DNA of 64,000 nucleotides from Candidatus Krumholzibacteriia bacterium. Lineage in GTDB: Bacteria > Krumholzibacteriota > Krumholzibacteriia > JAJRXK01. Every line of letters begins with the position of its first letter. The stretch's first letter is position 1. The stretch is taken from contig JBGPIA010000002.1 in the NCBI GenBank assembly GCA_041484665.1, positions 42,045-106,044 of the forward strand, in the 5' to 3' direction. Both the position numbers and the translations under genes were made by a program. Under the pieces are notes generated by a model. That model was not told where the DNA came from. It saw only the letters and a program-made list of their open reading frames with translations, and ran no database searches. Below, piece by piece: positions 1 to 64,000 of this stretch.

Positions 1-899
1 CCGTCGCTGGCATAGCCTCCTGCCTGATCCACGATGTACGCCAACGGGGCCGCCTCGTACAGCAGGCGCAGCTTCGGCTTGGGTGACTCACCCGGATGGC
101 GCGCGACCGCCGGATAGAGGAACACGCCGCCCCGCAGCAGATTGCGGTGGAAGTCGGCGACCAGGCTCCCCGCGTAGCGCGCGGTCAGCGGCGGGTGGCC
201 CTCCCAACCGCGCCGGAGCTGGTCCACGATCGCGCCCACGCGCGGGTCGGCCAGGGGCAGGTTGGCGTCGTTGACGCTGTAGATACGGCCTTGGCGGGGG
301 ATGCGGATGTCCTCGTGGGAAAGGAGGAACTCCCCGACGGAGGGATCGAGCGTGAAGCCGTGCACGCCCGTCCCGGCCGTGTAGACGAACATCGTACTGC
401 TGCCGTAGACCACGTAGCCCGCCGCCACCTGGCGATAGCCGCCCTGCAGCAGATCCTGCAGCGTGCCCGGCCCCTCGCGCGTGACGCGCCGGAAGATGGA
501 GAAGATCGTCCCGATGGAGATGTTGACGTCGATGTTGCTGGATCCATCGAGCGGGTCGAACACCAGCACGTAGCGGCCGCAAGGATAGCCCGGCTCGATG
601 GCGACGGGCTGCTCCCACTCCTCGCTGGCCATGACGCAAACGTGCCCGCTGCGCCCGGCGATGCGCGCGAGGGTCTCGTGGGCGTAGACGTCGAGTTTCT
701 GCACGCGCTCGCCCTGGACGTTCTCGCCGCCCGCCTCGCCCAGGATATCCACCAGGCCGGCGCGATTGACGTGGGCCGCGATCACCTTGGCGGCGAAGGC
801 CACGTCGCTCAGCAGACCCGAGAACGCCCCCCGCGCTTCCGGGTAGCGCCGCTGCGCGTCCATGATCTGGCGTTCGATCGTGATGATGTTGGGTCCCAC
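1..899 (-). CDS. fbp: Fructose-1,6-bisphosphatase class 1, 3'-truncated at the window edge
   Basis: Reverse-strand translation from GTG ~899 (or ATG 863) reads ...[27 protein letters not shown]...[28 protein letters not shown]...[14 protein letters not shown]..., the characteristic FBPase I motifs. It runs off position 1 with no stop. It is absent from the ORF track because it is unterminated. Confidence 0.85.
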
Positions 900-1192
900 G
901 CCCCGCCTTCACCCGGCCTTCCGCGCACCATCCCGTCGCGCAGCATCGCGCGGCACGCCATTCGACCGCGCCGGTGCCCACTCGCCCGCGCGCAACCGCT
1001 CCATGATAACAAAGGCTGCCCGCAGTGTCTCGCCGCAGGGTTCTCGCGCGGGCGTCCGGCAGGGCCGCCACACGGCCGCGCCGGAGCCGGGTCGCCCTCG
1101 CCCGGCCAGCGCCGGCACGCAAACGGGTGACTCCGCCGCGTTGTTCCACTATCCTGGCAGCCCGCCGCCCCCCGAGGCGGGGAGGAGCCGCG

Positions 1193-2080
1193 ATGGTCAA
1201 GCTGCGCAAGACGTACGACCGCTGGCTCGAGGCGCTGTGCCTCGACATGGAGGACAAGTTCGTGGCGTTCCTCCGCCAGACGGGGCGCGCGGTGGAGATC
1301 GACAACGTGGTGGTCGATTCCCAGGAGTTGTTCGCGCGCCACTTCACCTGTGATACGACGACCTGCGACCCGACCCTGCGTGGCCGCGCCATGCGCTCCT
1401 GTTGCTGCGAGCTCACCGTCGACCTGACCTGGGACGAGGCGCGCCGGATCGAGGAGCACCTGCCGGACATCCGGGCAGTCATGGAGGAGGCGGCGCAAGC
1501 GCCAGGGCTCGCGGTCCTCGACCGCGGCGCGTTCCACGTCATGGCCGACGACTTCTCGCCGCAGCTGGCCAAGCACCGCTGGGGCTGCGTATTCGCCTAC
1601 CGCGAGGAGGGCCGCTCGTTCCGTTGCGCCGTGCACGCGGCGGCGCTGCGCTTGGGCCTGCCCATCACAGCGCTCAAGCCCAACATCTGCAGTCTGTGGC
1701 CGCTGGCGCTCATCGAATACCAGACGGGTCAGTACGTCCTCACGGCCCTCACCGACGAGACCGGGGGGCTGCTGGAGGACGACGAGCAGCACGCGCGCTA
1801 CGCCTGCCTGAAGAATGACCGCAAGGGCCCGCCCCTCTATCGTGAGTTCACGGGGCTGCTCGCCGAGCTGTTCGGAGCGGAGTTCATCGCGCGCCTGGAC
1901 GCGGAGTACGAGCGTTGGGAGGAGCGGGAGCGGTCGCAGCCCGCTGCCACCGCCGTGCCGGCGCAGCCGCCGCCGACGCCGGTGCGGCGCCCGCGCAACG
2001 GCGGGCGGCCGGCCGAATCTCATCCTACGGATACGCAGCCGCCGCGAGGGCGCCGCGCTGCGGATGCGCGTCACCGGTAG
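1193..2080 (+). CDS. Cys-rich conserved hypothetical protein with a Pro/Arg-rich C-terminal tail
   Basis: ATG at 1193 follows a GGGAGGAG Shine-Dalgarno sequence. It contains the Cys cluster CDTTTCDPTLRGRAMRSCCCE and further Cys residues. It is divergent from fbp, and its 3' end overlaps the convergent gene by 10 nt. Confidence 0.55.
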   Translation: MVKLRKTYDRWLEALCLDMEDKFVAFLRQTGRAVEIDNVVVDSQELFARHFTCDTTTCDPTLRGRAMRSCCCELTVDLTWDEARRIEEHLPDIRAVMEEAAQAPGLAVLDRGAFHVMADDFSPQLAKHRWGCVFAYREEGRSFRCAVHAAALRLGLPITALKPNICSLWPLALIEYQTGQYVLTALTDETGGLLEDDEQHARYACLKNDRKGPPLYREFTGLLAELFGAEFIARLDAEYERWEERERSQPAATAVPAQPPPTPVRRPRNGGRPAESHPTDTQPPRGRRAADARHR

Positions 2081-4080
2081 TTGGCGCTCAGCTCGCCGGC
2101 TCCCTGTGGCAGCGCGACCAGGCGCAGCTCGCGGCCAAACGACGAGGAGCGGCGGCTCTCCGCAGGCTGCCAGGACGCTTCCCAGCTGGTAAGCGTCAAC
2201 CGGCGCCAGTGCAGCGGCAGCGCCACGGCCAGTCCCGCCTGCGCGGCGCCGGCCGGGGCCTCCACATGGACGCGCAGCAGGCCGCCGCCGTAGACCCAGC
2301 GCACGTGCGCCTGGGCGCGCAGCTCCCAGAAGTCCAGGAGCGCGGTCATCGTCGCCAACTGGTGGTTGCGACGCTGCGCGAGCTCCGGTAGCGCATCCCA
2401 CATCCGGAACAGCTCCGCCGACGGGGTCTCCCCGAAGACGTCGGGGTGGAAGAGCAGCGCGACCGGACCGTGTCCGCCGACGGCATTGGTTCGCAGCCAG
2501 CGGTCCACCCGCGCGCGATCGACGCCCCCATCGGTGTCGCCCCAGAGGAACGGTACCTCCCAGAGCGGGTAGGCGAGCCCGCGCCGATCGATGGGGCGGA
2601 AGGGGACGGCGCTGCCGAACAGCCAGCCCGCGGCACCGTGGTCCGGGCCGTAGCTCGAGTCGCCGCGGAAGCCCGCGCCCACCAGCCATCGCCAGCCGCG
2701 GTCCACGTCGTCGGGCCAGAGCAGGGAGTGGTTGCGATTGAGCGTCAGCGGCGTCCCGGCGGGTAGGCGCGCCACGAGGCCCTCTCGCTGCTCCACGATC
2801 GACGGCAGCTGGGCGAGCGGCTGGAAGCGCCACGCGCCGATCCGCCGGCGGGGCGAACGCTCGTCCTTCCAGGTGGCCCCCACCGGCAGCCGTGCCTGTA
2901 GCCCAATCTCGGCGCCGTCGGCCAGCGGCCCCCCCTCACCTTCTACCGTGAGCCGCGCATCGGGCGCCATCAAGTACAGCGTGGACGGAGCTCCGCGTCC
3001 GGCCTGGGCGCGCGTCATCCAGCGGGACGTGTCGCGCCAGCCGTCGTCGTCGTGCGTCAGGAGCACCCATCCGTCGCGCGCCAGCGGGGCCGGCCAGACG
3101 CTGGCCCACGGAGCGGGAGCGAGCTCGGCATCAAACAACGCCGCGATCCAGGCGTCCAGCCATGGTGCGTCGGCCTGCAGCAGCGACCGCGTTGCGACGA
3201 GGTCGTTGGTCTCGCCGGGGCCGGCGAGCACGCCCGCGTAGCGATCCGGCAGATGGAAGCCGGGGTCCGGCACGCCCTGGCGAATGCTCAGCGCGAGGTC
3301 GCCGACGTCCAGCGCGCAGATGAGCCACGCACCCGCCCCTTCGTCCAGCCGCCACAGCGCGGGGCGGCCTCCCATGTCCAGGATGGGGCGGGCGAGGGCG
3401 CGCGCCGAGGCCGCGGGCGCATAGCGGGACACGCGCACGGGCAGCGGCAGCGGTGGTGGGTCGGGCAACGGCACGTCGAGCGTGGGAGCCCGCAGGCGTG
3501 GCGCGGGCGCCCAGGTCAGCTCGGGCACGACCTCCTCGCCCTGCAGGTCCAGGCCCATCTCCTTGGCCCAAAGCGGGGGCGGGGCCTCCAGCACCACGAC
3601 CAGTCCCTGCGAAACGTGTGGGCGCAGCGCCGATACCCACCCCGCGTCCAGTCCGGCCAGCGTCCGGCGCGGTAGCACCAGCACCGCGCGGTTCTGCAGC
3701 GCTGCGTCGATGTCGCGCCCGACCTCTTCGGTGGCCAGCACGTCGCAACCACCAAAGGCCTGGGTGAGGACGTTGGACCACTCGAGGTCCGCCGCGCGCT
3801 GTGCCGGTGTGCGCGGAGCGCGGCCCTTGTACGTCTCCCAGCGCACCGCCAGGAGCACGGGATGGTCCGTCGCGCGGCGCGGGAAGGCGGCACCGCCTTG
3901 CGGCTGACGGGTGGGCAGGTGGATCGGATGGGCGTCGCACCAGAGCGCAGCGGCGCACAGCACCAGCAGCACGCCGCTCAGTCGCGCCCGTGCGCGTCGG
4001 CGCCGGCCGGCGGGCTGCGGGCGGGTCCGGGCCGGACCCGCAACTCCCGCACCGCGCGAGCTCGGCTCGAAGCCGATCAT
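2071..4080 (-). CDS. Exported ~669-aa protein, paralog B of a tandem pair, with a possible deacetylase-like domain
   Basis: N-terminal hydrophobic anchor LSGVLLVLCAAALW. Blocks are shared with the neighbouring paralog (LLTHDDDGWRDTS; NRNHSLLW; LDSSYGP; LFHPDVF) and loosely recall CE4/NodB deacetylase motifs. It has a 4-nt ATGA overlap with the upstream gene. Confidence 0.6.
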   Translation of the reverse strand: MIGFEPSSRGAGVAGPARTRPQPAGRRRRARARLSGVLLVLCAAALWCDAHPIHLPTRQPQGGAAFPRRATDHPVLLAVRWETYKGRAPRTPAQRAADLEWSNVLTQAFGGCDVLATEEVGRDIDAALQNRAVLVLPRRTLAGLDAGWVSALRPHVSQGLVVVLEAPPPLWAKEMGLDLQGEEVVPELTWAPAPRLRAPTLDVPLPDPPPLPLPVRVSRYAPAASARALARPILDMGGRPALWRLDEGAGAWLICALDVGDLALSIRQGVPDPGFHLPDRYAGVLAGPGETNDLVATRSLLQADAPWLDAWIAALFDAELAPAPWASVWPAPLARDGWVLLTHDDDGWRDTSRWMTRAQAGRGAPSTLYLMAPDARLTVEGEGGPLADGAEIGLQARLPVGATWKDERSPRRRIGAWRFQPLAQLPSIVEQREGLVARLPAGTPLTLNRNHSLLWPDDVDRGWRWLVGAGFRGDSSYGPDHGAAGWLFGSAVPFRPIDRRGLAYPLWEVPFLWGDTDGGVDRARVDRWLRTNAVGGHGPVALLFHPDVFGETPSAELFRMWDALPELAQRRNHQLATMTALLDFWELRAQAHVRWVYGGGLLRVHVEAPAGAAQAGLAVALPLHWRRLTLTSWEASWQPAESRRSSSFGRELRLVALPQGAGELSANYR

Positions 4081-6011
4081 GGCTGCCCCGCGCCGCCGTA
4101 CACGGCGACGATGGTGTGTTCGCCCGCTGGAAGCGGGATCTGCACCCAGCCCCAGCGCTCCGCCGGCGGCGCCGGCAGCGTCCCACCATCGAGTTCGATG
4201 GCGCGCAGCAGCCCCAAGCCCGCCGCGCTCGGAGTGAGCTCGAGCGCTTGGCCTTCTCCCACGACGTGGAGCTGGAAACGGCGCCGACCGCGGCCCGCGT
4301 CCGCCTCCACCAGGAGCGCGCGTCCCTGCAGGCGAGCGTGGCGGAAGGCGAGGTAGTGGCTCATGCTCATGACCGGATGGCGGTGATGGGCCGCCGCCGA
4401 GAAGCTCTGCAGCAGGCCGCGCATGCGGAACGCGTCGGGGTTTCGCTGCATGGTCGCCGTGTGGAAGATCGGCGTCAACACGCAGTGGTAGCCGGCCTCC
4501 GAGTCGGCCAGCAGCTGCTCCTGGAGCGCCGGATCGTAGCGCTTGTCATCCTGGAAGCAGAACGGCAGCTCCAAAAGCGCGAACGGGTACCCGGTGACGT
4601 CGAGCGGGTGGTAGGGACGGCCGGTCTCAAATACGTAGCCGAATCGACCCTCAGCGGGCCCGTAGCTGGAGTCCAGCTCGAAGTGCTGCGCCTGCAAGAT
4701 GCGCAGCGTGCGCGTCCAGTGACCGTCCCAGAGCAGTGCGTGAGTGCGGTTCATCGTCACCGCCGGGGCACCCGCGGGCAGGCGCCGCTGCAGCGCCTGC
4801 ACCTGGTCGGCGAGATTGAGCTCCTTGGCCAGGGGGCGCCAGGGCCCCACGCCGATGCGCCGGACCTGGTGGAGCCAGGAACCGCGGTTCCACTGCAGCT
4901 GCACGTCGCAGCCGGCCTGGAGCATGGCCGACGTCCCGGCCACCGTGATCCGATCGGGGATGGCGAAGAATGTGCTACTGGCGCCCTCGCTCGCCGCGAG
5001 ATCGCTCAAGAACGTCGAGCGATCGCCGAAACTGTCCTCGTCGTGCGTCATGACGAAGAGCCCGGCCGTTCCGGCGGGCAGCGGGCTGAGGCGTGCGGTG
5101 GGCGCCAGCGCGAACCCAGATGCGAGCACCGTGCGCGCCAGCAGGTCGGCCCGCGGCACCCAGGCCACTACGCGCGTAGGGTCGGCCACGAGATCGTCGG
5201 GCTCCACGCCGCGCTCCGGGCCATGGCTGTTGTGCGTTCCGTGTACCGAGAAATCGTCCTGGGGCACACCCTGCCACAGGGCGGTGAGCCAGCGGCCCAG
5301 GTCGCAGGCGAGCACGACAACCGCACCGCGCTCCCACGCCAGACGCCACGCGGCCGCGCCGCCGTCGAGCCAGAGCAGTGCCTGGTCGTCCGGGGGGCAC
5401 GCCGACGGTCGCTGGCACGTCGTGATCACGGGCATCCCGTCCGCCCAACCCGGCGGCGCGTAGGGAAGCATGGGGGCGACGCGGGTCAGGCGGCGCGGCG
5501 CAAACGCCTGCGCCGACAGCCCAACGCGCGTCGGTCGCAACACGCTGTCGTCGGGTTGCTCGAGGATGAGGAGCGAGCCCTGCTCCGCCAACTGGAACAG
5601 AGCAGTCGTGAGGTCGGCGGCCAGCGCACCGCAGGACCGGGTGACCACCGCGACCAGGGGGCGCCCGCGCTCCGTGGTCTTCCGGAGATCCGCCGCCCCC
5701 GCCAGGCGGACGTCGAGGCAGCGCGTGGCTCCGGCCTCTTCCTCGAGCACTGACAGCCAGGCCAGGCTGCAGTCCAGTTGCGCGGAGGATCCCCCGGCCG
5801 CCGCGGCCTCGACCCTGGCGCCGTCGTAGAGGAGCAGCGCCGAGGGTGCTGCGACGGCGGCGGGCGGCTCGGCCGGCTGCTCGGCGTCGGGGTTGTCGAG
5901 CCAGACTGGTTTGCGGCCGTAGTGCTGCGCCACCACGGCCGCAGCGCCGCACAGTGCAAGCAGCGACGCCGCGAGCGCCTTGCGCCTCAACACTCCCCGC
6001 CGCGCGACCAT
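4077..6011 (-). CDS. Exported ~644-aa protein, paralog A of the tandem pair
   Basis: Signal peptide MVARRGVLRRKALAASLLALCGAAAVVA. Blocks homologous to paralog B: VMTHDEDSFGDRS, NRTHALLW, LDSSYGPAEG, IFHTATM. Confidence 0.6.
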   Translation of the reverse strand: MVARRGVLRRKALAASLLALCGAAAVVAQHYGRKPVWLDNPDAEQPAEPPAAVAAPSALLLYDGARVEAAAAGGSSAQLDCSLAWLSVLEEEAGATRCLDVRLAGAADLRKTTERGRPLVAVVTRSCGALAADLTTALFQLAEQGSLLILEQPDDSVLRPTRVGLSAQAFAPRRLTRVAPMLPYAPPGWADGMPVITTCQRPSACPPDDQALLWLDGGAAAWRLAWERGAVVVLACDLGRWLTALWQGVPQDDFSVHGTHNSHGPERGVEPDDLVADPTRVVAWVPRADLLARTVLASGFALAPTARLSPLPAGTAGLFVMTHDEDSFGDRSTFLSDLAASEGASSTFFAIPDRITVAGTSAMLQAGCDVQLQWNRGSWLHQVRRIGVGPWRPLAKELNLADQVQALQRRLPAGAPAVTMNRTHALLWDGHWTRTLRILQAQHFELDSSYGPAEGRFGYVFETGRPYHPLDVTGYPFALLELPFCFQDDKRYDPALQEQLLADSEAGYHCVLTPIFHTATMQRNPDAFRMRGLLQSFSAAAHHRHPVMSMSHYLAFRHARLQGRALLVEADAGRGRRRFQLHVVGEGQALELTPSAAGLGLLRAIELDGGTLPAPPAERWGWVQIPLPAGEHTIVAVYGGAGQP

Positions 6012-6021
6012 GGTGGAGCCC

Positions 6022-6393
6022 TCAACCGCTCAGGCTCACCAGCAGCACTCCGGCCACGATCAGGGCACTGCCCAACAGGCGCGGGCGCGTGACGGCCTCG
6101 CCGAACGCCATCCGCGCGGCCAGCATGATCCCCACGTAGCTCAGGCTGATGAACGGGAACGCAAAGCTCAGCTCCACGAGAGCGAGCGCAGAGAGCCACA
6201 TGAAGGTGGAGACCCCGTAGAGGCAAAGGCCCAGCACCAGGCGGGAGGCTCCCTGGCGCCAGTGGCGCCTGGAGGTCGTCCGGCCGACGCGCCCGACGCG
6301 GATCATGGCGCTCTTGAGGCAGACCTGCGCCAGCACCGCGGAGCCAACGCTGGCCAGGATGAAGGGGAGCGCGGCGTGCGGGTCGTGCGTCAT
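6022..6393 (-). CDS. SMR/EamA-type 4-TM small membrane protein, ArnE-like
   Basis: 123 aa with four hydrophobic helices. ...AVLAQVCLKS... and ...AFPFISLSYVGIMLAA... match the ArnE pattern (QLCQK; AYPxLSL). Confidence 0.6.
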   Translation of the reverse strand: MTHDPHAALPFILASVGSAVLAQVCLKSAMIRVGRVGRTTSRRHWRQGASRLVLGLCLYGVSTFMWLSALALVELSFAFPFISLSYVGIMLAARMAFGEAVTRPRLLGSALIVAGVLLVSLSG

Positions 6394-6836
6394 GACTGCG
6401 GTCCGCTCGCTGCGGATTCGGCTCCGCCGGCTGCGCCAGCCGGCCCACCAGAGCCAGCGTAAGCCTCGTCACCGGGCCGCTGCCGCCCCCGCTCACCGCG
6501 CGCCACGACCATGATTCCGGTGAGGATCAGCGCTGTGCCGATCCATCGCAAAAGGGGAACCTGCTCGTGCAGCAGCGCCGCCGACAAGAGCGTGACCAGG
6601 ACGTAGCTCAGCGAACCCAAGGGATAGGCGACGGCCAGATCGACGCGCGAGAGCACGAGCAGCCACACTGCCGTCCCCGTGGCGAACACGAGCAGCCCGC
6701 CCACCACCCAGCCGGAGAGCGCGGCGCTGCGCAAGAGCGCCAGCCCGTGCGAGCCTGCGGCCTGCGCCATGCCGCGGCGCAGCATCAGCTGGGCGGTCAC
6801 GCTCATCACGACGCTCACGCCCACCAGCTGCACGGT
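6390..6836 (-). CDS. SMR/EamA-type 4-TM small membrane protein, ArnF-like; start uncertain (GTG ~6836 or ATG 6806)
   Basis: ...VQLVGVSVVMSVTAQLMLRRG...AVAYPLGSLSYVLVTLLSA...GTALILTGIMVVA. The long ORF 6390..7472 in the track is over-extended through an Arg-rich low-complexity frame. It has a 4-nt overlap with the ArnE-like gene. Confidence 0.5.
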   Translation of the reverse strand, partial: TVQLVGVSVVMSVTAQLMLRRGMAQAAGSHGLALLRSAALSGWVVGGLLVFATGTAVWLLVLSRVDLAVAYPLGSLSYVLVTLLSAALLHEQVPLLRWIGTALILTGIMVVARGERGRQRPGDEAYAGSGGPAGAAGGAESAASGPQS

Positions 6837-7293
6837 GCGCGCATCCAGCCCGCCGCGCGCGCGCGTCACGCCGTCCTCCCGGCCGCGATCCCGGCCATGA
6901 CGGCGCTTGCGGCGCCCGGGCAGCTTGTTGCCCTCACCGTGAGCGCGACGAGCGGCATCGCCCGAGGGGGCGGGCGCAGGGGACGGGCGCTGTCGGATAC
7001 GGTCACGGCATCGAGCTCCATGAAGGGCGTCCAGGGTGCCGCGGGGCAGCCGCCGCCGGAGCGGGTTCCCTCCCCGCGCGGGCCCAATCCGGCGGGCCCA
7101 CATCGCGCTGCAGTCTAGAGCGGGTGGGCTCCGGCGGCGAGGCCCGCGTCTCCGCCGGGCCTTACCCTCGGCGGGTACGTCCGCTGCGCTTGCCGAGAGC
7201 GCCGCTCGCACGTACCGTTGCGCGACGGCACGGTCGGCCGCCGCGGACGGCCCCGGTCGCGCGTACGATTCCGCGCGCAGGAGGTGAATCGGC

Positions 7294-7710
7294 GTGATGG
7301 CGACCGGCCGTCCGCGGGGACGGGCGTTGCGGCGGCGACCGGGGCTCCACTGGCGGCGGTTCCTGCCGCTGCTGGTCGCCGTGGGCGTGGCGGCGTGCGG
7401 CCGCCATGGTCGCGAGTCCGCCGCGACGGTGCGTGCCGCAACGCCGCTCCCGCCGGTACGCTGGCGCGGCATCGCGCGCGCGCAGCGCTACGTCGTGCGC
7501 GGCTGGTCGGGCGATCAGTTGCTCTTCGAGCTGACGACACGCGACACGCTGCTGGCGCTCAGCCCGTCGCTGCAACAGACGCTGGCGGCGTTCGACTCCG
7601 CTGCGGTCGAAGTGCTGGGGATGGGAGAGCAGGGTCTGATCGGTCGGCAGGCAGTCGTGCTGCGTAGCCCCGGACAACGGGACGGGGGTGGTGCCGGAGG
7701 TGGGATTTGA
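7294..7710 (+). CDS. Small putative lipoprotein (hypothetical)
   Basis: AGGAGG lies 9 nt before GTG 7294 / ATG 7297. It has a lipobox-like LLVAVGVAACG. Its 3' end overlaps the 3' end of tRNA-Leu on the opposite strand by ~22 nt, which lowers confidence. Confidence 0.35.
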   Translation: MMATGRPRGRALRRRPGLHWRRFLPLLVAVGVAACGRHGRESAATVRAATPLPPVRWRGIARAQRYVVRGWSGDQLLFELTTRDTLLALSPSLQQTLAAFDSAAVEVLGMGEQGLIGRQAVVLRSPGQRDGGGAGGGI

Positions 7711-7775
7711 ACCCACACGAGCCGAAGCCCACGGGATTTTGAGTCCCGCACGTCTGCCAGTTCCGCCACTCCGGC
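7689..7775 (-). tRNA. tRNA-Leu (anticodon CAA), 87 nt with a long variable arm and encoded CCA
   Basis: The reverse complement reads GCCGGAGTGGCGGAACTGGCAGACGTGCGGGACTCAAAATCCCGTGGGCTTCGGCTCGTGTGGGTTCAAATCCCACCTCCGGCACCA. Anticodon stem CGGGA/TCCCG flanks the loop CTCAAAA. The T-loop is GTTCAAATC. Confidence 0.9.
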
Positions 7776-7816
7776 ATCGCAGCGCCAAAACCAGCGTCGG
7801 GCGGCGCGCGGCAGCC

Positions 7817-7845
7817 AGGGTAGGGAGCGCACCGGCAGATGTCAA
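7817..7845 (-). promoter_or_regulatory. Putative sigma-70 promoter for tRNA-Leu (TTGACA-N17-TACCCT)
   Basis: Reverse complement of 7840-7845 is TTGACA; 17-nt spacer; TACCCT at 7817-7822; ~40 nt upstream of the tRNA 5' end. Confidence 0.45.
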
Positions 7846-7857
7846 ATGGCGCCTCCC

Positions 7858-7885
7858 TTGACAAGCCCGCGGGAACCAATAAACT
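7858..7885 (+). promoter_or_regulatory. Putative sigma-70 promoter for tRNA-Ala (TTGACA-N16-TAAACT)
   Basis: TTGACA at 7858-7863; TAAACT at 7880-7885; ~20 nt upstream of the tRNA 5' end. It is divergent from the tRNA-Leu promoter. Confidence 0.45.
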
Positions 7886-7905
7886 GGGTCGGCCCAGCAC
7901 GATGT

Positions 7906-7981
7906 GGGGCCATAGCTCAGCTGGGAGAGCGCATGACTGGCAGTCATGAGGTCACGGGTTCGAGCCCCGTTGGCTCCACCA
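7906..7981 (+). tRNA. tRNA-Ala (anticodon GGC), 76 nt with encoded CCA
   Basis: GGGGCCATAGCTCAGCTGGGAGAGCGCATGACTGGCAGTCATGAGGTCACGGGTTCGAGCCCCGTTGGCTCCACCA. It has the G3:U70 Ala identity pair. Anticodon loop CTGGCAG. Confidence 0.9.
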
Positions 7982-8051
7982 ACTCCCCTCGCACAGCGCC
8001 GCCGTTCCCACCCTCCTCGACGCCGCCGTGGCGCCAGCGCGCGGTCGAGCC

Positions 8052-9395
8052 ATGAGCGCGAGCGCGCCTACCGTCGTCTTCTTCGAGGACGCTGGTGTCG
8101 CAGGCCTCTTCCCGCTCACGCTGACCCGACCGGCCTTCGAGCTGCGCAGTGGGGCGCTCAATCTGCGCGAGCGCGTGCAGCTGTGCGCCGGCCCGCGTGC
8201 CGTTGCGGCCTGCGTGCGTCCGGCGCTGCAACCCTTGTTGAGCGCCACGCTGCCCGGCCTGGCCGGCGCAGCGCTCGCCGCGGCCGGACCTGCCGTGTGG
8301 ATCAACGGCCGGCTGCGCGCGAGCGTTGAGACCCTGCGCCGCATGCTGACCCTCCCAGCGGCGCCCTCCCGCGCGCTGCGTGTGGATGGGATGGTGGCCA
8401 TGGCGTGGATCGACGCCGACGCTTCCCTGGCGCTGCGACCGGCCGCCGGCCCCACGCCGCTGCTCGCGCTGCTGGAGTCGTTGCCGCCGGCGGAGGCGAT
8501 CACGGACGTGGGGCTCTTCTCCCATCCGTGGGAAATCGTCCAGGCCAACGGTCGGCTGCTGTGCGACGACTTCCGTACGCTGCGCGACGGCACCCCGATC
8601 GCGCGCGAGATCTTCGGCGTCCGCTTCGAGCCCGGGGCGGGCGCCCGCGCGCTACTGGCCCGCGACGCGTACGGCGCGGCGCAGCAGGCCATCCTGTACC
8701 CTGGGGTGCACGTGCTGGAGGAGGAGAACGTACGGTTCGGGGCCGGCTGCCAGCTCAAGCCTGGCGTGGTCCTGGACGCGCAGCAGGGCCCGATCCTGAT
8801 CGGCGCCGGCGCGCTCCTTGCGCCCAACGTCGTGGTGGAAGGCCCGGCGTACATTGGCCCGGGCTGCACCATCAACCCGGGCGCGCGCCTGCGCGAGGGA
8901 ACGAGTCTGGGAGCGCTCTGCAAGGTGGGCGGAGAGGTTGAGGAGTCGGTCGTGCTCGACCTGAGCAACAAGCAGCACGATGGCTTCCTGGGGCACGCCG
9001 CCCTGGGCTCCTGGGTGAACCTGGGCGCCGACACCAACGGGAGCGACCTCAAGAACAACTACGGGACGGTGAAGGTCGATCTCGGGGAAGGGGAGATCGA
9101 CAGCGGACTGCGCTTCGTCGGGCCCACTATCGGCGATCACTCCAAGACCGGCATTAATACGATGCTCACCACTGGGGCCGTGATCGGTGTCTGTTGCAAT
9201 GTGTACGGAGGCGGCTTTCCTCCTCGGTTCGTACCGAGCTTCCGCTGGGGCGGCCCCGAGGGCTGGGTTGAGCACCGGCTGCCGGCGGCGTTGGGTACGG
9301 CCCGCACGGTGATGGGGCGGCGTCAGGCGGTCTGGCTTCCCGAGCACGAGGCGCTGCTTGCCGACGTGCACGCCGCCACCGCGCGCCAGCGCTGA
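8052..9395 (+). CDS. GlmU-like putative sugar nucleotidyltransferase with a C-terminal left-handed beta-helix (hexapeptide repeats)
   Basis: N-terminus MSASAPTVVFFEDAGVAGLFPLTLTRPAFEL (nucleotidyltransferase-like). C-terminus has imperfect hexapeptide repeats: GPAYIGPGCTINPGARLREGTSLGALCKVGGEVEESVV...LGSWVNLGADTNGSDL. Alternative ATG at 8028. Confidence 0.6.
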   Translation: MSASAPTVVFFEDAGVAGLFPLTLTRPAFELRSGALNLRERVQLCAGPRAVAACVRPALQPLLSATLPGLAGAALAAAGPAVWINGRLRASVETLRRMLTLPAAPSRALRVDGMVAMAWIDADASLALRPAAGPTPLLALLESLPPAEAITDVGLFSHPWEIVQANGRLLCDDFRTLRDGTPIAREIFGVRFEPGAGARALLARDAYGAAQQAILYPGVHVLEEENVRFGAGCQLKPGVVLDAQQGPILIGAGALLAPNVVVEGPAYIGPGCTINPGARLREGTSLGALCKVGGEVEESVVLDLSNKQHDGFLGHAALGSWVNLGADTNGSDLKNNYGTVKVDLGEGEIDSGLRFVGPTIGDHSKTGINTMLTTGAVIGVCCNVYGGGFPPRFVPSFRWGGPEGWVEHRLPAALGTARTVMGRRQAVWLPEHEALLADVHAATARQR

Positions 9396-9417
9396 CCGCG
9401 CGGCGACGGCGGCGTTG

Positions 9418-10137
9418 ATGCTGCTCATCGGAGAGACTCTCACCAGCAGCAGCCCTGCGGTCAGGACCGCGCTGGTCAGCCGCGACGCTGCCTGGCTCAC
9501 CGCCTGCGCCCGGCGGCAGCTTGCGGCCGGCGTCGAGCTGCTCGACTGCAACGCTGCCGTGCTGGGAGCCGGGGAGCGCGCGGCGCTGGTGTGGTTGGCG
9601 GAGCTGCTGGAGGGAGCGGTGGCGGCACCGCTGTGCCTGGACAGCTCCGATGTGGCGGTGCTGGCGGCGGCCGGCTGCGGCCGCCGGTTCCCACCCGTGC
9701 TGAACTCGGTGGCCGCCACTCCGCCGTGGCCCGAGCTGATCGTGGAGCTGGTGGGCGCGGGGGCGCGGCTGATCGTGCAGCTGCGCGAAGGGCGCCAGCT
9801 GCCCCACGACGCAACCACGCGACTGCGCTGGGCGGAGCGGGCGCTGGCAGGCGCGGCGCGGGCGGGTCTGCCTGCGGAGCGGATCCTGCTCGATCCCGTG
9901 CTGCTACCGTGGGGACACGACCTGGTGCAGGGCGCGCCGCTTCTGGCATTCGTGGAGGATGCGGCCACGCGCTGGCCCGCCGTGGCGACCATCGTGGGGC
10001 TCTCCAACGCGTCGTTTGGCGCCGCCGGCCGCTCGGAGATCCACCGCGCCTGGCTGCGCGCTCTCAAGACAGCCGGGCTGGGCGCGGTCATCCTGAACCC
10101 GTTCGACGCCGAGCTGATCGCGATCGCCCGGACCTGA
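9418..10137 (+). CDS. Pterin-binding (DHPS-like TIM-barrel) protein of the methyl-THF:corrinoid methyltransferase family (MtrH/AcsE/MetH pterin domain-like)
   Basis: MLLIGETLT... compares with the AcsE N-terminus MLIIGERIN. LCLDSSD compares with LCLDSTN. LLDPVLLP compares with YIDPLILP. IVGLSNASFG compares with GLSNVS(F)G. The ORF in the track extends to 9358, but the family start is at ATG 9418. Confidence 0.65.
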   Translation: MLLIGETLTSSSPAVRTALVSRDAAWLTACARRQLAAGVELLDCNAAVLGAGERAALVWLAELLEGAVAAPLCLDSSDVAVLAAAGCGRRFPPVLNSVAATPPWPELIVELVGAGARLIVQLREGRQLPHDATTRLRWAERALAGAARAGLPAERILLDPVLLPWGHDLVQGAPLLAFVEDAATRWPAVATIVGLSNASFGAAGRSEIHRAWLRALKTAGLGAVILNPFDAELIAIART

Positions 10138-10455
10138 GTCAGTTTACCGACCCCTCGCGGAATCTGGCGTATCGGGCCTTGGCCGGACACCGCGGCTCCG
10201 TACCCGTCGTAGCCAGTAACCAATTACCCCCTTTCAAGATACGCGTTCGTGCCTGGAAGTCGGTGCTCGCCGTTCGATGCGGCACGGGACTTGATGCTGT
10301 AGGGCTCTGCGTCGCCTGCGTGGCGCGCGACTTGCCGGGCGGCTCCTTCATCTTCGGTCTTCGACCAGCCATTGCCGGCACGCGGCCGCCGCGGACGACG
10401 CACAACTTCTACTTCCGGTCCGGCGCGCTCCAGTGCGCCGTGCGACCGCCGATCC

Positions 10456-10481
10456 GGCCCCGCGCCCTCCGTCGCGGGGCC
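10456..10481 (+). terminator. Perfect 9-bp GC hairpin (GGCCCCGCG-N8-CGCGGGGCC) followed by GTTTCGTT, abutting the -35 of the BMC promoter
   Basis: Seen directly in the sequence. It is terminator-like but lies 320 nt downstream of the nearest stop codon, so its function is unclear. Confidence 0.3.
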
Positions 10482-10487
10482 GTTTCG

Positions 10488-10517
10488 TTGACACCCGCGC
10501 GCGACCGCTGGTAGGGT
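10488..10517 (+). promoter_or_regulatory. Putative sigma-70-type promoter of the BMC operon (TTGACA-N18-TAGGGT)
   Basis: TTGACA at 10488-10493; TAGGGT at 10512-10517; ~85-nt GC-rich leader before the BMC-H start. Confidence 0.4.
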
Positions 10518-10600
10518 GCCTTTGTGCGTGCAGCCGCGCGCGCCCGCGCGGGCCGGCGTCACGCCAGCGGTCGCTCATCAGGCAAGGAGCAAGTACGGCG

Positions 10601-10891
10601 ATGAAGGAAGCTCTGGGGATGGTCGAGACGCGCGGCTTCGCCGCGATGGTCGAGGCGGCGGACGCCATGGTGAAGGCGGCCAACGTGGTGCTGATCGGCT
10701 ATGAGAAGATCGGCGCCGGCTACTGCACGGCGATCGTGCGCGGCGACGTCGCGGCGGTGAAGGCCGCCACCGATGCCGGCGCGGCGGCAGCGGCGAAGGT
10801 TGGCGAGTTGATCACCGTGCACGTCATCCCGCGCCCGCACACCAACGTGCAGGAGCGGTTGCCGATCGGCGGGGTCGCCGATGGCAAGTGA
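10601..10891 (+). CDS. Bacterial microcompartment shell protein, BMC-H hexamer (PduA/EutM/CcmK family)
   Basis: [60 protein letters not shown]...VHVIPRPH is a canonical Pfam00936 BMC domain. RBS AAGGAGC upstream. Confidence 0.9.
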
Positions 10892-10912
10892 CAGCGCGGG
10901 CAGGAACGACCC

Positions 10913-11200
10913 ATGCAGCTCGCCGAGGTGATCGGCACGGTGGTGGCCACGCGCAAGGAGCCGACCCTTGCCGGCATGAAGCTGCTCGTGCTCAAGGTGA
11001 TCGACCTGCAACGCCAGCCGCTGGGGCAGTATCTGGTGGCGGCCGACGCAGTGGGCGCCGGGACGAGCGAGATCGTTCTGTTCGCCGCCGGAAGCTCGGC
11101 CCGCCTCACCGAGATCACGAAGGACCGTCCGGTGGACGCCGTCGTGATGGCGATCGTGGACGCCCTCGAGGTAGGTGGCACGTTCCTCTACGAGAAGTAA
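10913..11200 (+). CDS. BMC vertex protein, BMC-P pentamer (EutN/CcmL/PduN family), copy 1
   Basis: MQLAEVIGTVVATRKEPTLAGMKLLVLKVID...YLVAADAVGAGTSEIVLFAAGSSAR...VDAVVMAIVDALEV matches the EutN/CcmL fold pattern. Confidence 0.85.
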   Translation: MQLAEVIGTVVATRKEPTLAGMKLLVLKVIDLQRQPLGQYLVAADAVGAGTSEIVLFAAGSSARLTEITKDRPVDAVVMAIVDALEVGGTFLYEK

Positions 11201-11297
11201 TCTGCAGCGCGACGGCACTCCGGGCGGGCGCCGCGCCGTCGACCGGTCTCCTCCCGCCGGCGCCCGGCGCCCGCGGACGCAAGGGCGGGCAGGCGCC

Positions 11298-12806
11298 ATG
11301 TCGCTGAGCGAAGAGCGCATCTCCGAGATCGTGCAGGCGGCGCGAGCGCGGGCGGGGCTTGACGCGCCGTTGCGCGCCCCGGCGGCGCACGCGCCGGCCG
11401 GCTCCGGCCCGGCCCACGGCGGCGAGGCCGGCGGCCTTGGCCGCTCGCTGCCCGGCGGCGGCCACGGGCCCGACAGCGCCATGCAGGGCATCTTCCCCAC
11501 GCTCGAGGAGGCGGTGCGCGCCGCGGCGCACGCCTTCGAGCAGTTCCGCGGCTTCCCGCTGGAATCGCGCAAGGCGATGATCGATTCGATCCGCCGCAAG
11601 CTGCGCGCGAATGTCGACCTGCTCGCGCGCCTGGCCGTGGAGGAGACCGGCCTGGGGCGCGCCGAGGACAAACGGGCCAAGAACCTCCTGGTGATCAACA
11701 AGTCACCCGGCCCGGAGATCCTCGTGCCCGAGTGCCAGACCGGCGACGATGGTCTGGTGCTCACCGAATGGGCTCCGTACGGCGTGATCGGCGCGATCAC
11801 CCCGGTGACCAACCCCAGCGAGACGGTGATCAACAACGGGATCGGGATGCTCGCCGCCGGCAACGCCGTCGTGTTCAACGGGCACCCCGGCGCCAAGGAC
11901 GTCACGCGGCTGGCGATCTCGCTGATGAACGAGGCAGCCCAGGAGGCCGGCGCGCCGCGCAACCTGCTCACCGCAGTGCGCGAGCCCACCATCGAGACGG
12001 CCCAGGCGCTCATGCGCCACCGGGACGTACGGTTGCTGGTGGTGACGGGAGGCGCGGCGGTGGTTAAGGCGGCGCTGCAGTCAGGCAAGCGCTGCATCAC
12101 GGCCGGACCCGGCAACCCGCCGGCCGTCGTGGACGAGACCGCCGATCTGGCGGCCGCCGCCCGCGACATCACGCTGGGGGCCTCCCTGGACAACAACATC
12201 ATCTGCACGGCCGAGAAGCTCGTGATCGTGGTCGAGGCGGTGCGCGACGCGCTGCTGCGCGAGCTAGGTAGACTGGGCAACGTGATCTTGCGCCAGGACC
12301 AGATCCCCCTGCTCTCCAAGGTAATCTTCGAGGAGATGGCGGGACCACGGCAGCGCGCCCGCATCGACCGGCAGTACGTGGGCAAGAACGCCCGCGTAAT
12401 CCTGGCCAAGCTCGGCATCCAGGCGACCGACAGCTGCCGGCTGGCGATCGTGCCGGTCGACAACGATCATCCGTTGCTGTGGACCGAGCAGATGATGCCG
12501 GTCCTGCCCGTCACCTCGGCGCCGGACGCTGAGACGGCCATGGATCTGGCCGTGGCCATGGAGGGGGGCAACCGGCACACGTTCATCATGCACAGCAAGC
12601 GTGTGGACCGTCTCAGCGCCATGGCGCGCAAGTGCGACGCGTCGATCTTCGTGAAGAACGGCCCGAACATCGCCGGGCTGGGCCAGGGCGGCGAGGGCCC
12701 CACGAGCTTCACCATCGCGACGCCGACGGGGGAGGGGATGACCGATGCCCGCTCCTTCTCGCGGCGCCGGCGCTGCACGTTGGTGGGCGAATTCCGCATC
12801 GTCTGA
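11298..12806 (+). CDS. CoA-acylating aldehyde dehydrogenase (EutE/PduP type) with an N-terminal encapsulation peptide
   Basis: ALDH core: GNAVVFNGHPGAKDV...NNIICTAEK (catalytic Cys). The N-terminus MSLSEERISEIVQAARARAGL is an amphipathic helix. It is followed by a ~45-residue Ala/Gly/Pro linker before the catalytic domain starts at MQGIFPTLEEAV. The track ORF starts at 11175, but the ATG at 11298 is the likely start. Confidence 0.88.
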   Translation: MSLSEERISEIVQAARARAGLDAPLRAPAAHAPAGSGPAHGGEAGGLGRSLPGGGHGPDSAMQGIFPTLEEAVRAAAHAFEQFRGFPLESRKAMIDSIRRKLRANVDLLARLAVEETGLGRAEDKRAKNLLVINKSPGPEILVPECQTGDDGLVLTEWAPYGVIGAITPVTNPSETVINNGIGMLAAGNAVVFNGHPGAKDVTRLAISLMNEAAQEAGAPRNLLTAVREPTIETAQALMRHRDVRLLVVTGGAAVVKAALQSGKRCITAGPGNPPAVVDETADLAAAARDITLGASLDNNIICTAEKLVIVVEAVRDALLRELGRLGNVILRQDQIPLLSKVIFEEMAGPRQRARIDRQYVGKNARVILAKLGIQATDSCRLAIVPVDNDHPLLWTEQMMPVLPVTSAPDAETAMDLAVAMEGGNRHTFIMHSKRVDRLSAMARKCDASIFVKNGPNIAGLGQGGEGPTSFTIATPTGEGMTDARSFSRRRRCTLVGEFRIV

Positions 12807-12846
12807 GCCGCGGCGGGAGCCACCTGCCGTCGGCGACCGGGGGAGC

Positions 12847-13458
12847 ATGGACGGGCGTACCGCGCTGGGGCTGATCGAGTGTCGGAGCATGGCGCGGGGA
12901 ACGGTTGTCGCCGACGCCATGCTCAAGACCGCGCGCGTGCACCTGCTACTGTGCGCGCCCGTTTCGCCGGGCAAGCTGCTGGTGGGCCTGCGCGGCGGCG
13001 TCGCCGATGTGGAGGCCGCGATGGCGGCGGGCCTGCACGTGGCGGGCGACTGGCTGGAGGACGCGCTCTTCATCCCGCGCCTGCACGACGAGGTGGCTGC
13101 TGCGTTGTTGCGGCCGCTGGGGCAGGGCGTGCTCGAGTCCCTGGGGATCGTCGAGACCGCCACGGTGGCGGCAGCGTTGCGTGCTGCCGACGCATCGCTC
13201 AAGGCGGCGGGCGTGCGGCTGCTCTCGATCCGGTTGGCCGCGGGGATTGGGGGCAAGGCCATCTACTTCGTCACCGGAGCGCTGCCCGACGCGCAGGCGG
13301 CCGTCGACGCGGGATGTGTCGCGGTACAGCACGCGGCGCTGCTCGTGCACTGCGAGGTCATCCCGCAGCCCCACCCCGATCTGGCCTGGTACCTGGCCCA
13401 GGGTCCGGGGCAGGCGTCCGCCCCCGGCGGAGTGTGGACCCTGCCGCAGGAGGAGTGA
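12847..13458 (+). CDS. Tandem-domain BMC shell protein (BMC-T, PduT-like)
   Basis: Two Pfam00936-like domains. Domain 1: ALGLIECRSMARGTVVADAMLKTARVHLL...SPGKLLVGLRGGVADVEAAMAAG (compare the PduT segment [24 protein letters not shown]). Domain 2: SLGIVETATVAAALRAADASLKAAGVRLL...AGIGGKAIYFVTGALPDAQAAVDAG. 203 aa. Confidence 0.8.
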   Translation: MDGRTALGLIECRSMARGTVVADAMLKTARVHLLLCAPVSPGKLLVGLRGGVADVEAAMAAGLHVAGDWLEDALFIPRLHDEVAAALLRPLGQGVLESLGIVETATVAAALRAADASLKAAGVRLLSIRLAAGIGGKAIYFVTGALPDAQAAVDAGCVAVQHAALLVHCEVIPQPHPDLAWYLAQGPGQASAPGGVWTLPQEE

Positions 13459-13459
13459 G

Positions 13460-13870
13460 GTGCAGCTGGCGCGCGTGCTGGGGACCTGCGTGGCCACGCG
13501 CAAGGTGGAGAGCCTGCGCGGACTGCGCCTCTTGATCCTACAGCCGCTCACGTTCGACCTGGAGCCGCGCGGACCGCACGTGATCGCCGCCGACGTGGTG
13601 CGGGCGGGGCGGGGCGAGCTGGTGTTCTTCGTACGTGGGCGCGAGGCCGCCAATTCGTTGCCGCAGCCCTTCTGCCCCATCGACGCTGCGTGCGTGGGAA
13701 TCGTGGACGAGCTGGGCATGGTGGCGCTGACCGGGGCCACGGACAACGCATCGCGCGAGGCTGCGGGGCGCCCCGTGGCCGCCGTGCGGGCGCAGGATGC
13801 CGCGGCCGCCGGCACGCCACAGGCCGCTGCGCTTGTCTGGAGGGTGCGCCAGGGAGGGGAGATGCCGTGA
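13460..13870 (+). CDS. BMC-P pentamer (EutN/CcmL family), copy 2, GTG start
   Basis: VQLARVLGTCVATRKVESLRGLRLLILQPL...HVIAADVVRAGRGELVFFVRG...IDAACVGIVDELGMV. The start lies 2 nt after the BMC-T stop. It has an Ala-rich C-terminal extension. Confidence 0.8.
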   Translation: MQLARVLGTCVATRKVESLRGLRLLILQPLTFDLEPRGPHVIAADVVRAGRGELVFFVRGREAANSLPQPFCPIDAACVGIVDELGMVALTGATDNASREAAGRPVAAVRAQDAAAAGTPQAAALVWRVRQGGEMP

Positions 13871-14127
13871 AGGTCGCCCGCGTGGTGGGCCAGGTGGTCG
13901 CCACCCTCAAGCACCCGGACCTGGAGGGGTACCACCTGCTGGTCGTCCAACCCGAGCCGGTCGGCGGCCTGGCGGGTGGGCCCGCGCTGATCGCCATCGA
14001 CCGCATCGGGGTCGGTGTCGGCGAGCGCGTCCTGCTGGTGGACGACGGGGCTGCCGCCCGTGGACTGTTGGGCAAGAGCGGACCGGTCCGCAGCATGATC
14101 GTCGGGGTCATCGACGCGGTGGGGTAG
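13867..14127 (+). CDS. BMC-P pentamer (EutN/CcmL family), copy 3, GTG start overlapping the previous stop
   Basis: VKVARVVGQVVATLKHPDLEGYHLLVVQPE...LIAIDRIGVGVGERVLLVDDGAAAR...VRSMIVGVIDAVG. Confidence 0.8.
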   Translation: MKVARVVGQVVATLKHPDLEGYHLLVVQPEPVGGLAGGPALIAIDRIGVGVGERVLLVDDGAAARGLLGKSGPVRSMIVGVIDAVG

Positions 14128-14173
14128 AGGTAGGCAGGGGAGCCATCCGAATCAGCCAACGTCCATTTTTGCA

Positions 14174-14202
14174 TTGACTTGCCCACGCCCCGCTGCTATC
14201 TA
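14174..14202 (+). promoter_or_regulatory. Putative sigma-70 promoter for the IHF/HU gene (TTGACT-N17-TATCTA)
   Basis: TTGACT at 14174-14179; TATCTA at 14197-14202. The ~90-nt leader contains the hairpin GGAGGAGCGGCGGGGCCCTCCTC. Confidence 0.4.
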
Positions 14203-14292
14203 GGGACGGGTTTGCCTCGCGAAGGAGGAGCGGCGGGGCCCTCCTCGCCGCCCCGGGAGTGGGGACGACGCCTGGCCGGAAGGGGTTTTCGC

Positions 14293-14646
14293 ATGACCAA
14301 GGCCGACCTGGTCGAAGTGATCGCCGAAGGCACTGGCCTCTCGAAGAAGGACACGGGGGTCGTGGTCGACCTGATCCTCGAGAACATCTGCAAGGCGCTG
14401 TGCGAAGGGGACAAGGTGGAGCTGCGCGGCTTCGGGAGCTTCAAGGTCAAGGAGCGGAGGTCGCGCAAGGCGCGCAACCCGAGAACGGGCGACGGGGTCG
14501 ACGTTCCTTCCAAGCTGGTCCCCTACTTCAAATCGTCCAACGAGCTTAAGATGCTCGTGGACAGCAACGCGGCCCGCGCCGCGGCTGGCCCGCGCGCAGG
14601 CAGAGCCCACGCCGAAAGTGGAAGCGGAAGCGGCGCGGGCTCGTGA
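14293..14646 (+). CDS. HU/IHF-family DNA-binding protein (IHF beta-like) with an Ala/Gly-rich C-terminal tail
   Basis: MTKADLVEVIAEGTGLSKKDTGVVVDLILENICKALCEGDKVELRGFGSFKVKERRSRKARNPRTGDGVDVPSKLVPYFK has the RNPxTG arm motif. Confidence 0.8.
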   Translation: MTKADLVEVIAEGTGLSKKDTGVVVDLILENICKALCEGDKVELRGFGSFKVKERRSRKARNPRTGDGVDVPSKLVPYFKSSNELKMLVDSNAARAAAGPRAGRAHAESGSGSGAGS

Positions 14647-14767
14647 GCGCGGCGGCTCTGGCCGCGCGCCTGGTCACGGATCCACATCCATGCGCCCCGC
14701 GCGCTCAACCCGCGCGGTGCCATCCAAGACGGGTCGGCTCGGCCCGCCCGACTGAAGGAGTTCGCAC

Positions 14768-14863
14768 ATGCCCTGCGGCCGCAAGCGCAAGCGCAAGAAG
14801 ATCGCCACCCACAAGCGCAAGAAGCGCCTGCGCAAGAACCGTCACAAGAAGAAGGGCAAGTGA
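14768..14863 (+). CDS. 31-aa highly basic peptide, likely ribosomal protein bS22 family (AURKAIP1/DUF1713-like); absent from the ORF track
   Basis: AAGGAG lies 8 nt before the ATG. MPCGRKRKRKKIATHKRKKRLRKNRHKKKGK resembles mycobacterial bS22 (..[25 protein letters not shown]..), as recalled from memory. It ends 28 nt before the rnr start. Confidence 0.45.
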   Translation: MPCGRKRKRKKIATHKRKKRLRKNRHKKKGK

Positions 14864-14890
14864 TCCAGCCCCTGGTGAGGGCCCACGTCC

Positions 14891-17074
14891 TTGAGTGATT
14901 GGGAGCTGGAGGTCAAGAGCTACCTCAGCGCGCATCCGCATCGTAGTTTCAAGGTCAAGGAGCTGCAGCGGGCGTTGCGCGTGCCCGGATCCCGTTACCG
15001 GCAGTTTCGCGCGCACGTGCTCGGCATGGCCCGCGATGGTCGCATCGCGCTCCTGCCGCGCCGGCGCGTGCAGACGCTGACGACGGCTCCCGTGCTCGAA
15101 GGCACCGTGGCGGGAGTCGGTGAGCTCGCCACGCACGTCTTGCTGGACGTGGGCGAGCGGATGCCCCTGGCCGAGGGCGAGAGCGCCGAGGTCGTGCCCG
15201 GGGACCGGGTGCGCGTTCGCCGCCTGCGCGTGCACGGCGTGCGGGTCGCGCAGATCCAGCGCGTGCTCTTGGCCGGACCGCGCACCGTGTTCGGCGAGCT
15301 GCGGCGCGCCGGGCCGCGCTGGATGCTCATCCCCGACACGCGCGTCCCCGGGCTCTCCGGTGGCGTGTTCGTCGATGAGGATGCCGCAGTGCCGGCCGCC
15401 GGTGATGGGCTGCTCGCACGGGCGCAGCTCCCCGCGTTCGATCCGGCGACCACGCGTCCGACTGCGCCGGCAGTGACGCTGCTGGGCGCCGCCGATCACC
15501 CCCGCGCCGCCATGGCGCGGCTGATCGGCCGCAGCGGATGGCCGCAGGAGTTCTCGGCGCGAGCCCGCGAGGAAGCCCGCGCGACCTTGGACCCGGCGCC
15601 AGCGCGGCGCGATCTGGGCGCCGAGGTCGTCTTCACCATCGATCCGCTCGATGCCAAGGACCACGACGACGCCGTCTCGATCGCGCGTCTGCCCGACGGG
15701 GCGGGCTTCGTGCTCGGCGTGCACATCGCCGACGTCGCCAGCTACGTGCCGCGCGACAGCGCGCTCGACCAGGAGGCTCTCGCGCGCGCCACGAGCGTCT
15801 ATCCACCCGGCGGGGTGCTCCCCATGCTGCCCGCGGAGCTTTCCAGCGGCGAGTGCAGCCTGCACCACGGAGTGGCCCGCCGCGCGGCGAGCGTGACGAT
15901 CCGCTACGACGGCTCGGGACGGCGCCGCGGCTTCGACCTGGGGCTCACTTGGATCCGCAGCCGGGCCTCCTTGGCGTACGAGCAGGCCGAGGAGCTGATG
16001 GAAAACGGCGCGCCGCCGCCGCCGGAGCGCGTCGACGGCGCCACGTCCGAGGAGCTGCGGTCGGCGCTCTGCGAGATGCTCGAGCTGGCGACCCTGCTGC
16101 GAGAGCGCCGCCGCGACGTAGGAAGCCTGTTCGTGGAGCGGCCCGAGCGCACCTTCACCTTCGATGTCGACGGACACGTTGCGCAGGTGGCGTGGCGGCC
16201 GCAGCTGCGCACGCACTGGATCATCGAGGAGTTCATGCTGGAGGCAAACCGGGCCGTCGCGCAGGCGCTGCACGCCGCGGAGCTTCCGCTGCTCTGGCGG
16301 GTGCACGAGGAGCCCGACGAGCTGAAGGTGGCCGAACTGGTGGAGATCCTCAAGGTCCTGGGCGTGCGCTGGAAGCCCCGCGAGCCAATCTCCGGGCACG
16401 ACTACGGTCAGCTGCTGGCGCAGGTGCAGGGCAGCCCGCTGGCCTCGCTGGTGAGCCTGCTCACGCTGCGCTCGCTCATGAAGGCCCGTTACCGCGCCGG
16501 CTGGAACCGTCACTTCGGGCTCGCCTTCGAGGAGTACACCCATTTCACGTCACCTATCCGCCGCTACCCGGACCTGCACAACCAGCGCTGGGTGCACCGG
16601 CTGGTGGCGCGCGCCGGCCGCGGGGGATGGGTGGACGACGCCCTGCACGCCGCCGCCGCGCTGGGCCGGGAGCGGCCGAGCGTGGCCGCCGACCACGAGG
16701 AGGCCCGGCGGCTCGCGGACCACTGCAGCGAGCAGGAGCGGCGGGCCATGGGGGTGGAGCGGGCGGCCGCCGACATCTGCGCCGCCGATGCCTTGCGCGG
16801 CCGGGAGGGGGAGGTGCTCGACGGCATGATCGTGAGCGTCGTGGGCAGCGGGCTGTTCGTGGAGATCGACGGCACGGGCTTGGACGGGTTCGTGGCAGTT
16901 GAACACCTGGCGGGCGACTGGTATACGTTCGATGCCCGGCGCCAGCTGCTCATGGGACAGCGGACCGGCCGCACCTGGCACATGGGCCAACGGGTGCGCG
17001 TCTTGCTGGAGCACGTTGACGTGGCCAGCGGCCGGGTATGGCTGGGCGGGGTGGAGCCGCCTGCCAGGGGATAG
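14891..17074 (+). CDS. rnr: Ribonuclease R (RNase II/R family 3'-5' exoribonuclease), TTG start per the track
   Basis: RNB-domain motifs: VVFTIDPLDAKDHDDAVSIARLPDGAGFVLGVHIADVASYV. C-terminal S1-like region. 727 aa. Confidence 0.85.
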   Translation: MSDWELEVKSYLSAHPHRSFKVKELQRALRVPGSRYRQFRAHVLGMARDGRIALLPRRRVQTLTTAPVLEGTVAGVGELATHVLLDVGERMPLAEGESAEVVPGDRVRVRRLRVHGVRVAQIQRVLLAGPRTVFGELRRAGPRWMLIPDTRVPGLSGGVFVDEDAAVPAAGDGLLARAQLPAFDPATTRPTAPAVTLLGAADHPRAAMARLIGRSGWPQEFSARAREEARATLDPAPARRDLGAEVVFTIDPLDAKDHDDAVSIARLPDGAGFVLGVHIADVASYVPRDSALDQEALARATSVYPPGGVLPMLPAELSSGECSLHHGVARRAASVTIRYDGSGRRRGFDLGLTWIRSRASLAYEQAEELMENGAPPPPERVDGATSEELRSALCEMLELATLLRERRRDVGSLFVERPERTFTFDVDGHVAQVAWRPQLRTHWIIEEFMLEANRAVAQALHAAELPLLWRVHEEPDELKVAELVEILKVLGVRWKPREPISGHDYGQLLAQVQGSPLASLVSLLTLRSLMKARYRAGWNRHFGLAFEEYTHFTSPIRRYPDLHNQRWVHRLVARAGRGGWVDDALHAAAALGRERPSVAADHEEARRLADHCSEQERRAMGVERAAADICAADALRGREGEVLDGMIVSVVGSGLFVEIDGTGLDGFVAVEHLAGDWYTFDARRQLLMGQRTGRTWHMGQRVRVLLEHVDVASGRVWLGGVEPPARG

Positions 17075-17101
17075 GTTCTTCCGTAGCATGGAGTTGCGGC
17101 C

Positions 17102-17485
17102 ATGACCAAGCCCGTGGGACTGGAGCGTCGCAGGGCCGAGCGCGTCAGCGCCCGTCTCAATCTGAACGTGCACCTGCGCTTGCCCGGATCGGGCGGCTCT
17201 GTGGACGACCTGGAGACCCTCAACGTGAGCAGCTCCGGGGTCTACTTCAAGAGCAGCCGCTTCATCGAGCCGATGACCAAGCTGGCGCTGCGCCTGGAAG
17301 TGCCCACCGAACGCGACGATCCCGACGTCACACGCCCGATCTCCTGCGAGGGGATTGTGGTGCGTACCCTCCCCGAGCAGCCGGACGAGTCCGTGGAGGC
17401 CTACGAGGTCGCGGTCTTCTTCACCACGATCGACGCCGAGAGCCTCCACAACCTGGAGAGCTACATCACCAACCTGCTGGCCTAG
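17102..17485 (+). CDS. PilZ-domain protein (c-di-GMP receptor)
   Basis: RxxxR motif (RRRAERVSAR) and (D/N)xSxxG motif (NVSSSGVYF) at the correct spacing. 127 aa. Confidence 0.75.
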   Translation: MTKPVGLERRRAERVSARLNLNVHLRLPGSGGSVDDLETLNVSSSGVYFKSSRFIEPMTKLALRLEVPTERDDPDVTRPISCEGIVVRTLPEQPDESVEAYEVAVFFTTIDAESLHNLESYITNLLA

Positions 17486-17593
17486 ACGCGGGCCGGCGCC
17501 GGGCCCGGGCGACCGCCCTGGCCCTTCCCGCTGTCAAGATCCGGCGCCTCGTGCCGATCCCCTGGTGGCCGAACAGTCTCTGGGGAGGGGTCC

Positions 17594-19090
17594 GTGGCGC
17601 ATACCCGCGAGCGCTATAGCGGTCGCCTGCTGGTCATCGACGACTCGGTGACGTTCTGCCGCCAATTCCAGCAGCTCCTGGAGCGGCTGGGATACCGCGT
17701 GGACGTAGCCCACGATCCGCGCAAGGGTCTGCAGTTCGTCCTGGCCGAGCCGGTCGATGCCGTGCTGCTCGAGAAGCACCTACCGGGCATGGACGGCTAC
17801 GCCCTGTGCCGCCTGCTCAAGAAGTACCCGCAGACGAGCGGGCTGCCGGTCGTCCTGCTCAGCAACGACGACGCCCTCAGCAGCCGCGTGGAGGGGCTGA
17901 GGGCAGGGGCTGACGAGTACCTGAGCAAGCGTATCTCCCCCGAGGAGCTCGACGGCCGGCTACAGTCGCTGCTGCGCGCGCAACGGCTGCGTGGCCAGAT
18001 CGAGGATCAGCATCAGCAGCTCATGGCCGTGCTGGAGGGACTCTCCGACGGCGTGATCCTGGTCGACCGCGACGGGGTGGCGCAGCTTGCCAACCGGGCC
18101 GCGCTGAGCCTGCTGCGCCTGGACCAGGACATCCTGCGCCTGCGCAGCATGCGTCAGATCCTCTCCACGCTGCGCTTCCCCCAGGCCCTGGCGGACCGGC
18201 TGCTGGCTACGGCCGAGCCGTTCACCGACGAGATCGAGGTGGAGATCGACGGGCAACCGCGCCTGCTGGCGGTGCGGTGCGCCCGGGTCACGCGCGCCGC
18301 TGGACAGGGGCTGCTGACCGTGCTGGTCCTGCAGGACGTCACCGAGCGCCGCGAGACCGAGCGCCTGAAAGCCGACTTCCATTCCATGATCGCCCACGAC
18401 CTGCGCAGCCCGTTGAGCGTGATCCAGGGTTACCTGTCGCTGTTGCTCAAGGAGAAGGCGGGCGCGCTGACGCCGCACCAGGAGGAGTTCCTGTGCAGCG
18501 TCCAGGAGAAGGTGTGGGACGTGAGCCGGCTGCTGGACGATTTCCTCGACATGTCGAAGCTCGACGCGGGCTGCATCGTGCTCGACCGCCGGCCGACCGA
18601 CCTGCGCATGCTGCTGTGCGCGTCGCTGCACGACGTGGCGCTCCTGGCGCGTGACCGGGGACTCACGACGCACCTGCGGATCGCGCCGCCGCTGGATGGA
18701 GCGCAGGTGGTGTGCGACGGCAGCCGCATCAAGCAGGTGCTCCAGAACCTCCTCAGCAACGCCGTGAAGTACAACCGCCTGCACGGCCGCATCGACGTCC
18801 GGGCGCGGCTGGAGGGCAACGAGCTGCTGGTCGAGGTGCAGGACGAAGGCATCGGCGTGCCGCCGGAGAAGCACCAGGAGATCTTCGAGCGCTACGTCCG
18901 GCTCAAGGAGGGGCCCGATGCTCCGGAAGGGCTGGGGCTGGGGCTGTTGATCGTGCGCAAGATCGTCGAGGCGCACGGCGGCCGCTCGGGGGTCCGCAGC
19001 GCCGCCGGCGAGGGCGCCACGTTCTGGTTCACGCTGCCCGCCGAGCTCCCGGCGTGCGAAGTCCCGCTGGAGCCACAGCTCACGGGCTGA
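17594..19090 (+). CDS. Hybrid two-component protein: N-terminal receiver - PAS - HisKA - HATPase_c histidine kinase
   Basis: REC: LLVIDDS...VLLEKHLPGMDGYAL...VVLLS. PAS: LEGLSDGVILVDRDG. H-box: MIAHDLRSPLS. N/G boxes: LLSNAVKYN...GLGLGLLIVRKIVEAHGG. Confidence 0.8.
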   Translation: MAHTRERYSGRLLVIDDSVTFCRQFQQLLERLGYRVDVAHDPRKGLQFVLAEPVDAVLLEKHLPGMDGYALCRLLKKYPQTSGLPVVLLSNDDALSSRVEGLRAGADEYLSKRISPEELDGRLQSLLRAQRLRGQIEDQHQQLMAVLEGLSDGVILVDRDGVAQLANRAALSLLRLDQDILRLRSMRQILSTLRFPQALADRLLATAEPFTDEIEVEIDGQPRLLAVRCARVTRAAGQGLLTVLVLQDVTERRETERLKADFHSMIAHDLRSPLSVIQGYLSLLLKEKAGALTPHQEEFLCSVQEKVWDVSRLLDDFLDMSKLDAGCIVLDRRPTDLRMLLCASLHDVALLARDRGLTTHLRIAPPLDGAQVVCDGSRIKQVLQNLLSNAVKYNRLHGRIDVRARLEGNELLVEVQDEGIGVPPEKHQEIFERYVRLKEGPDAPEGLGLGLLIVRKIVEAHGGRSGVRSAAGEGATFWFTLPAELPACEVPLEPQLTG

Positions 19091-19170
19091 GGGCGCGGGC
19101 GGCGGCAATCCCTTCCCCCGGCGCGGCGCGGGCTGCCGCCCAAGGCTCCCGCTGCGCCCTACGCGCGCCT

Positions 19171-19182
19171 GCAACGCGTTGC
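19171..19182 (+). promoter_or_regulatory. Perfect 12-bp palindrome GCAACGCGTTGC ~30 nt upstream of the flgF sigma-54 element (candidate activator or IHF-region site)
   Basis: Seen directly. Its function is inferred only from position. Confidence 0.25.
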
Positions 19183-19211
19183 GCGGCAGCGAAGTCCGTT
19201 CGCTGAGCCCA

Positions 19212-19227
19212 TGGCACATCAGTTGCC
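19212..19227 (+). promoter_or_regulatory. Sigma-54 (RpoN) -24/-12 promoter upstream of flgF: TGGCAC-N5-TTGCC
   Basis: TGGCACATCAGTTGCC at 19212-19227 matches the TGGCAC-N5-TTGCW consensus. AGGAGGA RBS at 19243-19250. GTG start at 19256. Confidence 0.65.
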
Positions 19228-19255
19228 GATGGCTGCCGGTCGTAGGAGGACGACC

Positions 19256-20065
19256 GTGCTGCGTTCATTGCAAGTCTCCAAGACCGGAATGCTGGCCCAA
19301 GAGGCCCGGCTCGAGGTCATCGCCAACAACCTCGCCAACGCCGCCACCACCGGGTTCAAGCGCCTGATCGCTTCGTACGAGGAGCTGCCCGCGCCCACGA
19401 CTGCGGTGCCGGCGAGGTCGCCCACGCCGGCCGAGGCGCTGGCGGCCGCCACGGGCGGCGCGACGCCCGCCGGGGCGCTGGCCCGGCGGCCAGCGCCACG
19501 CCGCAGCGACGGCCCAGCACTGTTGACGCGCGTGGATCTGCGCCAGGGGGCGCTCGAGCAGACCGGCAACCCCCTGGACCTGGCTGTGTCGGGCGACGGG
19601 TTCTTCGTCGTGCGCGTCGGCTCGGCCGAGCGCTACACGCGCGCGGGCACCTTCCGCCTCGACGCGCAGGGCACGCTGGTGGACGCGCAGGGGCATCCCC
19701 TGGTGGGTGGGGGCGGCCCGATCCAGCTTGCGCCCGGCAGCGTGGCCATCGCGAGCGACGGGACGGTCAGCGTCAACGGCGCCGCGGTCGACCGGCTGCG
19801 GGTGGTGCGCTTCCCGGATCCCACCCACGTCCGTCCGGTGGGAGACAGTTTGTTGGCGCTCCCCGATGGCGAGGCGCCCCAGGACCTCCCGCCGGCCCAG
19901 GCGCAAGTCGCCCAGGGTTTCCTCGAGCGCAGCAACGCAAATCCGGTCCACGAGCTGATCTCATTGATCATGGCGCAGCGCGTCTTCGAAGCCGGCCAGC
20001 GACTGCTGGTCACGACCGACGACTCGTTGAGCCGCGCCATCAACCAGGTGGGCCGCGTCCGCTAG
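19256..20065 (+). CDS. flgF: Flagellar basal-body rod protein FlgF
   Basis: VLRSLQVSKTGMLAQEARLEVIANNLANAATTGFK...; C-terminus ...ERSNANPVHELISLIMAQRVFEA (rod/hook family N- and C-terminal domains). Confidence 0.85.
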   Translation: MLRSLQVSKTGMLAQEARLEVIANNLANAATTGFKRLIASYEELPAPTTAVPARSPTPAEALAAATGGATPAGALARRPAPRRSDGPALLTRVDLRQGALEQTGNPLDLAVSGDGFFVVRVGSAERYTRAGTFRLDAQGTLVDAQGHPLVGGGGPIQLAPGSVAIASDGTVSVNGAAVDRLRVVRFPDPTHVRPVGDSLLALPDGEAPQDLPPAQAQVAQGFLERSNANPVHELISLIMAQRVFEAGQRLLVTTDDSLSRAINQVGRVR

Positions 20066-20091
20066 CGGCCTGCCGCAAGGGGGAGTCGAGC

Positions 20092-20883
20092 ATGCTCCGT
20101 GCGATGTCCACGGCCGCCAGCGGGATGCGCGCCCAGCAGACGCGCATCGACACGATCGCCAACAACCTCGCCAATGCGAACACGGCGGGGTTCAAGGCCA
20201 GCCGCGTGGAGTTCCAGGACCTGCTCTACGAGGATGTCCTGCCCGCGGGCGGCACGCGGGCCGACGGCAGCGTCGAGCCGGTGCGCATGGAGGTGGGGCA
20301 TGGGGTGCGGCTGGCGGCCTCCACCCGTTCGCTGGGCGAGGGAACGGTGGAGCAGACGGGCAATCCGACGGACTTCGCCATCGAGGGCGATGGCTTCTTC
20401 CAGATCCGTATGCCCGACGGCAGCATCGCCTATTCCCGCGATGGCAGCTTCAAGGTCGACGCCGACCGTAACCTCGTCACCAGCGCCGGATACCGCTTGG
20501 AGCCGGCGATGACCATCCCGCAAGACGCGGTCGAGGTCTCGCTGGCGCGTGACGGGACGGTGAGCGTGCTGCTGGCCGGCCAGAACGACACCCCCCAAGC
20601 CATCGGCCAGCTGGAGCTGGCGCGCTTCGCCAACCCGGCTGGGATGCGCCAGGAGGGCGGCAACCTGATGCGCTCGTCCGCCAACAGTGGCCCGCCGCTC
20701 TTGGGGCAGCCGGGGACCGTTGGGTACGGCGAGACGACCCAGGGCTTCCTGGAGAGGAGCAACGTGCAGGTGGTGGTGGAGCTCGTGGACATGATCACCG
20801 CGCAGCGCGCCTACGAGCTCAACAGCAAGGCGATCCAGGTCGCCGACGAGATGCTCTCCACCGTGAACGGGATCCGGAGGTAG
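20092..20883 (+). CDS. flgG: Flagellar distal rod protein FlgG
   Basis: MLRAMSTAASGMRAQQTRIDTIANNLANANTAGFK...GFLERSNVQVVVELVDMITAQRAYELNSK. Confidence 0.9.
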   Translation: MLRAMSTAASGMRAQQTRIDTIANNLANANTAGFKASRVEFQDLLYEDVLPAGGTRADGSVEPVRMEVGHGVRLAASTRSLGEGTVEQTGNPTDFAIEGDGFFQIRMPDGSIAYSRDGSFKVDADRNLVTSAGYRLEPAMTIPQDAVEVSLARDGTVSVLLAGQNDTPQAIGQLELARFANPAGMRQEGGNLMRSSANSGPPLLGQPGTVGYGETTQGFLERSNVQVVVELVDMITAQRAYELNSKAIQVADEMLSTVNGIRR

Positions 20884-20886
20884 CCG

Positions 20887-21933
20887 GTGCGTACGCTGCA
20901 AGGGCTGGTGCTGGTGCTCGCGGTCGCGGGGGGAACCTCGCGCGCACCGGCGCAGGGGGCCGCGCCCGGCGCGCCGGCGCAGATCACGCTGCGCGCGCAG
21001 GCGGTCGTCCAGGGGCCGGATGTGCGGCTGACCGACCTGGTGGAGGAACGCCTGCCCGCGGCCTGGGCGCAGCTCGCGATCGCCCCGGCCCCGCCCGCCG
21101 GCCAGAGCATGGAGATCTCCCAGGCGCGCGTGCGGCGGACGCTCGCGCTGGGCGCGGTCGCGTCGCCACCCGCGGTGCGCGGCGCCGCGAGCTGCCGCGT
21201 GCGCAATGACGCAGCCTTGGCCGACGACGGCGCCTTGACGGGGAGCCTTCACGAGCTGCTCGACGCCCTGCCGCTGCCCGCCGGCGCGCTCGGCCAACGC
21301 TTCCAGGTCACCTCGATGCCCAGCCTCGTGGCTGTGGCCGGCAAGCTCTGCGCCCGACTGCAGGGCGACGCCCCGCTGGTGGGGCCGGGCAGCGTGCGCG
21401 TGGAGTTCCTGCGCGGTGGCGCGATGCTCGTGGCCGCCCACGTCGGCGTGGTGCGGGAGCTGCGCGCGGTGGTCTGCACCGCGGCCCGCTCGCTGCCGGC
21501 CGGCACGGCGCTTTCGCCCAGCGATGTCGTCCTCGACACCCTGTGGATCGACCGCCCCGCGCTCTGGGAGCAGGCGCTGCGCCCGCCGCATGCGCCCGGC
21601 ATCACGACGGCGCACGCCGTCGCGGCAGGCGAGGTGCTGCAGTCGGGTAGCCTGCGGCGCACGCCGCTGGTCGTGCGTGGCGCGCCGCTCGAGTGGGTAG
21701 TCTGGCGCGGCGCGTTGCTCGTAGTCGTGCACGCCACCGCGCGGGAGAGCGGCGCGTTGGGCGACTGGGTATGGGTCGAGAGTCCCTTCAACCGCAAGCT
21801 CGCCCGCGTGCAGGTGACGGGCCCGGGCCGAGTGGGAGATCCCCTGCCCGCTGCCTGCGAGCTGGCCCGCGCCCACAGCGGGCCCAACCCAGCGGCGGGC
21901 ACGTCGGACGCTGCACCAGGAGAATTGCCGTGA
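20887..21933 (+). CDS. flgA: Flagellar P-ring assembly chaperone FlgA (long, Ala-rich N-terminal region)
   Basis: Signal peptide. The C-terminal ChapFlgA/SAF-like region is GEVLQSGSLRRTPLVVRGAPLEWVVWRGALLVVVHATARESGALGDWVWVESPFNRKLARVQVTG. Confidence 0.7.
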   Translation: MRTLQGLVLVLAVAGGTSRAPAQGAAPGAPAQITLRAQAVVQGPDVRLTDLVEERLPAAWAQLAIAPAPPAGQSMEISQARVRRTLALGAVASPPAVRGAASCRVRNDAALADDGALTGSLHELLDALPLPAGALGQRFQVTSMPSLVAVAGKLCARLQGDAPLVGPGSVRVEFLRGGAMLVAAHVGVVRELRAVVCTAARSLPAGTALSPSDVVLDTLWIDRPALWEQALRPPHAPGITTAHAVAAGEVLQSGSLRRTPLVVRGAPLEWVVWRGALLVVVHATARESGALGDWVWVESPFNRKLARVQVTGPGRVGDPLPAACELARAHSGPNPAAGTSDAAPGELP

Positions 21934-22550
21934 GCGCCACCACCAAACTCTCGCTCCGCCACCGCGCGCCCGCGTGCACCGCGCTGCTGGCTCTGGCCTG
22001 CGCCGTCGCGGCGCTGCCCGCCGCCGCGCGCGCCGTGCAGCCGCTCATCGACCTGGGCACTGGGCGCGGACTCTTCCACGACGTCAAGGCCGTCGAGGTC
22101 GGGGACATCGTCACGATCGTCATCGAGGAGTCGGCGACGGCCGACACGCGCGCCACCACCGATACCAACAACAAGACCGAGGTATCGGGCGGTCCTGGCC
22201 TCGGGCTGCTCGACCTGGTGCCGAAGTGGGGGCTGGACAGCGAGAACAAGTACAAGGCCGACGGCAAGAGCACGCGCGGGGGCAGCCTCAGCGCGCGCAT
22301 CAGCGCCCGGGTGGTCGAGGCGCTCTCCAACGGCCTGCTGCGCATCGAGGGCACGCGGCTGGTGGAGGTCAACAACGAGAAGCAGCTGATCAGCCTCACC
22401 GGGCTGATCCGCACCCGGGACCTCCGCGCCGACAACACGATCGCCTCGACCTACGTGGCCGACGCGCAGATCCACTATAGCGGCCGCGGGCCCATTACCA
22501 ACGCCCACGAGCCCGGCCTGTTCACGCGCATCGTGAACTGGGTCTTCTAG
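21930..22550 (+). CDS. flgH: Flagellar L-ring lipoprotein FlgH
   Basis: Lipobox LLALAC. ...DIVTIVIEESATADTRATTDTNNKTEVS...LLRIEGTRLVEVNNEKQLISLTGLIRTRDL... Confidence 0.85.
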   Translation: MSATTKLSLRHRAPACTALLALACAVAALPAAARAVQPLIDLGTGRGLFHDVKAVEVGDIVTIVIEESATADTRATTDTNNKTEVSGGPGLGLLDLVPKWGLDSENKYKADGKSTRGGSLSARISARVVEALSNGLLRIEGTRLVEVNNEKQLISLTGLIRTRDLRADNTIASTYVADAQIHYSGRGPITNAHEPGLFTRIVNWVF

Positions 22551-22560
22551 GAGGACGACG

Positions 22561-23682
22561 TTGACCCGCACGCTCAAGATGCGAGCGGCCTTTGTGCTGG
22601 CCGGCGCGTCGCTCTTGCTGGCGTCCGCCGCCGGCGTGGCGCTCGCCGACCGCATCAAGGACATCGCCGCGTTCCAGGGGGACCGCCCGCTGCCGCTGGT
22701 GGGCTACGGTCTAGTGGTGGGCCTCTCGGGGACGGGCGACGGTGGGGGGTCGCAGTTCACCAGCCAGAGCCTGGCGGCGATGCTCGAGCAGCTGGGGCTT
22801 ACCGTGGACCCGGCGCGGCTGCGCGCGCGCAATGTGGCAGCGGTGATCGTGACCTGCGATCTCTGGCCGGGCGTCAACGAGGAGACCGCCGTGGACGTGG
22901 CGGTGGCCTCCATCGGCGACGCCAGCAGCCTGCAGGGCGGTACCCTGCTCATGACTCCGATGCGTGGGCCCGACGGGGATGTCTACGTCGTGGCGCAGGG
23001 AGCGGTCTCCATCGGCGGCTACAACGCCGAGGGGGGCGCCAACAACCGCATCCAGAAGAACCACAGCACCGCCGGCCAGGTCCCCTCCGGGGGACGGGTC
23101 GCCCGGCGGGCGCTCGGCTACGAGATCTTGGCCGGGATGGTTCGCCTGGCGCTGCACCACCCCGACCTCAACACCGCCCAGCGCATCGCCGAGTGCGTGA
23201 ACGGCCGGTTCACCGGCGCAGCGCTGGCCCAGGACGCGGGCACCGTGCAGCTGAACGTGCCCGTGGCCTACGCCGCGAACCCGGTGGCGTTCCTGGCCGA
23301 GGTGGGGGAGCTGCGCGCCGAACCCGACGCGCGCGCCCGCGTCGTGATCAACGAGAAAACCGGGACGATCGTCGTGGGTGCCGGCGTCACCCTGGGCGAG
23401 GCTGCGCTGGCCCACGGCAGCCTCAGCATCGAGATCCGCACGCAGTACGGTGTGAGCCAGCCCAACTCGTTCAATGAGAGCGGCAAGACGGTCGTGGTGC
23501 CCGACGTGCAGACCTCCGTGGAGGAGGGCGCGGCGCACGTCATGCGGGTAGGGGCCTCGACCACGATCAACGACGTGGTCAACGTGCTCAACGAGATGGG
23601 CGCTACACCGCGCGACATCATCGCGATTCTCGAGGCGCTGCGCGCCAGTGGCGCGCTGCAGGCGGAGCTGGTGGTGCTGTGA
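22561..23682 (+). CDS. flgI: Flagellar P-ring protein FlgI
   Basis: Signal peptide, then DRIKDIAAFQGDRPLPLVGYGLVVGLSGTGDG. AGGAGGA RBS 5 nt before TTG 22561. Alternative ATG at 22579. Confidence 0.88.
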   Translation: MTRTLKMRAAFVLAGASLLLASAAGVALADRIKDIAAFQGDRPLPLVGYGLVVGLSGTGDGGGSQFTSQSLAAMLEQLGLTVDPARLRARNVAAVIVTCDLWPGVNEETAVDVAVASIGDASSLQGGTLLMTPMRGPDGDVYVVAQGAVSIGGYNAEGGANNRIQKNHSTAGQVPSGGRVARRALGYEILAGMVRLALHHPDLNTAQRIAECVNGRFTGAALAQDAGTVQLNVPVAYAANPVAFLAEVGELRAEPDARARVVINEKTGTIVVGAGVTLGEAALAHGSLSIEIRTQYGVSQPNSFNESGKTVVVPDVQTSVEEGAAHVMRVGASTTINDVVNVLNEMGATPRDIIAILEALRASGALQAELVVL

Positions 23683-24242
23683 GCCCGCCGCCGATGCACG
23701 GCCTGTGCTTGCCGGCGGGCGCGCCCGGCGCCGCCCCAGGCCCCGGGCCCTCCGCGGTCCGCGCCGTGGGCGCCGCGGCGAATGCAGAGGTGCGCGGCGG
23801 GCCGCCGGCGCCGGTGGACCCGCGCCTGCACGCCGCAGCCCAGGACTTCGAGGGGCTGCTGCTGAACCTGCTGCTGTCGGCCATGCGTCAGACCGTTCCG
23901 CGCGGCGCGCTGTTTGGCAATAGCAACGAGCTGCGCATGTACGAGCAATTGCGCGACGAGGATCTCTCCGCCGGGATGGCCCGCGCGGGCGGGCTGGGTC
24001 TGGCACCGCTCATCGAGCAGCAGCTGGCCGGCCAGCCCGCTGCCGCGCAGCAGCTACGCGTGGCGCTGGCCGCCGCGCACGACGCAGGACGGCGGTCGTT
24101 GGTCCTGGATGCCGCGGGGCGCAGCCCCGCGCTGGCGCCCGCCCCCGCGGTGGGCGCGCCGGCGCTGTCGGCGGCTGCGCTCGCGCTTGCGCCCGACCCG
24201 GACCCAGACCAGGACGCGCCCGGAGCGGATGCGCCATGGTAG
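23679..24242 (+). CDS. flgJ: FlgJ-like rod-binding protein (N-terminal Rod_binding domain only; no muramidase domain)
   Basis: AAAQDFEGLLLNLLLSAMRQTVPRGALFGNSNELRMYEQL matches the FlgJ N-terminal rod-binding motif. 187 aa. Confidence 0.6.
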   Translation: MSPPPMHGLCLPAGAPGAAPGPGPSAVRAVGAAANAEVRGGPPAPVDPRLHAAAQDFEGLLLNLLLSAMRQTVPRGALFGNSNELRMYEQLRDEDLSAGMARAGGLGLAPLIEQQLAGQPAAAQQLRVALAAAHDAGRRSLVLDAAGRSPALAPAPAVGAPALSAAALALAPDPDPDQDAPGADAPW

Positions 24243-24745
24243 CCCCGTCGCCTTTGGCGCTGGACGCGCTGCTGGCCGCCACCGAGGACGAGACCCGCGC
24301 CTTCGCCGGCTTGTTGCGCCTGGCTCACCGGCAGCGCCGCTACATGGTGCGCCAGGACGTCCGGCGGCTGGCCACGGTCGCCGAGGCGATCGCCGCCCGC
24401 GTGCTGCGGGCGCGGGAAGTCGCGGCGCGGCGGCAGGCCGCGCTGCAGGAGATAGCGGCCGGACTGGGCCGCCCGCCCCACGAGATCGAGCTTCAGCAGC
24501 TGGCGCCGGGGGCCGAAAACCCTCAGCGGGTCCGCTTGGAGGCCGCTCTGCGCCGGCTGTCCGAGGTGGGTGGGCGGCTCTACCGGGCGAACACGCAGAA
24601 TCACCTGCTCGCCCGCTTCTCCCTGGACCTGCTCGCCGAGCAGCAGCGCCTGGTGCTGGGGGAGACCGGTGCAGCAGGCCACTACGATTGCAGCGGTGCG
24701 GCGACGCGCCCCGCCGCCCGGGGCGCCATCGACGGGAGGGCCTAG
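24236..24745 (+). CDS. FlgN-like flagellar export chaperone (all-helical, Gln/Leu-rich)
   Basis: The position immediately upstream of flgK/flgL matches the Bacillus flgN-flgK-flgL arrangement. The helical-repeat composition matches, but there are no strong motifs. Confidence 0.4.
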   Translation: MVAPSPLALDALLAATEDETRAFAGLLRLAHRQRRYMVRQDVRRLATVAEAIAARVLRAREVAARRQAALQEIAAGLGRPPHEIELQQLAPGAENPQRVRLEAALRRLSEVGGRLYRANTQNHLLARFSLDLLAEQQRLVLGETGAAGHYDCSGAATRPAARGAIDGRA

Positions 24746-24746
24746 C

Positions 24747-26129
24747 GTGCTGGGAGCCAGCCTGTTCGAGATCATGGACGTGGGCATCAGCGGCATGTTC
24801 GCCAGCGGGTTGGCCACGGGTCTGCTCAACCACAACATCGCCAACGCCAACACGCCGGGGTACTCGCGGCAGCGCCTGCAGATCTCCGCCGCCCATCCGT
24901 TGCGCACGCTCGTGGGATCGCTGGGGCGCGGCGTCGAGATCACGGGCGTGAACCGCGTCACCGACGACTTCCTGCAACGCCAGCTCCTGGAGCAGACCTC
25001 GGCGCTGGGCACCTACTCTGCCATCAATGGCTCGCTCTCCTCGGTGGAGGAGATCATGGGGTCGGTGCAGGACGACCGCATCGGCGGCGCGATGTCGGCC
25101 TTCTTCAACGCCTGGTCTGACCTCTCGACCCCGCCCGTGGACGCCGCCGCTAAACAGTCGGTGGTGAACGCGGCGGACGCGCTCGCGCTGCAGCTGCGTG
25201 AGGTCGATACCGGGCTCAAGCAGGTCATCCAGCAGACGCGCGACGCGGTGGCCGGGAAAGTCAACGACGTCAACCGCCTGCTCACCCAGGTCGGCGTCTT
25301 CAACCAGCGCATCCTCGAGCAGAGCTCCGCGGGCTCGCCCCCCAACGACCTGCTCGACCAGCGCGACCAGGTCATCGCCGAACTCTCCCAGCAGATGCGC
25401 CTGCGGGTGCTCCCGCGCGGTGACGGCTCCGTCGACGTCGTGATGGAGGGCCGCACCGTCGTGACGCGCGACCAGGTCACGCCACTACGGCTGGTCTCCA
25501 CGATCGAGTCCAACGGGAGCACCACGCTCGGAGTGCGCGTCGGGAGCGCCGAGGGCCAGCCCGTGACCACCGTGCAAGGGGAGATCGCGGGCCTGCTGCG
25601 CGTGCACAACGATGGTCTGGCACGGATGCAGCAGGGGCTCGACGACCTGGCGCAGCGGCTGATCAGCGGCGTGAACGCACTGCAGCGCCAGGGCCGCGTG
25701 CCCGGCGGGGCAGGCGTGGACCTCTTCGAGGGCACGGGTGCGGGGGACATCGCGGTGCGCAAGGAGGTGGCCGACGACGCTTCCCTGATCGCCACCGGAC
25801 GCAGCGGCGAGCCGGGAGACAACTCCATCGCCCTGGAAATCGCCCAGCTGGGCGATGTGGCGGACGCTTCGGATGGCCTCTCCCTCCACGAGCGGTACAA
25901 CAAGGTGTTGGTGGACCTGGCGTCGCAGCGCAGCACATTCTCGACGCTGGCGGACGCGCAACGCAACATCGTCCAGGGCGTCTCGAGCCGGCTGGAGAGC
26001 GTGCGTGGCGTGAGCATCGATGAGGAGACGGCCGACCTCATCCGCTTCCAGAAGTCCTTCGAGGCCAACGCGCGCGTGATCAGCGCCGTCAACGAGATGC
26101 TCGACACGATCATCAACCAGATGATCTGA
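24747..26129 (+). CDS. flgK: Flagellar hook-associated protein 1, FlgK
   Basis: VLGASLFEIMDVGISGMFASGLATGLLNHNIANANTPGYSRQRL...; C-terminus ...ADLIRFQKSFEANARVISAVNEMLDTIINQMI. GGGAGGG RBS. Confidence 0.88.
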   Translation: MLGASLFEIMDVGISGMFASGLATGLLNHNIANANTPGYSRQRLQISAAHPLRTLVGSLGRGVEITGVNRVTDDFLQRQLLEQTSALGTYSAINGSLSSVEEIMGSVQDDRIGGAMSAFFNAWSDLSTPPVDAAAKQSVVNAADALALQLREVDTGLKQVIQQTRDAVAGKVNDVNRLLTQVGVFNQRILEQSSAGSPPNDLLDQRDQVIAELSQQMRLRVLPRGDGSVDVVMEGRTVVTRDQVTPLRLVSTIESNGSTTLGVRVGSAEGQPVTTVQGEIAGLLRVHNDGLARMQQGLDDLAQRLISGVNALQRQGRVPGGAGVDLFEGTGAGDIAVRKEVADDASLIATGRSGEPGDNSIALEIAQLGDVADASDGLSLHERYNKVLVDLASQRSTFSTLADAQRNIVQGVSSRLESVRGVSIDEETADLIRFQKSFEANARVISAVNEMLDTIINQMI

Positions 26130-26163
26130 CGGCGCCCCGCGGCGCAGGCAGGCGAGAGAACCG

Positions 26164-27690
26164 ATGCGGATCACGCAGTCCCAATTGGCGCAGCAGGCGG
26201 TCTTCGACATCGGCCAGGCGCTCAGCCGTCTGACCGAGTACCGGCTGCAGCTCTCCTCCCAGCGGCGGATCAACAGCTTCGCCGACGATCCGCGCGGCGT
26301 CGGTGCCGCGCAGCGCTACCGCATCCTCACCTCGAGCAACGACCAGTACCTGCGCAACGCGTCCAGCGCGACGACCTTCCTCGATGCCACGGACAGCGCC
26401 CTGCAGCAGATGGCCGACGCCGTCAGTGGTCTGCGCGAGCTGGTGCTGCGCCAGACGGGACCGGTGGCCAACGATCAGACGCGCTCGGCGGCCGCCGGAG
26501 AGGCGGCGCAGCTGCGCGACCAGGTGCTGGCGATCGTCAACCAGACCGTCGAGGGCGGCTACCTGTTCGGCGGCTTCCGCACCCGCAACGCACCATTCGT
26601 GCTGCAGGGCGGTCAGGTGACCTACGCCGGGGACGACGGCGTCCAGATGGTCCAGATCGGACCGACGCTGCGCGTGATGGCAAACCTGCCGGGCAGCGCG
26701 CTGCTGGGCAGCGACCACGCGGCGCTGTCGGGCAGCGTCGACCTGCGGCCGCGGCTGGCCGGCACGACGCTCCTGACTTCGATGGGCGGCGGTGCGGGGT
26801 TCTCCGGAGGCTCCCTCCACGTTACCGACGGCCTGGGCGCTGGCGCCGACATCAACTTGAGCGGAGCGGCCACGGTGCAGGACGTGCTGGACGCCTTCAA
26901 CGGCTCCGGCCTGGCCGTGACGGCCCGCATCTCCGACGATGAGACCGGGATTACGCTGGAGGGCAGCGGGTCGCTCACGGTGGCCGAGGTGGCGGGAGGC
27001 AGCGCTGCCCAGCAACTGGGGCTGCTGGGCACCACATCCAGCGGAGCGCTGGTCGGGCGCGACGTCCGCGCCGCGCTCACGCTGGCCACCCCCTGGGCGC
27101 AGATGCGGGCGCTGGACGGCAAGTCGCTCGGGACGCTGCGCATCATCATCGGTGGCGTCGCAACCGACGTCGATCTGAGCGCAGCGGCCAACCTGGGCGA
27201 TGCGCGCAACGCCATCCGGGCGCTGAATCCCGACATGGACCTGCAGATCGACCGCGGCGCGGTGCGCCTGGTCTACGCCCAGGCCAAACCGTTCCAGGTG
27301 TCCAGCCCCAGCGGCGACACCACGGCGGATGCCCTGGGCGTGGTGGGCAACGCGACCCCCACGCGCCTGTTCGGAGCGTTCGCGGACGTGATCGCCGCGC
27401 TGCAATCCGGCGACGTGTCCGCTCTCCGGCAGACGCTCGCCGAGATCGAGGACGTGCACGCCGGGTTGTTGCGTCAGGATGTGTCGATCGGCGCGCATCA
27501 GAACCTCGTGGCGAACGCCGGCCAGCTGCTGCGCGCCCGCAACGAGTCGCTGCAGCTGCGCCGCAGCTCCATTGAGGACGCCGATCTGGTGGACGCTGCC
27601 ACGAATGCGTCGTTCGCGGAGGCCGCCTATCAAGCGGCGCTGGCCGCCAGCTCGCGCATCTTCAACCTGTCCCTGGCCAGCTACCTCTAG
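26164..27690 (+). CDS. flgL: Flagellar hook-associated protein 3, FlgL (flagellin-like termini)
   Basis: MRITQSQLAQQAVFDIGQALSRLTEYRLQLSSQRRINSFADDP...; C-terminus ...AYQAALAASSRIFNLSLASYL. Confidence 0.85.
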   Translation: MRITQSQLAQQAVFDIGQALSRLTEYRLQLSSQRRINSFADDPRGVGAAQRYRILTSSNDQYLRNASSATTFLDATDSALQQMADAVSGLRELVLRQTGPVANDQTRSAAAGEAAQLRDQVLAIVNQTVEGGYLFGGFRTRNAPFVLQGGQVTYAGDDGVQMVQIGPTLRVMANLPGSALLGSDHAALSGSVDLRPRLAGTTLLTSMGGGAGFSGGSLHVTDGLGAGADINLSGAATVQDVLDAFNGSGLAVTARISDDETGITLEGSGSLTVAEVAGGSAAQQLGLLGTTSSGALVGRDVRAALTLATPWAQMRALDGKSLGTLRIIIGGVATDVDLSAAANLGDARNAIRALNPDMDLQIDRGAVRLVYAQAKPFQVSSPSGDTTADALGVVGNATPTRLFGAFADVIAALQSGDVSALRQTLAEIEDVHAGLLRQDVSIGAHQNLVANAGQLLRARNESLQLRRSSIEDADLVDAATNASFAEAAYQAALAASSRIFNLSLASYL

Positions 27691-27717
27691 GCGGCGCTTC
27701 TAGAGCGAAAGGACGCC

Positions 27718-28206
27718 ATGCGCATCGAGACGCTGCGCTTTGGAACACTGGAGATCGATCCGGCTGTGCTGATCACGCTGCCGTCGGGCCTGATCGGCTT
27801 GCCGCAGCGCAAGCGCTTCGTGGTGCTCGAGCTGGAGGGTGGCGCGCCGCTTGGCTGGCTGCAGTGCGTCGACGACCCGTCGTTCGGCGTGCCGGTGGCC
27901 GATCCCGGGGTCTTCCGTGCCGACTACCGCATCGCAGTCGCGGCGGAGGAGGTCGCCGAGATCACACTCGACACCGTCGAGGACGCCGCGATCCTGATCG
28001 TGACGACCATCGCGCCCGGTGGCACGCAGGTCACGGGCAACCTGCGCGCGCCCATCCTGATCAACGCGCACAAGCGCCTCGGGCGCCAGGTGGTGCTCGA
28101 CCGCCCCGACCTGGAGTTCCGCGTGCCCGTGGACCCGGTGCTGTTCGCCGCCGCCAGCGGCCGGTTCGAGCCGAGCCTCGCCGCCGCGCCGGCCGCCGCA
28201 CGCTAG
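27718..28206 (+). CDS. fliW: Flagellar assembly factor FliW (CsrA antagonist)
   Basis: MRIETLRFGTLEIDPAVLITLPSGLIGLPQRKRFVVLELE matches the FliW N-terminus. Confidence 0.88.
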   Translation: MRIETLRFGTLEIDPAVLITLPSGLIGLPQRKRFVVLELEGGAPLGWLQCVDDPSFGVPVADPGVFRADYRIAVAAEEVAEITLDTVEDAAILIVTTIAPGGTQVTGNLRAPILINAHKRLGRQVVLDRPDLEFRVPVDPVLFAAASGRFEPSLAAAPAAAR

Positions 28207-28242
28207 CCCCAGCCCCCGCGCACCCGCGACAGGGAGGTCGTG

Positions 28243-28521
28243 GTGCTCGTCCTGAGTCGCAAGCGCAACGAGAAGATCATGATCGGCGACTCGATCACGA
28301 TCGTCGTGCTCGACGTCCACGGCGACCAGGTGCAACTGGGAATCGACGCGCCGCGGGAGATCCCTGTCCACCGCTACGAGATCTACCAGACGATCCGCCG
28401 CGTCACGGAGGAGGCGGCGCGCTCGGCGCGGGAGGATCTGGAGCGGCTCAAGCCGAAGGGACCCGACACGCCCGCCGCGCCACCGTCTTTGGCCGACGAC
28501 TCCGCGCCGGGGGAGCGCTAG
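28243..28521 (+). CDS. csrA: Carbon storage regulator CsrA
   Basis: (M)[47 protein letters not shown] is canonical CsrA. The alternative GTG at 28240 has poor RBS spacing. Confidence 0.9.
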
Positions 28522-28868
28522 ACGCGCTGATCGAGCAGCTCGGGCGAGCTGTGGGCTTCGCGCCAGGGATTGCCGCGGCGTGCCCGCAGCGCGCCCAGCG
28601 CGGCGACGATCTCCGCCTTGCCCACCACCAGCATCCCCAGCAGCTCATTCTCCAGCGCGCGCAAGGAGGCTCCCAGCGCGGCGTCCGCGGGATCCGGTGC
28701 CGCGCCCGACGCGCGGGCGCCCTCCGCAGCGGCCAAGAGCGCGCCACGGGCCTCCAAGAGCGTCGCGCAGGCCGGCAGATCGCCCGCCCGCGCACAGTCC
28801 AGCATCCGCTGGGTGAGCTCGACGGCTCGCCGCACTGGCGCGTGCGGGCTGCCGGGGTGCGCGCTCAT
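28518..28868 (-). CDS. FliT-like flagellar chaperone (hypothetical; downstream of fliS)
   Basis: 116-aa helical protein in the fliD-fliS-(fliT) position. No diagnostic motif. Confidence 0.4.
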
Positions 28869-29311
28869 GCGCGCAGCGACAGCCCCGCGTGCTCGGCGAT
28901 GGAGGCCGGCGCCGCGGCGGGCAGGGGCGGGGGTGCTTGCTCGAGGCAGTCGATCGCCTTGCGCCAGCCCGCCAGCAGGGTGCTCAGGACCTCAATTGCG
29001 GCGCGCAGCGGTTTCGCATCGTTGCCTACGTTGGCCAGGGCGAGCTGGCGATCGACGAAGTCATAGAGGGCGGCCAGGCGCTCCGCGAGCTCGCCGCCCA
29101 CCTCGTGGTCGAGGGCGTTGCGCAGCTCGTGGACGATGCGGCTCGCGCGGTTGATCATCATGCCGCGCTGCGGGATGTCGCCCTGGGCGATGGCCTGCGC
29201 GGCGTGCTCGGCGAAGCGGATGGCCCCCTCGTAGAGCAGCACGATCAGTCGCTGTTGGGACTGCGTCTCCACGTTGGTCTCGTGGTAGATCGCGACGTGG
29301 TTCGCGTACAT
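28865..29311 (-). CDS. fliS: Flagellin-specific chaperone FliS
   Basis: ...QQRLIVLLYEGAIRFAEHAAQAIAQGDIPQRGMMINRASRIVHELRNAL matches the FliS family. Confidence 0.85.
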   Translation of the reverse strand: MYANHVAIYHETNVETQSQQRLIVLLYEGAIRFAEHAAQAIAQGDIPQRGMMINRASRIVHELRNALDHEVGGELAERLAALYDFVDRQLALANVGNDAKPLRAAIEVLSTLLAGWRKAIDCLEQAPPPLPAAAPASIAEHAGLSLRA

Positions 29312-29377
29312 CGACCCGTCCTTCTGCCGGCATCGTCCCCGCGAGCGGACGCGCCGATCGCTTCCGACTCGCGCCGC

Positions 29378-30706
29378 CTAGCCGGTGGTCGACCTGGAGC
29401 TCAGGAAGCTGCTCTGGGCCTGCAGCCCGCTGATGATGCTCTCCATCGCGGCGAACTTGCGCCTGAGGTACTCCTCGTAGTCGCTGGCGCTCTGCTCCTG
29501 CCGATTGATCGTCTGATCGAGCTGCTTGATCCGCTCGTTCATGGAGTCGGTGCTGTTCTTGAACAGGCCGCTCGCGAGATCGGTGATGCTGCCGATGGCC
29601 GTATCCATCTGGGCCGCCATGCCCGAGACGCCGCCCTCGGACACGAACAGCCGGACGGCGCTCTCGAAGTCCTTGCCGAGCGCGTCGTCTAGCTTTTGGC
29701 TGTCGATCTTGAGGGTGCCATCGTTCTCGAGCTTGAGGCCCACGTCGCCCACGATGCGGAAGTCCCCACCGGTTGCGACGACGCCGATCGTGATGCCACC
29801 CAGCGTGTTTTGCACCGTGCGCAGCAGCGAGTCGCCCTGCAACGTGCTGCCCTTCGCCGACTGGTCGTTGATCAGCTTGACCACATCGTTGTAGGCGCTG
29901 ACGAAGTCCTGCAGCTTGGTCTTGAGCGCGGCATCGTTGCGGCCAACGCCGAGGATCACCGGTTCGGTATCCAGCGTGTCCTTCTTGAGCGTGAGGGTCA
30001 CGCCATCGATCGCTCCGGCGATGGTGTTGGATGCGCTGGTGACGGTGATGCCATCGATGTCGAGCTCCGCGTCGGCCGCGCTCACGGTTTCGCTGAAGGC
30101 GGGGACCGTTCCACCGCTCAGGCCGCTGGCATCGAAGGTGATGGCGTTGGCCTGCCCCGTCTGCTTGCCCGTGACCACGAGACGGTAGGGGTTGGTGCCG
30201 CCCACATTGATGATCGAGGCCGTCACCGCGGCGCCGCTCTGGTTGAGCTTGTCGCGCAGATCGGTCAGGGCGCTGGCGCCCAAGTCGAGGGTGACGGTGG
30301 TGGTGGTGCCGTCGATGGTCAGCTTGAAGGTGCCGGCGCCGACGCTGTTACTGACGGCCGCGAAGCCCTGGCTGATGCTACGCTCGGCCGTGGCCAGCTG
30401 CACGACGTCGATCTCGTAGCTGCTCATGGCAGCGCCGGTGGTGGCCGTGGCCGTGAGCGATGTCTCGTCACTGCTCGAGGCGGTGGTGCTCACGAACTCG
30501 GCGCGCGTATCCAGCGCCTTGGCCTTGTCGCGCAGCGCCAGCAGCTTGCTCTTGAGGCTGTCGAGGATGGTCTGGCGCTTGCCCAGTTGGGTCTTGGTGT
30601 TCTGGAGGGTCGTGATGGGCTGGCGGCGCAGCTCCATCAGCTTCGTGATGATCAGATTGGTGTCCAGGCCGCTGGCCAGGCCGCCGAATGTGACGGGCGA
30701 GGGCAC
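29378..30706 (-). CDS. fliD: Flagellar filament cap protein FliD
   Basis: N-terminus (V/M)PSPVTFGGLASGLDTNLIITKLMELRRQPITTLQNTKTQL; C-terminus ...EEYLRRKFAAMESIISGLQAQSSFLS. Confidence 0.88.
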   Translation of the reverse strand: MPSPVTFGGLASGLDTNLIITKLMELRRQPITTLQNTKTQLGKRQTILDSLKSKLLALRDKAKALDTRAEFVSTTASSSDETSLTATATTGAAMSSYEIDVVQLATAERSISQGFAAVSNSVGAGTFKLTIDGTTTTVTLDLGASALTDLRDKLNQSGAAVTASIINVGGTNPYRLVVTGKQTGQANAITFDASGLSGGTVPAFSETVSAADAELDIDGITVTSASNTIAGAIDGVTLTLKKDTLDTEPVILGVGRNDAALKTKLQDFVSAYNDVVKLINDQSAKGSTLQGDSLLRTVQNTLGGITIGVVATGGDFRIVGDVGLKLENDGTLKIDSQKLDDALGKDFESAVRLFVSEGGVSGMAAQMDTAIGSITDLASGLFKNSTDSMNERIKQLDQTINRQEQSASDYEEYLRRKFAAMESIISGLQAQSSFLSSRSTTG

Positions 30707-30768
30707 GGTGATTCCTCCTGGGCTCTAAGCCGGCGTGCGCGCTCTACCTAGGCGCCGCTGCGCCCTGT

Positions 30769-31101
30769 TCAGCTCTTGCCATCGAACAGCAGACCGCGCA
30801 GCGATTCCAGCTGGGCCGCCACATCCAGGAGCGCCTGGGGCGGGATCTGCTCGATCACCTGGTCGGTCGTGCCGTCGATGATCTCGAACACGTAGCGCGC
30901 GGCGCTTTCGTCGTAATGGACCCGCACGCCCTTGCCTTCCGAACGTGGCCGTTCGTCCTGGGCACGCTGCTCCGCCACCGACGGCGCGGGGGTGGCGGCG
31001 GGTCCCTCCGCTGCGGACGCGCCGTGGGCTTGGGGGCCGATGGTCGGGTGGGGGGCCGCCACCTGACCGCTGAGGCGGGGCATGACGCTGAGGCTGTTCA
31101 T
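30769..31101 (-). CDS. flaG: FlaG-family flagellar protein
   Basis: ...VHYDESAARYVFEIIDGTTDQVIEQIPPQALLDVAAQLESLRGLLFD matches the FlaG C-terminal pattern. Confidence 0.7.
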   Translation of the reverse strand: MNSLSVMPRLSGQVAAPHPTIGPQAHGASAAEGPAATPAPSVAEQRAQDERPRSEGKGVRVHYDESAARYVFEIIDGTTDQVIEQIPPQALLDVAAQLESLRGLLFDGKS

Positions 31102-31125
31102 CTCGTCCCTCCTGGCCGAAGGCGG

Positions 31126-31151
31126 CCCCCGGGCCCTGGCGGGCCCGGGGG
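31126..31151 (-). terminator. Perfect 11-bp GC hairpin (CCCCCGGGCCC-GCCA-GGGCCCGGGGG on the mRNA strand) between the fliC stop and the flaG start; likely partial terminator/attenuator
   Basis: Seen directly. It has no U-tract and lies 23 nt after the fliC stop. Confidence 0.4.
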
Positions 31152-31173
31152 GAGTCGGACCGCAGCCAACGTG

Positions 31174-32016
31174 TTAGCGCAGCAGAGCCAGGGCAGCCTG
31201 GGGAACCAGGTTGGCCTGGGCCAGCACGGAGATGCCCGCCTGGTTCAGCACCTGCAGCGACGTCATCTTGGCGGCCTCCTCGGCCACATCCACGTCACGG
31301 ATCCGCGAGTTGGCGGCCGTGAGGTTCTCCACCGAGATCCCGAGGTTGCGCACCGTCGACTCCAGACGGTTCTGGACGGCACCGAACGAGGCGCGGGTCC
31401 TGGAGATGCTGGTCAGCGCGGTCTCGATCTTGGCGATGGCAGCCAGCGCGTTGGTGGCGTTGCTGCCCGTCAGGCTGACCGTCGTCCCCGGGGTCAGGCC
31501 CAGGGCCGAGGCGCTGATCGTGGTCGTGAAGGCGACCGAGATGCGGTCGTTGCTCGTGTTGCCGGTGCCGACCTGCAGGTCGATCGTCCCGCCCTGGCCG
31601 TCCAGCAGCTTGGCGCCGTTGAAATCGGCGGTGGCGCCGATCCGCGTCACTTCAGCCAGCAGCGCCTGGAACTCGTCGTCGAGGAAGCCGCGCTCCGCCG
31701 ATCCGACCGTTCCGTTCGCCGCCTGCTCCGAGAGCTCGCGCAGGCGGATCATCATGCTGCTGACTTCGTTCAGGCTGCCTTCTGCAGTCTGGACCATCGA
31801 GATGCCGTCGTTCGCGTTGCGGGACGCCTGCTGGAGGGCCCGGACATCGCTGCGCAGGCTCTCGCTGATCGCCAGCCCAGCGGCGTCGTCACCCGCGCGA
31901 TTGATGCGCAGGCCGCTGCTGAGCTTCTCCAGCGACTTGCCCAACATCACGCCCGTGTTGTACAGGTTGCGCTGCGCGTTGATGGAGGCAACGTTGGTGT
32001 TTACCCGCAGTCCCAT
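31174..32016 (-). CDS. fliC: Flagellin (280 aa)
   Basis: MGLRVNTNVASINAQRNLYNTGVMLGKSLEKLSSGLRINRAGDDAAGLAISE...; C-terminus ...KMTSLQVLNQAGISVLAQANLVPQAALALLR. AAGGAGG RBS. The track ORF is extended to 32154. Confidence 0.92.
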   Translation of the reverse strand: MGLRVNTNVASINAQRNLYNTGVMLGKSLEKLSSGLRINRAGDDAAGLAISESLRSDVRALQQASRNANDGISMVQTAEGSLNEVSSMMIRLRELSEQAANGTVGSAERGFLDDEFQALLAEVTRIGATADFNGAKLLDGQGGTIDLQVGTGNTSNDRISVAFTTTISASALGLTPGTTVSLTGSNATNALAAIAKIETALTSISRTRASFGAVQNRLESTVRNLGISVENLTAANSRIRDVDVAEEAAKMTSLQVLNQAGISVLAQANLVPQAALALLR

Positions 32017-32122
32017 GTCTTCCTCCTTGAAGGTGGGCGAGGGTCCGATTCCGAACTTCGCTCGCAGGGGGCGCTGCCGGTCCGTGGCGTCTCCCCCCGG
32101 GGCGGTCGTCGTTGTGCCCGGG

Positions 32123-32149
32123 ATATCGGCCGGGGGCGGTCGGACTTGA
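32123..32149 (-). promoter_or_regulatory. Sigma-28 (FliA)-type promoter for flagellin: TCAAGTCC-N11-GCCGATAT
   Basis: The reverse complement matches the TAAAGTTT-N11-GCCGATAA consensus with exact spacing. The ~100-nt leader carries several GGA motifs (CACGGAC, UCGGAAUCGGAC, CAAGGAGGAAG), the last overlapping the Shine-Dalgarno sequence. Confidence 0.55.
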
Positions 32150-32195
32150 GCCACAGTTTCGGCGCGGCACGGGCCTTGAGAGGGCCTTCCCCGGC

Positions 32196-33104
32196 ATGTC
32201 CGTCGCCGCCGTCACCCTCGCGCTGCGTCGCGCCCAGGCGCGGGACTACGAGGCCGTTCTGGCCCTCGTGGACGCCGCGTTCGGGGTAGCGCCCAAGGCA
32301 TCCCTGCGGCAGACGTTTCCCACCGCGCTAGGAAGATCCAACCTCTCCGGCCTGTTCGTGGGCGAGCACGAAGGCCAGCTGGTGTGCGCCGGCGCGGCGC
32401 TGGTGCGCGACTGGGTCACCTCCGCGGGGGTGCTGCGGACGGCCTGCTTGGGCTGTTTCGCGACGGCACCCGCGCACCGCGGGCGCGGGCACAGCTCCCG
32501 CCTGCAGGAGTGGATGCTGCAACAGATGAAGGACGACGGGGCCGACTGGGCCGTGCTCTTCACCGACCGTCCCTGGATCTACCGCGGGCGCGGCTTCGCG
32601 CCGGCCGGGCACGAGCGGCTGGGGTGGCTGGAGCCAGCCGTCTGGCCTGCGCTGCCGGCCGGTGCCCACCTGCGCCAGGCCGAAGCGGCGGACGCCGCGG
32701 CCATCCTGCATCTCTACGCGGAGCATCCCTACCGCGCGGCGCGCAGCGAGGGCGACCTGGCGGTCCACCTCGATCCGGCCGTCAGCCGCGTGCTGGTGCT
32801 GGAGGAAGCCGGCACCGTCGCCGCCTACGTGGCCATCGGCAAGGGCGTTGACTTTCCCGCCACCGTGCACGAATACGGCGGCAGCCCGTCGCACGTGCAC
32901 GCCTTGTGGGGCTGGGCGGTGCGCGCGGAAGGAGCGCGGGCGGTGCTGTTGCCGCAAGGCACAGAGCGTTACCTCACGGGTCCCGCGGCAGGCATGCCCG
33001 GCCGTCCGCAGTCGGCGGCGCAGGCTCGCGTCCTGCGCCCACAGCGAGTGCGCGGGGGTCTCGATCGGCTGCAATGGGCAGCCTGGGGGTTCGACTCGGC
33101 ATGA
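32196..33104 (+). CDS. GNAT-family N-acetyltransferase (two acetyltransferase-like halves)
   Basis: ...FATAPAHRGRGHSSRLQEWMLQQMKDDGADWAVLFT... (acetyl-CoA binding-like R/Q-x-x-G-x-G/A). It is divergent from fliC. ATG at 32196. Confidence 0.65.
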   Translation: MSVAAVTLALRRAQARDYEAVLALVDAAFGVAPKASLRQTFPTALGRSNLSGLFVGEHEGQLVCAGAALVRDWVTSAGVLRTACLGCFATAPAHRGRGHSSRLQEWMLQQMKDDGADWAVLFTDRPWIYRGRGFAPAGHERLGWLEPAVWPALPAGAHLRQAEAADAAAILHLYAEHPYRAARSEGDLAVHLDPAVSRVLVLEEAGTVAAYVAIGKGVDFPATVHEYGGSPSHVHALWGWAVRAEGARAVLLPQGTERYLTGPAAGMPGRPQSAAQARVLRPQRVRGGLDRLQWAAWGFDSA

Positions 33105-34756
33105 GTGCGCAAGACGGCGGCGGCGGGCCTCGGCTCTCCGTGTGCATGATCGCGCGCAACGAGGCCGCCATCCTCGGCCAGGCGCTGGAGTCGGTGCGCT
33201 CGCTGGCCGATGAGATCGTCGTGGTGGACACCGGCAGCGAGGACGATACGGCGCAGCTTGCCCGTTCGCTGGGGGCGGTGGTGGCCCATTTCCCGTGGAC
33301 CAACGACTTCAGCGCCGCGCGCAACGCCTCGCTGCAGGCGGCCACCGGCGATTGGGTGCTGATCCTGGACGCCGACGAGCTGATCCAGGAGCAGGACCAC
33401 GCGCTGATCGCCGCCCTGCTGCGCGGCCCGCGTACGGCGGCCTACATGCTCGAGCAACGCAGCTACACCGATCGCACCGATGTCCTGGATTGGATCCCCA
33501 ACGACGGGCGCCATTCTGGCAGCTGCGCGTACGCGGGCTACGTGAGCATCTGGCAGGTGCGCCTGGTGCCACGCGACCTGCGCGTGCGCTACGCGGGCGC
33601 GGTGCACGAGGAGACGGACGCCAGTCTGCGTGCCGCCGGCTACGCCATCGAGCACCGTCCGATCGTCGTGCACCATTTCGGCAAGGTGCGCGAAGCGGCG
33701 GTGATGGCGCGCAAGCAGGAGCTCTACACCCGCCTGGGCGAGCAGAAGGTCCTGCACAGCCCCCAGAGTCCGCGCGCTCTTTACGAGCTGGCGGTGCAGT
33801 ACGCCGAGGTGGGGCGCCGCGACGAGGCCCAGGCGGCCCTGGAGCGCTTTCTCACGATGGGGGCCGAGCCCTTCTTTCGGGGGCGCGCCGCCGCCATCCT
33901 CGGGCAGCTCTACCTGCAGCGCGGCGAGCCTGCCCGCGCCGTTGACGTGCTGGAGCGCGGCGTGCGCGAGCATCCCGTCCTGGTGAGCCTCTGGCATACG
34001 CTGGCCCACGCGCTGGATCAGTCGGGACAGCGCGCGCGCGCCGTGCTGGTCCTCGAGCAGGCCCTCGCCATCTTCGAGGACCACGTGACGCTGCGCGCCT
34101 ACCTGGGGATGCTCTATCTGGAGTTGCGCCAGTGGGACGTCGCCCACGCCTGCTTCACGGCCGTGCGCGAGCGCTTCCCGGCCAGCCCCGCGGCGCGCGC
34201 GGGGCTCGCGCTGCAGCCGCTGTTGCGGCGCGGGGTCGCGGGTCTGACGCTGGCCCGGCCGTGGCTGCAGGAGACATCCGCTGCGCAGCGCCAGACCATT
34301 GCGCAGATGCTGGTGCGCGCGGGCCAGACGCCGGCGGCCCTCGCCGTGCTGCTCGACGCCTCTGCGGCGGACCGGGCGGCGCTGCTGCCGGAGCTGGAGC
34401 GCGTCGCCGGCTGCGCCGGCGATCCGTGGAGCGCGGCCGCGGCCGCCTGCGCTCGGTCGCTGCACGAAACGCTCACAGGAGCGGAACGGGCGGCGACGGC
34501 GCGCCGGTGGCTTGGCGCTTCGACGTTGGGCAGCGGTCTGGCCCTGCTCCATCCGGCGGGGGAGGTCGAGCCGGGCTTGTTGGGCCTGCGCGCGGCCGCG
34601 CTGGCGCGGCTGGGGTGCCCGGCGCTCGCGCGGGCCGGGCTGTCCGCGCTGCGCGCCCGGCCGGGCTGGGCCGATGCCGCCGACCGGATCCTGGCCACGC
34701 TGCCCAGCGGCGCACCCGCGAGCCCGGGGTCAAGCCGCGGAGCCTCCGGCCGATAA
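33101..34756 (+). CDS. Family-2 glycosyltransferase with a C-terminal TPR-repeat domain
   Basis: GT2 N-terminus LSVCMIARNEAAILGQALESVRSLADEIVVVDTGSEDDTAQLAR...WVLILDADE. Long Ala/Leu TPR-like repeats follow. It has an ATGA overlap with the GNAT gene. Confidence 0.75.
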   Translation: MSAQDGGGGPRLSVCMIARNEAAILGQALESVRSLADEIVVVDTGSEDDTAQLARSLGAVVAHFPWTNDFSAARNASLQAATGDWVLILDADELIQEQDHALIAALLRGPRTAAYMLEQRSYTDRTDVLDWIPNDGRHSGSCAYAGYVSIWQVRLVPRDLRVRYAGAVHEETDASLRAAGYAIEHRPIVVHHFGKVREAAVMARKQELYTRLGEQKVLHSPQSPRALYELAVQYAEVGRRDEAQAALERFLTMGAEPFFRGRAAAILGQLYLQRGEPARAVDVLERGVREHPVLVSLWHTLAHALDQSGQRARAVLVLEQALAIFEDHVTLRAYLGMLYLELRQWDVAHACFTAVRERFPASPAARAGLALQPLLRRGVAGLTLARPWLQETSAAQRQTIAQMLVRAGQTPAALAVLLDASAADRAALLPELERVAGCAGDPWSAAAAACARSLHETLTGAERAATARRWLGASTLGSGLALLHPAGEVEPGLLGLRAAALARLGCPALARAGLSALRARPGWADAADRILATLPSGAPASPGSSRGASGR

Positions 34757-34828
34757 CCACCACGCTGGGACGGGGCAGCCGCGCGGACACGCCGCGCGCT
34801 GATTCCCTCGCCCGGCCGAGGTGGGACG

Positions 34829-35155
34829 GTGAACTCGAAGGTGGCTCTGCTCCAGCAGGTGCTGGCCGTCGCGCGGCGCCAAGTCATGGCGTTTGCCGAG
34901 ATGGACCTGGATTTGCTAGAGCGGCTTGCGCAGGAGCGAGCCGATCTGTCGCGGCGCCTGGATTGCCTGGCCGAGCTGCCGGCGGCGTCGGCCGAGGGCG
35001 CCGACGTGCCCACCGCGCGCCTGCTCCACGAGATCCACGACGTCGACCTGCAGCTCAAGGACGGGATCGACGCCCGGATCCGCGACTGCACGCGACGGCT
35101 GCAGCAGCTCACCTGGCGGGTGCAGGATCTCGCCGCGCCGGCGCTGGCGCGCTAG
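34829..35155 (+). CDS. Small helical protein upstream of flgM (possible FlgN/FliT-like flagellar chaperone)
   Basis: 108 aa with coiled-coil composition and position next to flgM. No diagnostic motif. Confidence 0.35.
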   Translation: MNSKVALLQQVLAVARRQVMAFAEMDLDLLERLAQERADLSRRLDCLAELPAASAEGADVPTARLLHEIHDVDLQLKDGIDARIRDCTRRLQQLTWRVQDLAAPALAR

Positions 35156-35198
35156 ACTGGGCTGCGGCATGCGGACGCAATCTGGCATGGAGGAGAGC

Positions 35199-35636
35199 AT
35201 GGCCACCCAACCGATTCCTGGCCAGGGCCCGGTGCAACCCAGCCAGATGCGGACCTCCGCGCAGAAGGGGGACGCGGCGGCGACGCCCGCGGTTCCCGTG
35301 GATGCCCCGGCCAGGTCGCCCGAGGCAGCGCCGGGCAAAGCCGCGCCGCCGAGCACCGACCGCGTCGAGATCTCCCCCGAGGCGCGCCGCCTGCTGGAGA
35401 TCAACGATGTGCTGCGTTCCGGCCGTGGCGCTCAGGACGAGCAGCCCGAGGTCCGCGAAGAGCGCTTGCGCCAGGTGCGCCAGCGTCTGGACGCCGGCGT
35501 GTACCAGACGGGCGGCGTCCGCGAGGAGCTCGCCCACCGCCTGACTCCGGTGCTGCGCGGCATGGACGCCCTGCTGGCCGCCCACGACGAGTCACCCGAC
35601 GAGGACAGCGCGTCCGCTGATCCGCCGAAGGGCTGA
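35199..35636 (+). CDS. flgM: Anti-sigma-28 factor FlgM
   Basis: ...VEISPEARRLLEIND...EERLRQVRQRLDAGVYQTGGVREELAHRL is the characteristic FlgM C-terminal region. GGAGGAG lies 5 nt before ATG 35199. Alternative in-frame ATG at 35187. Confidence 0.75.
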   Translation: MATQPIPGQGPVQPSQMRTSAQKGDAAATPAVPVDAPARSPEAAPGKAAPPSTDRVEISPEARRLLEINDVLRSGRGAQDEQPEVREERLRQVRQRLDAGVYQTGGVREELAHRLTPVLRGMDALLAAHDESPDEDSASADPPKG

Positions 35637-35716
35637 CACCGGCGGGGGCTCCGCCCGCCGCCGCAATCCCGCAAAAGCGCTGGACCCGCTGCCGGCCGCA
35701 TGGTAAGAAACGCGCC

Positions 35717-37855
35717 ATGCCGGTTCGTCACGGCGCCAGCAGGCCGCCCTCCGGCGAGCCGGCGCCTTCCCCTCAGACCGTCCTGCTCATCTCCGGGGAT
35801 CCGGCTCTTGCCGCTCTGCTCTCCACATGCGGAGTGACCGTCGAGCGCGATGTGCACACGGCGCCGGCCGTCGTGCTGCTGGATCTCGACGGCAGCGCCG
35901 AGCCCGCGGGAGCGCGGGTGGCGCACACGCGGGCGGCGCATCCAGACGCGCTCGTGCTGGCCGTCGGTGAAGGCAACCCCGGGCGCGCCGTGGCCGAAGC
36001 GCTGCGCGCCGGTGCCAGCGACTGGATCTTCCGCCCGCTGGACCGCTGCGAGCTCGCGCGGGCGCTGGACGCCGCGCTGCTCCGCCAAAACCTGGGACGC
36101 CAGGGGCGCAACGTCCTGGAATTCCTCCAGGAGCAGGGCCGCCGCGTCGAGGAGGAGCGCCGCCGCTTGACGCGTCGAATCGCGGCCATGGGCGAGGAGC
36201 TGGAGGCGGCGCATGCGGAGCTGGCGGGGGCGCACCGCGCCCTGCGCGCGCGCGTCGCGCAGCTAGCCATGCTCTACCGGATCGGACGCGACCTGAGTCA
36301 CGATCACAACTGGGACGCGGCGCTGGCGCGGCTTCTGGCGAGCCTGCGCGAGTTCCTGGTGGCGCGCGGTGCCGGCCTGTTGCTGGCCAGCTCGGGCGGC
36401 CGGCGGCTCGCCTTGCGCAGCGCCGACGCCCTCGATGGCACAGTGGTCGAGCGCGCCACCCGGCTCCTGCTGCGCAGCGGCCTGCAGCGCCACCGTGAGC
36501 CGTACCTGTATCCGCTCGAGCAGCTCGAGCGGGAGACGCCGCTGCCGTGCGTCGACCACGCGGGACCGTGGGACGTCACGGTGCTGCCGCTGCAGCGCGG
36601 CGAGGAGGTGCTGGGCTTCCTGCTGCTGGACAAGCCGTATGCCGGCAGCGCCGCCATCGCCGAGGATCTGCATTTCCTGATCACGATCCAGACGATTCTG
36701 ACCGAGGAGGTGGCCGGCGCGCAGGCTTTCTTCGAGCTGCAGCGCCTGCAGGGATTTCAGGAGCGGACGCTGGACCAGGTCGAGAGCGGAATCATCACGC
36801 TGACGGGCGACGGCGGGATGGTCTACGCCAACCGCAAGGCGCGGGATCTGCTCGCCGGATTGCCCGAGCCCGAGGGCGTGGCGCACGCGCTGCGGGTCGG
36901 GACGGACGGCGTACCGCTGCTCACCTGGCTGCTGGCGCAGGCGGACGAAGGGAGCGCCCAAGGCGAGGGCTGGCTGGCCGGCGCGGCCGCGCAGGGGCCG
37001 ATCCCGCTCGCGCTGCGCGCGTCGCGCTGGCGCGGGGAGGCGCCAGGGCAGACCTATCACGTGGTCATCCTCGAGGATCAGCGGGCCACGCGGCGACTGG
37101 AGGCGGAGCGCAGGCGCGCCGCTCGGCAGCAGGAGCTGCTGGTGATGGCCGCCGAGTGGGCGCACGACGTGCGCACGCCGCTGACGGGGATCCTCCACAG
37201 CGCGGAGCTGCTGGCCGAGGCGAGCGGCGCCACGGGCGGGCGCGACCGTCACCTGCAGGTGATCCGTGGCGAGGTGGACCGTCTCAACGGCCTCGTCTCC
37301 AATTTCCTGGACTTCGCGCGACCGGTGCGTCTGGAGCGCCGGCCAGCGGATCTGGCGGACGTCGCGGCCGGCGCGGTGGAGCTGATGCAGGCCAAGGCCT
37401 CCCAGCGCGCGGTGACGCTCGCGTTGGCGCCGCCCGCAGGCGGCGGACTGATGGCCGAGGTGGACGTCGACCAGATCAAGCAGGTGCTTCTCAACCTCAT
37501 CGACAACGCGCTCGACGCTTCGCCGCCGGGGCGCGCCGTGGTGGTCGAGGTGCGCCGCGATCCGCCATCGCCGACGCCGCTGGAGGCCGTGGTGAGCGGC
37601 CCGGGGATCGCGCTGGTGGTGGTCGACGAGGGATCCGGGGTCAGCGCCGAGCACATCGAGCGCCTGTTCGTGCCGTTCTTCACCACCAAGACGAAGGGCA
37701 ACGGGCTGGGGCTGGCCATCTCCGAGAAGATCGTGCGCGGGCACGGCGGCCACCTGCGCTACGAACGTCGTGAAGGCCGCACCTACCTCTGGGCGCTGTT
37801 GCCGGCGGCTGTGCCGGCGGGTGCCGCGACCGAGACCCTGCAAGCAAGAGGCTGA
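35717..37855 (+). CDS. Cytoplasmic sensor histidine kinase (pseudo-receiver - GAF/PAS - HisKA - HATPase_c), NtrB/FleS-like
   Basis: H-box AAEWAHDVRTPLTGI. N/G boxes LLNLIDNALDAS...GLGLAISEKIVRGHGGHL. No TM segments. Confidence 0.8.
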   Translation: MPVRHGASRPPSGEPAPSPQTVLLISGDPALAALLSTCGVTVERDVHTAPAVVLLDLDGSAEPAGARVAHTRAAHPDALVLAVGEGNPGRAVAEALRAGASDWIFRPLDRCELARALDAALLRQNLGRQGRNVLEFLQEQGRRVEEERRRLTRRIAAMGEELEAAHAELAGAHRALRARVAQLAMLYRIGRDLSHDHNWDAALARLLASLREFLVARGAGLLLASSGGRRLALRSADALDGTVVERATRLLLRSGLQRHREPYLYPLEQLERETPLPCVDHAGPWDVTVLPLQRGEEVLGFLLLDKPYAGSAAIAEDLHFLITIQTILTEEVAGAQAFFELQRLQGFQERTLDQVESGIITLTGDGGMVYANRKARDLLAGLPEPEGVAHALRVGTDGVPLLTWLLAQADEGSAQGEGWLAGAAAQGPIPLALRASRWRGEAPGQTYHVVILEDQRATRRLEAERRRAARQQELLVMAAEWAHDVRTPLTGILHSAELLAEASGATGGRDRHLQVIRGEVDRLNGLVSNFLDFARPVRLERRPADLADVAAGAVELMQAKASQRAVTLALAPPAGGGLMAEVDVDQIKQVLLNLIDNALDASPPGRAVVVEVRRDPPSPTPLEAVVSGPGIALVVVDEGSGVSAEHIERLFVPFFTTKTKGNGLGLAISEKIVRGHGGHLRYERREGRTYLWALLPAAVPAGAATETLQARG

Positions 37856-37860
37856 ATGTC

Positions 37861-39264
37861 ATGTCCGAGAAATACACGATCCTCATCTGCGACGACGAGG
37901 CGACCATCCGCACCTCGCTGCGCGAAGCGCTCGAGGGGCAGGGCTACCAGGTGCTCGAAACGGGCGATGGCGCTGGGGCACTGGCGAGCTTGCGGGAGGC
38001 CCGGCCGGATCTGATGCTGCTGGATCTGAAGCTGCCCGACACCACGGGCGTCGAGCTGCTGCGCACATTGCGCGGCGACGGCTACGCGTCCCCCGTGATC
38101 CTGATGACCGCCTATGGGGACATGCCCACGGCCGTGGAGGCCATGCGGCTGGGCGCGTACGACTTCGTCCAGAAGCCCTACAGCTTGGCGGACATGAAGC
38201 TGAAGGTGAAGGCTGCCCTCAAAGTCCATGAGCGGCAGGAAGTTGCCCGTTCGAAAGCAGGCAGGGCCACAGCGCGCGAAGGACGCTATCTTTCGCTGCT
38301 GCGCCTCTCACCGGGCCTCGCCGAGGTCGTTGAGCGGATCGACAAGGTGGGGCGCAGCCGAGCGGGCAACGAGGTGTCGGTGCTCATCCAGGGTGAGAGC
38401 GGCTCGGGCAAGGAGCTCGTGGCGCGCGCCATCCACGAGGTGAGCCTGCCCGGCGAGCCCTTCATGGAGATCAACTGCGCCGCCGTCCCCGAGGCGCTGC
38501 TGGAAAGCGAGTTGTTCGGCCATGAGAAGGGCGCCTTCACCGACGCGCGCGCGGCCAAGGAGGGATTGTTCGAGCTGGCGGGCCAGGGGACGATCTTCCT
38601 CGACGAGATCGGTGAAATGGGGGTGACCCTGCAGAGCCGCCTGCTGCGCGTGATCGAGAACCGGCGCTTCCGCCGCGTGGGCGGCAAACAGGACCACGAG
38701 GTGCGGGCCCGCATCGTCGCGGCCACCAACCGCGAGCTCCAGCGCGCCATCGAGGATGGCATCTTCCGCAACGACCTCTACTACCGTCTGCAGGTGATCG
38801 AGATCCACATCCCGCCCCTACGCGAGCGGGCGGCCGACATCCCGGCGCTCACGAATATCTTCATCGCGGCCTTCAACGAGGAGCTGGGCCTCGCGTGCAA
38901 GCCGGCCAGCGCTGCGCTGTGCGAGATCCTCCAGACCTATCCGTGGCCGGGCAACGTCCGCGAGCTGCGCAACATGATCCGGCGGATCATGATCCTGGAG
39001 GAGCCCCCTGAGATCCTGCCCGTCCACCTGCCGCGCCACGTCCAGATCGGCGAGAACCCGCGGTCGCGAGCCGGCGGTGGCCTCGAGCGCATCGGTCGCG
39101 AGCTGCTGCCGCTGGCCGAGGTGGAACGCATCCACCTCGTGCACACGCTCGCCTCGGTGGACAACAACAAGAGCAAGGCGGCGCGCATCCTGGGCATCAG
39201 CCGCCAGACGCTCCGCGAGAAGCTGAAGGCCTACCAGGCAAGCGCCGGGGCGGACGAGGACTGA
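37861..39264 (+). CDS. Sigma-54-dependent response regulator (REC - AAA+ sigma-54 activator - Fis HTH), NtrC/FleR/FlgR-like
   Basis: REC: ILICDDE...LMLLDLKLPDTTG. Walker A: GESGSGKELVARAIH. GAFTDA (GAFTGA-like). ESELFGHEKGAFT. C-terminal HTH: AARILGISRQTLREKLK. Confidence 0.88.
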   Translation: MSEKYTILICDDEATIRTSLREALEGQGYQVLETGDGAGALASLREARPDLMLLDLKLPDTTGVELLRTLRGDGYASPVILMTAYGDMPTAVEAMRLGAYDFVQKPYSLADMKLKVKAALKVHERQEVARSKAGRATAREGRYLSLLRLSPGLAEVVERIDKVGRSRAGNEVSVLIQGESGSGKELVARAIHEVSLPGEPFMEINCAAVPEALLESELFGHEKGAFTDARAAKEGLFELAGQGTIFLDEIGEMGVTLQSRLLRVIENRRFRRVGGKQDHEVRARIVAATNRELQRAIEDGIFRNDLYYRLQVIEIHIPPLRERAADIPALTNIFIAAFNEELGLACKPASAALCEILQTYPWPGNVRELRNMIRRIMILEEPPEILPVHLPRHVQIGENPRSRAGGGLERIGRELLPLAEVERIHLVHTLASVDNNKSKAARILGISRQTLREKLKAYQASAGADED

Positions 39265-39470
39265 CCTCGCGTCTGCCAATTTTCCAGCCAAGCGCGTCGC
39301 GGGCGCGCCCCCACGGGCTCGCCGGCGATGCCCGCCCGTACCCGCGGCAAGCACCTGTCACCCCGCGGGCCTCGCTGCGGTTGCGGTCGCCCGCCCGCCC
39401 GAGGGTCTAGCGGCGAATCGGCGCTGCGCGTGCGGCTTCGCGCCCGTGCAGAGGTCGCCGGCTCGGCGGC

Positions 39471-39494
39471 GCGCAGCGCCCACGGCCGCTGCGC
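39471..39494 (+). promoter_or_regulatory. Inverted repeat GCGCAGCG-N8-CGCTGCGC ~65 nt upstream of the sigma-54 element (candidate enhancer-binding-protein site)
   Basis: Seen directly. Its function is inferred from position only. Confidence 0.25.
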
Positions 39495-39544
39495 CGGCGC
39501 CGGCGCAGCCGCCGCCGTGCCGCCCGCCTCCGGAAGAACTTGCA

Positions 39545-39560
39545 TGGCATTGCTCTTGCG
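39545..39560 (+). promoter_or_regulatory. Sigma-54 -24/-12 promoter: TGGCAT-N5-TTGCG
   Basis: TGGCATTGCTCTTGCG at 39545-39560. It lies immediately upstream of the secreted-protein / histidine kinase / NtrC-type regulator / flgB operon. The ATG at 39579 would leave only a ~8-nt leader, so the true start may lie downstream. Confidence 0.55.
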
Positions 39561-39578
39561 CCAGCCGGCGTGTCCGCC

Positions 39579-40619
39579 ATGCGTACGACCCTTGGCATCG
39601 CCGTCTTCTGCGCGCTCCTGTGCGCGCATCCGTGTGCCGCGGCGCAGCCGCTCACCGTCGAGGAGTTCCATGCCTTCCAGGACGGCCTGCAGCGCTTGGG
39701 CACCCACGCGCTGCCCGGTGCCGCCCTCCTGGACAGCACGGTCGTCGTGCCCCCGCCGCTGGCGGCGCCGGCGGGTGCCCCGCTGCAGAGCATGGCACGG
39801 TCGCTGCGCGCGATCTCGGCGAACGTCGACTCCGCGCGGGTGGTGACCGACCACAACTGGCTGGGCGCCATCGCGCTGGCCCGCAGCCTGCGCGACCTGG
39901 GCTTCCGCCAGCGCTCCCTGCAGTGGTACGAGCGCGCGCTGGACTCCGATCCCGACGGGACGTTCACCAGCGAGGCCGTCGAGGAGATGGCTGCCGTCGT
40001 GATCGCGAGTGCCGACAGCGCGGTGCTGGTGCAGCGCATCCGTGAGTTCGCTGGGCGGCGCGACGCGGCTCTGCACGGCGATGCATTGGCGACGCTGCTG
40101 GAAGCGCTGCTGACCTGGCGGGTGGGCGACGCGACGCTTGCTCTGTGCAGTCGCCTGGAGACGGTGGCCGCGCCGGCTCCAAGCCTGCGTCTAGCCATCG
40201 CCCGCGCGCGCGAGCTGGGTGGTGACCCGGCCACAGCGCTCTCGGGTTACCGGGCGCTGCTGGGCGAGAGCGCGTTGGACACCCGCTCGTTGTGCCGCGT
40301 CCGCTGCGGGGTGGCCGACTGCGCCTTCGCGCTGCGCGATCTCGGCGAGGCACAGCGCCTCTACGGCGAGATCCAGCGTACCAACGCGGGCGACCTCAGC
40401 GCCTGGGCCACCTACCAGCTCGGGTCCATTGCCGGCCTGCAGGGACGCTACGGCGAGGCCCTCGTCCATTTCCGCAGCCTGTGCGAGCGCGGGCGTCCGA
40501 CGCGCTGGCAGCAGGAAGCCTGTTGGCAGCGCGCGCGCGCCGAGGAGCTCCTGGCCATCCGCGCGGGGGACCGGGCGCCGGCCGCTGCCGCCGCGCATTC
40601 CCCGGGAGGCGGCTCGTGA
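39579..40619 (+). CDS. Secreted hypothetical protein with TPR-like helical repeats; first gene of the sigma-54-driven flagellar operon
   Basis: Signal peptide MRTTLGIAVFCALLCAHPCAAAQP. Helical repeats. No recognisable flagellar family. Confidence 0.55.
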   Translation: MRTTLGIAVFCALLCAHPCAAAQPLTVEEFHAFQDGLQRLGTHALPGAALLDSTVVVPPPLAAPAGAPLQSMARSLRAISANVDSARVVTDHNWLGAIALARSLRDLGFRQRSLQWYERALDSDPDGTFTSEAVEEMAAVVIASADSAVLVQRIREFAGRRDAALHGDALATLLEALLTWRVGDATLALCSRLETVAAPAPSLRLAIARARELGGDPATALSGYRALLGESALDTRSLCRVRCGVADCAFALRDLGEAQRLYGEIQRTNAGDLSAWATYQLGSIAGLQGRYGEALVHFRSLCERGRPTRWQQEACWQRARAEELLAIRAGDRAPAAAAAHSPGGGS

Positions 40620-41005
40620 GCGCCGCCTTGACACGGCTGCTGTCCGCCTACCGCGAGCAGGCGCACGCCTACGAAGCGGTGCTGGAGCTTGCGCAGGAGG
40701 GCGTGGCGGCAGTGCGCGCCGGCGCGCCGCTTTTGCTGCTGCACGAGCTCAATGTGCGCAAGCGGGGCTGCCTCGAGCACATCGAGCAGATCGAGGCGGG
40801 GATCGCCGCCGACAAGCAGGCCTGGCGCGCCGGAGCGCGCGCTGGACGGGAGGCCCTGGAGCTGGAGCGCCTGCTGGCGGAGCTGACCGATCTGATCGAG
40901 CAAATCCTCGCCTGCGAGCGCGAGACGGATCGTTGGGTCGTGCAGGGGGCCGGCGAGCTTCCAGCGGACGTGGCGAGTCTGGCCGCGGCCGCGGAGCCGG
41001 CGTGA
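40616..41005 (+). CDS. Small helical hypothetical protein (possibly FlgN/FliT-like), GTG start
   Basis: 129 aa: LSAYREQAHAYEAVLELAQEGVAAVRAG...LEHIEQIEAGIAADKQAWR. GTG overlaps the previous stop. Confidence 0.45.
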   Translation: MSAALTRLLSAYREQAHAYEAVLELAQEGVAAVRAGAPLLLLHELNVRKRGCLEHIEQIEAGIAADKQAWRAGARAGREALELERLLAELTDLIEQILACERETDRWVVQGAGELPADVASLAAAAEPA

Positions 41006-41019
41006 CGGCAGGAGGCGCG

Positions 41020-41784
41020 ATGGCACAAGGACTCCTGCTTCCCCTGCCGTCCGGTGCGCCGCCGGCGCCTTCGCCGGAGCTCGCCCTGGTGCTCAGCGGC
41101 GCGTTGCACAGCAGTCGCAACCTCGTCATGGCGATGCGCGGCTACGCCGAGCTGATCCGCAAGCGCGACGACGCGGTGGACCGCCATGCCGAATGGGCGG
41201 ACAAGATCATCCATCAGCTCGATCGGCTCAACGAGCTCTATACGCGCGTGTCGGCGCTGTCGGCGCCGCCCTCGGCCTGGCGTCCGGTGGCGGTGGAGCT
41301 GCTGCTGCGCGGCGCCGAGACGCAGGCGCGCCAGCGCTTCGCCGGCGGTCGGAGCGACGTGGGAATGCGGCTGCGCGTGGCTGGCGCGGCGTGCCTCCAC
41401 GGCGACGCGCAGGAGCTCACGCGCTCGCTCTCGGCGGTGCTGGAGAACGCGCTGGAAGCCTCGCCCGCGGGCGCGGCCATCGCCGTGGAGGCGGTGGCCG
41501 ACGCGGCCGGCCGCCTGCATCTAGCCGTCGAGGACCAGGGCAGCGGGCTCACGCCAACGCAGCTGGAGCGCGCCGGCCAGCCCTTCTACACGACCAAGCC
41601 CGACCGGCTGGGGCTGGGGCTGTTCCTGGCCCGCTCGATCCTGGGCCGCTACGGGCTTGGTTTGACCATCGAGAACCGCGCCGTGGGCGGCGCGCGCGTG
41701 GTCATCACCGCGGTCGCCCTTGCGACCACACCGGCCACGTTCGCGAGCGCCGGGACCTCGGATCTTCAGGGAGGAACCCAATGA
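41020..41784 (+). CDS. Soluble histidine kinase (HisKA-like + HATPase_c)
   Basis: GGCAGGAGG RBS. ...AVLENALEASPAGAAIAVEAV...DQGSGLTPTQLERAGQPFYTTKPDRLGLGLFLARSILGRYG (N/G boxes). Confidence 0.7.
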   Translation: MAQGLLLPLPSGAPPAPSPELALVLSGALHSSRNLVMAMRGYAELIRKRDDAVDRHAEWADKIIHQLDRLNELYTRVSALSAPPSAWRPVAVELLLRGAETQARQRFAGGRSDVGMRLRVAGAACLHGDAQELTRSLSAVLENALEASPAGAAIAVEAVADAAGRLHLAVEDQGSGLTPTQLERAGQPFYTTKPDRLGLGLFLARSILGRYGLGLTIENRAVGGARVVITAVALATTPATFASAGTSDLQGGTQ

Positions 41785-43154
41785 GAGAACGCCGCCGCAT
41801 CCTGGTCATCGAGGACGAGAAGGCGACGCAGGACTTGTTGCGCAGCGAGCTCGAGACGCGCTACGCCGTGGCGTGCGCCGGCAATGGGGAGGAGGGACTC
41901 GAGCTCCTGCAGCGAGACGGGGCCGACATCGTCTTGCTGGACCTCAGCCTGCCGGGGATGCACGGGTTGCAGGTGCTGCAGGAGATAGCGCGGCGGATGC
42001 CCCAGCCACCTGCCGTGGTGGTGATCACCGCCGACGAGCAGCTCTCCTCGGCCGTGGAGGCGGTGCGCGCCGGCGCCTACGATTACCTCACCAAGCCATT
42101 CCCCCTCGACCGGCTGTGCACGGCCATCGAGCGGGCCGACGAGCGCCTCCGCCTGCTGCGCGAAAACGTCTCGCTGCGGCAGACGCTCTCCGCCGCTCGG
42201 CAGTTCCGCGGACTGCTCGGCAACAGCCAACCCATGCAGAGCCTCAAACGCGATGTCGAGAAGATCGCGGACTCGCGCGGGACCGTGCTGCTCACCGGTG
42301 AGTCCGGAACGGGCAAGGAGCTGGTAGCGCGCGCCGTCCACGAGCTCTCCATGCGCCGCAACGGTCCGTACATCCGGATCAACTGCTCGGCGGTGCCCGA
42401 AGGGCTGCTGGAGAGCGAGCTGTTCGGGCACGAGAAGGGATCGTTCACCAGCGCCATCGCCCGCCGCGAGGGCATGTTCGAGCTGGCCGACAGCGGCACG
42501 CTGCTGCTGGACGAGATCAGCGAGATCAACACCGGGATGCAGTCGCGGCTGTTGCGCGTGCTGCAGGAGCGGGAGTTCATGCGCGTGGGCGGCAAGGTCC
42601 CCATCAAGGTGGACGTGCGCGTAATTGCCACCACCAACAAGGAGCTCAAGGCCCTGGTGCGCGAGGGGAAGTTCAAGGACGACCTGTATTACCGCCTCAA
42701 CGTCATCCCGTTGCACATCTGTCCGCTGCGCGAGCGGGTGGAGGACATCCCGGTCCTGGCACGCTTCTTCATCGAGCGCGCCTGCGCGGAGAACGGGCGG
42801 TCGCTCATGGCGCTCACGCCGGCGGCGATGAAGACGCTCTGCGCCCACTCGTGGCCGGGCAACGTGCGCGAGCTGGAGAACAGCCTGGAGCGCACGGTGA
42901 TCCTCAACGACCGCGACGCGATCGACGTGAGCGATCTGCACCTGGACACCGACGCGCTCTTCCCACCGCCGTCGACGCGCCTGGACAAGGACGACCTGAC
43001 GCTGCGCGAGCTGGAGAAGGAGCTGATCCTGCGTCGGCTGTCCATCACCGGTGGAAACCGCACCCGGGCCGCGCAGCTCCTGGGGATCAGCGTGCGCACT
43101 CTGCGCAACAAGATCAATCTGTACCGCGGTGAGGGGATCCGCATCCCCGGCTGA
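41781..43154 (+). CDS. Second sigma-54-dependent response regulator (REC - AAA+ - HTH), immediately upstream of flgB
   Basis: ILVIEDE...IVLLDLSLPGMHG; GESGTGKELVARAVH; ESELFGHEKGSFTSA; ...AAQLLGISVRTLRNKI. AGGGAGG RBS. Confidence 0.88.
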   Translation: MRERRRILVIEDEKATQDLLRSELETRYAVACAGNGEEGLELLQRDGADIVLLDLSLPGMHGLQVLQEIARRMPQPPAVVVITADEQLSSAVEAVRAGAYDYLTKPFPLDRLCTAIERADERLRLLRENVSLRQTLSAARQFRGLLGNSQPMQSLKRDVEKIADSRGTVLLTGESGTGKELVARAVHELSMRRNGPYIRINCSAVPEGLLESELFGHEKGSFTSAIARREGMFELADSGTLLLDEISEINTGMQSRLLRVLQEREFMRVGGKVPIKVDVRVIATTNKELKALVREGKFKDDLYYRLNVIPLHICPLRERVEDIPVLARFFIERACAENGRSLMALTPAAMKTLCAHSWPGNVRELENSLERTVILNDRDAIDVSDLHLDTDALFPPPSTRLDKDDLTLRELEKELILRRLSITGGNRTRAAQLLGISVRTLRNKINLYRGEGIRIPG

Positions 43155-43193
43155 CACACGGCGCGCCCGGCTCGCCGCGCGGCGCACGCGCGC

Positions 43194-43619
43194 ATGGAGG
43201 AGATGATGATCGCTGCGACGCTTTTCGACCAGCCCCACATGGAGCTGCTGAAGCGGGCTCTGTCGGCCTATTCGCTGCGCCACCGGGTGGTGGCCGACAA
43301 CCTCAGCAACGTGGGGACGCCCGGCTACCAGGCGCAGGCCGTGGACTTCGAGACGGCGCTTGCCAACGCCGCGCCGCCGTTTCGCCTGCGTGGAACGGTG
43401 ACCGCCCCAGGCCATCTGCCGTTGGGCGTGGCCGCGGAGCCGTCCGCGGCGCGCACGCAGCCGGTGGGCGAGCCGTTCGACAACGGCGTCAACGACGTGA
43501 ACGTCGATCGCGAGATGGGCGAGCTGGTGAAGAACGACCTGGCCTTCCGCATGGCCACCCGCCTGCTCTCCCGGCGTTACCAGGGGCTGCGCATCGCCAT
43601 CACCGGACGCACGCAGTGA
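43194..43619 (+). CDS. flgB: Flagellar proximal rod protein FlgB
   Basis: ...LRHRVVADNLSNVGTPGYQAQAVDFE...VNVDREMGELVKNDLAFRMATRLLS. Confidence 0.88.
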   Translation: MEEMMIAATLFDQPHMELLKRALSAYSLRHRVVADNLSNVGTPGYQAQAVDFETALANAAPPFRLRGTVTAPGHLPLGVAAEPSAARTQPVGEPFDNGVNDVNVDREMGELVKNDLAFRMATRLLSRRYQGLRIAITGRTQ

Positions 43620-43656
43620 CGGGACGCGCGGACCGCCGCGCACCCCGTAGGAGGTC

Positions 43657-44169
43657 TTGACCATGACCATGCGCTTGTTCGGCGCCATCGACCTGAGCGC
43701 GAGCGGCCTGCGCGGCCAGCGCGCCAAGCTGGAGGTGGTGGCCGAGAACATCGCCAATGCCCAGACCACGCGCACGCCGGAAGGGGGCCCCTACCGGCGC
43801 AAGCAGACGGTGTTCACCGCCGCGGCGCCCGAGCAGGCGGAGACGACCCTGCTGCCCTACGGCGGGAACGACTTCTTCCGCCTGCTGCTCACCAACGAGC
43901 GGCACATGGATCGCGGCCGCGAGGCCAGCCAGATCGAGCTGCCGCGCGGCTCGGAGGTGGGCGTGGAGGAGGCGCCGGACGCGACCCGCTTCAAGCTGGT
44001 CTACGACCCCGGGCATCCCGACGCGGACGAGGAGGGCTACGTGCTCATGCCCAACGTGAACATGGTGTCGGAGATGGTGGACATGATCGCGGCCTCGCGC
44101 GCCTACGAGGCGAACGTGAGCGCGATCGAGAGCGCCAAGGACATGTTCCTGCAGGCGCTGGAGATCTAG
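43657..44169 (+). CDS. flgC: Flagellar rod protein FlgC
   Basis: ...FGAIDLSASGLRGQRAKLEVVAENIANAQTTRTPEGGPYRRKQTVF...NVNMVSEMVDMIAASRAYEANVSAIES. Confidence 0.9.
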   Translation: MTMTMRLFGAIDLSASGLRGQRAKLEVVAENIANAQTTRTPEGGPYRRKQTVFTAAAPEQAETTLLPYGGNDFFRLLLTNERHMDRGREASQIELPRGSEVGVEEAPDATRFKLVYDPGHPDADEEGYVLMPNVNMVSEMVDMIAASRAYEANVSAIESAKDMFLQALEI

Positions 44170-44179
44170 GGAGGCCGTC

Positions 44180-44500
44180 GTGAGCGCCGTCAAGGGTATC
44201 ATCGGCGCGGCCCCGGAGCTCGTCGCCAAGGCCTACGAGGCCGCGGCGGGCGTGGGCCCGCAGGTCGAGGCCAGAGCCGCCGGCGGCTTCGGCCAGACGC
44301 TGGCGCGGCTGGTCGGCGACGTCGACCGGCTGCAGGACCATTCCGGCGAGGTGACGCGCCGCCTGGTGGCCGGCGAGCCCACCGACGCCCACGAAGTGAT
44401 GGTCGCCACCGAGGAGGCCGGCCTGGCCTTCAGCCTGATGGTGGAAGTGCGCAACAAGCTCCTCGAGGCGTACCAGGAGCTCATGAGGATGCAGGTCTGA
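44180..44500 (+). CDS. fliE: Flagellar hook-basal body protein FliE
   Basis: ...GGFGQTLARLVGDVDRLQDHSGEVTRRLVAGE...HEVMVATEEAGLAFSLMVEVRNKLLEAYQELMRMQV. Confidence 0.85.
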   Translation: MSAVKGIIGAAPELVAKAYEAAAGVGPQVEARAAGGFGQTLARLVGDVDRLQDHSGEVTRRLVAGEPTDAHEVMVATEEAGLAFSLMVEVRNKLLEAYQELMRMQV

Positions 44501-44550
44501 CGTCGCGGGCGCGAGCCGGCCGCGGCGCGTGAGGCAGAGAGAAAGCGGGC

Positions 44551-46029
44551 ATGGATTCCCTGCAAGCGGTTCTGGAGCGGCTGCGCCGCGTCTGGGCGAG
44601 CTTCTCATTCAACCAGAAGGCGATCCTGGTGATCGTCTTGGGCGCGGCCTTGGTCAGCTCGCTGGTGTTCGTGCGCTGGCTGCGCCAGGACGACATGGTC
44701 GTGCTCTCCAGCGACCTGTCCGCCGAGGACGCCGCCGAGATCCTCGACCAGGTCTCCAAGGCGGGCGTGCGTGCCGAGCTGGGCAACGCCGGCCACACGA
44801 TCCTGGTGCCGGCCAGCGAGGTAGACCGGTTGCGGGTGGGGATCGCCAGCCAGGGGCTCCCTCGCCAGGGGCGCATCGGCTGGGAGATCTTCAACAAGGG
44901 CAACTACGGGATGACGGAGTTCCAGGAGAACGTCACCCTGCGCCGGGCCCTGGAGGGCGAGCTGGCGCGCACCATCGAGAGCATCCAGGGCGTCAAGAGC
45001 GCCCGCGTCCACATCACGCTGCCGCAGCAGAGCCTGTTCTTGCGCGACGAGCGCGCGGCCACGGCGGCCGTGTTGCTCACGCTGCGCGGGCGGGGGCGCC
45101 CGGGGCGGGAGCAGATCGAGGGGATCCAGCACCTGGTGGCCAACGCGGTGGAGGGGCTGCAGCCGGGCAAGGTGACGGTGGTGGACAACTCGGGGGCCGT
45201 GATGAGCAGCGACGACAGCGACGACGCGGCCGGGCTTTCCAGCAAGCAGCTCCGCGTGCGCAAGGAGGTCGAGGACTACCTCGGCGGCAAGGCGGCCGAC
45301 ATGCTGGCTGCGGTGTTGGGCCCGGGGCACTCCATGGTGCGCGTCAACGCCGAGCTGGATTTCGACCGCATCGAGCGCACGACCGAGCAGTACGACCCCC
45401 AGACCGTCGTGCGCAGCGAGGAGCGGACCGACGAGTCCAACCCGGGCGCCGGCGGAACGACCGAGCGATCGCTGACCAACTACGAGGTGAGCCGCACCGT
45501 CCAGAAGGTCCTCAACACCGGTGGCGGCGTCCACAAACTCGACGTAGCGGTCTTCGTCGACGGCAAGCACGCGCCAGCCGCCGATGCCAAGGGCGGCCAG
45601 CCCGCCAGCTACACCCCCCGCACCAGCGAGGAGCTGGACCAGATCCAGCGCATCGTCGCCAAGTCGGTGGGAGTCGACCCCACGCGCGGGGACCTGATCG
45701 AGGTCGTGAACATGCAGTTCGACGTGCCGCAAGCGCCCAAGACCACGCTGCTGGAGAACCCGATGCTGCAGACCGCACCGTCGTTGATCGGTCGCCTGGC
45801 TCTGTTCGCCGTGGCGGCCGTGCTGATCCTGGGGCTGCGCCGCAGCCTGGGCAAGATGGTGCGCGAGGTGTCGCGCCCACTGCCCGACGTGGGTCCGGTG
45901 CGCGGCGCCGCGCTGGCCAGGGCCAAGGCCGAGGCGCGCACGCCGGTGGCCGACATGGAGGACTGGGCCCGCGGTGACCCCGAAGAGGTCGCCAACCTGA
46001 TCAAGGCCTTCGCCAGCTCCGAGGAGTAG
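44551..46029 (+). CDS. fliF: Flagellar MS-ring protein FliF
   Basis: MDSLQAVLERLRRVWASFSFNQKAILVIVLGAALVSSLVFVRWL...GVKSARVHITLPQQSLFLRDE... 492 aa, with a second TM near the C-terminus. Confidence 0.9.
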   Translation: MDSLQAVLERLRRVWASFSFNQKAILVIVLGAALVSSLVFVRWLRQDDMVVLSSDLSAEDAAEILDQVSKAGVRAELGNAGHTILVPASEVDRLRVGIASQGLPRQGRIGWEIFNKGNYGMTEFQENVTLRRALEGELARTIESIQGVKSARVHITLPQQSLFLRDERAATAAVLLTLRGRGRPGREQIEGIQHLVANAVEGLQPGKVTVVDNSGAVMSSDDSDDAAGLSSKQLRVRKEVEDYLGGKAADMLAAVLGPGHSMVRVNAELDFDRIERTTEQYDPQTVVRSEERTDESNPGAGGTTERSLTNYEVSRTVQKVLNTGGGVHKLDVAVFVDGKHAPAADAKGGQPASYTPRTSEELDQIQRIVAKSVGVDPTRGDLIEVVNMQFDVPQAPKTTLLENPMLQTAPSLIGRLALFAVAAVLILGLRRSLGKMVREVSRPLPDVGPVRGAALARAKAEARTPVADMEDWARGDPEEVANLIKAFASSEE

Positions 46030-46033
46030 ACGC

Positions 46034-47035
46034 GTGACGCCGATGACCTCGACGCGTAAGACGGCCATCGTGCTGATCTCGATGGGCTCGCGCATCGCCG
46101 GGGAGATCCTCAAGCGCATGCCCGAGGCGCTGGTGGAGCAGATCACCGCCGAGATCGCCAGCATCAAGCAGGTCACGCCCGAGGAGCGCCGGCTGGTCTT
46201 CAAGGAGCTGCGGGAGTTCCAGGCCAAGATCTCCGCCTTCGACAAGGGCGGCACCGACTTCGCCCGCGAGATGCTCGAGCAGGCGGTGGGCACCCACCGC
46301 GCCAGCACGCTGATCAGCCGCGCCACGGGCTTCGGCGACACCGCAAGCTTCGAGATGCTCAAGAAGGCCGATCCGCTGACGGTGGCCAACTTCCTCAAGG
46401 CCGAGGCCGCCCAGACCGTCGCCCTGGTGCTGGCCCACGTGGACCCGCGGTGGGCGGGGCCGATCCTCGCCCGCCTGCCCAGCACCATGCAGGCCGAGGT
46501 GGCCTTCCGCATGGCGTCCCTCGGCCAGCCCAACCCGGAGTTCGTGCGCGAGGTGGAGCTCGCCCTGGCCAAGGGGGTCAAGGGCGAGTACGAGGCCACC
46601 GTGAAGCAGTACGGCGGCACCAAGCAGGTGGCCGACCTGTTCAACCAGATCGACCAGGAGGTCTGGGGCGAGATCCTCGAGGATATGAAGCGGCTGGACA
46701 ACGACACCGCCGCGCAGGTGAAGAACCTCATGTTCGTGTTCGAGGACATCGTGACGCTCGATGACAAGTTCGTGCAGGAGATGCTCAAGGAGGTCGACAG
46801 CCGCGAGCTGGGGCTCGCGCTGAAGGCCGCCAGCGACATCGTGAAGCAGAAGATCTTCAGCAACATGTCCAAGCGAGCCGCCGCGGGTATCAAGGAGGAC
46901 ATGGAATACACCGGTGCGGTGCGTCTGTCCGAGGTACAGGAGGCGCAGCAGCGCGTGGTCGACGTGCTGCGCCGCCTGGAGGAGGCCGGCACGGTGGTGC
47001 TCAGCGGCGGCAAGGGCGGCGATGTCCTCGTCTAG
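46034..47035 (+). CDS. fliG: Flagellar motor switch protein FliG
   Basis: ...KTAIVLISMGSRIAGEILKRM...QVKNLMFVFEDIVTLDDKFVQEMLKEVDSRELGLALKAASD... (MFxF/EDI region). Confidence 0.92.
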   Translation: MTPMTSTRKTAIVLISMGSRIAGEILKRMPEALVEQITAEIASIKQVTPEERRLVFKELREFQAKISAFDKGGTDFAREMLEQAVGTHRASTLISRATGFGDTASFEMLKKADPLTVANFLKAEAAQTVALVLAHVDPRWAGPILARLPSTMQAEVAFRMASLGQPNPEFVREVELALAKGVKGEYEATVKQYGGTKQVADLFNQIDQEVWGEILEDMKRLDNDTAAQVKNLMFVFEDIVTLDDKFVQEMLKEVDSRELGLALKAASDIVKQKIFSNMSKRAAAGIKEDMEYTGAVRLSEVQEAQQRVVDVLRRLEEAGTVVLSGGKGGDVLV

Positions 47036-47720
47036 CGCGACCGCGGCAACGCCGGCGCACGGCTTCGCGCCCAACGCGGCACCACAGCCAGCGCCCGCCG
47101 CGCCCTTCGTCGAAGAATTCAGCCGGCACGCCTCCGCCCCCTTCCGGGAGCTGTTGGCCGAGACCGCGGCGATGGCCACCGGCAAGGCACTCCTCCCCAG
47201 CGCCGCCGCGCGCGAGGATGTACTGCTGGCCGAACTGGAGCGCATGCAGGGCGCTCTGGTGCGCGCACAGCACGAGAGTGCCGACCTGCGCGCTCAGTGG
47301 GAGGCCGAGCGGGACGGGATTCTGGCCTCCATCGTCCAGGAGCTCCGCACGAACTTCCAGACGCAGATGGAGGAGATCGCGGCGGCCGCACTGCGGCTGA
47401 CGCTGGAGGCGGCCGAGCGGATCGTTCGCCGCGAGCTGGCGGTGGACCCCGAGGCGATCGAGCGCCTGCTGCGCGACGTGCTCTGGCGGCTGGCCGACGC
47501 GCGGTCACTGCGCCTGCGGGTCAGCCCGCAGGACGCGCAGCTGCTGGAGTCGCGCGCGGCGCTGCTGGCGGAGCTGCACGTGGCCGAGGTGGTGCGCGAT
47601 CGCCGCGTCACCTCTGGCGGCTGCTTGCTGGAGTCGGGCGACCGGGCCTGGGATGCCACCGTGGAGGGCCAGCTGGAGCAACTGCGTCTCGCGCTGGCGC
47701 GCCTGCTGGAGAAAGCGTGA
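47022..47720 (+). CDS. fliH: Flagellar assembly protein FliH
   Basis: Position between fliG and fliI. Ala/Glu-rich coiled coil, then ...AERIVRRELAVDPEAIERLLRDVLWRLADARSLRLRVSPQDAQLL. It overlaps fliG by 14 nt. Confidence 0.7.
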   Translation: MSSSSATAATPAHGFAPNAAPQPAPAAPFVEEFSRHASAPFRELLAETAAMATGKALLPSAAAREDVLLAELERMQGALVRAQHESADLRAQWEAERDGILASIVQELRTNFQTQMEEIAAAALRLTLEAAERIVRRELAVDPEAIERLLRDVLWRLADARSLRLRVSPQDAQLLESRAALLAELHVAEVVRDRRVTSGGCLLESGDRAWDATVEGQLEQLRLALARLLEKA

Positions 47721-49045
47721 CCTCCGCGTTGCTGGACGCCGCGCGCTCGGCGGTGCGCAGCGCCGACCTCGTCCGCGGTCGCGGCCGCCTCACGCAGGTG
47801 GTGGGCCTGGTGCTCGAGGTCCGGGGGCTGTGCGCCTCCATCGGCGATCTCTGCTGGATCGAGGTGGGCCGCCAGCTGCCCGAGGTGCCCGCCGAGGTGG
47901 TGGGCTTCCGCGAGGACGCGCTGCTGCTGATGCCCTACGGCTCGCTGATCGGCATCGCCGCCGGGAGCCGCGTGCGCACCCATGGTGAGCGCTTGCGCGT
48001 GCCCGCCGGAGTGGAGCTGCTGGGGCGCGTCCTCAACGCCGTGGGCGAGCCCATCGATGGAGGGCCACCGCTCTCCTGCCGCGAGACCACCAGTCATCTC
48101 GGCCGGGTGCCGCCGCCCTTGGCCCGCCAGCGCATCCGGGAGGTGCAGCCCACCGGCGTGCGCGCCATCGACGCGTTCGTGACCTGCGCGCGGGGCCAGC
48201 GCGTGGGGATCTTCGCCGGCAGCGGCGTGGGCAAGAGCGTGCTGCTGGGGATGATCAGCCGCCACAGCGCGGTGGACGTCAACGTCGTGGCCCTGATCGG
48301 CGAGCGAGGCCGCGAAGTGCGCGAGTTCATCGAGGAGGATCTGGGGCAGGATGGCCTGGCGCGCAGCGTGGTGGTGGTGGCCACCAGCGACGAGAGCGCG
48401 GTCCTGCGCGTGCGGGCCGCCCAGAGTGCCATGGCCATCGCCGAGTGGTTCCGCGAGCACGACCGCAACGTGATGTTCCTGATGGACTCCACCACCCGCT
48501 ACGCCATGGCGCTGCGGGAGATCGGGCTGGCGGTGGGGGAGCCCCCCACGACCAAGGGCTACACGCCGTCCTCCTTCGCCGAGCTCCCGCGGCTGCTGGA
48601 GCGCGCCGGCACCAGCCGCGTCAACGCCATGACCGGCTTCTTCACCGTGCTGGTCGAGGGGGACGATCTCAACGATCCGGTGGGCGACGCGGTGCGTGCC
48701 ATCGTCGACGGGCACATCGTCCTGGCGCGCGACCTGGCCCGGCGCGGGCACTACCCAGCCATCGACGTGCTGGGCAGCGTCAGCCGGCTCATGCCCCAGG
48801 TGACCACGCCCGAACACCGCGCGAGCTCCGCCCGCGTGCTCAACTGGCTGAAGCTGCTGGAGGACCACCAAGACCTGATCACGATCGGCGCCTACACGCG
48901 CGGCCACCACGCCGAGCTGGATATCGCCCTCGATCTGCGGCCGCGCCTGGACGCGTTCCTGCGGCAGGGGATCGGCGAGAAGGCCGATCTCAGCGCCACG
49001 CTGGCGCAGCTTGCCCAGCTGGCCACGCCGGGCGCCACCGGCTGA
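47717..49045 (+). CDS. fliI: Flagellum-specific ATPase FliI
   Basis: Walker A GSGVGKSVLLGMI. ...VVALIGERGREVREFIE...LMDSTTRYAMALREIGLAVGEPPTTKGYTPS. GTG start overlapping the fliH stop. Confidence 0.92.
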   Translation: MTSALLDAARSAVRSADLVRGRGRLTQVVGLVLEVRGLCASIGDLCWIEVGRQLPEVPAEVVGFREDALLLMPYGSLIGIAAGSRVRTHGERLRVPAGVELLGRVLNAVGEPIDGGPPLSCRETTSHLGRVPPPLARQRIREVQPTGVRAIDAFVTCARGQRVGIFAGSGVGKSVLLGMISRHSAVDVNVVALIGERGREVREFIEEDLGQDGLARSVVVVATSDESAVLRVRAAQSAMAIAEWFREHDRNVMFLMDSTTRYAMALREIGLAVGEPPTTKGYTPSSFAELPRLLERAGTSRVNAMTGFFTVLVEGDDLNDPVGDAVRAIVDGHIVLARDLARRGHYPAIDVLGSVSRLMPQVTTPEHRASSARVLNWLKLLEDHQDLITIGAYTRGHHAELDIALDLRPRLDAFLRQGIGEKADLSATLAQLAQLATPGATG

Positions 49046-49086
49046 CCGCGAGCACGTGCCCCCGGCGCTCGCCCAAGAGGATTCGC

Positions 49087-49554
49087 GTGTTCCGGTTCCG
49101 CCTGCAGAAGCTCCTCGACTATCGCCTCGACCAGCTCGAGCAAGCACGGCTGGCCCTGGCCAAAGCCGAGCAGGCGCTGGCGCGCCGGTTCGAGGAACTG
49201 GACGAGGCCAGCCGGGAGCGGGCTCGCCTCGAGCTGACCTATCGCGAGCTCGCGGCCGAGGTGACGGTCCTGCAACTGCAGCGCGCTCTGGCGCAGACGC
49301 GCGCCGCGACCGCGGCGCAAGAGCGTGCCCGCCACGCGGTGCTCGCCGCCGAGCAGGTACGCGCGGCCGCGCACGAGCAGCTCACGCGCTGCCATCGGCA
49401 AGCCCGCATGCTCGAGAAGCTCCGCGAGCGCAGGCTCGCCGTCCATCAGGCCGCGATTCGTGCTCAAGAACGCCGCGCGATGGACGATGTCGGAGGGCGT
49501 ACGCGGGGAGCCCGCTCCCAGCCGGCGGCACTTCCTGCAGGTCGCCGCCGGTAA
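49087..49554 (+). CDS. fliJ: Flagellar export protein FliJ (coiled coil)
   Basis: VFRFRLQKLLDYRLDQLEQARLALAKAEQALARRFEELDEASRERARLELTYRE; position after fliI. Confidence 0.65.
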   Translation: MFRFRLQKLLDYRLDQLEQARLALAKAEQALARRFEELDEASRERARLELTYRELAAEVTVLQLQRALAQTRAATAAQERARHAVLAAEQVRAAAHEQLTRCHRQARMLEKLRERRLAVHQAAIRAQERRAMDDVGGRTRGARSQPAALPAGRRR

Positions 49555-49694
49555 CGCGTGCCTGCGGCCGCGCGCGGTCGGACCGGGCCGGCGCGTCAAC
49601 TCCATCCTTCCCAACCACTTGCGCGAGGTCGAACTCGCGCTGACCCGTGGCATGTGCGTTGCGCTGGGCCGCCCGGGCCCTGGGAGGCGCACGC

Positions 49695-50270
49695 ATGAAG
49701 ACCATCCTGCTCGCCAGCACCGTCAGCTTCCTCCTGATCATGGGAGGCCTGACGCTGTACGCCCGTGGCAAGCGGGCCGTGCCGGTGGCTATGGACGCGA
49801 CGTCGCCCGCGCAGGCACAGGGTCAGGGACCGTCCGCGACGCCGGTGGACGCTGCAGCTGCAGAGCTGGCATTCGCCGCCGTGGAGAACGAGCGCCAGCA
49901 GCTGCAGAAGGAGCGCGACCAGCTCGCCGCGCTGCGCGGCGAGCTGGCGCTGCGCGAGGCGACGCTGCAGACCCAGCGCGATCAGTTGCAGAAGCTGATC
50001 GCCACTCTGCAGCAGGCGCAAACCACCGCCACGACGGCGCAGGCCGCGAGCGCGACGAAGCTGGCGAAGATGTTCGATGCGATGAAGGCCGACGGTGCCG
50101 CCCAGATCCTTGCGACCCTCGACCAAGACACCGCCTTGCAGATCCTCGTGCGCATGAAGGAGCGCGCCGCGGCGAAGGTGCTGGCGGCGCTGCCGTCGGC
50201 CACCGCCGCCGCGCTGAGCGAGCGCCTCACCGAGAAGGGCACCACGCTGGGCATGAAGGGGGAGGGATGA
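49695..50270 (+). CDS. MgtE_N-like flagellar protein (B. subtilis YlxF family), TM-anchored coiled coil
   Basis: MKTILLASTVSFLLIMGGLTLYA (TM), a coiled coil, then ...AKMFDAMKADGAAQILATLDQDTALQILVRMKERAAAKVLAAL. It sits in the same fliJ-ylxF-fliK position as in Bacillus. Confidence 0.5.
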   Translation: MKTILLASTVSFLLIMGGLTLYARGKRAVPVAMDATSPAQAQGQGPSATPVDAAAAELAFAAVENERQQLQKERDQLAALRGELALREATLQTQRDQLQKLIATLQQAQTTATTAQAASATKLAKMFDAMKADGAAQILATLDQDTALQILVRMKERAAAKVLAALPSATAAALSERLTEKGTTLGMKGEG

Positions 50271-52126
50271 CCCTCCCGCTTGCGCTGCTGCTGCCCGCGG
50301 ACGCGGCGGCGTCGGCCGCGCCCCCGTGGGGCGTTGCCGCGCCGGCCGCCGGCGCGCTGCTTCCAGTCTCCGGTGACGGCGCACTGCGGCCCGCGCTAAC
50401 CGACGTCGGCAGTCAGCTGCTGGATCCCGGCGCCATCCTGCCGTTCTCCGCAGTGCTCGCGGGGTTGGGCTCGCGACCGGGCGGCGCATCGCCCGCCGCG
50501 GCCGGCGGGACACAGCCGCTGCCCAGCGCGGTCGGCGCTGGCGACGCTGCGCGTGATGCTCGGCCCCGCTGTGGTGCGCTGGCCGCGAGCGCCGCCCAGG
50601 CGGCGGTGCTCATGCCCCTGCTGCAGCTGCTGCAGCCTGCCTGGGCACAGGGCGATCCCGCGGCCTGCGCGCAGGGTGGCACGCAGCCAGAGCCCGGCGG
50701 TCCTTTGATACCGCGGGACTGCGCGCCGGCGATCGCGCCGTTCTCGCCGCCCTCCGCGACTGCCGCACCTTCGCTCCCGCCGCCCAGCGCCGAGCTTCCA
50801 CTGCCACCGGCGAGTGCGGCGCCTTCGCTCGCGCTGCTGCCCACGACTGCCGCGCCTTGGATTCCGGCAGCCAGCGCCGAGCTCGTAGCGCCGCCCGCGC
50901 GTGTGCCGGAAGAGACGAACGCGCAGGCCGCGACGACGGCTGTGGGTGTGGCCCCCGCGCCCGCCGGGACGACCGCGCCCTGCCCGATGACGACGGCACC
51001 CCCACTGCCCGGCGCGCCTGGCGCGACGCCGGCGGCATCCCCGGCACCGGCCGCGGACGTTGCGCGGGACGCATCGCCCGCGCACGCGGCTCCCGCTGGA
51101 GGCACCCCCCCGACCGCGGGCGCTCTGCTTGCGCCAGCGGCATCGCCCGGCGTGCTCGATCGCGACCCAACGGCCGGTCTGGGGATGGCGGAGCAGGACG
51201 CCGGCCACGCGCTCGACGCGGCGGCGCTGGCCCGGCCCGCATCGCCCGCGATCGCCGGCCCGCCGCTTCCGCTCGTAGCGCCGGGGCCGGGAACATCACA
51301 GCGCGAGACCCTGCCGGCCGCAACGCTGATGCTGCGCTCCGCGCTGCTGGGACAGACGGCTCCTTTGGCCCCGGGGGTGGCGGCTGCGACTACGCTCCAC
51401 GCGCCCCCAGCGGGGGAGGAGGTCGACGCGGATGCCGTCGCGTTGCCGGCACCGTCGGCTTGGATGGCCGCACCCGCGCGCGTCGCACCGGTGGTGGCGG
51501 CCGCGGGCAGCGCGCGAGCGCCGGCTCGCCAAGCGATCGCGCCGATCGACGCCGACCTTGACGGTGATGCCGCCGCGGCCGCCGCCCTGCAGGGCGGGCC
51601 GAGGCTCGGCGCGCCGCCGTCCACGACCGCCGTCGGGGCCGCCCCGGGCGCCGCCGCCAACGCCACTTCCGACGCGCTCGTGCGTCAGCTCGCCGACGGG
51701 GTGGTGCTCGCGGGTCGCGATGCGCTGTTGCAGTCGGTGGGCGCGGCCGAGGCGCGCGTGGAGCTCGATCCGCCGCATCTGGGGCCGCTGCGCGTGCGGG
51801 TGACGCTGGATGCCGAGGGTGGGCTCCAGGTCGCGCTGCTGGCCCGCGACACGGTGGTACGCGATCGCCTGCGTGCGGAGGTGGATGAGCTCTCGTTGGC
51901 TCTCAGCGGTCGCGGGCTGCGGTTGACCACCGTGGCGGTGCACGCCATGGGGACGGGGGGGGCCCAGGGGCAGCTCGATCCCCGGATGACTCCGCGCGAG
52001 GAGCCCACAGGGAGCGGGTACGACGGCGGCCGCGGCCAGAAGCGCCAGGGCGATCGCGAGGGCGAGCAGCCTGCAGGAGGCCGCCGTCAGGACGGCAGCG
52101 GCCGCAACGTGGACACGCAAGCGTAG
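50267..52126 (+). CDS. fliK: Flagellar hook-length control protein FliK (619 aa, Pro/Ala-rich)
   Basis: The C-terminal Flg_hook domain is ...VELDPPHLGPLRVRVTLDAEGGLQVALLARDTVVRDRLRAEVDELSLALSGRGLRLTTVAV. A long low-complexity Pro/Ala-rich ruler region lies upstream. Confidence 0.75.
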   Translation: MTLPLALLLPADAAASAAPPWGVAAPAAGALLPVSGDGALRPALTDVGSQLLDPGAILPFSAVLAGLGSRPGGASPAAAGGTQPLPSAVGAGDAARDARPRCGALAASAAQAAVLMPLLQLLQPAWAQGDPAACAQGGTQPEPGGPLIPRDCAPAIAPFSPPSATAAPSLPPPSAELPLPPASAAPSLALLPTTAAPWIPAASAELVAPPARVPEETNAQAATTAVGVAPAPAGTTAPCPMTTAPPLPGAPGATPAASPAPAADVARDASPAHAAPAGGTPPTAGALLAPAASPGVLDRDPTAGLGMAEQDAGHALDAAALARPASPAIAGPPLPLVAPGPGTSQRETLPAATLMLRSALLGQTAPLAPGVAAATTLHAPPAGEEVDADAVALPAPSAWMAAPARVAPVVAAAGSARAPARQAIAPIDADLDGDAAAAAALQGGPRLGAPPSTTAVGAAPGAAANATSDALVRQLADGVVLAGRDALLQSVGAAEARVELDPPHLGPLRVRVTLDAEGGLQVALLARDTVVRDRLRAEVDELSLALSGRGLRLTTVAVHAMGTGGAQGQLDPRMTPREEPTGSGYDGGRGQKRQGDREGEQPAGGRRQDGSGRNVDTQA

Positions 52127-52137
52127 AGAGGAACGCC

Positions 52138-52878
52138 ATGGCCATCGCCGGTGTCGGTGCCAGTAGCAGCCCGAGCGCGTCAACCAGCGCGGATTCCGGG
52201 CCCAGCGCCGCGAGCAGCGCCGGGCAGCTGCAGTCCACGTTCCTGCAGCTGCTGCTCAAGCAGATGCAGAACCAGGACCCCTTCTCGCCGATGGACAACA
52301 CCCAATTCGTCCAGCAGCTGGCTACCTTCGCCAACCTCGAGCAGCTGCAGGGCCTCAACGACCGGATGCAGCAGAGCCTCGGGCTGGCCGACACGCTCGG
52401 GCAGCTGACGGGCACCATGAACGACAACATGGCCCAGACGCTCAACGCCGCGATGATGAACCTCGTGGGCAAGCGCGTGGCCGTGCCGGGCAACGCGATG
52501 CAGGTGTCGGTCGATCCAAAGACCCAGGAGCCGGTCGTGGGGCGGGTCCTCGTGCGCAGCCCCAGCCCAGGCACGGTGACGGCCGTGGTTCGCGACGATC
52601 AAGGGAAGATCGTCAAGGACCTGGGCGAGATCACACTGACGGCAGGTTTCACCCCGATCCGCTGGGACGGTCGCGACAAGGACAACGTCGCGGTCCCACC
52701 GGGCCGCTACACCGTGCAGGTCACCGACTCCCAGCAAAAGGACATGGGGAGCGCGCTGTTCAGCTCGGGCATCGTGGAGGCCGTGCAGTTCGATACCGGG
52801 TTCACCCGGCTGGTGGTGGGCGGCAAGACGTTTCTGCCCAACCAGGTGGTGGAGGTGGGATTGCCCGACGGCGCGTGA
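52138..52878 (+). CDS. flgD: Flagellar hook capping/assembly protein FlgD
   Basis: ...QLQSTFLQLLLKQMQNQDPFSPMDNTQFVQQLATFANLEQLQGLNDRMQQ... Confidence 0.88.
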   Translation: MAIAGVGASSSPSASTSADSGPSAASSAGQLQSTFLQLLLKQMQNQDPFSPMDNTQFVQQLATFANLEQLQGLNDRMQQSLGLADTLGQLTGTMNDNMAQTLNAAMMNLVGKRVAVPGNAMQVSVDPKTQEPVVGRVLVRSPSPGTVTAVVRDDQGKIVKDLGEITLTAGFTPIRWDGRDKDNVAVPPGRYTVQVTDSQQKDMGSALFSSGIVEAVQFDTGFTRLVVGGKTFLPNQVVEVGLPDGA

Positions 52879-53032
52879 GCGCCGCCGATCCCGCCCGGGC
52901 GGTTTGCATGCGGAGTGCGCCCCCCGCCCGCAGCCGCGCCAGGAACGGAACGTCGTTGCGAGCGCGGCGTCTTGGCGCCGCGCGCAGAGCAAGACCGTGA
53001 GAGCCTAACTCGAGACAGGAGCCGGAACGCCT

Positions 53033-55096
53033 ATGCTTCGATCCCTCTTCGCGGCCGTGAGCGGCCTCAGCACGAACATCGTCGAGCTGGACGTGGTGGG
53101 GAACAACATCAGCAACGTCAATACCGTGGGCTTCAAGCAAGCCCGCGTGACGTTCCAGGAGATCCTCACCCAGAACCTCAAGCCCGCCACGCGCCCCGTG
53201 TCGGGCGGGCTGGGCGGCACCAACCCGCAGCAGATCGGCCTGGGCACGGTGGTCGCCAGCATCGACAGCCAGTTCTCCCAAGGCAACCTGCGGACCACCG
53301 GCGGGAAGACCGACCTCGCCATCCAGGGCGACGGCTTCTTCATCCTCAGCGATGGGCGCAGCCAGAGCTACACACGCGCCGGCAACTTCACCTTCGACGC
53401 GAACAACTTCCTGGTGGACGCCAGCACCGGCAAGCGCGTGCAGGGATTGTTGGCCGACGTGAACGGGACGTTCCTCAGCGGCGCCAACGGCGACCTCCAG
53501 ATCGACCCCAGCACGGTCGTGCCGGCCAAGGCCAGCAGCGAGGTGAAGGTCTTCGGCAACCTCAGCAGCAAGAGTGACGCCGTGGGCACCCACCTCGTGA
53601 GCAAGGGCGCCTTCCTGGCGATCGCCCAAGGCGGGAGCTCGTTGCTGACGCTTCACGGCAGCGTCGCAGGGAACGACCTCAACATCGGCAACGGCAACAA
53701 GGTCTCCCTCACGGGCCTGGTCAACGGAATCCCCATCACCAGCCAGACCTTCGAGGTGGGCGTCAACGGGACCACCGTCACCGACCTGGTGGGGTTCATG
53801 CAGAACGGGCTGGTCGCCTCCGGAGCGGCCGGCGTCACCGCCACGCTGCAGCCCGACGGAACGATCAGTATCAACAACGGCGGCGCCACCAGCCTGCAGA
53901 ACCTCAAGCTGGAGATCGGCGGCGCGGTCGACTTCAACCAGACCATGCTGTTCAACGACGTCCCTGCGGGTGGCACCAGCGTGAGCGCGGGAGCGCTGCT
54001 CACCCCGGCCACCCGGGCCGACACCCTCGACAGCCTCTACAACGCCGCCGGAAAGAAGCTGAACATCGCCTTCGATCCCGTCAGCAACCAGACCGTGCTG
54101 CAGGTCGGCGGGACCCGTGGTGGCGAAGCCATCACCTCGCTCTCGATGCTGGCGACGCGCGGCGTGACCACCCTCGGCGACCTGCTCGACCGTATCACGG
54201 ACGCGTTCGCGATCTCCAACGCGCAGGGCGTCAGCGTGACCAACGAGGGCTTCATCGACGTGGTGGGCGACACCGAGCTCAGGAACTCTTTGGACAACAT
54301 CTCGATCCAGGAGCCCAAGAACGACGTCAGCAATCTGTCGACGTCGTTCGACTTCCGCACCCTGGCCGCGGCGCAGGACGCCAAGACCTACTCGGTCACG
54401 ACCACGGTGTACGACAGCCTGGGCGACACCCACAACCTCACCCTGAACTTCACCAAGCGGACCGGTTTCAACATCTGGGACTGGAAGGCCAGCTTGGACA
54501 AGGGCGAGGAGGTCCTCAACGGCGAGACGGGCACGGTCACCTTTGACGAGAAGGGGAGCCTGGTGTCGTTCCTGTACACCGACGGCGGCGGGCAGATCTC
54601 CTTCCGGCCGCAGGCCACCGGGACGCAGGGCGCAGAGGTCGTGAACCTCGCGGTCAACCCCGGGACGACCAACGGAGTGAACGGCCTCACCCAGTTCGCG
54701 CCCGCCGACCAGCTCCAGTCGCTGGCCAATGGCTATACGGTCGGGCGCCTGAGCGACTTCGACATCGACCGGCGCGGGGTGATCTCGGGACGCTTCAGCA
54801 ACGACACCGTGCTGGCGCTGGCGCGCATCGCCATCTCCCGCTTCAGCAACCCCAACGGCCTGGTGCGCGTCGGCAACAACTCGTTCACGATCTCGGGCAA
54901 CAGCGGGCAGGCCATCTTCGGCTTCGCCGGCGAGGGCAGCGCGGGGGAGATCAATCCCGGGGCGCTGGAGGCGAGCAACGTCGACCTGGCCGAGCAGTTC
55001 ACGCGCCTGGTGGTAGCACAGCGCGCCTTCCAGGCCAACGCGCGCGTGATCACCACGGGCGACCGCGTGCTGCAGGACCTGGTGAACATCGTCTAG
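53033..55096 (+). CDS. flgE: Flagellar hook protein FlgE (unusually long, 687 aa)
   Basis: MLRSLFAAVSGLSTNIVELDVVGNNISNVNTVGFKQARVTFQE...; C-terminus ...LEASNVDLAEQFTRLVVAQRAFQANARVITTGDRVLQDLVNIV. Large central insertion domains. Confidence 0.9.
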   Translation: MLRSLFAAVSGLSTNIVELDVVGNNISNVNTVGFKQARVTFQEILTQNLKPATRPVSGGLGGTNPQQIGLGTVVASIDSQFSQGNLRTTGGKTDLAIQGDGFFILSDGRSQSYTRAGNFTFDANNFLVDASTGKRVQGLLADVNGTFLSGANGDLQIDPSTVVPAKASSEVKVFGNLSSKSDAVGTHLVSKGAFLAIAQGGSSLLTLHGSVAGNDLNIGNGNKVSLTGLVNGIPITSQTFEVGVNGTTVTDLVGFMQNGLVASGAAGVTATLQPDGTISINNGGATSLQNLKLEIGGAVDFNQTMLFNDVPAGGTSVSAGALLTPATRADTLDSLYNAAGKKLNIAFDPVSNQTVLQVGGTRGGEAITSLSMLATRGVTTLGDLLDRITDAFAISNAQGVSVTNEGFIDVVGDTELRNSLDNISIQEPKNDVSNLSTSFDFRTLAAAQDAKTYSVTTTVYDSLGDTHNLTLNFTKRTGFNIWDWKASLDKGEEVLNGETGTVTFDEKGSLVSFLYTDGGGQISFRPQATGTQGAEVVNLAVNPGTTNGVNGLTQFAPADQLQSLANGYTVGRLSDFDIDRRGVISGRFSNDTVLALARIAISRFSNPNGLVRVGNNSFTISGNSGQAIFGFAGEGSAGEINPGALEASNVDLAEQFTRLVVAQRAFQANARVITTGDRVLQDLVNIV

Positions 55097-55162
55097 TCCC
55101 GCCCTGCGGGCTGATCGGAGCGCGGCGCCCGCGGGGCGCCGCGTCCGCCACGGAGGGCAGCG

Positions 55163-55402
55163 ATGATCCACCTGACGCGACGCAGCGGGCAGGACCTGGT
55201 TCTCAATGCCGACCTGATCGAGTCCATCGAGGCCAGCCCCGAGACTTTAGTCGCGCTCGTCACCGGCCGAAAGATGCTGGTGCAAGAGTCGCTCGAGGAA
55301 GTCGTTCGCCGGGTTCTGGAATACCGCCGCCGGATGCGCGCCTATCCGGTGCCGGTGGCGGGCATCCCGGAGTCCGGCGCGGCGGGCGAAGCGGAGCAAT
55401 GA
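55163..55402 (+). CDS. flbD: Flagellar protein FlbD (SwrD-like)
   Basis: MIHLTRRSGQDLVLNADLIESIEASPETLVALVTGRKMLVQESLEEVVRRVLEY matches the FlbD family. Confidence 0.75.
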   Translation: MIHLTRRSGQDLVLNADLIESIEASPETLVALVTGRKMLVQESLEEVVRRVLEYRRRMRAYPVPVAGIPESGAAGEAEQ

Positions 55403-55549
55403 GCCCCGCGTTGCGGCCGCCTGCGGGCGGACGGCGGCGCGGCGCGCGCGGCAGGCGACGCGGATCCGGTCGCCCCTGCCGTCTTCTCGTCCAGGTGCGG
55501 GGCACCGCGGCGCCAGGACGCGCCGCGCGACCGCGCGGGAGGTCATGAC

Positions 55550-56089
55550 GTGGCGCAGGAGCAGTCCCCGGAGGGCGCCGAGCCCGCTAAGAAGGGCAAG
55601 TCGCTGCTGGAGAACAAGCTGTTGGTCATCGCCGCCATCGTGCTGGCGCAGGGCGGCATGGGCTTTGCTGCCGCGAAGTTCCTGATCGCTCCTGCTTTTG
55701 CTCCGCCGGCAGCGCCGGGCGCGGCGCAGGGTGCGGGTCATGGAGGGGGCGAGCCCGGCCCGGACGGGGCCGCCGCAGCGCCCGCCAGCGGACCTTTGGT
55801 GAGCCTCAACGAGATGGTCATCAGTCTCAGCGCTACAGGCAAGCCACGCTACCTGCGCACGACCATCGCGCTGGAGGCGCGTGACGCTGCCGTGGCCAAG
55901 GAGATCGAAGAGCGCCTGGCGAAGTTCCGCGACATCGCCATCATGCGCCTCTCCAGCCACGCGCCCGGCGACCTGGACACCTTCGAGGGCAAGGAAGCGG
56001 TGAAGGCAGACATCAAGACGGCGCTCGCCGGCGACTTCAAGCCGGGCGACCTCCTCAACATCTACTTCTCCGACTTCGTGGTCCAGTAG
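55550..56089 (+). CDS. fliL: Flagellar basal body-associated protein FliL
   Basis: Single TM (LLVIAAIVLAQGGMGFAAAKFLIA), then ...LVSLNEMVISLSATGKPRYLRTTIALEARDAAVAKEIEERLAKFRDIAIMRLSS. GTG start. Confidence 0.8.
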   Translation: MAQEQSPEGAEPAKKGKSLLENKLLVIAAIVLAQGGMGFAAAKFLIAPAFAPPAAPGAAQGAGHGGGEPGPDGAAAAPASGPLVSLNEMVISLSATGKPRYLRTTIALEARDAAVAKEIEERLAKFRDIAIMRLSSHAPGDLDTFEGKEAVKADIKTALAGDFKPGDLLNIYFSDFVVQ

Positions 56090-56104
56090 GAGGGGAGGAC
56101 CCGC

Positions 56105-57112
56105 GTGGAAAACCTCTCGCAGGTCGAGCTCGACGCGCTGATCGGTGCCGCAGCGCAGCAGGCCGGCGGGGAGGACCCTGCCGCGGCCGAGGCCGCCGAT
56201 CTTGGGGGGCAGGGGCAGCCGGCCGGGCAGGCGGCGGTCCGCAACTTCGATTTCAACCAACCCAACACCCTCAGCCGCTCGTTCGAGCGCAATCTGCGCA
56301 GCCTGTGCGAGAGCTTCAGCAAGATCGCCTCGCTGTCCTTCACCAATCAGGTGCGCACCAGCTGCGTCGTCTCGTTCGTGAACCTGCGCGTGTTCTCCTT
56401 CGGCGAGGCCTACGCCGGAGTGGAGAATCCCAGCTGCATCGCCGTCTCGACCATGCCCCCGCTCAAGGGCACCATGCTGCTGGTGATCGACGCGGGCATG
56501 ATGTTCTCCCTGTTCACGCGACTGTTGGGCGGGGGGGTGGAGGAGCCGACGCAGATTCGCGACTTCACCGAGCTGGAGATGGGGATGTCGCGGCGCATCG
56601 TCGAGCGCGTGCTGGACCACTTCCGGTCCGCCTCCGAGCGCATCGTGGCGCTCAAGCCGACCGTGTCCCACATCGAGAACAACCCCAGCTACGTGCAGGC
56701 CCTCAGCGACACCGAGATGGTGCTCGCCCTGCAACACTCCATCGGGTTGGATACCCTGCGGGGAACGCTGACGTTCATCCTGCCGCTGGCCGCCTTCGAA
56801 CCGGTGCGCAACCTTTTCGACCCCAAGGAATCCATCGAGCTGCGCGGCTCCGCCGAGAAGAGCCGCGACCGTCGCCTGGTGAGGGCGGCGCTGCAGCGGA
56901 CGGAGGCGACGCTCACCGTCCACTTCGTGCCGCGGCGCGCGCGGCTGCGGGAGGTCCTGGCCCTGAAGGTGGACGACGTGCTGCCGCTGGGCCATCCAGC
57001 GAACCGCCCGCTCACGGTCAATGTGGAACGCAAGCACATGTTCGACGCCGTGGCCGGACGGTCGGGCCAGGCGCGCGCCGTCCGCATCGTGCGCAGGCTG
57101 AAGGAGTCCTAG
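56105..57112 (+). CDS. fliM: Flagellar motor switch protein FliM
   Basis: ...AVRNFDFNQPNTLSRSFERNLRSLCESFSKIASLSFTNQVRT... with a C-terminal SpoA-like domain. GTG start. Confidence 0.88.
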   Translation: MENLSQVELDALIGAAAQQAGGEDPAAAEAADLGGQGQPAGQAAVRNFDFNQPNTLSRSFERNLRSLCESFSKIASLSFTNQVRTSCVVSFVNLRVFSFGEAYAGVENPSCIAVSTMPPLKGTMLLVIDAGMMFSLFTRLLGGGVEEPTQIRDFTELEMGMSRRIVERVLDHFRSASERIVALKPTVSHIENNPSYVQALSDTEMVLALQHSIGLDTLRGTLTFILPLAAFEPVRNLFDPKESIELRGSAEKSRDRRLVRAALQRTEATLTVHFVPRRARLREVLALKVDDVLPLGHPANRPLTVNVERKHMFDAVAGRSGQARAVRIVRRLKES

Positions 57113-57496
57113 ATGGCTCAGGATCCCGCAGGCACCGGCATGGCCCACGAGGATGACGCCTCCAGCTCGGCCGCCACCGCGCAGGCTGTGGTGAGTGCCG
57201 CACAGGCGGTCGGCCGCCAGGCTGCGGCCGACGACGACGGCAGCTTCGACCTCCTGCAGGATGTCGAGCTGACGGTCACCGTCGAGCTCGGACGGGCGCA
57301 CATGGAGATCCGCGACATCCTCAACGTGGGCAGCGGCACGATCGTCGAGCTGGGCAAGCTCGTGAGCGAGCCGGTGGACGTGCTGGTCAACGGCACCCCC
57401 TTCGCGCAGGGCGAGGTGGTAGTGGTGGACGACGCCTTCGCGGTGCGCATTACGCGCCTGCTCGACCGCAACCACCTCGTGGCCAAGAGCAACTGA
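57113..57496 (+). CDS. fliN: Flagellar motor switch protein FliN (SpoA domain)
   Basis: ...LQDVELTVTVELGRAHMEIRDILNVGSGTIVELGKLVSEPVDVLVNGTPFAQGEVVVVDDAFAVRITRLL. Confidence 0.9.
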   Translation: MAQDPAGTGMAHEDDASSSAATAQAVVSAAQAVGRQAAADDDGSFDLLQDVELTVTVELGRAHMEIRDILNVGSGTIVELGKLVSEPVDVLVNGTPFAQGEVVVVDDAFAVRITRLLDRNHLVAKSN

Positions 57497-57498
57497 CC

Positions 57499-57846
57499 AT
57501 GGCCGGTGCGGCCCTCACCTGGATCAGCGGCACCCTAGCCGTGCTGGCCCTGGTGCTCCTGCTGGGCCGGTTGGGCCAGTGGGCGCTGCGCCGTGGCGCC
57601 GCCGCGCATCTGGCGGCCGCTACGGTCGGCCAATGGCGCGTCGGGGCCGACGCGCGCGTGCGCGCTGTGCGCGTGCTCGGCTGTGTCTACGTGCTCTACG
57701 AGCGCGGGCGCGAGACCACGCTGCTCACCGCGCTGGCAGCTGCGGACTTCGACACGGCGCTGCAGGGTTCCGCGCCGGCGGGCCCGCTGGCCGGGATCCT
57801 CGGGCTCGCGCCCGGCAAGGGCCGCTCGCGGGTGGCTGCTCCCTAG
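57499..57846 (+). CDS. fliO: FliO/FliZ-like flagellar biosynthesis protein (single TM)
   Basis: Position between fliN and fliP. N-terminal TM ISGTLAVLALVLLLG, then ...RVRAVRVLGCVYVLYERGRETTLLTAL. Confidence 0.5.
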   Translation: MAGAALTWISGTLAVLALVLLLGRLGQWALRRGAAAHLAAATVGQWRVGADARVRAVRVLGCVYVLYERGRETTLLTALAAADFDTALQGSAPAGPLAGILGLAPGKGRSRVAAP

Positions 57847-57991
57847 ACAAGGTTGGCTCGCCGCTGTGCGGTGGAGGCCACCCCGCTCCACGCTCGCGGC
57901 CCCAGCGCGCCCGCAACCCCCTTTCCTTGATCGGGTTGACGGCGGCTGTGGCGCCCCGGGGCGCGGCACACCGGTTGCGCTGGCGCCCAGC

Positions 57992-58963
57992 ATGCGCGCG
58001 CCGATCCGCCGAGCATTTCCGCTGGTCGTGGGCGCCCGGGTGCCGGGTGTCCATGTCGCCGTGCCCCTGCTGGTGGCGGCATTGCTGCTGTGGGGAGCAT
58101 CGCTCACCTTTGCCCAGGCGCCGGCCGCCAAAGCCGCGCGGCCACCGGCGGCGTCCCTTCCCCAGAGCGCGCCACCCGCCGTCGCCGCCCCGGCGGCACA
58201 GCCTTCGGCCGAGGCGGCGACGGCTACGGGCGCGGGGGGCGCCGTCGCTGCTGGCCAGGCCACGCCGCCCAAGCCGGCCAAGGGCGGCGGCGGCAAGGTG
58301 GTGCTGTCAGTCGAAGGCGCCGATGACGGTCAGCTGGGCCTGACGGTCCAGATCGTCCTGCTCATGACGGTGCTGAGCCTGGCGCCGGCCATCGTCATGC
58401 TCACCACCAGCTTCACCCGCATCCTGATCGTGCTGGCGTTCCTGCGCCAGGCCATTGGCACGCAGCAGATGCCCAGCAATCAGATCCTGGTGGGGCTCTC
58501 GCTCTTCCTGTCGCTGGTGGTGATGGGTCCGGTGGCCGAGCAGATCAAGGGCAGCGCGCTCGATCCCTACCTGGCCAAGGAGATCACCCAGAAGGAGGCG
58601 GTGCACCGCGCGGTGGAGCCGATCCGCCACTTCATGCTGCACAACACCAGGGAGAAGGACCTGCAGCTGTTCGTGGACCTGAGTCACGCGCCTCGCCCCG
58701 ACTCGCCCGAGGCGCTGCCCATGTCGGTGGTGGTGCCGGGCTTCCTCACCAGCGAGCTCAAGACCGCGTTCCAGATGGGCTTCCTCATCTACCTGCCATT
58801 CCTGGTCGTGGACATGGTCGTGGCATCGGTGCTCATGAGCATGGGGATGATGATGCTGCCGCCGGTCTTGATCTCGCTGCCGTTCAAAGTGCTGCTGTTC
58901 GTCATGGTCGACGGATGGCACCTGGCCATCAAGAGCCTGGTGAGCAGCTTCCACACGACCTGA
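57992..58963 (+). CDS. fliP: Flagellar export apparatus protein FliP (with N-terminal signal peptide and Ala/Pro-rich insertion)
   Basis: ...GLTVQIVLLMTVLSLAPAIVMLTTSFTRILIVLAFLRQAIGTQQMPSNQILVGLSLFLSLVVMGPV...FLIYLPFLVVDMVVASVLMSMGMMMLPP. Confidence 0.9.
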   Translation: MRAPIRRAFPLVVGARVPGVHVAVPLLVAALLLWGASLTFAQAPAAKAARPPAASLPQSAPPAVAAPAAQPSAEAATATGAGGAVAAGQATPPKPAKGGGGKVVLSVEGADDGQLGLTVQIVLLMTVLSLAPAIVMLTTSFTRILIVLAFLRQAIGTQQMPSNQILVGLSLFLSLVVMGPVAEQIKGSALDPYLAKEITQKEAVHRAVEPIRHFMLHNTREKDLQLFVDLSHAPRPDSPEALPMSVVVPGFLTSELKTAFQMGFLIYLPFLVVDMVVASVLMSMGMMMLPPVLISLPFKVLLFVMVDGWHLAIKSLVSSFHTT

Positions 58964-58989
58964 GCCGCCCGCGGGCGGTGGGAGGTGAC

Positions 58990-59262
58990 ATGAACGCCGA
59001 GGCTGTGATCGACGTGGCGCGCGACGCACTGTGGACGCTGCTGTTGGTCTCCATGCCGATGCTGCTGGTGGGGATGCTGGTGGGCCTGGTGATCTCGATC
59101 CTGCAGGCTGCCACCCAGATCAACGAGATGACCATGACATTCGTGCCGAAGATGATCGCGGTGTTCCTCACGATGCTGCTGCTGCTGCCGTGGCTGCTGT
59201 CGCACATGATGGCCTTCACCGAGCGCATCTTCGCCCGCATCGCCGCGGTGGGCGGACCGTGA
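58990..59262 (+). CDS. fliQ: Flagellar export apparatus protein FliQ
   Basis: MNAEAVIDVARDALWTLLLVSMPMLLVGMLVGLVISILQAATQINEMTMTFVPKMIAVFLTMLLLLPWL. Confidence 0.9.
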   Translation: MNAEAVIDVARDALWTLLLVSMPMLLVGMLVGLVISILQAATQINEMTMTFVPKMIAVFLTMLLLLPWLLSHMMAFTERIFARIAAVGGP

Positions 59263-60044
59263 CCCTCACCCTGGATCTCGCGCCGCTGCTGCTGGGAGGA
59301 CTCGCCGCCGTGCGGGTCCTCACCTTCTTGATGGCGGTGCCCGCGCTGGGCATCAAAGCGGTGCCCGTGGCGGTGAAGGTCGGGCTGGCCCTGTGGGTCA
59401 CCGCCGGCCTGTTGCCGCAGGTGGTGGCCCAGGGCGCCGCCGTTCCCAGCGCGCCCGGGCCGCTGGCCTTGGCCGTGGCGGCGGAATTCGCCATCGGGCT
59501 GCTGCTGGCCATGGTCGTGGCGTTCGCCATCGGCGCGGTGCAGCTGGCGGGGGAGATCGTCGGGCTGCAGATCGGCTTTGGGATCGTCAACGTGATCGAC
59601 CCGATGAGCCAGCTGCAGGTTTCGGTGCTGGGTCAGCTGTACTACATGCTGGCCGCGCTGGTGTTCGTCGGGATGGACGGGCCTGCCATCGTGCTGCGCG
59701 GCATCGCCGCCAGCTTCTCCGCCCTGCCTCCCGGCGGCATGGCGGTGCGTAGCGCCGGCGTGGCCGCGCTGGTTCTCTCGTTCTCGGGCGTGTTCAGCGC
59801 GGCGCTGCGCATGTCCCTACCGCCGGTCGTGGCGCTGCTGCTGGTGAGCCTGGCCATGGGCATCGTGGGGCGCACCGTCCCGCAGCTCAACATCCTGGTC
59901 GTGGGCTTTCCCGTCCGCATCGCCGTGGGTCTCTTGATCCTGGCGGCGAGTCTGCCGCTGCTGACGCGGGCGGTGTCCGCCGCCCTGGGTGGCCTCGACG
60001 GGCAGCTGGTGGGGATGGCCTGGGGTCTGGCCCCCGCGAGGTAG
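59259..60044 (+). CDS. fliR: Flagellar export apparatus protein FliR
   Basis: GTG overlapping the fliQ stop. Multi-TM. ...AVAAEFAIGLLLAMVVAFAIGAVQLAGEIVGLQIGFGIVNVIDPMSQLQVSVLGQLYYMLAALVF. Confidence 0.85.
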   Translation: MTLTLDLAPLLLGGLAAVRVLTFLMAVPALGIKAVPVAVKVGLALWVTAGLLPQVVAQGAAVPSAPGPLALAVAAEFAIGLLLAMVVAFAIGAVQLAGEIVGLQIGFGIVNVIDPMSQLQVSVLGQLYYMLAALVFVGMDGPAIVLRGIAASFSALPPGGMAVRSAGVAALVLSFSGVFSAALRMSLPPVVALLLVSLAMGIVGRTVPQLNILVVGFPVRIAVGLLILAASLPLLTRAVSAALGGLDGQLVGMAWGLAPAR

Positions 60045-60050
60045 TCGAGG

Positions 60051-61193
60051 ATGGCCGAGGATCTGGCCGGCGACCGCACCGAGCAGGCGACCCCAAAACG
60101 CCGCGACGAGGCGCGCGAGCGCGGGCAGGTGCCGCGCAGCCAGGAGGTCAATTCCACCATCGTGCTCCTGGGTGGTGGGCTGGTGACGCTGGCATGCTTG
60201 GGCTGGATGGGTCAGGGCTTCGCTCGATTGAGCCGCGTGTGCTTCGGCGGGCTGGACGGGGTCCGGCTGGAAAGCCGTGGGGATGGCGTGACCGCGCTTC
60301 GACTATTGGCCAGGGAATCGGGCGTCATCCTGTGGCCGGTGCTGCTCGCGACCCTCGTGTTCGCCACTGGATCGGCCGCTGCGCAGGTGGGTTGGCGCTT
60401 CTCCACCAAGGCGCTGGCGTTTCGTACGGAGCGCCTCAATCCGCTCGAGGGCCTCAAGCGCATGGTCAGCCGTCAGGTGCTGTTCGAGCTGGCCAAGAAC
60501 TTGGCCAAGACGGCGCTGCTCGGCTGGATCGCGGCCGCCACCCTCCAGACTTCGCTGCCCCACGTGCTGGACCTGACTGGCATGGGCGAGCACGACGGCT
60601 GGATGGAAGTCGCCGCCATGGTGCGCACGCTGATGCTGCGCACGCTGCTCGTGCTCGCGGTGCTGGCCACCGCCGACCTGGTGTGGCAGCGCCGGCGTCA
60701 CGAGGAATCGCTGAAGATGAGCAAGACCGAGCTGCGGCAGGAGGCCAAGGACAGCGAAGGCGATCCCCAGATCAAGGCGCGGCTGCGGGCGCTGCAGCTG
60801 GACGCGGCACGCCGGCGCATGATGGCCGACGTGAAGAAGGCCGACGTCGTGGTGGTCAATCCGACGCATCTGGCCGTCGCGCTGCTCTATGACCGCGGCG
60901 AGCCCGCGCCACAGGTGGTGGCCAAGGGCCGGGGTCTGCTGGCCGCGCGCATCGTTTCGGTCGCGCATGAGGCGCGCGTGCCGGTGATCCAGAACATTCC
61001 GTTGGCGCAGGCCCTGTTCAAGGCCTGCCGTATCGGTGACTTCGTCCCGGTGAAGCTGTACCAGGCCGTGGCGGAGGTGCTGGCGGCGGTCTACCGCGCC
61101 AGCCGCAAAGCCGGCCGCCCCGCCAGCCCCGCCGCGCCACGCGCGACCGGCAGGCCGGGCCGGCGCGCGGCGCGGCAGGCGCGGGGAGCGTAG
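60051..61193 (+). CDS. flhB: Flagellar export apparatus protein FlhB
   Basis: MAEDLAGDRTEQATPKRRDEARERGQVPRSQEV...; autocleavage motif VVVNPTHLAV; ...AQALFKACRIGDFVPVKLYQAVAEVLAAVYR. Confidence 0.9.
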   Translation: MAEDLAGDRTEQATPKRRDEARERGQVPRSQEVNSTIVLLGGGLVTLACLGWMGQGFARLSRVCFGGLDGVRLESRGDGVTALRLLARESGVILWPVLLATLVFATGSAAAQVGWRFSTKALAFRTERLNPLEGLKRMVSRQVLFELAKNLAKTALLGWIAAATLQTSLPHVLDLTGMGEHDGWMEVAAMVRTLMLRTLLVLAVLATADLVWQRRRHEESLKMSKTELRQEAKDSEGDPQIKARLRALQLDAARRRMMADVKKADVVVVNPTHLAVALLYDRGEPAPQVVAKGRGLLAARIVSVAHEARVPVIQNIPLAQALFKACRIGDFVPVKLYQAVAEVLAAVYRASRKAGRPASPAAPRATGRPGRRAARQARGA

Positions 61194-61196
61194 GCG

Positions 61197-63344
61197 ATGG
61201 CCGGCGAGCCCCGCGGTCTCACCAGCGACCTGATCCTGTCCCACACCAACGTGTTCGCGGCGCTGGCGTTGGTGGGCGTGCTGGCGCTCATGATCGTCCC
61301 GATCCCCACACCGCTCCTGGACGTGCTGCTGACGTTCGACATCGCCGTGGCGATGGTGGTGCTGCTGGTCACCGTCTACCTCAAGCAGCCGCTGGAGTTC
61401 TCCGTCTTCCCGTCGCTGTTACTGATCGTCACGCTGTTCCGCCTGTCGCTCAACATCGCCAGCACGCGCCTGATCCTCACCAACGGCGACGCGGGGCGGG
61501 TGATCGAGGCCTTCGGCCACTTCGTCGTGGGCGGCAACTATGTCATCGGCACCATCGTGTTCGTGATCCTGGTCGTGGTGAACTTCGTCGTGATCACCAA
61601 GGGCGCGGGCCGCATCGCCGAGGTCGCCGCCCGCTTCACCCTCGACGCCATGCCTGGCAAGCAGATGGCCATCGACGCCGATCTCAACTCCGGACTGATC
61701 ACCGAGGCGCAGGCGCGTACGCGCCGCGAGCGCATCGCGCGCGAGGCGGAGTTCTACGGCGCCATGGACGGCGCGAGCAAGTTCGTGCGCGGCGACGCTG
61801 TGGCCGGCATCGTCATCACCCTGGTCAACGTGGTCGGCGGGCTGGTGATCGGGGTCGTGCAGCACGGGCTGCCGCTGGGCGAGGCCGCGCGCCGCTACAC
61901 GCTGCTGACGATCGGCGACGGGCTGGTCACCCAGGTGCCTGCGCTGGTGGTGAGCACCGCGGCCGGAATGCTCGTGACCCGCTCGGCCAGCGACTTCAGC
62001 CTGGGCGAAGACATCTCGCGCCAGATCCTGCGCGACCCGCGGGCATTGTTCGCCAGCGCCGGAGCGCTCTTGGCGTTCGCCGCGATCCCCGGACTGCCCG
62101 CCGTGCCTTTCCTGCTGCTGGCGGGGGGCACGGCCGTCGCGGCATACGTCTCGCAGGGCCGGCGCAAGCGCGACGCGCAGCGGGAGCAGAAAGAGCTCGA
62201 GGCGACCGAGGCGGTTGCGGAGCAGGCACCGTCCGCGCCGGCTGGCGAGGAGATCTTCGTGGTGGACCGTCTCGAGCTGGAGATCGGCTACGGCCTGATT
62301 CCGCTGGTGGACGCCACGCGCGGCGGCGACCTGCTCACACGGGTCACGAACGTCCGCCACAAGACCGGCGCCGAGCTTGGCATGCAGGTGGCGCCGATCC
62401 GCATCCGCGACAACCTCCAGCTGTCGCCGCAGGAGTACGCCATCAAGCTCAAGGGCGTGGAGATCGGCCGCTTCGCCCTGCGCACGGACGCGCTGCTGGC
62501 CATGCGCGCCAAGGAAGGTGGGACCCAGATCGAGGGGACTGCGACGACCGAGCCGGCCTTCCATCTGCCCGCACGGTGGATCAAGCCCGAGCATCGCGCT
62601 GCCGCCGAGCTGGCGGGGTACACCGTGGTCGAGCCCAGCGCCGTCGTCGCCACGCACCTCACCGAGGTGATCCGGGCCCACGGCGACGAGATCCTCACGC
62701 GCCAGGACGTCAAGGAGATGATCGAGCGCCTCAAGGCCCACGCGCCCGCCCTGGTCGAGGAGCTGTTCCCCGAGAAGATCAGTCTCACGCTGCTCCACGG
62801 CGTGCTGCGCGGGCTGCTGCACGAGCGTGTGCCGGTGCGCGACATGGTGACGATCCTGGAAACCCTCGCCTCGGCCGTGGGGGCCACCAACAACGTCGAA
62901 GCGCTGGTGGAGCGCGTGCGCGAGGCGCTGGCGCGCAGCCTCTCCAGCCAGCACTGCGACGCCACGCGGACGTTGTGGTCCATCACGGTCCATCCCGAGA
63001 CGGAGCAGGCGCTCTACGTGGCATTCCACGAGTCGGAGCGGACCGGCAGCGTGGTGATGGACCCCGGTCTCGCCGAGCGGTTCGTCACCGCGCTCGGCGC
63101 GTGCGTGGAGCGCACGATCCGCGCCGGGCGCACGCCTTTGCTCTTGGTCTCCAGTCCAATCCGGCCGTTCACGCGACGCCTGATCGAGGCGTCGTTCCCC
63201 ACGGTGGCGGTGCTCGGCTACACCGAGATCGCCGCCGGCTACCAGGTACGTTCGCTTGGGACGGTGATTGCTCATGCCAAGCCAGAATCCACTTCCGCTG
63301 CCCTCCAGCAGGCCGCCGCGTACGCGGGCGGTGCGCGCCGCTAG
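61197..63344 (+). CDS. flhA: Flagellar export apparatus protein FlhA
   Basis: ...VIGTIVFVILVVVNFVVITKGAGRIAEVAARFTLDAMPGKQMAIDADLNSGLI... (FHIPEP motif). 715 aa. Confidence 0.92.
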   Translation: MAGEPRGLTSDLILSHTNVFAALALVGVLALMIVPIPTPLLDVLLTFDIAVAMVVLLVTVYLKQPLEFSVFPSLLLIVTLFRLSLNIASTRLILTNGDAGRVIEAFGHFVVGGNYVIGTIVFVILVVVNFVVITKGAGRIAEVAARFTLDAMPGKQMAIDADLNSGLITEAQARTRRERIAREAEFYGAMDGASKFVRGDAVAGIVITLVNVVGGLVIGVVQHGLPLGEAARRYTLLTIGDGLVTQVPALVVSTAAGMLVTRSASDFSLGEDISRQILRDPRALFASAGALLAFAAIPGLPAVPFLLLAGGTAVAAYVSQGRRKRDAQREQKELEATEAVAEQAPSAPAGEEIFVVDRLELEIGYGLIPLVDATRGGDLLTRVTNVRHKTGAELGMQVAPIRIRDNLQLSPQEYAIKLKGVEIGRFALRTDALLAMRAKEGGTQIEGTATTEPAFHLPARWIKPEHRAAAELAGYTVVEPSAVVATHLTEVIRAHGDEILTRQDVKEMIERLKAHAPALVEELFPEKISLTLLHGVLRGLLHERVPVRDMVTILETLASAVGATNNVEALVERVREALARSLSSQHCDATRTLWSITVHPETEQALYVAFHESERTGSVVMDPGLAERFVTALGACVERTIRAGRTPLLLVSSPIRPFTRRLIEASFPTVAVLGYTEIAAGYQVRSLGTVIAHAKPESTSAALQQAAAYAGGARR

Positions 63345-64000
63345 CCTGCACCGGGCTCTCGAGCAGGTGCGGCTAGCCTACGGCCCGGACGCGCTGGTCC
63401 TGCAGACGCGCAACGTGGTGTCGCGCGCGCAGCACGGCCTGGCGCCGCAGACGGAGGTCGAGGTGATCGTCGCCGACCCCGCAGCCGGCGAGGAGCTCGG
63501 CCCGTACTCCGTGGCGGGGCCGCTGGTCGCTGCGCCGGTGGACGCCGACGCGCAGGACGGGCCGGATGGGGGCGCGAGCGGGGAGCTTGCGCGCCAGCTC
63601 GCGCGCCTGGAGCGGTTGGCGTACCGCGTGGAGGAGATGTCCGCCGCGCTGTCGCCGGCTGCGGAGCTGGCACAGGGCTACCCGCTTGCCGACCGCCTGC
63701 GGGCCGCAGGCGCCGGTGAGGCGACGGTCCGGCACGTCGCGGCCTCGTTCGCGCTGGCGGCCCGCGGGGCCGCGCCCACCGAGGCGCTGGCCCGCCGGCA
63801 CCTGGGCACCTTCCTGCGCACCACGCGTGCGGCGTCCTTCGCGCAGATCCGCGGCGAGCACTGGCTGCTCGGCCGCGCCGGCGTCGGGAAGACGACGCTC
63901 GCGCTGCACCTGGCGGCCCAGCTGCAGCGCGCCGGGCGCAAGCCGGCGGTCGTGGCACTCGCGCCGCGCCACGATGGGGACGTGCGCCGCATCGAAGCGG
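63274..64000 (+). CDS. flhF: Flagellar GTPase FlhF, 3'-truncated at the window end; start uncertain (ATG 63274 or GTG 63331, overlapping the flhA 3' end)
   Basis: N-terminal B-domain-like AVRAASLHRALEQVRLAYGPDALVLQTRNVVSR...EVEVIVADP; later ...LLGRAGVGKTTLALHLAAQL (P-loop). The frame stays open to the end of the window. Confidence 0.65.
   Translation, partial: MPSQNPLPLPSSRPPRTRAVRAASLHRALEQVRLAYGPDALVLQTRNVVSRAQHGLAPQTEVEVIVADPAAGEELGPYSVAGPLVAAPVDADAQDGPDGGASGELARQLARLERLAYRVEEMSAALSPAAELAQGYPLADRLRAAGAGEATVRHVAASFALAARGAAPTEALARRHLGTFLRTTRAASFAQIRGEHWLLGRAGVGKTTLALHLAAQLQRAGRKPAVVALAPRHDGDVRRIEA

Follow-up and report, generated by a model that had tools for sequence, protein, structure and literature searches.

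Genes and arrangement of the flagellin locus

The 64-kb window (the whole stretch of DNA that we analysed; G+C content 71%) holds a large diderm-type flagellar cluster in which FlgH and FlgI are encoded, and embedded in this cluster is a fliW/csrA/flagellin module whose features are collected in Table 1. A sequence-only reading of this DNA had described the module as complete, with fliW and csrA adjacent to each other and convergent with a block of a fliT-like gene, fliS, fliD, flaG and fliC; all of these components are present, and gene calls and Pfam matches confirm the arrangement. The fliW-csrA pair, with a spacer of 33 nt, comes after flgN-flgK-flgL and lies 3.5 kb from fliC, and the csrA and FliT-like genes overlap by 4 nt at their stop codons. 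FlgM, the anti-sigma-28 factor, is encoded nearby (PF04316), and no fliA gene is found in the 64-kb window, whose end comes just after flhA. The FliT-like ORF has no Pfam match at default thresholds and its own FliT score is only E=0.024; PF05400 (FliT) is matched by seven of eight aligned sequences (the window ORF and seven orthologues), with a best value of 1e-7.

Table 1. Features of the flagellin locus, in window coordinates
Feature	Position	Strand	Remarks
fliW	27718-28206	+	162 aa; PF02623 E=3.6e-30; predicted CsrA antagonist and flagellin-binding factor
Hairpin CGCGAC-AGGGAG-GUCGUG over csrA ribosome-binding site	28225-28242	+	candidate CsrA autoregulation site
csrA	28240/28243-28521	+	PF02599 E=1.6e-23; predicted RNA-binding translational repressor
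FliT-like ORF	28518-28868	-	116 aa; last gene of fliC-flaG-fliD-fliS block
fliS	28865-29311	-	flagellin export chaperone; PF02561 E=4.1e-35
fliD	29378-30706	-	filament cap; PF02465 and PF07195
flaG	30769-31101	-	PF03646 E=1.5e-11
11-bp G+C hairpin without U tract	31126-31151	-	directly past fliC stop
fliC (flagellin)	31174-32016	-	280 aa, D0/D1 only; PF00669 (Flagellin_N) and PF00700 (Flagellin_C)
Shine-Dalgarno (SD) hairpin CUUC-AAGGAG-GAAG	32019-32032	-	predicted CsrA site 2; overlaps Shine-Dalgarno sequence
Upstream leader hairpin, heptaloop ACGGACC	32066-32098	-	predicted CsrA site 1; GGA 32083-32081
Sigma-28 (FliA)-type promoter of fliC	32123-32149	-	TCAAGTCC (32149-32142), 11-nt spacer, GCCGATAT (32130-32123); predicted start near A32115
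Second sigma-28-type promoter	34730-34755	+	TCAAGCCG-N11-GCCGATAA; upstream of orf108 and flgM

The 75-nt spacer that holds the hairpin past fliC folds at -44.9 kcal/mol (z=-2.67), and this hairpin probably marks the 3' end of the fliC transcript or acts as an attenuator on it; at the level of sequence, a similar inverted repeat can be made out past fliC in all relatives. A standard terminator scan of 27500-35300 gave nothing relevant, this hairpin being missed by the consensus because it lacks a T run. Rfam matched only two tRNAs in the 64-kb window and no known RNA family in the fliC leader.

The relatives used for comparison came from a protein search followed by a look-up of their contigs. 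The closest named homologues of the flagellin and of CsrA belong to Candidatus Krumholzibacteria. Every related contig of sufficient length has the identical gene arrangement, and two related contigs that end past fliC agree on the upstream side; fliW and csrA are adjacent in every relative, 33-50 nt apart. Nannocystaceae MAGs (52% identical) likewise have fliW, csrA and fliC as neighbours. Flagellin scans of two big contig collections, one of genomes and one of metagenomes, returned matches of at most 55% identity, from Nannocystaceae and Thalassospira, whose leaders are unalignable with that of the window. An origin in Myxococcota, which such a scan had first suggested, was rejected in view of the Krumholzibacteria homologues.

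Predicted CsrA sites in the fliC leader

Given the predicted start, the fliC leader is about 99 nt long, in agreement with the roughly 100 nt proposed earlier. The leader had also been called rich in GGA motifs, one of them overlapping the Shine-Dalgarno sequence. Six GGAs are indeed present and two of these fall within AAGGAGG, which stands seven nt ahead of the ATG; their number, however, does not exceed chance, as there are four GGAs upstream of the Shine-Dalgarno sequence against 3.0 in dinucleotide shuffles (P=0.34), and enrichment over such shuffles is not significant in most of the relatives' leaders either. We therefore dropped GGA richness as evidence. The stability of the leader as a whole (z=-0.38) is not unusual and is uninformative. 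Structure prediction places two GGA sites in hairpin loops and buries the others in stems, so that only two of the six look functional in the folding model; the informative signal is the placement of these two GGAs and not the number of GGAs.

The GGA of site 1 lies at -67 from the ATG and is unpaired with a probability of 0.99-1.0 in a hairpin whose local fold is -17.5 kcal/mol; only 7% of shuffles of the window leader give such a loop GGA. Hairpins with an A-N-GGA loop recur in nine of ten related leaders, on at least eight different stem sequences, compared with 0.75% of random genomic windows and with 3-13% (close group) or 10-36% (L035, L036 and L037c) of shuffles. Site 2 has a 4-bp stem and a hexaloop, and TCAAGGAGGA at this position fits the CsrA/RsmE consensus WCANGGANGW. 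Its local fold is only -2.9 kcal/mol, a value reached by 38 of 200 shuffles, and across the structural ensemble of the window's whole leader the Shine-Dalgarno GGAs have an unpaired probability of just 0.45-0.86. The 14-mer is identical across all close relatives, and in L035 it reads UUUC-ACGGAG-GAAA, with a compensatory change from C-G to U-A. The two sites are 57 nt apart, which is towards the long end of the range that a CsrA dimer is said to bridge. Eight CsrA-type hairpins occur in the 64 kb, and only those of fliC and csrA lie at a ribosome-binding site. From fold prediction and conservation, we predict that the fliC leader carries two CsrA sites with GGA in loops, one of them over the Shine-Dalgarno sequence.

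The same observations have to be weighed against the view that fliC is not a CsrA target, in which case AAGGAGG would be a strong ribosome-binding site, the upstream hairpin would be used otherwise (5' mRNA stabilisation or another factor), CsrA would act on other mRNAs and FliW would be a flagellin assembly factor only. The strength and conservation of AAGGAGG may reflect no more than the need of an abundant protein for a good ribosome-binding site, and the unenriched GGA count, the ordinary structure of the leader, the marginal energy of the Shine-Dalgarno hairpin and the loss of the N55 contact in CsrA (below) all fit such a view, as does a random-forest model (accuracy about 0.7) in which few Krumholzibacteriota CsrAs are predicted to repress B. 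subtilis hag (PMC13443453). It is nevertheless unlikely in our judgement, since it leaves the invariant CUUC/GAAG flanks of the Shine-Dalgarno sequence and their compensatory change in L035, the A-N-GGA loops on differing stems at far above their genomic background, and the fliW-csrA adjacency beside fliC across distant lineages without an account.

FliW, CsrA and flagellin, and the csrA ribosome-binding site

FliW and CsrA each find their best PDB match in a chain of one and the same Geobacillus FliW-CsrA complex, 5DMB: FliW matches 5DMB_A (E=1.1e-17), with NLRAPILINAHKRLGRQVVL paired with NLQAPIVINVHKRLGKQVIL, and CsrA matches the CsrA chain 5DMB_D over 71 aligned residues. The csrA product is 92 aa long from the second GTG (28243) and 93 aa from the GTG at 28240, and the CsrAs of relatives start MLVLSRK. 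A length of 92 aa compares with 61 in E. coli and with 79-113 aa among the 120 closest homologues, in all of which the long C-terminal extension is kept. The RNA-binding residues of CsrA are intact (L4, R6, K7, V42, R44 and I47). Position 55, however, is T. Among the 120 closest homologues, 103 share this T, 10 have S and 7 have N, whereas N55 reportedly never varies and is needed for FliW to bind (10.1101/2020.07.02.184341); the CsrA of the window is thus a natural counter-example to an "invariant" N55 and should be useful for dissecting the FliW-CsrA interface. In FliW the equivalents of Q124, N108 and A111 are kept and the NLxAPxxIN...GxQ motif is conserved throughout; G122 and R123 either match Geobacillus or are conservatively replaced. 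Of the N55-proximal cluster (P26, F58, N108, A111), two residues are changed (P26 to I, F58 to V). The alignment of the flagellin with B. subtilis Hag (6GOW_D) spans both proteins from end to end. Counted from the C terminus, Asn231 of the flagellin, in VENLTAANSRIRD, is 49 residues in, as are Hag N255 and FlaB N287. To our knowledge this Asn is present in flagellins of species without FliW as well, and for that reason it is not discriminating. In Hag and FlaB it is needed for FliW binding (PMC12327847).

The csrA ribosome-binding site lies in a hairpin of -8.2 kcal/mol (z=-3.74) that none of 200 shuffles equals, and ACAGGGAGGT there fits WCANGGANGW. The core GAC-A[AGU]GGAG-GUC is kept in eight relatives while the remaining spacer varies; compensatory changes were sought in these relatives and none were found, so the evidence for this hairpin is its conservation. 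E. coli CsrA reportedly represses its own translation, and there too a CsrA-type site overlaps the csrA ribosome-binding site; here, in contrast, the candidate site is one strong hairpin of 6 bp, in which the first GUG is paired as well, and it lies within a FliW-type system, for which we know of no described CsrA autoregulation. Hairpins of the CsrA type at the ribosome-binding sites of fliW and flaG were considered as well and are not claimed, because they are not kept in the relatives.

CsrA might also repress fliC without FliW control of the Bacillus type, the FliW-CsrA contact having been lost or replaced (for example by a decoy RNA or by CsrA autoregulation alone) and FliW mainly serving flagellin. 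The T or S at position 55 in 113 of the 120 closest CsrA homologues, the changed P26 and F58 equivalents of FliW and the strong hairpin over the csrA ribosome-binding site would suit this arrangement; we nonetheless hold it to be quite improbable in view of the retained FliW residues and motif, the CsrA extension present in all homologues and the constant closeness of fliW to csrA, and Rfam shows no Csr/Rsm-type decoy RNA within the window, although one elsewhere in the genome is possible. A further, tentative idea is that the FliW-CsrA interface of this clade has been rewired (T/S55 in CsrA, I26/V58 in FliW) and that CsrA represses itself through the conserved Shine-Dalgarno hairpin CGAC-ARGGAG-GUCG; we give it rather less than even chances. 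If it were true, the three-node flagellin homeostat would become a four-node circuit in which the level of CsrA is also controlled. In its build this csrA hairpin resembles that of fliC.

Sigma-28-type promoter and the proposed partner switch

The near-consensus FliA promoter that the sequence-only reading placed ahead of the flagellin gene is present exactly as described. All eight positions of its -10 element are as in the B. subtilis form, and the whole fits the sigma-28 class-3 architecture TAAA-N15-GCCGATAA/T. The core TMAAG-N14-GCCGATA is matched exactly at two places in the 64 kb, where 0.01 would be expected (0 of 100 shuffles reach two), one ahead of fliC and the other ahead of flgM; this second match supports the assignment at fliC, and the regions upstream of flgM in relatives hold similar elements. 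The fliC promoter is kept in relatives at 64-77% identity, with position and spacing of the motif preserved in 10 related leaders and CCGAT invariant; CT[CA]AAG stands at N11-12 in those relatives for which the region was captured (the L038-L040 stretch excluded it). That the match is fortuitous and that another sigma factor (sigma-70 or sigma-54) drives fliC, which would make the leader shorter or longer than assumed, is very improbable: the -35 element does share just five of eight positions with the enteric consensus TAAAGTTT, fliA is absent from the window and the first flagellin copy of L037 is without the motif, yet the two exact matches lie at classic sigma-28 targets, their spacing is conserved, the anti-sigma factor is encoded close by and a scan of 27500-35300 found no sigma-70-like promoter.

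Circuits of FliW, CsrA and flagellin adjust the synthesis of flagellin to the assembly of the flagellum. What is shown here comprises the genes and their order, a conserved promoter motif and conserved predicted RNA hairpins, and the recurring A-N-GGA loops together with the conserved Shine-Dalgarno hairpin make a Bacillus-type partner switch the best reading; judged from sequence, the locus probably encodes a working circuit of this kind. In it, fliC would be transcribed from the FliA (sigma-28)-type promoter into an mRNA with the leader described above, and a CsrA dimer would occupy both the ACGGA heptaloop hairpin and the Shine-Dalgarno hairpin and so block access of the ribosome. While flagellin is exported, FliW would be free to inhibit CsrA, and fliC would be translated; when flagellin accumulates it would take up FliW, and CsrA would stop fliC translation. 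The binding steps, the site where transcription begins and the way the regulation runs are all inferred. Several observations weigh against the partner switch, namely T55 in CsrA with I26/V58 in FliW, the chance-level GGA count and leader stability, the partly paired GGAs of the weak Shine-Dalgarno hairpin, the 57-nt separation of the sites and the random-forest prediction.

B. subtilis has a Hag-FliW-CsrA partner switch, in a region with the order flgM-flgN-flgK-flgL-fliW-csrA-hag. The window shares with it the three proteins, the order flgN-flgK-flgL-fliW-csrA beside the flagellin gene, a sigma-D/sigma-28-type promoter with an identical -10 (GCCGATAT) and, by our prediction, two GGA stem-loops in the leader, of which one covers the Shine-Dalgarno sequence; it shares with both B. 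subtilis and Geobacillus the CsrA extension, FliW Q124, N108 and A111 and the flagellin Asn. It differs from B. subtilis in that the flagellum is diderm and has L and P rings (FlgH, FlgI), the fliC block is inverted, converging on csrA, the CsrA tail is longer and Pro-rich, the csrA ribosome-binding site lies within a CsrA-type hairpin, the G+C content is high and the system is known from its sequence; relative to B. subtilis and Geobacillus, CsrA N55 is T and D41 is P, and FliW P26 is I and F58 is V. The B. subtilis switch has been described by Oshiro 2019 (PMC6529632).

The earlier description of a Bacillus circuit in a Gram-negative-type system implied a novelty for Gram-negatives that does not hold, because Campylobacter, Helicobacter, Borrelia and Geobacter examples have been published. 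Experiments have demonstrated the switch in Campylobacter jejuni (FlaA-FliW-CsrA; Dugar 2016, PMC4894983) and Helicobacter pylori (PMC11905337); for Geobacter sulfurreducens (PMC13407953) and Borrelia burgdorferi (PMC12327847), there are reports of FliW-CsrA and FliW-flagellin interactions. A layout of two ANGGA stem-loops is known from the leaders of C. jejuni flaA (PMC4894983) and B. subtilis hag (PMC13443453). With C. jejuni the window has in common a Gram-negative flagellum, a sigma-28-type promoter at the major flagellin gene, two predicted stem-loops with ANGGA loops, the second over the ribosome-binding site, a third GGA as second codon (AUG GGA) and structure backed by compensatory changes in relatives; it differs in its phylum (Krumholzibacteria-like), in its longer leader (about 99 against 45 nt) and in its widely spaced sites with an extra hairpin between them. 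The C. jejuni CsrA presumably keeps N55.

High-affinity Shine-Dalgarno hairpins of RsmE/CsrA (hcnA-type) follow the consensus A/U-CANGGANG-U/A. Both UCAAGGAGGA (fliC) and ACAGGGAGGU (csrA) fit WCANGGANGW, and the predicted hairpins likewise present GGA in a 6-nt loop on a short stem. The fliC hairpin also resembles the SELEX consensus RUACARGGAUGU, whose loops have 6 nt and whose stems do not exceed 4 bp (PMC7652899). There the base after GGA is U, whereas here it is G, belonging to the Shine-Dalgarno GGAGG.

The locus is a further instance of a published feedback circuit and not a new kind of system, and it leaves the understanding of the FliW-CsrA system unchanged. Its practical yield is a clade-specific sigma-28 promoter consensus, CT[CA]AAG-N14/15-(G)CCGATA, and a candidate case of CsrA autoregulation within a system of the FliW type. 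With this locus, the range of a well-studied post-transcriptional checkpoint comes to include an uncultured candidate phylum whose genome is very rich in G+C and whose flagellum is diderm; the locus also supports the view that control of flagellin by FliW and CsrA is the ancestral role of CsrA.

The flagellar gene cluster and its proteins

Pfam searches of the window (G+C 70-73%) recovered a large flagellar gene cluster, and the block described by the sequence-only reading, fliW and csrA with fliT-like, fliS, fliD, flaG and fliC genes, is present at 27718-32149, its FliT-like member being recognized through orthologues. That 116-aa ORF alone gives a sub-threshold FliT match (E=0.024); however, PF05400 is matched by seven of eight aligned sequences (the window ORF and 7 orthologues; best 1e-7), so the label is fair. 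Since FlgH and FlgI (the L and P rings) are present, a diderm-type flagellum is confirmed.

Features of the window (opposite, strand opposite to fliW-csrA)
Feature	Position	Strand	Basis or remark
BMC-domain shell protein, EutN/CcmL, aldehyde dehydrogenase	10433-12806	+	bacterial microcompartment locus
PilZ-domain protein, hybrid receiver-PAS histidine kinase	17102-19090	+	immediately upstream of flgF
Weaker sigma-28-like match	17534-17559		1 mismatch; upstream of that kinase
flgF, flgG, flgA, flgH, flgI, rod-binding flgJ-like gene			Pfam
flgN	24236-24745		Pfam
flgK, then flgL	flgL 26164-27690		Pfam
fliW	27718-28206		Pfam
csrA ribosome-binding-site hairpin	28225-28242	+	-8.2 kcal/mol, z=-3.74
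csrA	28240/28243-28521		Pfam
csrA codon 55	about 28405-28407		Thr
csrA/fliT-like stop codon overlap	28518-28521		4 nt
116-aa ORF, FliT-like	28518-28868	opposite
fliS	28865-29311	opposite	Pfam
fliD	29378-30706	opposite	Pfam
flaG	30769-31101	opposite	Pfam
Hairpin after fliC	31126-31151	-	11 bp, G+C
fliC (flagellin, 280 aa)	31174-32016	opposite	Pfam
Upstream leader hairpin	32098-32066		33 nt
fliC promoter	32149-32123	-	sigma-28 type
CTCTCAAG(N)CCCGTRCC	32160-32185	-	~-163 from fliC ATG
GNAT acetyltransferase, GT2/TPR glycosyltransferase	32196-34756	+	Pfam; divergent from fliC
flgM promoter	34730-34755	+	sigma-28 type
orf108 (108 aa)	34829-35155		no Pfam match
TGGACCTGGATTTGCT	34902-34917	+	sigma-54 type
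flgM, histidine kinase, sigma-54 activator			Pfam; past fliC, divergent
flgBC, fliEFG, flgDE, fliM, flhBA			Pfam; further on

The csrA and fliT-like reading frames converge and share their last 4 nt; no terminator separates them, and transcription of the two could interfere. The hairpin directly after the fliC stop codon has no U tract and probably marks the 3' terminus of the fliC transcript or serves as an attenuator ahead of flaG; a similar inverted repeat can be read there (by sequence, not by folding) in all relatives. In the window, as in all relatives, fliC and flgM are separated by the GNAT and GT2/TPR genes, whose products may modify flagellin.

The best matches of FliW and CsrA are chains A and D, respectively, of 5DMB, the Geobacillus FliW-CsrA complex. 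CsrA keeps the RNA-binding residues L4, R6, K7, V42, R44 and I47 and has the C-terminal extension, being 92 aa long in the window, with a range of 79-113 aa among its 120 closest homologues; FliW keeps NLRAPILINAHKRLGRQVVL with N108, A111 and Q124; and Asn231 of flagellin, which lies 49 residues before the C-terminal end, corresponds to the Asn that the flagellins of B. subtilis, T. pallidum and B. burgdorferi need to bind FliW (PMC12327847). CsrA N55, which contacts FliW Q124 and has been called invariant where both proteins occur (10.1101/2020.07.02.184341), is not conserved: the window has Thr, the 120 homologues (P0125-P0244) have T (103), S (10) or N (7), and the more distant Nannocystaceae CsrAs retain N. 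In the same clade the FliW cluster near N55 carries P26 to I/V and F58 to V/L changes (I and V in the window). We infer that the interface is remodelled but retained, since Thr or Ser can still hydrogen-bond Gln, fliW and csrA are still adjacent, and the CsrA extension is kept.

Identical flagellin occurs on metagenome/MAG contigs (GCA_041496785.1, JGI 3300052992, Logan runs), and the nearest flagellins and CsrAs have 73-77% and, across the aligned part, 57-81% identity. All flagellin and CsrA homologues named below "bacterium" are Candidatus Krumholzibacteria or Krumholzibacteriia; the Nannocystaceae MAGs that were the first matches (52% identity) are more distant. MAGs labelled Nannocystaceae or Myxococcales (L001-L006) carry flgK-flgL-csrA-fliW, 2-4 flagellin genes, fliD and fliS, a flagellar potential in a group classically regarded as gliding; CCACGAAGGAAC is common to their flagellin SD (Shine-Dalgarno) regions.

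Promoters of the fliC and flgM regions

The flagellin gene had been assigned a FliA-type promoter, and this is borne out by the element CTCAAGTCC-GACCGCCCCCG-GCCGATAT. GCCGATA by itself occurs at chance frequency (4 matches vs 3.1 expected); TMAAG-N14-GCCGATA has 2 exact matches vs 0.01 expected, a number reached by 0 of 100 shuffles, and these lie upstream of fliC and of the flgM region. Genes fliC and flgM are the archetypal sigma-28 targets. The fliC element recurs at the same position in ten related leaders of 88-154 nt (CT[CA]AAG, 11-12 nt spacer, invariant CCGAT), and transcription is predicted to start near A32115. No sigma-70-like promoter was found in 27500-35300, and fliA is absent from the window.

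Upstream of flgM there is also a sigma-54-type element, kept ~90 nt from the gene in relatives. In the window it falls inside orf108, an ORF that may be an insertion or no real gene, given that in relatives no gene is called in the interval from the glycosyltransferase to flgM. Close relatives retain the motif CTCTCAAG(N)CCCGTRCC between the divergent fliC and GNAT genes, where it overlaps the 5' part of the latter. One related contig (L037, 3756-6837) has three tandem flagellin genes, of which the second and third have a sigma-28-type promoter and a CsrA-type leader and the first has neither; this suggests differential control of the paralogues.

Candidate CsrA sites in the fliC and csrA leaders

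The fliC leader had been called GGA-rich, with one motif overlapping the SD. It does contain six GGAs, two of them within AAGGAGG, but the richness is not statistical, as GGAs upstream of the SD do not exceed chance (4 vs 3.0 in shuffles, P=0.34); nor is the whole leader unusually stable (z=-0.38). Display of GGAs in loops held for some: partition-function folding places the GGA at -67 (counted from the fliC ATG) in the heptaloop ACGGACC of the upstream hairpin (unpaired probability 0.99-1.0) and leaves the SD pair partly open, while those at -78 and -30 are paired and that at -36 is half-paired.

In relatives the structure of the upstream hairpin is conserved and its sequence is not, A-N-GGA being displayed in the loop of each hairpin.

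Upstream hairpins of related fliC leaders (L037b and L037c, two flagellin leaders of L037)
Leader	Stem-loop-stem
L029	GGGGA-ACGGA-UCCCC
L032	GGGGA-AAGGA-UCCCC
L038	CCAGG-GAAGGAUU-CCUGG
L031	CGGGC-AAGGAUC-GCCCG
L030	GACCC-GAUGGAAU-GGGUC
L034	GCGAA-ACAAUGGAC-UUCGC
L036	GAUGGAC-AAGGAC-GUCCAUC
L037b	GGCGGCCA-UGGA-UGGCCGCC
L037c	GGUCGGGC-AGGGAU-GUCCGACC

The loop GGA has an unpaired probability >0.8 in 9 of 10 leaders, which are related and hence not independent trials; L031 falls just short (0.78-0.94). By chance a loop GGA appears in 3-13% of shuffles (close group); among 111-nt windows drawn at random from this genome, 6.75% have one, and 0.75% have one in the form A-N-GGA. Despite the kinship of the leaders, their differing stems argue for selection on structure.

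When folded in isolation, the SD segment gives the hairpin CUUC-AAGGAG-GAAG, in which a 4-bp stem carries a hexaloop (-2.9 kcal/mol). This 14-mer is identical among all close relatives; L036 has CUUC-ACGGAG-GAAG, and L035 has UUUC-ACGGAG-GAAA, a compensatory C-G to U-A change. Its UCAAGGAGGA matches the CsrA/RsmE consensus WCANGGANGW, and the hairpin resembles the SELEX consensus RUACARGGAUGU, which is typically found in 6-nt loops closed by stems of <=4 bp (PMC7652899).

The ribosome-binding site of csrA, whose start codon is likely the second GTG (28243), lies within a strong hairpin of similar build, CGCGAC-AGGGAG-GUCGUG. Its core, GAC-A[AGU]GGAG-GUC, fits the CsrA binding consensus and is kept in eight relatives while the remaining fliW-csrA spacer varies, and ACAGGGAGGU is one position off the SELEX core ACARGGAUGU; no covariation supports this hairpin. 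Hairpins of 4 bp with an ANGGAN hexaloop number 8 in the 64 kb vs 5.7 expected, and only those of fliC and csrA are at a start codon. The hairpin's position and motif suggest that CsrA may regulate its own synthesis.

Relation to known FliW-CsrA switches

The FliW-CsrA switch is considered ancestral to flagellated bacteria. The mechanism proposed here corresponds to the Hag-FliW-CsrA partner switch (PMC6529632, PMC7652899); the order flgN-flgK-flgL-fliW-csrA is the same as in Bacillus, the predicted two-stem-loop layout is shared with the leaders of C. jejuni flaA (PMC4894983) and B. subtilis hag (PMC13443453), and GGA is the second codon of fliC as in C. jejuni flaA (AUG GGA). The supposed novelty for a Gram-negative-type system does not stand, as two diderms, C. 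jejuni (PMC4894983) and H. pylori (PMC11905337), have a documented switch of this kind; for B. burgdorferi (PMC12327847) and G. sulfurreducens (PMC13407953), too, there are reports of FliW interactions. A domain-wide CsrA survey already included Krumholzibacteriota CsrAs, few of which its random-forest model (accuracy about 0.7) predicted to repress B. subtilis hag (PMC13443453), a mild caveat on heterologous, not native, function.

The partner-switch reading is thus supported, shorn of statistical GGA richness, of novelty among Gram-negatives and of a conserved N55, and there is a good chance that the circuit works here as proposed. Because the proposed mechanism and the operon order match the known switch, the locus is read as a further member of the FliW-CsrA-flagellin system; minor points of variation are T55, the inverted orientation of the fliC block, the greater length of the leader and a hairpin that may be autoregulatory.

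Follow-up and report, generated by a model that had tools for sequence, protein, structure and literature searches.

A conserved sigma-54 promoter and two kinase-activator modules at the putative regulatory head of an early-flagellar operon in a Krumholzibacteriia bacterium

Genes between HK1 and fliJ

The region lies in the flagellar cluster of the window, that is, of the whole 64-kb stretch of DNA analysed here, and its genes are on the + strand. It begins with HK1 (35717-37855), a 712-aa soluble histidine kinase with clear HisKA (52 bits) and HATPase_c (74 bits) domains in Pfam, while its N-terminal region gives sub-threshold matches only (receiver-like TadZ_N, GAF_3 and PAS). Starting 5 nt downstream is EBP1 (37861-39264), a 467-aa NtrC-type sigma-54 activator with Pfam receiver, AAA+ and HTH_8 domains. 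Its receiver aspartate lies in LMLLDLKLP and its lysine in DFVQKP, and it has Walker A (GESGSGK), Walker B and a GAFTDA loop; these motifs are kept in the orthologs, except for regex misses of Walker A in locus L008 and of the lysine motif in L018. HK1 is syntenic in the related loci L008, L009, L010, L013, L015, L016 and L018, and synteny of the kinase/activator pair is kept everywhere examined.

After a spacer come two genes of a different kind. The first one (39579-40619) encodes a 346-aa protein with a signal-peptide-like N-terminus (hydrophobicity peak at residues 4-22) and a Pfam TPR_2 match of 29.4 bits, and the protein is predicted to be periplasmic. Its AlphaFold2 model (pLDDT 89.8) is an all-helical TPR superhelix, for which the PDB returned only generic TPR matches, and in a family of about 40 representatives Cys302 and Cys315 are invariant. 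The second gene (40616-41005) overlaps the end of the first one (GTGA) and encodes a 129-aa protein of three long helices with a FlgN-type chaperone fold, the fold seen in the export chaperones docking on FlhA and FliJ. The protein scores below the threshold of the FlgN Pfam family. A canonical FlgN is present separately at 24236-24745, adjoining flgK, and profile comparison detected no similarity between the two.

The next gene, HK2 (41020-41784), is preceded by a Shine-Dalgarno sequence (AGGAGG, 41010-41015) and encodes a 254-aa soluble histidine kinase with Pfam HisKA and HATPase_c domains. Only some 29 residues stand before the phospho-acceptor His30 (ortholog N-termini have 25-45 residues), and HK2 thus has no sensor domain; none of its orthologs has an input domain either. 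The start of EBP2 (41781-43154; 457 aa, NtrC-type by Pfam) overlaps the end of HK2 (ATGA). This activator has its receiver aspartate in IVLLDLSLP, its lysine in DYLTKP, Walker A and B, and a GSFTSA loop that reads GAFTNA or GAFTGA in orthologs. The sequence-only reading had described precisely these four genes, that is, a signal-peptide/TPR protein, a small helical protein, a soluble kinase and a second sigma-54 activator, and this composition was confirmed. Neither HK1 nor HK2 has a likely membrane segment. Its proposal of two complete kinase-to-activator modules also stands, in that both activators retain the catalytic and phospho-acceptor motifs checked (receiver Asp and Lys, Walker A and B, GAFT-type loop) together with HTH_8. 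Both fall below every NCBIfam equivalog cut-off; EBP2, for example, scores 313 bits versus 750 for the FlgR model.

The gene boundaries from the TPR gene to flgB were taken from independent NCBI and JGI calls, which give successive gaps of -4, 14, -4 and 39 nt. With flgB starting at either 43194 or 43206, it follows the activator by 39-51 nt, as closely as had been claimed. This gap (43155-43193 for the earlier start; 4-48 nt in relatives) holds no promoter-like element and leaves no room for one. The genes flgB, flgC and fliE-fliJ (43194-49554), for the proximal rod, MS ring, rotor and export ATPase, were assigned by NCBIfam in the case of FlgB (75.9 bits, cut-off 59) and by precomputed Pfam for the others. 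Intergenic gaps from flgB through fliG are 4-50 nt, and fliD-to-fliJ synteny persists even where the FliG of a locus shares only 49-68% identity with that of the window.

Promoters and the spacer upstream of P2

Upstream of the TPR gene there is a -24/-12 element, TGGCAT-N5-TTGCG (TGGCATTGCTCTTGCG, 39545-39560, + strand), called P2 here. The exact pattern TGGCA-N6-TTGC occurs three times in the window against 0.49 expected, a count reached in 3 of 100 shuffles, and each of the three lies on the + strand, in a gap directly upstream of flagellar genes or operons. With one mismatch allowed, there is no enrichment (16 found, 15.3 expected), and the sequence match alone is therefore weak evidence. 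The conservation is strong evidence: the element is found upstream of the orthologous TPR gene in 10 of 10 independent related loci, at a distance of 19-47 nt, while the spacer outside it diverges. The form YGGCAY-N5-TTGCG precedes the ortholog in L005, L008, L009, L010/L013, L011, L015, L016, L017 and L018. P2 is thus a genuine-looking sigma-54 promoter, as the sequence-only reading had proposed.

The alternative that P2 is a chance match, with the genes behind it transcribed by read-through from the HK1-EBP1 transcript, would fit the shuffle-level frequency of the one-mismatch pattern, the lack, in the window, of a canonical terminator separating EBP1 from the TPR gene, and the unusually short leader. 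The distance from TTGC to ATG is 19 nt in the window and in L005, compared to 30-47 nt with a Shine-Dalgarno sequence in relatives, and the leader predicted for the window is about 8 nt and has no such sequence. Chance does not, however, account for an element that stays at one position with respect to the gene start in all ten loci, within an otherwise divergent spacer. Strong GC hairpins also follow shortly after the EBP1 stop codon in relatives, continuing into T runs in L010/L013 and L017, and we consider this alternative very improbable.

Two further sigma-54 promoters in the window have core elements near-identical to that of P2. P1 (19212-19227, +), which is conserved, precedes the rod, ring and hook-junction operon (flgF/G, flgA, flgH, flgI, flgJ, flgN, flgK, flgL, fliW, csrA). 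P3 (49648-49663, +), conserved in L008, L013 and L015, lies between fliJ and an MgtE_N-like gene that is followed by fliK, flgD, flgE, flbD, fliL, fliM, fliN, fliP, flhB, flhA and flhF; the names fliK, flhA and flhF come from a Flg_hook match, gene order and weak matches, with no direct family match. The suggestion that the operon runs unbroken to flhF was accordingly not borne out, since with P3 at 49648 the P2 unit probably ends at fliJ. Within it, flgB, flgC and fliE-fliJ are probably co-transcribed from P2. Sigma-28-type promoters were found ahead of flgM (TCAAGC-N13-GCCGATAA, 34730-34757, +; TAAAGTTT-N11-GCCGATA at this position in L018) and ahead of the flagellin gene (TCAAGT-N13-GCCGATAT, 32124-32149, -; with an equivalent in L008). 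There is no rpoN within the window.

The spacer between EBP1 and P2 (39265-39544, +; about 315 nt in most relatives) has no Rfam match, canonical terminator or sigma-70 site. An inverted repeat with 8-bp arms had been noted here; it is real and in fact stronger, a perfect 22-bp palindrome (GCTGCGCCGGCGCCGGCGCAGC, 39488-39509), and only three distinct perfect palindromes with arms of at least 11 bp occur in the window (0.5 expected). This candidate activator site is centred some 72 nt ahead of the predicted transcription start, a distance typical of an enhancer. The palindrome sequence is not conserved in relatives. No activator-binding motif common to the P2 orthologs, or to P1, P2 and P3, rose above shuffle level, and for this reason the activators can be assigned to promoters by inference only.

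A possible two-tier cascade

We propose, with a probability of roughly 0.6, that the region is the regulatory head of the early-flagellar operon, in which HK1-EBP1 acts on P2, HK2-EBP2 acts on P1 and P3, and sigma-28 comes last. The HK1-EBP1 pair would form a separate transcription unit, and phosphorylated EBP1 would activate P2 in a tier-1 role like that of FlrA or FleQ. P2 would then drive the genes for the TPR protein, the FlgN-like 129-aa protein, HK2 and EBP2, followed by flgB, flgC and fliE-fliJ, such that HK2-EBP2, in the role of FlrBC, FleSR or FlgSR, would be made alongside the first structural parts. EBP2 would turn on P1 (distal rod, rings, hook junction) and P3 (hook, switch, export gate), after which sigma-28 would drive flagellin and flgM. 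For the TPR and FlgN-like proteins we suggest a role as lineage-specific flagellum-associated parts or assembly factors. It is important to point out that HK1-EBP1 showed no clear promoter of its own; read-through from the sigma-28-driven flgM could turn the simple ladder into a loop.

The suggested order of the tiers, EBP1 before EBP2, gains support from the distant relative L017, whose EBP1-type activator (identity 60% with EBP1 and 37% with EBP2) stands ahead of a sigma-54 promoter that is followed by the TPR gene, the FlgN-like gene and flgB. HK2-EBP2 is absent there, which leaves the EBP1-type protein as the only adjacent candidate for activating P2. A scheme with no ladder, in which EBP2 autoactivates P2 while EBP1, in parallel, serves P1, P3 or other targets and the two modules bring different signals to different flagellar promoters, draws on the fact that EBP2 itself lies under P2, on the near-identity of the three promoter cores, and on the lack of an enhancer motif linking EBP1 to P2. 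Pure autoregulation, however, presupposes that some EBP2 is made at a basal level, and upstream of HK2 no promoter other than P2 can be seen; L017 retains P2 beside an EBP1-type activator only, and in the known hierarchies tier 1 controls the tier-2 system (PMC6504787). We regard this scheme as unlikely, although not negligibly so.

The same locus bears on the two lead genes, which it keeps directly before flgB without HK2-EBP2 and thereby ties to the flagellum itself. Together with the synteny of the TPR gene in every locus examined, this upholds the earlier suggestion that the secreted protein is flagellum-linked. Both proteins could instead be mainly signalling accessories of HK2, with the FlgN-like one binding the kinase and reporting the state of the export gate. 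HK2 is input-free in every ortholog, the FlgN-like gene is immediately 5' of it (the two overlap in L015), the chaperone fold is one that docks on FlhA and FliJ, and soluble flagellar kinases monitor the construction of the export apparatus and MS ring through a mechanism yet to be described (PMC7064773, PMC3760246). On the other hand, retention of both genes in L017 implies a role independent of HK2, and HK2 is cytoplasmic whereas a periplasmic location is predicted for the TPR protein; an accessory function thus seems slightly less probable still than the scheme without tiers.

Relation to known flagellar hierarchies

The layout parallels the four-class hierarchy of Vibrio and Pseudomonas (FlrA to FlrBC, FleQ to FleSR), and the design is not exotic (PMC6504787, PMC7064773). 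In V. cholerae, flrBC and fliEFGHIJ are transcribed with FlrA and sigma-54, and the rod, hook and fliK-flhB genes depend on FlrC together with sigma-54 (PMC6504787). V. cholerae, P. aeruginosa and the window share a similar gene order of flagellin, flaG, fliD, master activator, kinase and activator, fliE-fliJ, fliK-flhB, flhA, flhF, as well as a soluble tier-2 kinase, a last class with flgM under sigma-28, and two sigma-54 activators in series, the series order in the window being our proposal (PMC6504787, PMC7064773). What is new is a complete two-component system in tier 1, a tier 2 within the structural operon and two lineage-specific lead genes. FlrA and FleQ are orphans lacking a phospho-acceptor and are under c-di-GMP control (FlhG/FleN targets either flrA transcription or FleQ), whereas the tier-1 regulator of the window has the canonical response-regulator form and is paired with a dedicated 712-aa kinase. 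The location of tier 2 also sets the window apart from Vibrio and Pseudomonas: its genes are part of the structural operon and come after two additional ones. The P2 unit includes flgB and flgC, which in Vibrio belong to class III, and HK2 lacks the PAS domain of FlrB and FleS.

The solubility of HK1 and HK2 matches that of the soluble flagellum-associated kinases of FlhF-carrying polar flagellates (PMC7064773, PMC3760246). HK2-EBP2 also resembles FlgSR of C. jejuni and H. pylori, a cytoplasmic kinase with no recognisable sensor domain and an NtrC-type regulator. FlgSR drives sigma-54-dependent rod and hook genes, with kinase activity coupled to assembly of the export apparatus, MS ring and rotor (PMC3760246, PMC7064773). 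In contrast to the window, these species have no upstream master activator, and their flgS and flgR lie outside the flgB/fliF operon.

Periplasmic TPR/Sel1-type proteins serve as flagellar scaffolds in several lineages, for example PflA and PflB in Campylobacter, MotX in Vibrio and FlcA in spirochaetes. Like these, the TPR protein is a secreted all-helical repeat protein encoded among flagellar genes, but it has no specific sequence or fold relationship to them. Its top fold matches are designed and generic TPR proteins (TM-scores 0.45-0.5), with the Campylobacter scaffold chain 9hmf_K at rank 39, and it differs in its length of about 350 aa, its own conserved motifs and its conserved cysteine pair. 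The 129-aa protein likewise differs from FlgN, the FlgK/FlgL export chaperone (PDB 2fup, 8ftx), in that its gene heads the flgB operon.

Predicted promoters and gene order of the flagellar region

The window, which has a G+C content of 71%, carries one large flagellar region from ca 17 kb to the window end, with three sigma-54-type elements on the forward strand, called P1 (19212-19227), P2 (39545-39560) and P3 (49648-49663). The P1 unit comprises flgF/G, flgA, flgH, flgI, flgJ (rod-binding domain), flgN, flgK, flgL, fliW and csrA. After it come fliS, fliD, flaG and flagellin on the minus strand, and then an acetyltransferase, a GT2-TPR protein, flgM, the 712-aa kinase HK1 and the activator EBP1. 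The P2 unit starts with the genes of a TPR protein (346 aa, 39579-40619) and a 129-aa protein (40616-41005), followed by the second kinase and activator, HK2 and EBP2, and by flgB, flgC, fliE, fliF, fliG, fliH, fliI and fliJ. The P3 unit consists of an MgtE_N-like gene, fliK, flgD, flgE, flbD, fliL, fliM, fliN, fliP, flhB, flhA and what is probably the start of flhF; the window ends there in a partial SRP54-type GTPase at the position expected for flhF, and flhG lies beyond it.

P2 reads TGGCATtgctcTTGCG (the same site is also written TGGCATTGCTCTTGCG) and has its GG and GC doublets spaced by exactly 10 nt in a TGGCAC-N5-TTGCW-like element, as in sigma-54 promoters. Three exact matches to TGGCA-N6-TTGC are present in the window, where 0.49 are expected. 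Each is intergenic, lies on the coding strand and stands just 5' of a flagellar operon, with 28-31 nt to the start codon, or 19 nt in the case of P2. When one mismatch is allowed, the pattern is no commoner than in shuffled sequence, and the match at P2 is therefore weak evidence when taken by itself. What makes P2 convincing as a predicted sigma-54-dependent promoter is its genomic context and its conservation across related loci. These orthologous loci were gathered via exact-protein look-ups, genome and metagenome scans (which gave two and three loci, respectively) and members of both small protein families. The element YGGCAY-N5-TTGCG is found 19-47 nt before the TPR start codon in all ten related loci that reach the 5' side of the TPR gene (L005, L008, L009, L010/L013, L011, L015, L016, L017 and L018). 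The TPR proteins of these loci are just 22-45% identical to the query, and the remaining spacer upstream of the gene does not align between clades.

Of the two other elements, P1 precedes flgF/G, and P3 lies in a 140-nt gap after fliJ, ahead of the MgtE_N-like gene that heads the fliK...flhF block; both have a Shine-Dalgarno sequence and a start codon ca 30 nt downstream. The gene for sigma-54 itself, rpoN, is not within the window.

The spacing at P2 deserves a separate remark. In the window (39560-39579) and in its closest relative L005 (827-846), the TTGC of P2 is 19 nt from the ATG and a Shine-Dalgarno sequence is absent; in the remaining loci this distance is 30-47 nt and a GGAGG is present. 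The short spacing would imply a P2 leader of ca 8 nt, that is, a nearly leaderless mRNA.

HK1 and EBP1 are separated by 5 nt, and EBP1 and the TPR gene by 314 nt. Downstream of P2 the junctions are tight: the TPR gene and the 129-aa gene overlap by 4 nt (GTGA), HK2 follows after 14 nt that include an AGGAGG, and HK2 and EBP2 again overlap by 4 nt (ATGA). As the sequence-only reading had claimed, flgB starts close behind the activator, after 39 nt by the JGI call or 51 nt by the NCBI call, and no sigma-54-like element is present within or just ahead of this gap, which measures 4-48 nt in the relatives. Since the junctions are tight or overlapping and no such element precedes flgB, the simplest reading of the sequence is that the genes from the TPR gene to EBP2 are co-transcribed with flgB and the genes after it. 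The same reading had let the operon run straight on to flhF. Such an unbroken unit is not implied, as P3 lies after fliJ and is conserved in L008, L013 and L015.

The whole order of flagellin, HK1-EBP1, P2, the four genes and flgB onwards, at least as far as fliH, is shared by L008, L009, L010, L013/L014, L015, L016 and L018. Among named relatives, L008, from a Candidatus Krumholzibacteriota MAG, is closest to the locus, with 63-71% identity for both activators and FlgC and 65% for FliG; these identities make that phylum the probable one of the host. L018 represents a distant clade, with an identity to the window of ca 25% for the TPR protein and 52% for FliG.

A different arrangement is found in the distant relative L017 (493-2125). 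There, a hairpin and a sigma-54 element stand between an EBP1-type activator and the TPR gene, which is followed by a clear homolog of the 129-aa gene (hhalign probability 97.5%) and then directly by flgB, flgC, fliE, fliF, fliG and fliH. The activator is assigned to the EBP1 type as it is 60% identical to EBP1 over the available C-terminus, compared to 37% for EBP2. HK2-EBP2 is absent at this locus, which represents either a lineage loss of the pair or the ancestral state. The TPR gene and the 129-aa gene are present there without HK2-EBP2, which suggests that they belong to the flgB operon themselves, rather than being mere accessories of HK2. Furthermore, the EBP1-type activator is the sole neighbouring candidate to act on P2 in L017, which favours EBP1 acting on P2 in general.

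Regulators and the proposed sigma-54 cascade

Both activators are NtrC-type response-regulator activators with intact domains, showing the full architecture of receiver, AAA+, lid and HTH_8. The Pfam scores for EBP1 and EBP2 are 103 and 96 bits for Response_reg, 212 and 226 bits for the Sigma54_activat AAA+ domain, and 56 and 45 bits for HTH_8, the C-terminal Fis-type HTH. The acidic pocket, the phospho-acceptor Asp, the conserved Lys and the Walker A and B motifs are retained in both. The Asp and Lys motifs are also kept in most orthologs, the regular-expression misses in L018 being the lysine motif of EBP1 and the Asp motif of EBP2. The sigma-54 contact loop is GAFTDA in all EBP1 orthologs; in EBP2 it is GSFTSA here and GSFTSA, GAFTNA or GAFTGA among the orthologs (GAFTGA in L018), with the Phe-Thr retained throughout. 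The best PDB relatives of the activators are Aquifex NtrC1 and NtrC4.

HK1 has clear HisKA and HATPase_c domains, and the receiver-like, GAF and PAS signals upstream of them are only sub-threshold. In HK2 (254 aa) the phospho-acceptor His is residue 30, and because only 25-45 residues precede this His in the orthologs, the kinase lacks a sensor domain. No plausible membrane segment was found in either HK1 or HK2.

The closest known systems are those of polar flagellates. In V. cholerae, and similarly in P. aeruginosa, the class II genes, flrBC and fliEFGHIJ among them, are activated by FlrA, a sigma-54 activator of class I, the class III genes for rod, hook and rings and the fliK-flhB operon by phosphorylated FlrC, and the class IV genes and flgM by sigma-28 (PMC6504787). 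Second-tier kinases in polar flagellates are soluble enzymes that need the assembly of export apparatus, MS ring and rotor for their activity (PMC7064773, PMC3760246). The layout of the window is similar, with P2 ahead of a second-tier system and the genes for MS ring, rotor, ATPase and proximal rod, P1 and P3 ahead of the later structural operons, and sigma-28-type promoters at flagellin and flgM. The latter have the form TCAAG-N13-GCCGATA and are located at 34730-34757 (+) before flgM and at 32149-32124 (-) before flagellin. A perfect TAAAGTTT-N11-GCCGATA precedes flgM in L018, and a sigma-28-type element precedes flagellin in L008.

As the layout maps onto the four-class hierarchy, an order from HK1 to sigma-28 can be proposed. 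The sequence shows the promoter elements, which genes are present and that the regulators have intact domains, and from this we infer which activator acts on which promoter. HK1 would phosphorylate EBP1, which would activate P2 and thereby yield HK2, EBP2 and the early flagellar parts. HK2 would then phosphorylate EBP2, which would activate P1 and P3, and sigma-28 would complete the programme. No promoter of HK1-EBP1 itself is evident in a consensus scan of 34.7-43.7 kb, and the pair might be read through from the sigma-28-driven flgM. If such read-through reaches HK1-EBP1, an extra feedback loop would result.

It is important to note that the likeness would be one of function. Sequence orthology of the kinases and activators to FlrB/FlrC or FlgS/FlgR was not found with NCBIfam, in which neither the kinases nor the activators obtain an equivalog-level name; the best models are the generic AtoS/AtoC and NtrC ones, and the FlgR model scores 313 bits on EBP2 versus a cut-off of 750. 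Members of the FlrA/FleQ family have a degenerate receiver (FleQ domain), are not phosphorylated and have no cognate kinase. EBP1, in contrast, has a canonical receiver and lies 5 nt downstream of its own kinase, and is for these reasons not a member of that family, although it may work like FlrA. HK2-EBP2, on the other hand, resembles FlrBC, FleSR and FlgSR in being a cytoplasmic kinase with an NtrC-type regulator among early flagellar genes. Most likely, the system works like the FlrA/FleQ plus FlrBC/FlgSR hierarchies. No description of flagellar regulation in this phylum was found in the literature searched, and a further search gave nothing usable on Geobacter FgrM as a comparator.

The new features compared to those hierarchies are a first tier that relies on phosphorylation only, a second tier within the structural operon, a kinase without an input domain, and two uncharacterised, lineage-restricted proteins heading the operon. 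Sigma-54 flagellar hierarchies of two steps are known from Gammaproteobacteria, and the proposed cascade would be a different form of them in an uncultured phylum. With a full two-component system as the top tier, flagellar synthesis would be gated by phosphorylation, not by c-di-GMP binding to an orphan activator, and the second tier would be physically part of the structural operon on which it depends.

The two proteins at the head of the operon

A word-index homology search with the TPR protein gave no relatives beyond the protein itself, an exact match being present on contig JBGQFG010000022.1 (MAG GCA_041496785.1) and on a JGI metagenome contig. The exhaustive HMMER search gave 59 cluster representatives, of which some 40 have similar length and align end to end. 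Both the profile match (TPR_2, 29.4 bits versus a cut-off of 27) and the AlphaFold2 model, a TPR superhelix of 17 helices with a pLDDT of 89.8, identify it as a TPR repeat protein of helical hairpins, the superhelix being a predicted one. Foldseek of this model against the PDB gave only generic matches, with consensus TPR structures as the best. Residues 4-22 are hydrophobic and are followed by AAA-Q, a possible signal peptide for Sec export, and most family members have a hydrophobic N-terminus. Arg102, Ser147, Asp247, Trp276, Cys302 and Cys315 are invariant in the family alignment; the two cysteines, together with the mostly hydrophobic N-termini, would suit an exported protein with a disulfide.

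The 129-aa protein has the three-helix fold of FlgN. Its score with Pfam FlgN (PF05130) is 24.8 bits versus a threshold of 30.5, and all five members tested are sub-threshold. FlgN is the chaperone of FlgK and FlgL. The gene of the 129-aa protein is not in the usual setting of flgN, which is near flgK/flgL or flgM, and the canonical FlgN of the window (24236-24745) adjoins flgK. Foldseek of the model against the PDB gave nothing with E <=0.001, and when the family profile was run on PDB sequences, only coiled-coil noise appeared. With hhalign, nothing was found between the family and either the canonical FlgN or the 108-aa ORF upstream of flgM. One homolog carries the annotation Candidatus Krumholzibacteria bacterium.

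Two small families are tied to the head of the flgB operon, one of ca 350-aa TPR proteins predicted to be periplasmic and one of ca 125-aa FlgN-fold proteins. A further reading takes the FlgN-fold protein as the missing input device of HK2 and, as a separate point, the TPR protein as an undescribed periplasmic flagellar component of a Krumholzibacteriota-like lineage. This reading is an improbable one, with a chance of roughly one in seven. The FlgN-fold protein would dock on the flagellar export gate, in the manner of an export chaperone, and would release or activate HK2 only after gate, MS ring and rotor have been assembled. If true, this input would explain in physical terms how soluble flagellar kinases read the assembly checkpoint. 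The pairing of a chaperone-fold protein with a sensor-less kinase suggests a testable answer to how such kinases sense assembly.

The P2 spacer and neighbouring genes

The inverted repeat that had been noticed upstream of P2 is real, and forms part of a perfect 22-bp palindrome, GCTGCGCCGGCGCCGGCGCAGC, at 39488-39509, with its centre ca 72 nt before the predicted start of P2 transcription. It is among three distinct perfect palindromes with arms of at least 11 bp in the 64 kb, where 0.5 are expected. The palindrome is a credible candidate for an activator site. Its sequence is not kept in the relatives, and no 7- or 8-nt k-mer is common to nine upstream regions beyond shuffles. L008 has an inverted repeat of other sequence, CGACCGG-N9-CCGGTCG, at nearly the same promoter distance. 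The motif ACCGGTTTCC-N4-CCGGTCG upstream of P2 is identical in L008 (9766-9786) and L018, which are distantly related, and absent elsewhere; the L018 copy is ca 163 nt upstream of its promoter. This motif may be a clade-specific regulator site.

Two further candidates were rejected. The half-site of the palindrome is ordinary codon-driven sequence, and GCAAGTCC was ruled out as an activator site, being without enrichment and partly sequence like the sigma-28 -35 element.

The consensus scan of 34.7-43.7 kb gave no sigma-70 promoter and no meaningful terminator, and the spacer in the window has no Rfam match and no RNA fold more stable than those of shuffles. In L009 (9625-9690), L013, L015 and L016, a conserved block, CTGGYCAGCTCTCGACCACCC, stands just past the EBP1 stop codon and is followed by a strong GC hairpin of varying sequence, the pairing of which is kept. 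The block and hairpin look like a terminator or a 3'-UTR element and are not recognisable in the window. In L017, a hairpin and a T run overlap the sigma-54 element.

Several neighbouring genes should also be mentioned. Between flgI and flgK are the canonical FlgN, which scores 52 bits with Pfam, and a rod-binding protein of the FlgJ type (23679-24242). The longest flgK frame shares its 5' end with the FlgN ORF, so that the true flgK start is probably further downstream. The 108-aa ORF called upstream of flgM (34829-35155) has no Pfam match and no tblastn match in any related locus, and may not be a real gene. The acetyltransferase and the TPR-fused GT2 glycosyltransferase (32112-34756) are divergent from flagellin and syntenic in all relatives, and may be a flagellin modification module. 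At the end of the flgK-flgL operon are fliW and csrA (27691-28521), which in other phyla are a partner-switch pair controlling flagellin translation. Immediately upstream of P1, a PilZ-domain protein and a receiver-PAS-HisKA-HATPase kinase (17087-19090), which would be the third kinase of the flagellar region, are a possible c-di-GMP input. Finally, upstream of the flagellar region, EutN/CcmL, aldehyde dehydrogenase and BMC-domain shell genes (10892-13458) point to a bacterial microcompartment locus.

Follow-up and report, generated by a model that had tools for sequence, protein, structure and literature searches.

The window, by which we mean the whole stretch of 64,000 nucleotides that was analysed, very probably carries the main flagellar cluster of an uncultured high-GC diderm in or next to Krumholzibacteriota, with a widespread gene order and a predicted sigma-54 cascade. 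It is an ordinary flagellar cluster in a known arrangement, typical of this high-GC candidate phylum.

Gene content of the window

Genes were called on the basis of GC3 and identified by Pfam and NCBIfam profile scans of the window. In positions 43194-64000 of the + strand we found 23 genes, flgB-flgC-fliE-fliF-fliG-fliH-fliI-fliJ-ylxF-fliK-flgD-flgE-flbD-fliL-fliM-fliN-fliO-fliP-fliQ-fliR-flhB-flhA-flhF (flhF by its 5' part only), exactly in the order given by the initial annotation (Table 1). Since every intergenic gap in this run is 155 bp or less, no foreign gene lies within it, and a colinear match over 23 genes cannot be due to chance. The products comprise the proximal rod, the MS ring, the C ring, the export ATPase complex, the hook, the hook cap and the hook-length ruler, together with the YlxF/FlbB-like and FlbD/SwrD motor accessories, FliL, the export gate FliOPQR/FlhB/FlhA and an FlhF-like protein. 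Three relatives served for comparison: GCA_029262065.1 (L169/L087), a 'Candidatus Krumholzibacteria' contig with FliI P0274 (L170; GC 70.5%) and the 'Candidatus Krumholzibacteriota' assembly GCA_039714075.1 (L088), which carries P0241.

Table 1. Positions of flagellar genes, regulators and promoter-like sites in the window
Feature	Position	Strand	Evidence or remark
Perfect sigma-54 consensus TGGCACATCAGTTGC	19212	+	heads flgF...csrA operon
flgF-flgG-flgA-flgH-flgI-flgJ(rod-binding)-flgN-flgK-flgL-fliW-csrA (second operon)	19212..28521	+	profile matches
fliS-fliD-flaG-fliC (filament genes)	28865..32010	-	profile matches
HK1	35621..37855 (start approximate)	+	HisKA/HATPase_c
NtrC-type EBP1	37861..39264	+	Response_reg, Sigma54_activat, HTH_8; 71% identity to L169 counterpart
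Sigma-54-like site TGGCATTGCTCTTGC	39545..39559	+	19 nt upstream of TPR-like gene ATG
TPR-like secreted protein	39578..40619	+	Pfam; boundaries by tblastn vs L169/L170 genes
orf116	40616..40963	+	boundaries by tblastn vs L169/L170 genes
Short HATPase_c kinase (HK2)	about 41050..41784	+	Pfam; tblastn vs L169/L170 genes
NtrC-type EBP2	41781..43154	+	Pfam; tblastn vs L169/L170 genes
flgB (proximal rod)	43194..43619	+	ATG start; Flg_bb_rod 21.3 bits (Pfam); 57% identity to L169 flgB-position gene
flgC	43663..44169	+	Flg_bbr_C 56.8 bits, Flg_bb_rod
fliE	44180..44500	+	Pfam FliE 90.2 bits
fliF (MS ring)	44551..46029	+	YscJ_FliF 201.9 bits, YscJ_FliF_C
fliG	46034..47035	+	FliG_N, FliG_M, FliG_C; exact protein in NCBI MAG GCA_041496785.1
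fliH	47022..47720	+	Pfam FliH 71.1 bits; 232-aa gene call in L086
fliI (export ATPase)	47717..49045	+	ATP-synt_ab 281.5 bits, T3SS_ATPase_C
fliJ (corrected frame)	49087..49554	+	GTG start; Pfam FliJ 31.7 bits, cut-off 28.4
Sigma-54-like site TGGCATGTGCGTTGC	49648..49662	+	about 31-32 nt upstream of ylxF ATG
ylxF / FlbB-like	49695..50270	+	ATG start; N-terminal TM helix, coiled coil, MgtE_N-like C-terminus
fliK (619 aa)	50267..52126	+	Flg_hook 44.7 bits; 619-aa gene call in L001
flgD	52138..52878	+	FlgD, FlgD_ig
flgE (long hook protein, 687 aa)	53033..55096	+	Flg_bb_rod, LlgE_F_G_D1, FlgE_D2, Flg_bbr_C
flbD / swrD	55163..55402	+	PF06289 82.6 bits
flbD-fliL spacer	55403..55549		147 bp; motA-motB slot of relatives
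fliL	55550..56089	+	Pfam FliL 62.2 bits
fliM	56105..57112	+	FliM 117.9 bits, FliMN_C
fliN (127 aa)	57113..57496	+	FliMN_C 85.7 bits
fliO (probable)	57499..57846	+	Pfam FliO 14 bits, E=0.055, under cut-off alone
Sigma-54-like site CGGCACACCGGTTGC	57964..57978	+	upstream of fliP
fliP (323 aa)	57992..58963	+	Pfam FliP 270.3 bits; gene call in L001
fliQ	58990..59262	+	Bac_export_3 106 bits
fliR	59259..60044	+	Bac_export_1 186.3 bits
flhB	60051..61193	+	Bac_export_2 378.5 bits
flhA	61197..63344	+	FHIPEP 871.4 bits
flhF-like, 5' part	63331..64000	+	371 aa in full, past window end; TIGR03499 FlhF 64.7 bits, cut-off 174

The genes flgA, flgH and flgI, reported initially for the same window, lie upstream of the flgB cluster in the second operon. 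FlgH (159.7 bits) and FlgI (391 bits) were matched, as was FlgA, and the presence of these L- and P-ring genes indicates a diderm envelope. A sigma-28-like sequence, TCAA-N15-GCCGATAT, is located 112 nt upstream of fliC. Ring genes, NtrC-family regulators and sigma-54 had been regarded as foreign to Firmicutes; this is contradicted by the L/P-ring genes of diderm Firmicutes and by SigL and EBPs in B. subtilis and clostridia.

Gene calls that were doubtful or corrected

The longest ORF after fliI (49011-49643) was rejected as fliJ: it gives an Arg/Pro-rich off-frame translation without a family match. The corrected frame scored 56.8 bits on a profile built from the post-fliI ORFs of 64 other loci. 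The calls of ylxF, flbD and fliO, which had been doubted beforehand, hold up, the last as a probable one. YlxF matches Pfam MgtE_N (26.7 bits, cut-off 25.9) and reaches 30.6 bits, far under the cut-off of 110, on the NCBIfam FlbB equivalog model (collar_FlbB); its homologues occupy the same slot in at least 62 loci and also in L088, L169 and L170. The flbD call is solid, FlbD keeping R6, N15, I19, E20, E23, P26 and T28, residues named in PMC13232269. For 57499-57846, Pfam FliO was the sole recurrent family, matched by 4 of 10 homologues (best E 1.2e-5); these matches, the position, the TM helix and four-strand sheet of the structure model (pLDDT 82.7) and a GC3 of 0.88 make it probable that this frame is fliO.

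As annotated initially, FliN takes the place of FliY. FliMN_C is its sole domain, with no CheC domain in the Pfam/NCBIfam scan, TIGR02480 (fliN) gives 92.9 bits against a cut-off of 84.05, and the FliY model matches it only with the model's C-terminal 105 residues. It was also correct that cheY is missing between the switch genes and fliO, as the boundary between fliN and fliO, at 57496/57499, leaves no room for it.

The FlhF-like protein matches SRP54 over residues 179-258 only (26.1 bits). It is divergent, with degenerate G motifs. We found no flhG beside flhF, in the window cluster or in the clusters of the relatives.

Regulators and predicted promoters

Two HK-NtrC pairs stand upstream of flgB, which bears out the NtrC-family regulators claimed earlier, and a third NtrC-type EBP is encoded in the flank after fliA. 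The second pair belongs to a block, TPR-orf116-HK2-EBP2 (39578..43154), directly upstream of flgB. These three EBPs and the position-conserved sigma-54-like sites support the claimed use of sigma-54. Such sites are found before the regulator block, ylxF, fliP and fliA, the last just outside the window. The orthologues of the TPR-like gene are also preceded by sites (36 nt in L169, 45 nt in L170); L169 has a 10/11 site before ylxF at equal spacing, and the fliO-fliP gap holds sites in L087, L088 and L170 too. The motif total in the window, 71 against 78 expected, is not over chance, and the proposed sites are set apart by position and conservation only; what we observe at these putative promoters are conserved motifs. 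The motif scan of the window gave no site directly before flgB, and rpoN itself was not seen in the sequence examined.

We infer the following assignment of EBPs to promoters. The promoter at 39545, at the head of a TPR-orf116-HK2-EBP2-flgB...fliJ unit, would be activated by HK1/EBP1. Next, EBP1, EBP2 or the two together would activate the promoters inside the cluster, at 49648 (ylxF-fliK-flgD-flgE...) and 57964 (fliPQR-flhBAF), along with those that precede flgFG-AHI... (19212) and fliA. In the last step, sigma-28 would drive fliC.

Lineage and closest relatives

Judged by flagellar proteins, synteny and GC, on which the phylum assignment is based, the organism lies nearest to Candidatus Krumholzibacteriota among named lineages, and not to Myxococcota or Gemmatimonadota. 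The earlier guess of a Myxococcota- or Gemmatimonadota-like high-GC diderm is partly right: the high GC is confirmed (71%), and Krumholzibacteriota belong to the same FCB supergroup as Gemmatimonadota. FlhA has 13 relatives at 67-70% identity without a phylum label, after which every match named to phylum (55-57%) bears a Krumholzibacteri- name. The nearest FliI matches named to phylum bear it as well (60-62%); the window FliI is 70% identical to that of L169 and 54-55% to those of Symbiobacteriaceae. FliF entered a neighbour-joining tree with FlgC, FliG and FliI (45 taxa, without Krumholzibacteriota), in which the window stands alone on a long branch and its pairing with two Acidobacteriota is weak (51%). 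Since GC is uniform across the window (68-74%), the cluster appears native and not imported.

L169/L087 and L170 share the whole window arrangement, regulators and non-flagellar flanks included. Common to the window and all three relatives are HK-EBP, two ORFs, short HK-EBP, flgB...flbD...fliL-fliM-fliN-fliO-fliP-Q-R-flhB-flhA and a divergent flhF, as well as the lack of cheY; L088 differs in having no fliK-flgD-flgE in this slot. Relatives also have sigma-54-like sites ahead of fliP, of fliA and of the gene for the TPR-like protein. FlgE of the relatives is likewise long (687-691 aa). The window FliP carries, after its signal peptide, an extra Ala/Pro-rich segment of ~75 aa. The downstream flank is also shared, with a 77-84-aa ORF, fliA, two HDOD genes, the third EBP, UPF0164 and SLT/LysM. 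The ORF ahead of fliA encodes a conserved small protein with two TM helices. The absence of motA-motB, which all three relatives have between flbD and fliL, is the one real difference from them.

Distribution of the gene order and alternative explanations

We mapped the order by iterated HMM searches in 80 species-representative loci among the matches listed, a sample of loci other than the Krumholzibacteria relatives. Among these matches the same order occurs in Desulfobacterota (Desulfobacteraceae L026), Deltaproteobacteria (L032, L033), Bdellovibrionota (Bdellovibrionales L031), Acidobacteriota (L062, L082), Planctomycetota (L045, L055, L064, L079), Spirochaetota (Spirochaetia L039, L075) and others, and an NtrC-type gene adjoins flgB in L031, L037, L039, L050, L052, L062, L075, L079 and L082. 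Bacillota loci among the matches listed have flbD-fliL gaps of 1.0-1.7 kb, which fit the motAB-after-flbD layout of the window's relatives, not that of B. subtilis. The flgB...flhF order is thus widespread, in Bacillota and Actinomycetota as in the diderm phyla above, and probably ancestral. Because it is widespread and colinear across phyla, the likeness to B. subtilis is a matter of common descent, not of mosaicism. The order is as the initial annotation listed it; it is not specific to Firmicutes, and the informative Firmicute/diderm 'mosaic' read into it is not supported in view of these diderm lineages and of the Krumholzibacteria genomes, which share the complete arrangement with both HK-NtrC pairs and flbD.

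That the core of the cluster was acquired horizontally from a Bacillota donor, giving a Firmicute-type fla/che cluster with diderm features, is very unlikely. The absence of motAB after flbD recalls B. subtilis, yet cheY, the CheC-domain FliY, flhG and the che genes after flhF, which are specific to it, are all absent. Among the 80 loci, detections of flbD are confined to Bacillota, Symbiobacteriaceae, Halanaerobiales and Actinomycetota, and PF06289 is about 62% Bacillota in Pfam (PMC13232269), but three relatives have flbD in the same slot. The best FliJ, FlbD and FliN scores among the matches listed fall to Symbiobacteriaceae and other Bacillota, whereas diderm lineages give the top scores for NtrC2, FliF, FlgD, FliL and YlxF. 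Moreover, once relatives are added, the nearest phylum-named FlhA and FliI are all Krumholzibacterial, the tree does not place the window inside Bacillota, and GC is uniform.

It is scarcely credible that the organism belongs to a high-GC diderm lineage within Bacillota (Limnochordia- or Symbiobacteriia-like) and owes its Bacillus-like order to this. Diderm Firmicutes with ring genes exist and, for several proteins, Symbiobacteriaceae loci (GC 63-65%) rank with the better-scoring ones; the FliI identities, the extended synteny and distant RNase R matches in FCB-type phyla speak against it. Another FCB-group or neighbouring phylum (Gemmatimonadota, Eisenbacteria, Zixibacteria or a sister lineage) in which only the flagellar genes are Krumholzibacteriota-like is a less remote but still unlikely source. 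It would fit the unlabelled closest FlhA relatives, the modest FliI identity to named Krumholzibacteria and RNase R, whose relatives at 52-64% identity have no phylum label and whose next named matches (<40%) are Zixibacteria, Gemmatimonadota, Longimicrobiales, Eisenbacteria and Vicinamibacteria, not Krumholzibacteriota. However, the latter may be a different paralogue because of their low identity and extra N-terminal domains, and the Krumholzibacteria synteny reaches into non-flagellar genes. In addition, the window GC agrees with that of published Krumholzibacteriota MAGs (69.2-71.1%), which have flagellar and chemotaxis genes (PMC10936416). An organism in or next to Krumholzibacteriota remains our preferred reading.

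Comparison with known flagellar systems

The B. subtilis fla/che operon, which runs flgB-flgC-fliE-fliF-fliG-fliH-fliI-fliJ-ylxF-fliK-flgD-flgE-swrD(flbD)-fliL-fliM-...-fliO(fliZ)-fliP-fliQ-fliR-flhB-flhA-flhF, has the order of the window, and both lack motAB inside the cluster. B. subtilis has cheY, a CheC-domain FliY instead of FliN and, after flhF, flhG(ylxH) and cheB-cheA-cheW-cheC-cheD, where the window genome has the small membrane-protein gene and then fliA. Its promoters are of the sigma-A/sigma-D type, unlike the predicted sigma-54/EBP control of the window, whose organism, unlike B. subtilis, has L/P rings. The flgB motility operon of the diderm Borrelia burgdorferi is colinear with the window: there too an FlbB-type gene follows fliJ, flbD/swrD follows flgE, and FliN is encoded, not FliY. 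Borrelia has motA-motB after flbD, as do the window's relatives but not the window. It differs further in that its flhF is followed by flhG, its flagella are periplasmic and have no L/P rings, and its promoter is of the sigma-70 type. FlbB and SwrD are described in PMC11750108 and PMC13232269.

The sigma-54/two-component hierarchies of polar flagellates (FlrA-FlrBC, FleQ-FleSR, FlgSR; reviews PMC3930126 and PMC7064773) differ from the window, where FlhF is degenerate and FlhG not nearby. They resemble it in the HK and NtrC-type EBP pairs that adjoin flagellar genes, in fliA downstream and in GG-N10-GC promoters, predicted ones in the window, before rod, hook and export genes.

The flagellar cluster and its gene calls

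GC content is 71% all along the window. Because spurious ORFs are so numerous in it, we called genes by codon-position GC and then checked them with Pfam and NCBIfam. Between 43194 and the end of the window, the plus strand encodes flgB, flgC, fliE, fliF, fliG, fliH, fliI, fliJ, ylxF, fliK, flgD, flgE, flbD, fliL, fliM, fliN, fliO, fliP, fliQ, fliR, flhB, flhA and the 5' portion of flhF. This run is contiguous, with a widest gap of 154 bp, has the flgB-type colinear core order and agrees gene for gene with the order read in the initial annotation, which had also reported that cheY is absent between the switch genes and fliO and that FliN takes the place of FliY. Both observations stand: fliN stops at 57496 and fliO starts at 57499, and FliN (127 aa) contains only FliMN_C and aligns just with positions 269-373 of the FliY model.

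FliJ scored 31.7 bits against Pfam FliJ (cut-off 28.4), and a profile built from the ORFs that follow fliI gave it 56.8 bits. ORF 49011-49643, the longest one past fliI, was ruled out as fliJ, being off-frame and without a match in Pfam or NCBIfam. At 687 aa, the hook protein FlgE is of unusual length, which relatives share (687-691 aa), so its inserted domains are a lineage trait; its alignment against metagenomes brought up distant lineages only, at no more than 39% over the full length. FliP has 323 aa, versus 247-276 aa in relatives; its signal peptide is followed by about 75 aa of low-complexity sequence rich in Ala and Pro.

Coordinates of the features described. Positions are those of the window unless a contig is named. 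L001, JGI contig with the same cluster; L087 and L169, relative GCA_029262065.1; L088, Candidatus Krumholzibacteriota GCA_039714075.1; L170, Candidatus Krumholzibacteria contig carrying FliI P0274; HK, histidine kinase; EBP, NtrC-type sigma-54 activator.
Feature	Window position	Other contigs	Remarks
Two long ORFs	2071-6029, minus		about 650-825 aa, high GC3, overlapping as called
Bacterial microcompartment locus	10295-13458		BMC-domain protein, EutN/CcmL, aldehyde dehydrogenase, tandem-BMC protein
RNase II/R-type protein	14879-17074		RNB and S1 domains, without typical RNase R N-terminal OB/CSD domains
PilZ-domain protein and hybrid receiver-PAS-histidine kinase	17087-19090		immediately 5' of sigma-54-like site and flgF
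Sigma-54-like site	19212		TGGCACATCAGTTGC, perfect consensus, about 28 nt 5' of flgF
Second flagellar block	19.2-28.5 kb		flgF-flgG-flgA-flgH-flgI-flgJ (rod-binding part)-flgN-flgK-flgL-fliW-csrA
Filament genes	minus strand		fliS-fliD-flaG-fliC
GNAT and GT2-TPR genes	next to the filament genes		
Sigma-54-like site	39545	also L169, L170	5' of TPR-like gene heading HK2-EBP2-flgB block
Regulatory genes	directly 5' of flgB		HK1-EBP1, secreted TPR-like protein, orf116, short kinase, EBP2
fliJ	49087-49554, plus		
Sigma-54-like site	49648	L169: 10/11 site at 31 nt	about 31-32 nt 5' of ylxF
ylxF	49695-50270		ATG at 49695
flgE	53033-55096		
flbD-fliL spacer	55403-55549		147 bp
fliO (probable)	57499-57846		
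Sigma-54-like site	57964	also L087, L088, L170	5' of fliP
fliP	57992-58963		
FlhF-position gene	63331-64000	L001:12135-13250; L087:12231-13211; L088:12084-13229	GTPase motifs degenerate
Small two-TM ORF	just past window end	L001:13257-13511; L087:13217-13471; L088:13253-13486	77-84 aa, conserved, between flhF and fliA
Sigma-54-like site	beyond window	L001, L087, L088	5' of fliA
Two small conserved ORFs after fliA	beyond window	L001:14534-14860 and 14864-15292; counterparts in L087, L088	

FlbD, YlxF and FliO

Three calls of the initial annotation were checked for error, and they fared differently: flbD is unambiguous, ylxF narrowly passes its Pfam cut-off and fliO is probable. The protein encoded after flgE belongs to the FlbD/SwrD family PF06289 (82.6 bits, cut-off 24.7). 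It keeps R6, N15, I19, E20, E23, P26 and T28, the residues singled out by a structural study of SwrD (PMC13232269), and has D27 replaced by E. According to Pfam, about 90% of SwrD proteins occur in Bacillota, Actinomycetota and Spirochaetota (PMC13232269).

YlxF has the make-up of a YlxF/FlbB-like protein, with a TM helix, a coiled coil and an MgtE_N-like C-terminal domain (26.7 bits against Pfam MgtE_N, cut-off 25.9), and lies between fliJ and fliK. Its likeness to the spirochaete collar FlbB equivalog (NCBIfam NF047368) is weak, at 30.6 bits, below the cut-off of 110; FlbB has been reported as a collar protein specific to spirochaetes (PMC11750108). Homologues of YlxF fill the same post-fliJ slot in at least 62 of the 80 species-representative loci listed, which come from many phyla, and a search of metagenomes gave no match. 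The wider YlxF/FlbB-like family may merit a comparative study.

For fliO, GC3 is 0.88 in frame. The protein scored 14 bits (E = 0.055) against Pfam FliO, PF04347, whose cut-off is 22 bits. An exhaustive search of 1.8 billion representatives returned only ten homologues; the Pfam FliO model recognizes four of these (best E 1.2e-5), with no second recurrent family, and the FliO-position proteins of relatives, taken singly, have no Pfam match. The AlphaFold model (pLDDT 82.7) consists of a TM helix and a four-strand sheet and found no match at E<=0.001 in a structure search of the PDB. Both the topology, with a single TM helix, and the place before fliP fit, and the gene is probably fliO.

Flanking genes and predicted sigma-54 regulation

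The second flagellar block encodes an L/P-ring set of the diderm type (FlgH 159.7 bits, FlgI 391 bits, ChapFlgA 45.1 bits), and these genes (flgH, flgI and flgA) support the diderm envelope proposed in the initial annotation. Rfam and tRNA scans of the window found two tRNAs only and no riboswitch, and the two long ORFs near the window start have no Pfam match at E<=0.01. The RNase II/R-type protein has about 50 metagenomic relatives at 52-64% identity, followed by a steep fall to below 40%. The PilZ-domain protein and hybrid kinase may couple the flagellar genes to signalling by c-di-GMP or two-component systems.

Sigma-54-like motifs are present in the window at chance level by raw count (71 vs 78 expected); a few of them fall in genuine gaps between genes, at a distance fitting for promoters, and most of these recur in the same place in divergent relatives. 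EBPs with Sigma54_activat domains adjoin the flagellar genes and, together with the GG-N10-GC sites, would constitute a sigma-54 flagellar regulon. The suggestion that the organism uses sigma-54 gains support from the EBPs and from position-conserved predicted promoter sites. No rpoN gene was found in the 64-kb window. A sigma-28-like site lies 5' of fliC. A tiered cascade from sigma-54 to sigma-28, like that of polar flagellates, may operate here; the structural roles of the cluster proteins would be those of their families.

The FlhF-position gene and small ORFs around fliA

FlhF scored 64.7 bits against the TIGR03499 equivalog, below the cut-off of 174. Its P-loop (G1) reads GVGKTT in the window and GVGRTT in L087, and is absent in L088; G3 is DTPC instead of DTxG, and the G2 Asp and the TKLD G4 are missing. 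The FlhF-like protein is a divergent homologue in the flhF position. No flhG/MinD-type gene follows flhF in L001, L087 or L088. The usual flhG place is occupied by an ORF with two predicted TM helices, without a family match in Pfam or NCBIfam; by position it recalls flgV of the Campylobacterota flhFG-flgV-fliA cluster (PMC9321776). The possibility that this ORF, 84 aa in L001, is FlgM was rejected on its two predicted TM helices.

Two small ORFs come after fliA. In the first, a conserved N-terminus (..TTLAQ.GNV.R.QQGQQ) precedes a middle part rich in K/R/E, and an IDxKV-type motif lies at the C-terminus; the second has a TM helix at its start. Neither has a family match in Pfam or NCBIfam.

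Lineage of the organism

The window proteins have exact matches in JGI metagenome 3300052992 and in two NCBI MAGs, GCA_041496785.1 and GCA_041493075.1. FlhA has 13 relatives at 67-70% identity, after which all matches named to phylum (55-57%) are Candidatus Krumholzibacteriota, -ia or -iia; the FliI homologue search gave the same picture at 60-62%. RNase R relatives share contigs with the FlhA relatives, and its other matches come only from distant FCB-type phyla and Vicinamibacteria (<40%). The neighbourhoods of three relatives are those of the window, with the regulators, the 687-691-aa FlgE, flbD, the divergent flhF, the small ORF, fliA, the HDOD pair and the third EBP, and the shared neighbourhood reaches the non-flagellar UPF0164 and SLT/LysM genes. 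Krumholzibacteriota MAGs have 69.2-71.1% GC and carry flagellar and chemotaxis genes (PMC10936416); L170 has 70.5% GC.

From the FlhA and FliI homologues, the shared neighbourhoods and GC, with the homologue searches decisive, we concluded that the organism would be a member of Krumholzibacteriota or of a close sister lineage. No 16S, ribosomal or GTDB marker genes are present in the window. An NJ tree from the listed loci, which do not include the relatives, placed the window on an isolated long branch; its weak Acidobacteriota pairing was given no weight. A Limnochordia or diderm-Firmicute identity was dropped on the FlhA and FliI homologue searches. The first guess at the lineage was right in calling it a high-GC diderm and only roughly right in calling it Myxococcota- or Gemmatimonadota-like, the nearest named group being Krumholzibacteriota.

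Stator genes and a wider reading

Between flbD and fliL, all three relatives carry motA-motB; the window and, independently, L001 have a short spacer. Neither the part of the window past 17 kb nor the 10-kb extension provided by L001 contains motA/motB, flhG or che genes. Because all three relatives keep motA-motB in this slot, the B. subtilis-like absence of stator genes from the cluster is best read as a loss or relocation that took place recently in this organism, and not as an ancestral trait in common with Bacillus.

It is possible, and in our judgement rather unlikely, that there is a Krumholzibacteriota-type flagellum in which SwrD/FlbD and an FlbB-like MS-ring-associated protein, usually described as particular to Gram-positives or spirochaetes, are combined with a classical L/P-ring external flagellum; FlhF-FlhG placement would be replaced by a GTPase-dead FlhF and a small two-TM protein, FlgV-like by position, and the stator genes of the window organism would have moved or been lost from the flbD-motA-motB-fliL slot. 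If true, SwrD and FlbB-like proteins would be general parts of the motor, of ancestral origin, and not adaptations to a thick wall or to periplasmic flagella.

Comparison with other flagellar clusters

The order had been interpreted as a mosaic of Bacillus and diderm features. We listed 80 species-representative loci around FliI homologues and mapped the window proteins onto them by iterated profile HMMs; among the matches listed in the FliI contig scan none exceeds 56% identity, and the close relatives are not among them. The run flgB-flgC-fliE-fliF-fliG-fliH-fliI-(fliJ slot)-ylxF-fliK-flgD-flgE...fliL-fliM-fliN, whole where the contig is long enough and otherwise its first part only, is found among these 80 loci in Bacillota, Symbiobacteriaceae, Halanaerobiales and Actinomycetota, and also in Desulfobacteraceae, other Deltaproteobacteria, Bdellovibrionales, Acidobacteriota, Planctomycetota, Spirochaetia, Nitrospinota and Armatimonadota. 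An NtrC-type gene adjoins flgB in at least nine diderm loci of the 80 listed, and therefore an NtrC/sigma-54 module ahead of a fla-like cluster is common. The same order, with flbB and flbD included, is found in the flgB operon of Borrelia, and Liu and Ochman (2007) reportedly treated the flgB-type order as ancestral. The mosaic is not borne out, since the order is widespread in diderm phyla and the features specific to B. subtilis are absent.

The "Bacillus-like" order is that of the common colinear flagellar cluster, and its value as a discovery is small. The window contributes a well-resolved example for a candidate phylum that has been little studied, and it draws attention to a lineage whose FlhF is degenerate and has no FlhG next to it; documenting FlbD/SwrD and a YlxF/FlbB-like gene alongside L/P rings is of modest worth for flagellar evolution. 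Only two points appear mildly novel, FlbD and the FlbB-like gene with L/P rings, and the degenerate FlhF without adjacent flhG together with the conserved two-TM protein before fliA.

In the strict sense, the B. subtilis fla/che operon has cheY between fliY and fliO (fliZ), whereas the window has none there, and B. subtilis FliY has a CheC-like phosphatase domain that the window protein does not have. In B. subtilis, flhF is followed by flhG and cheB-cheA-cheW-cheC-cheD-sigD; in contrast, past the window end L001 continues with the rest of flhF, the 84-aa ORF, fliA, two small ORFs, two HDOD genes, a CheY-like receiver and the third EBP.
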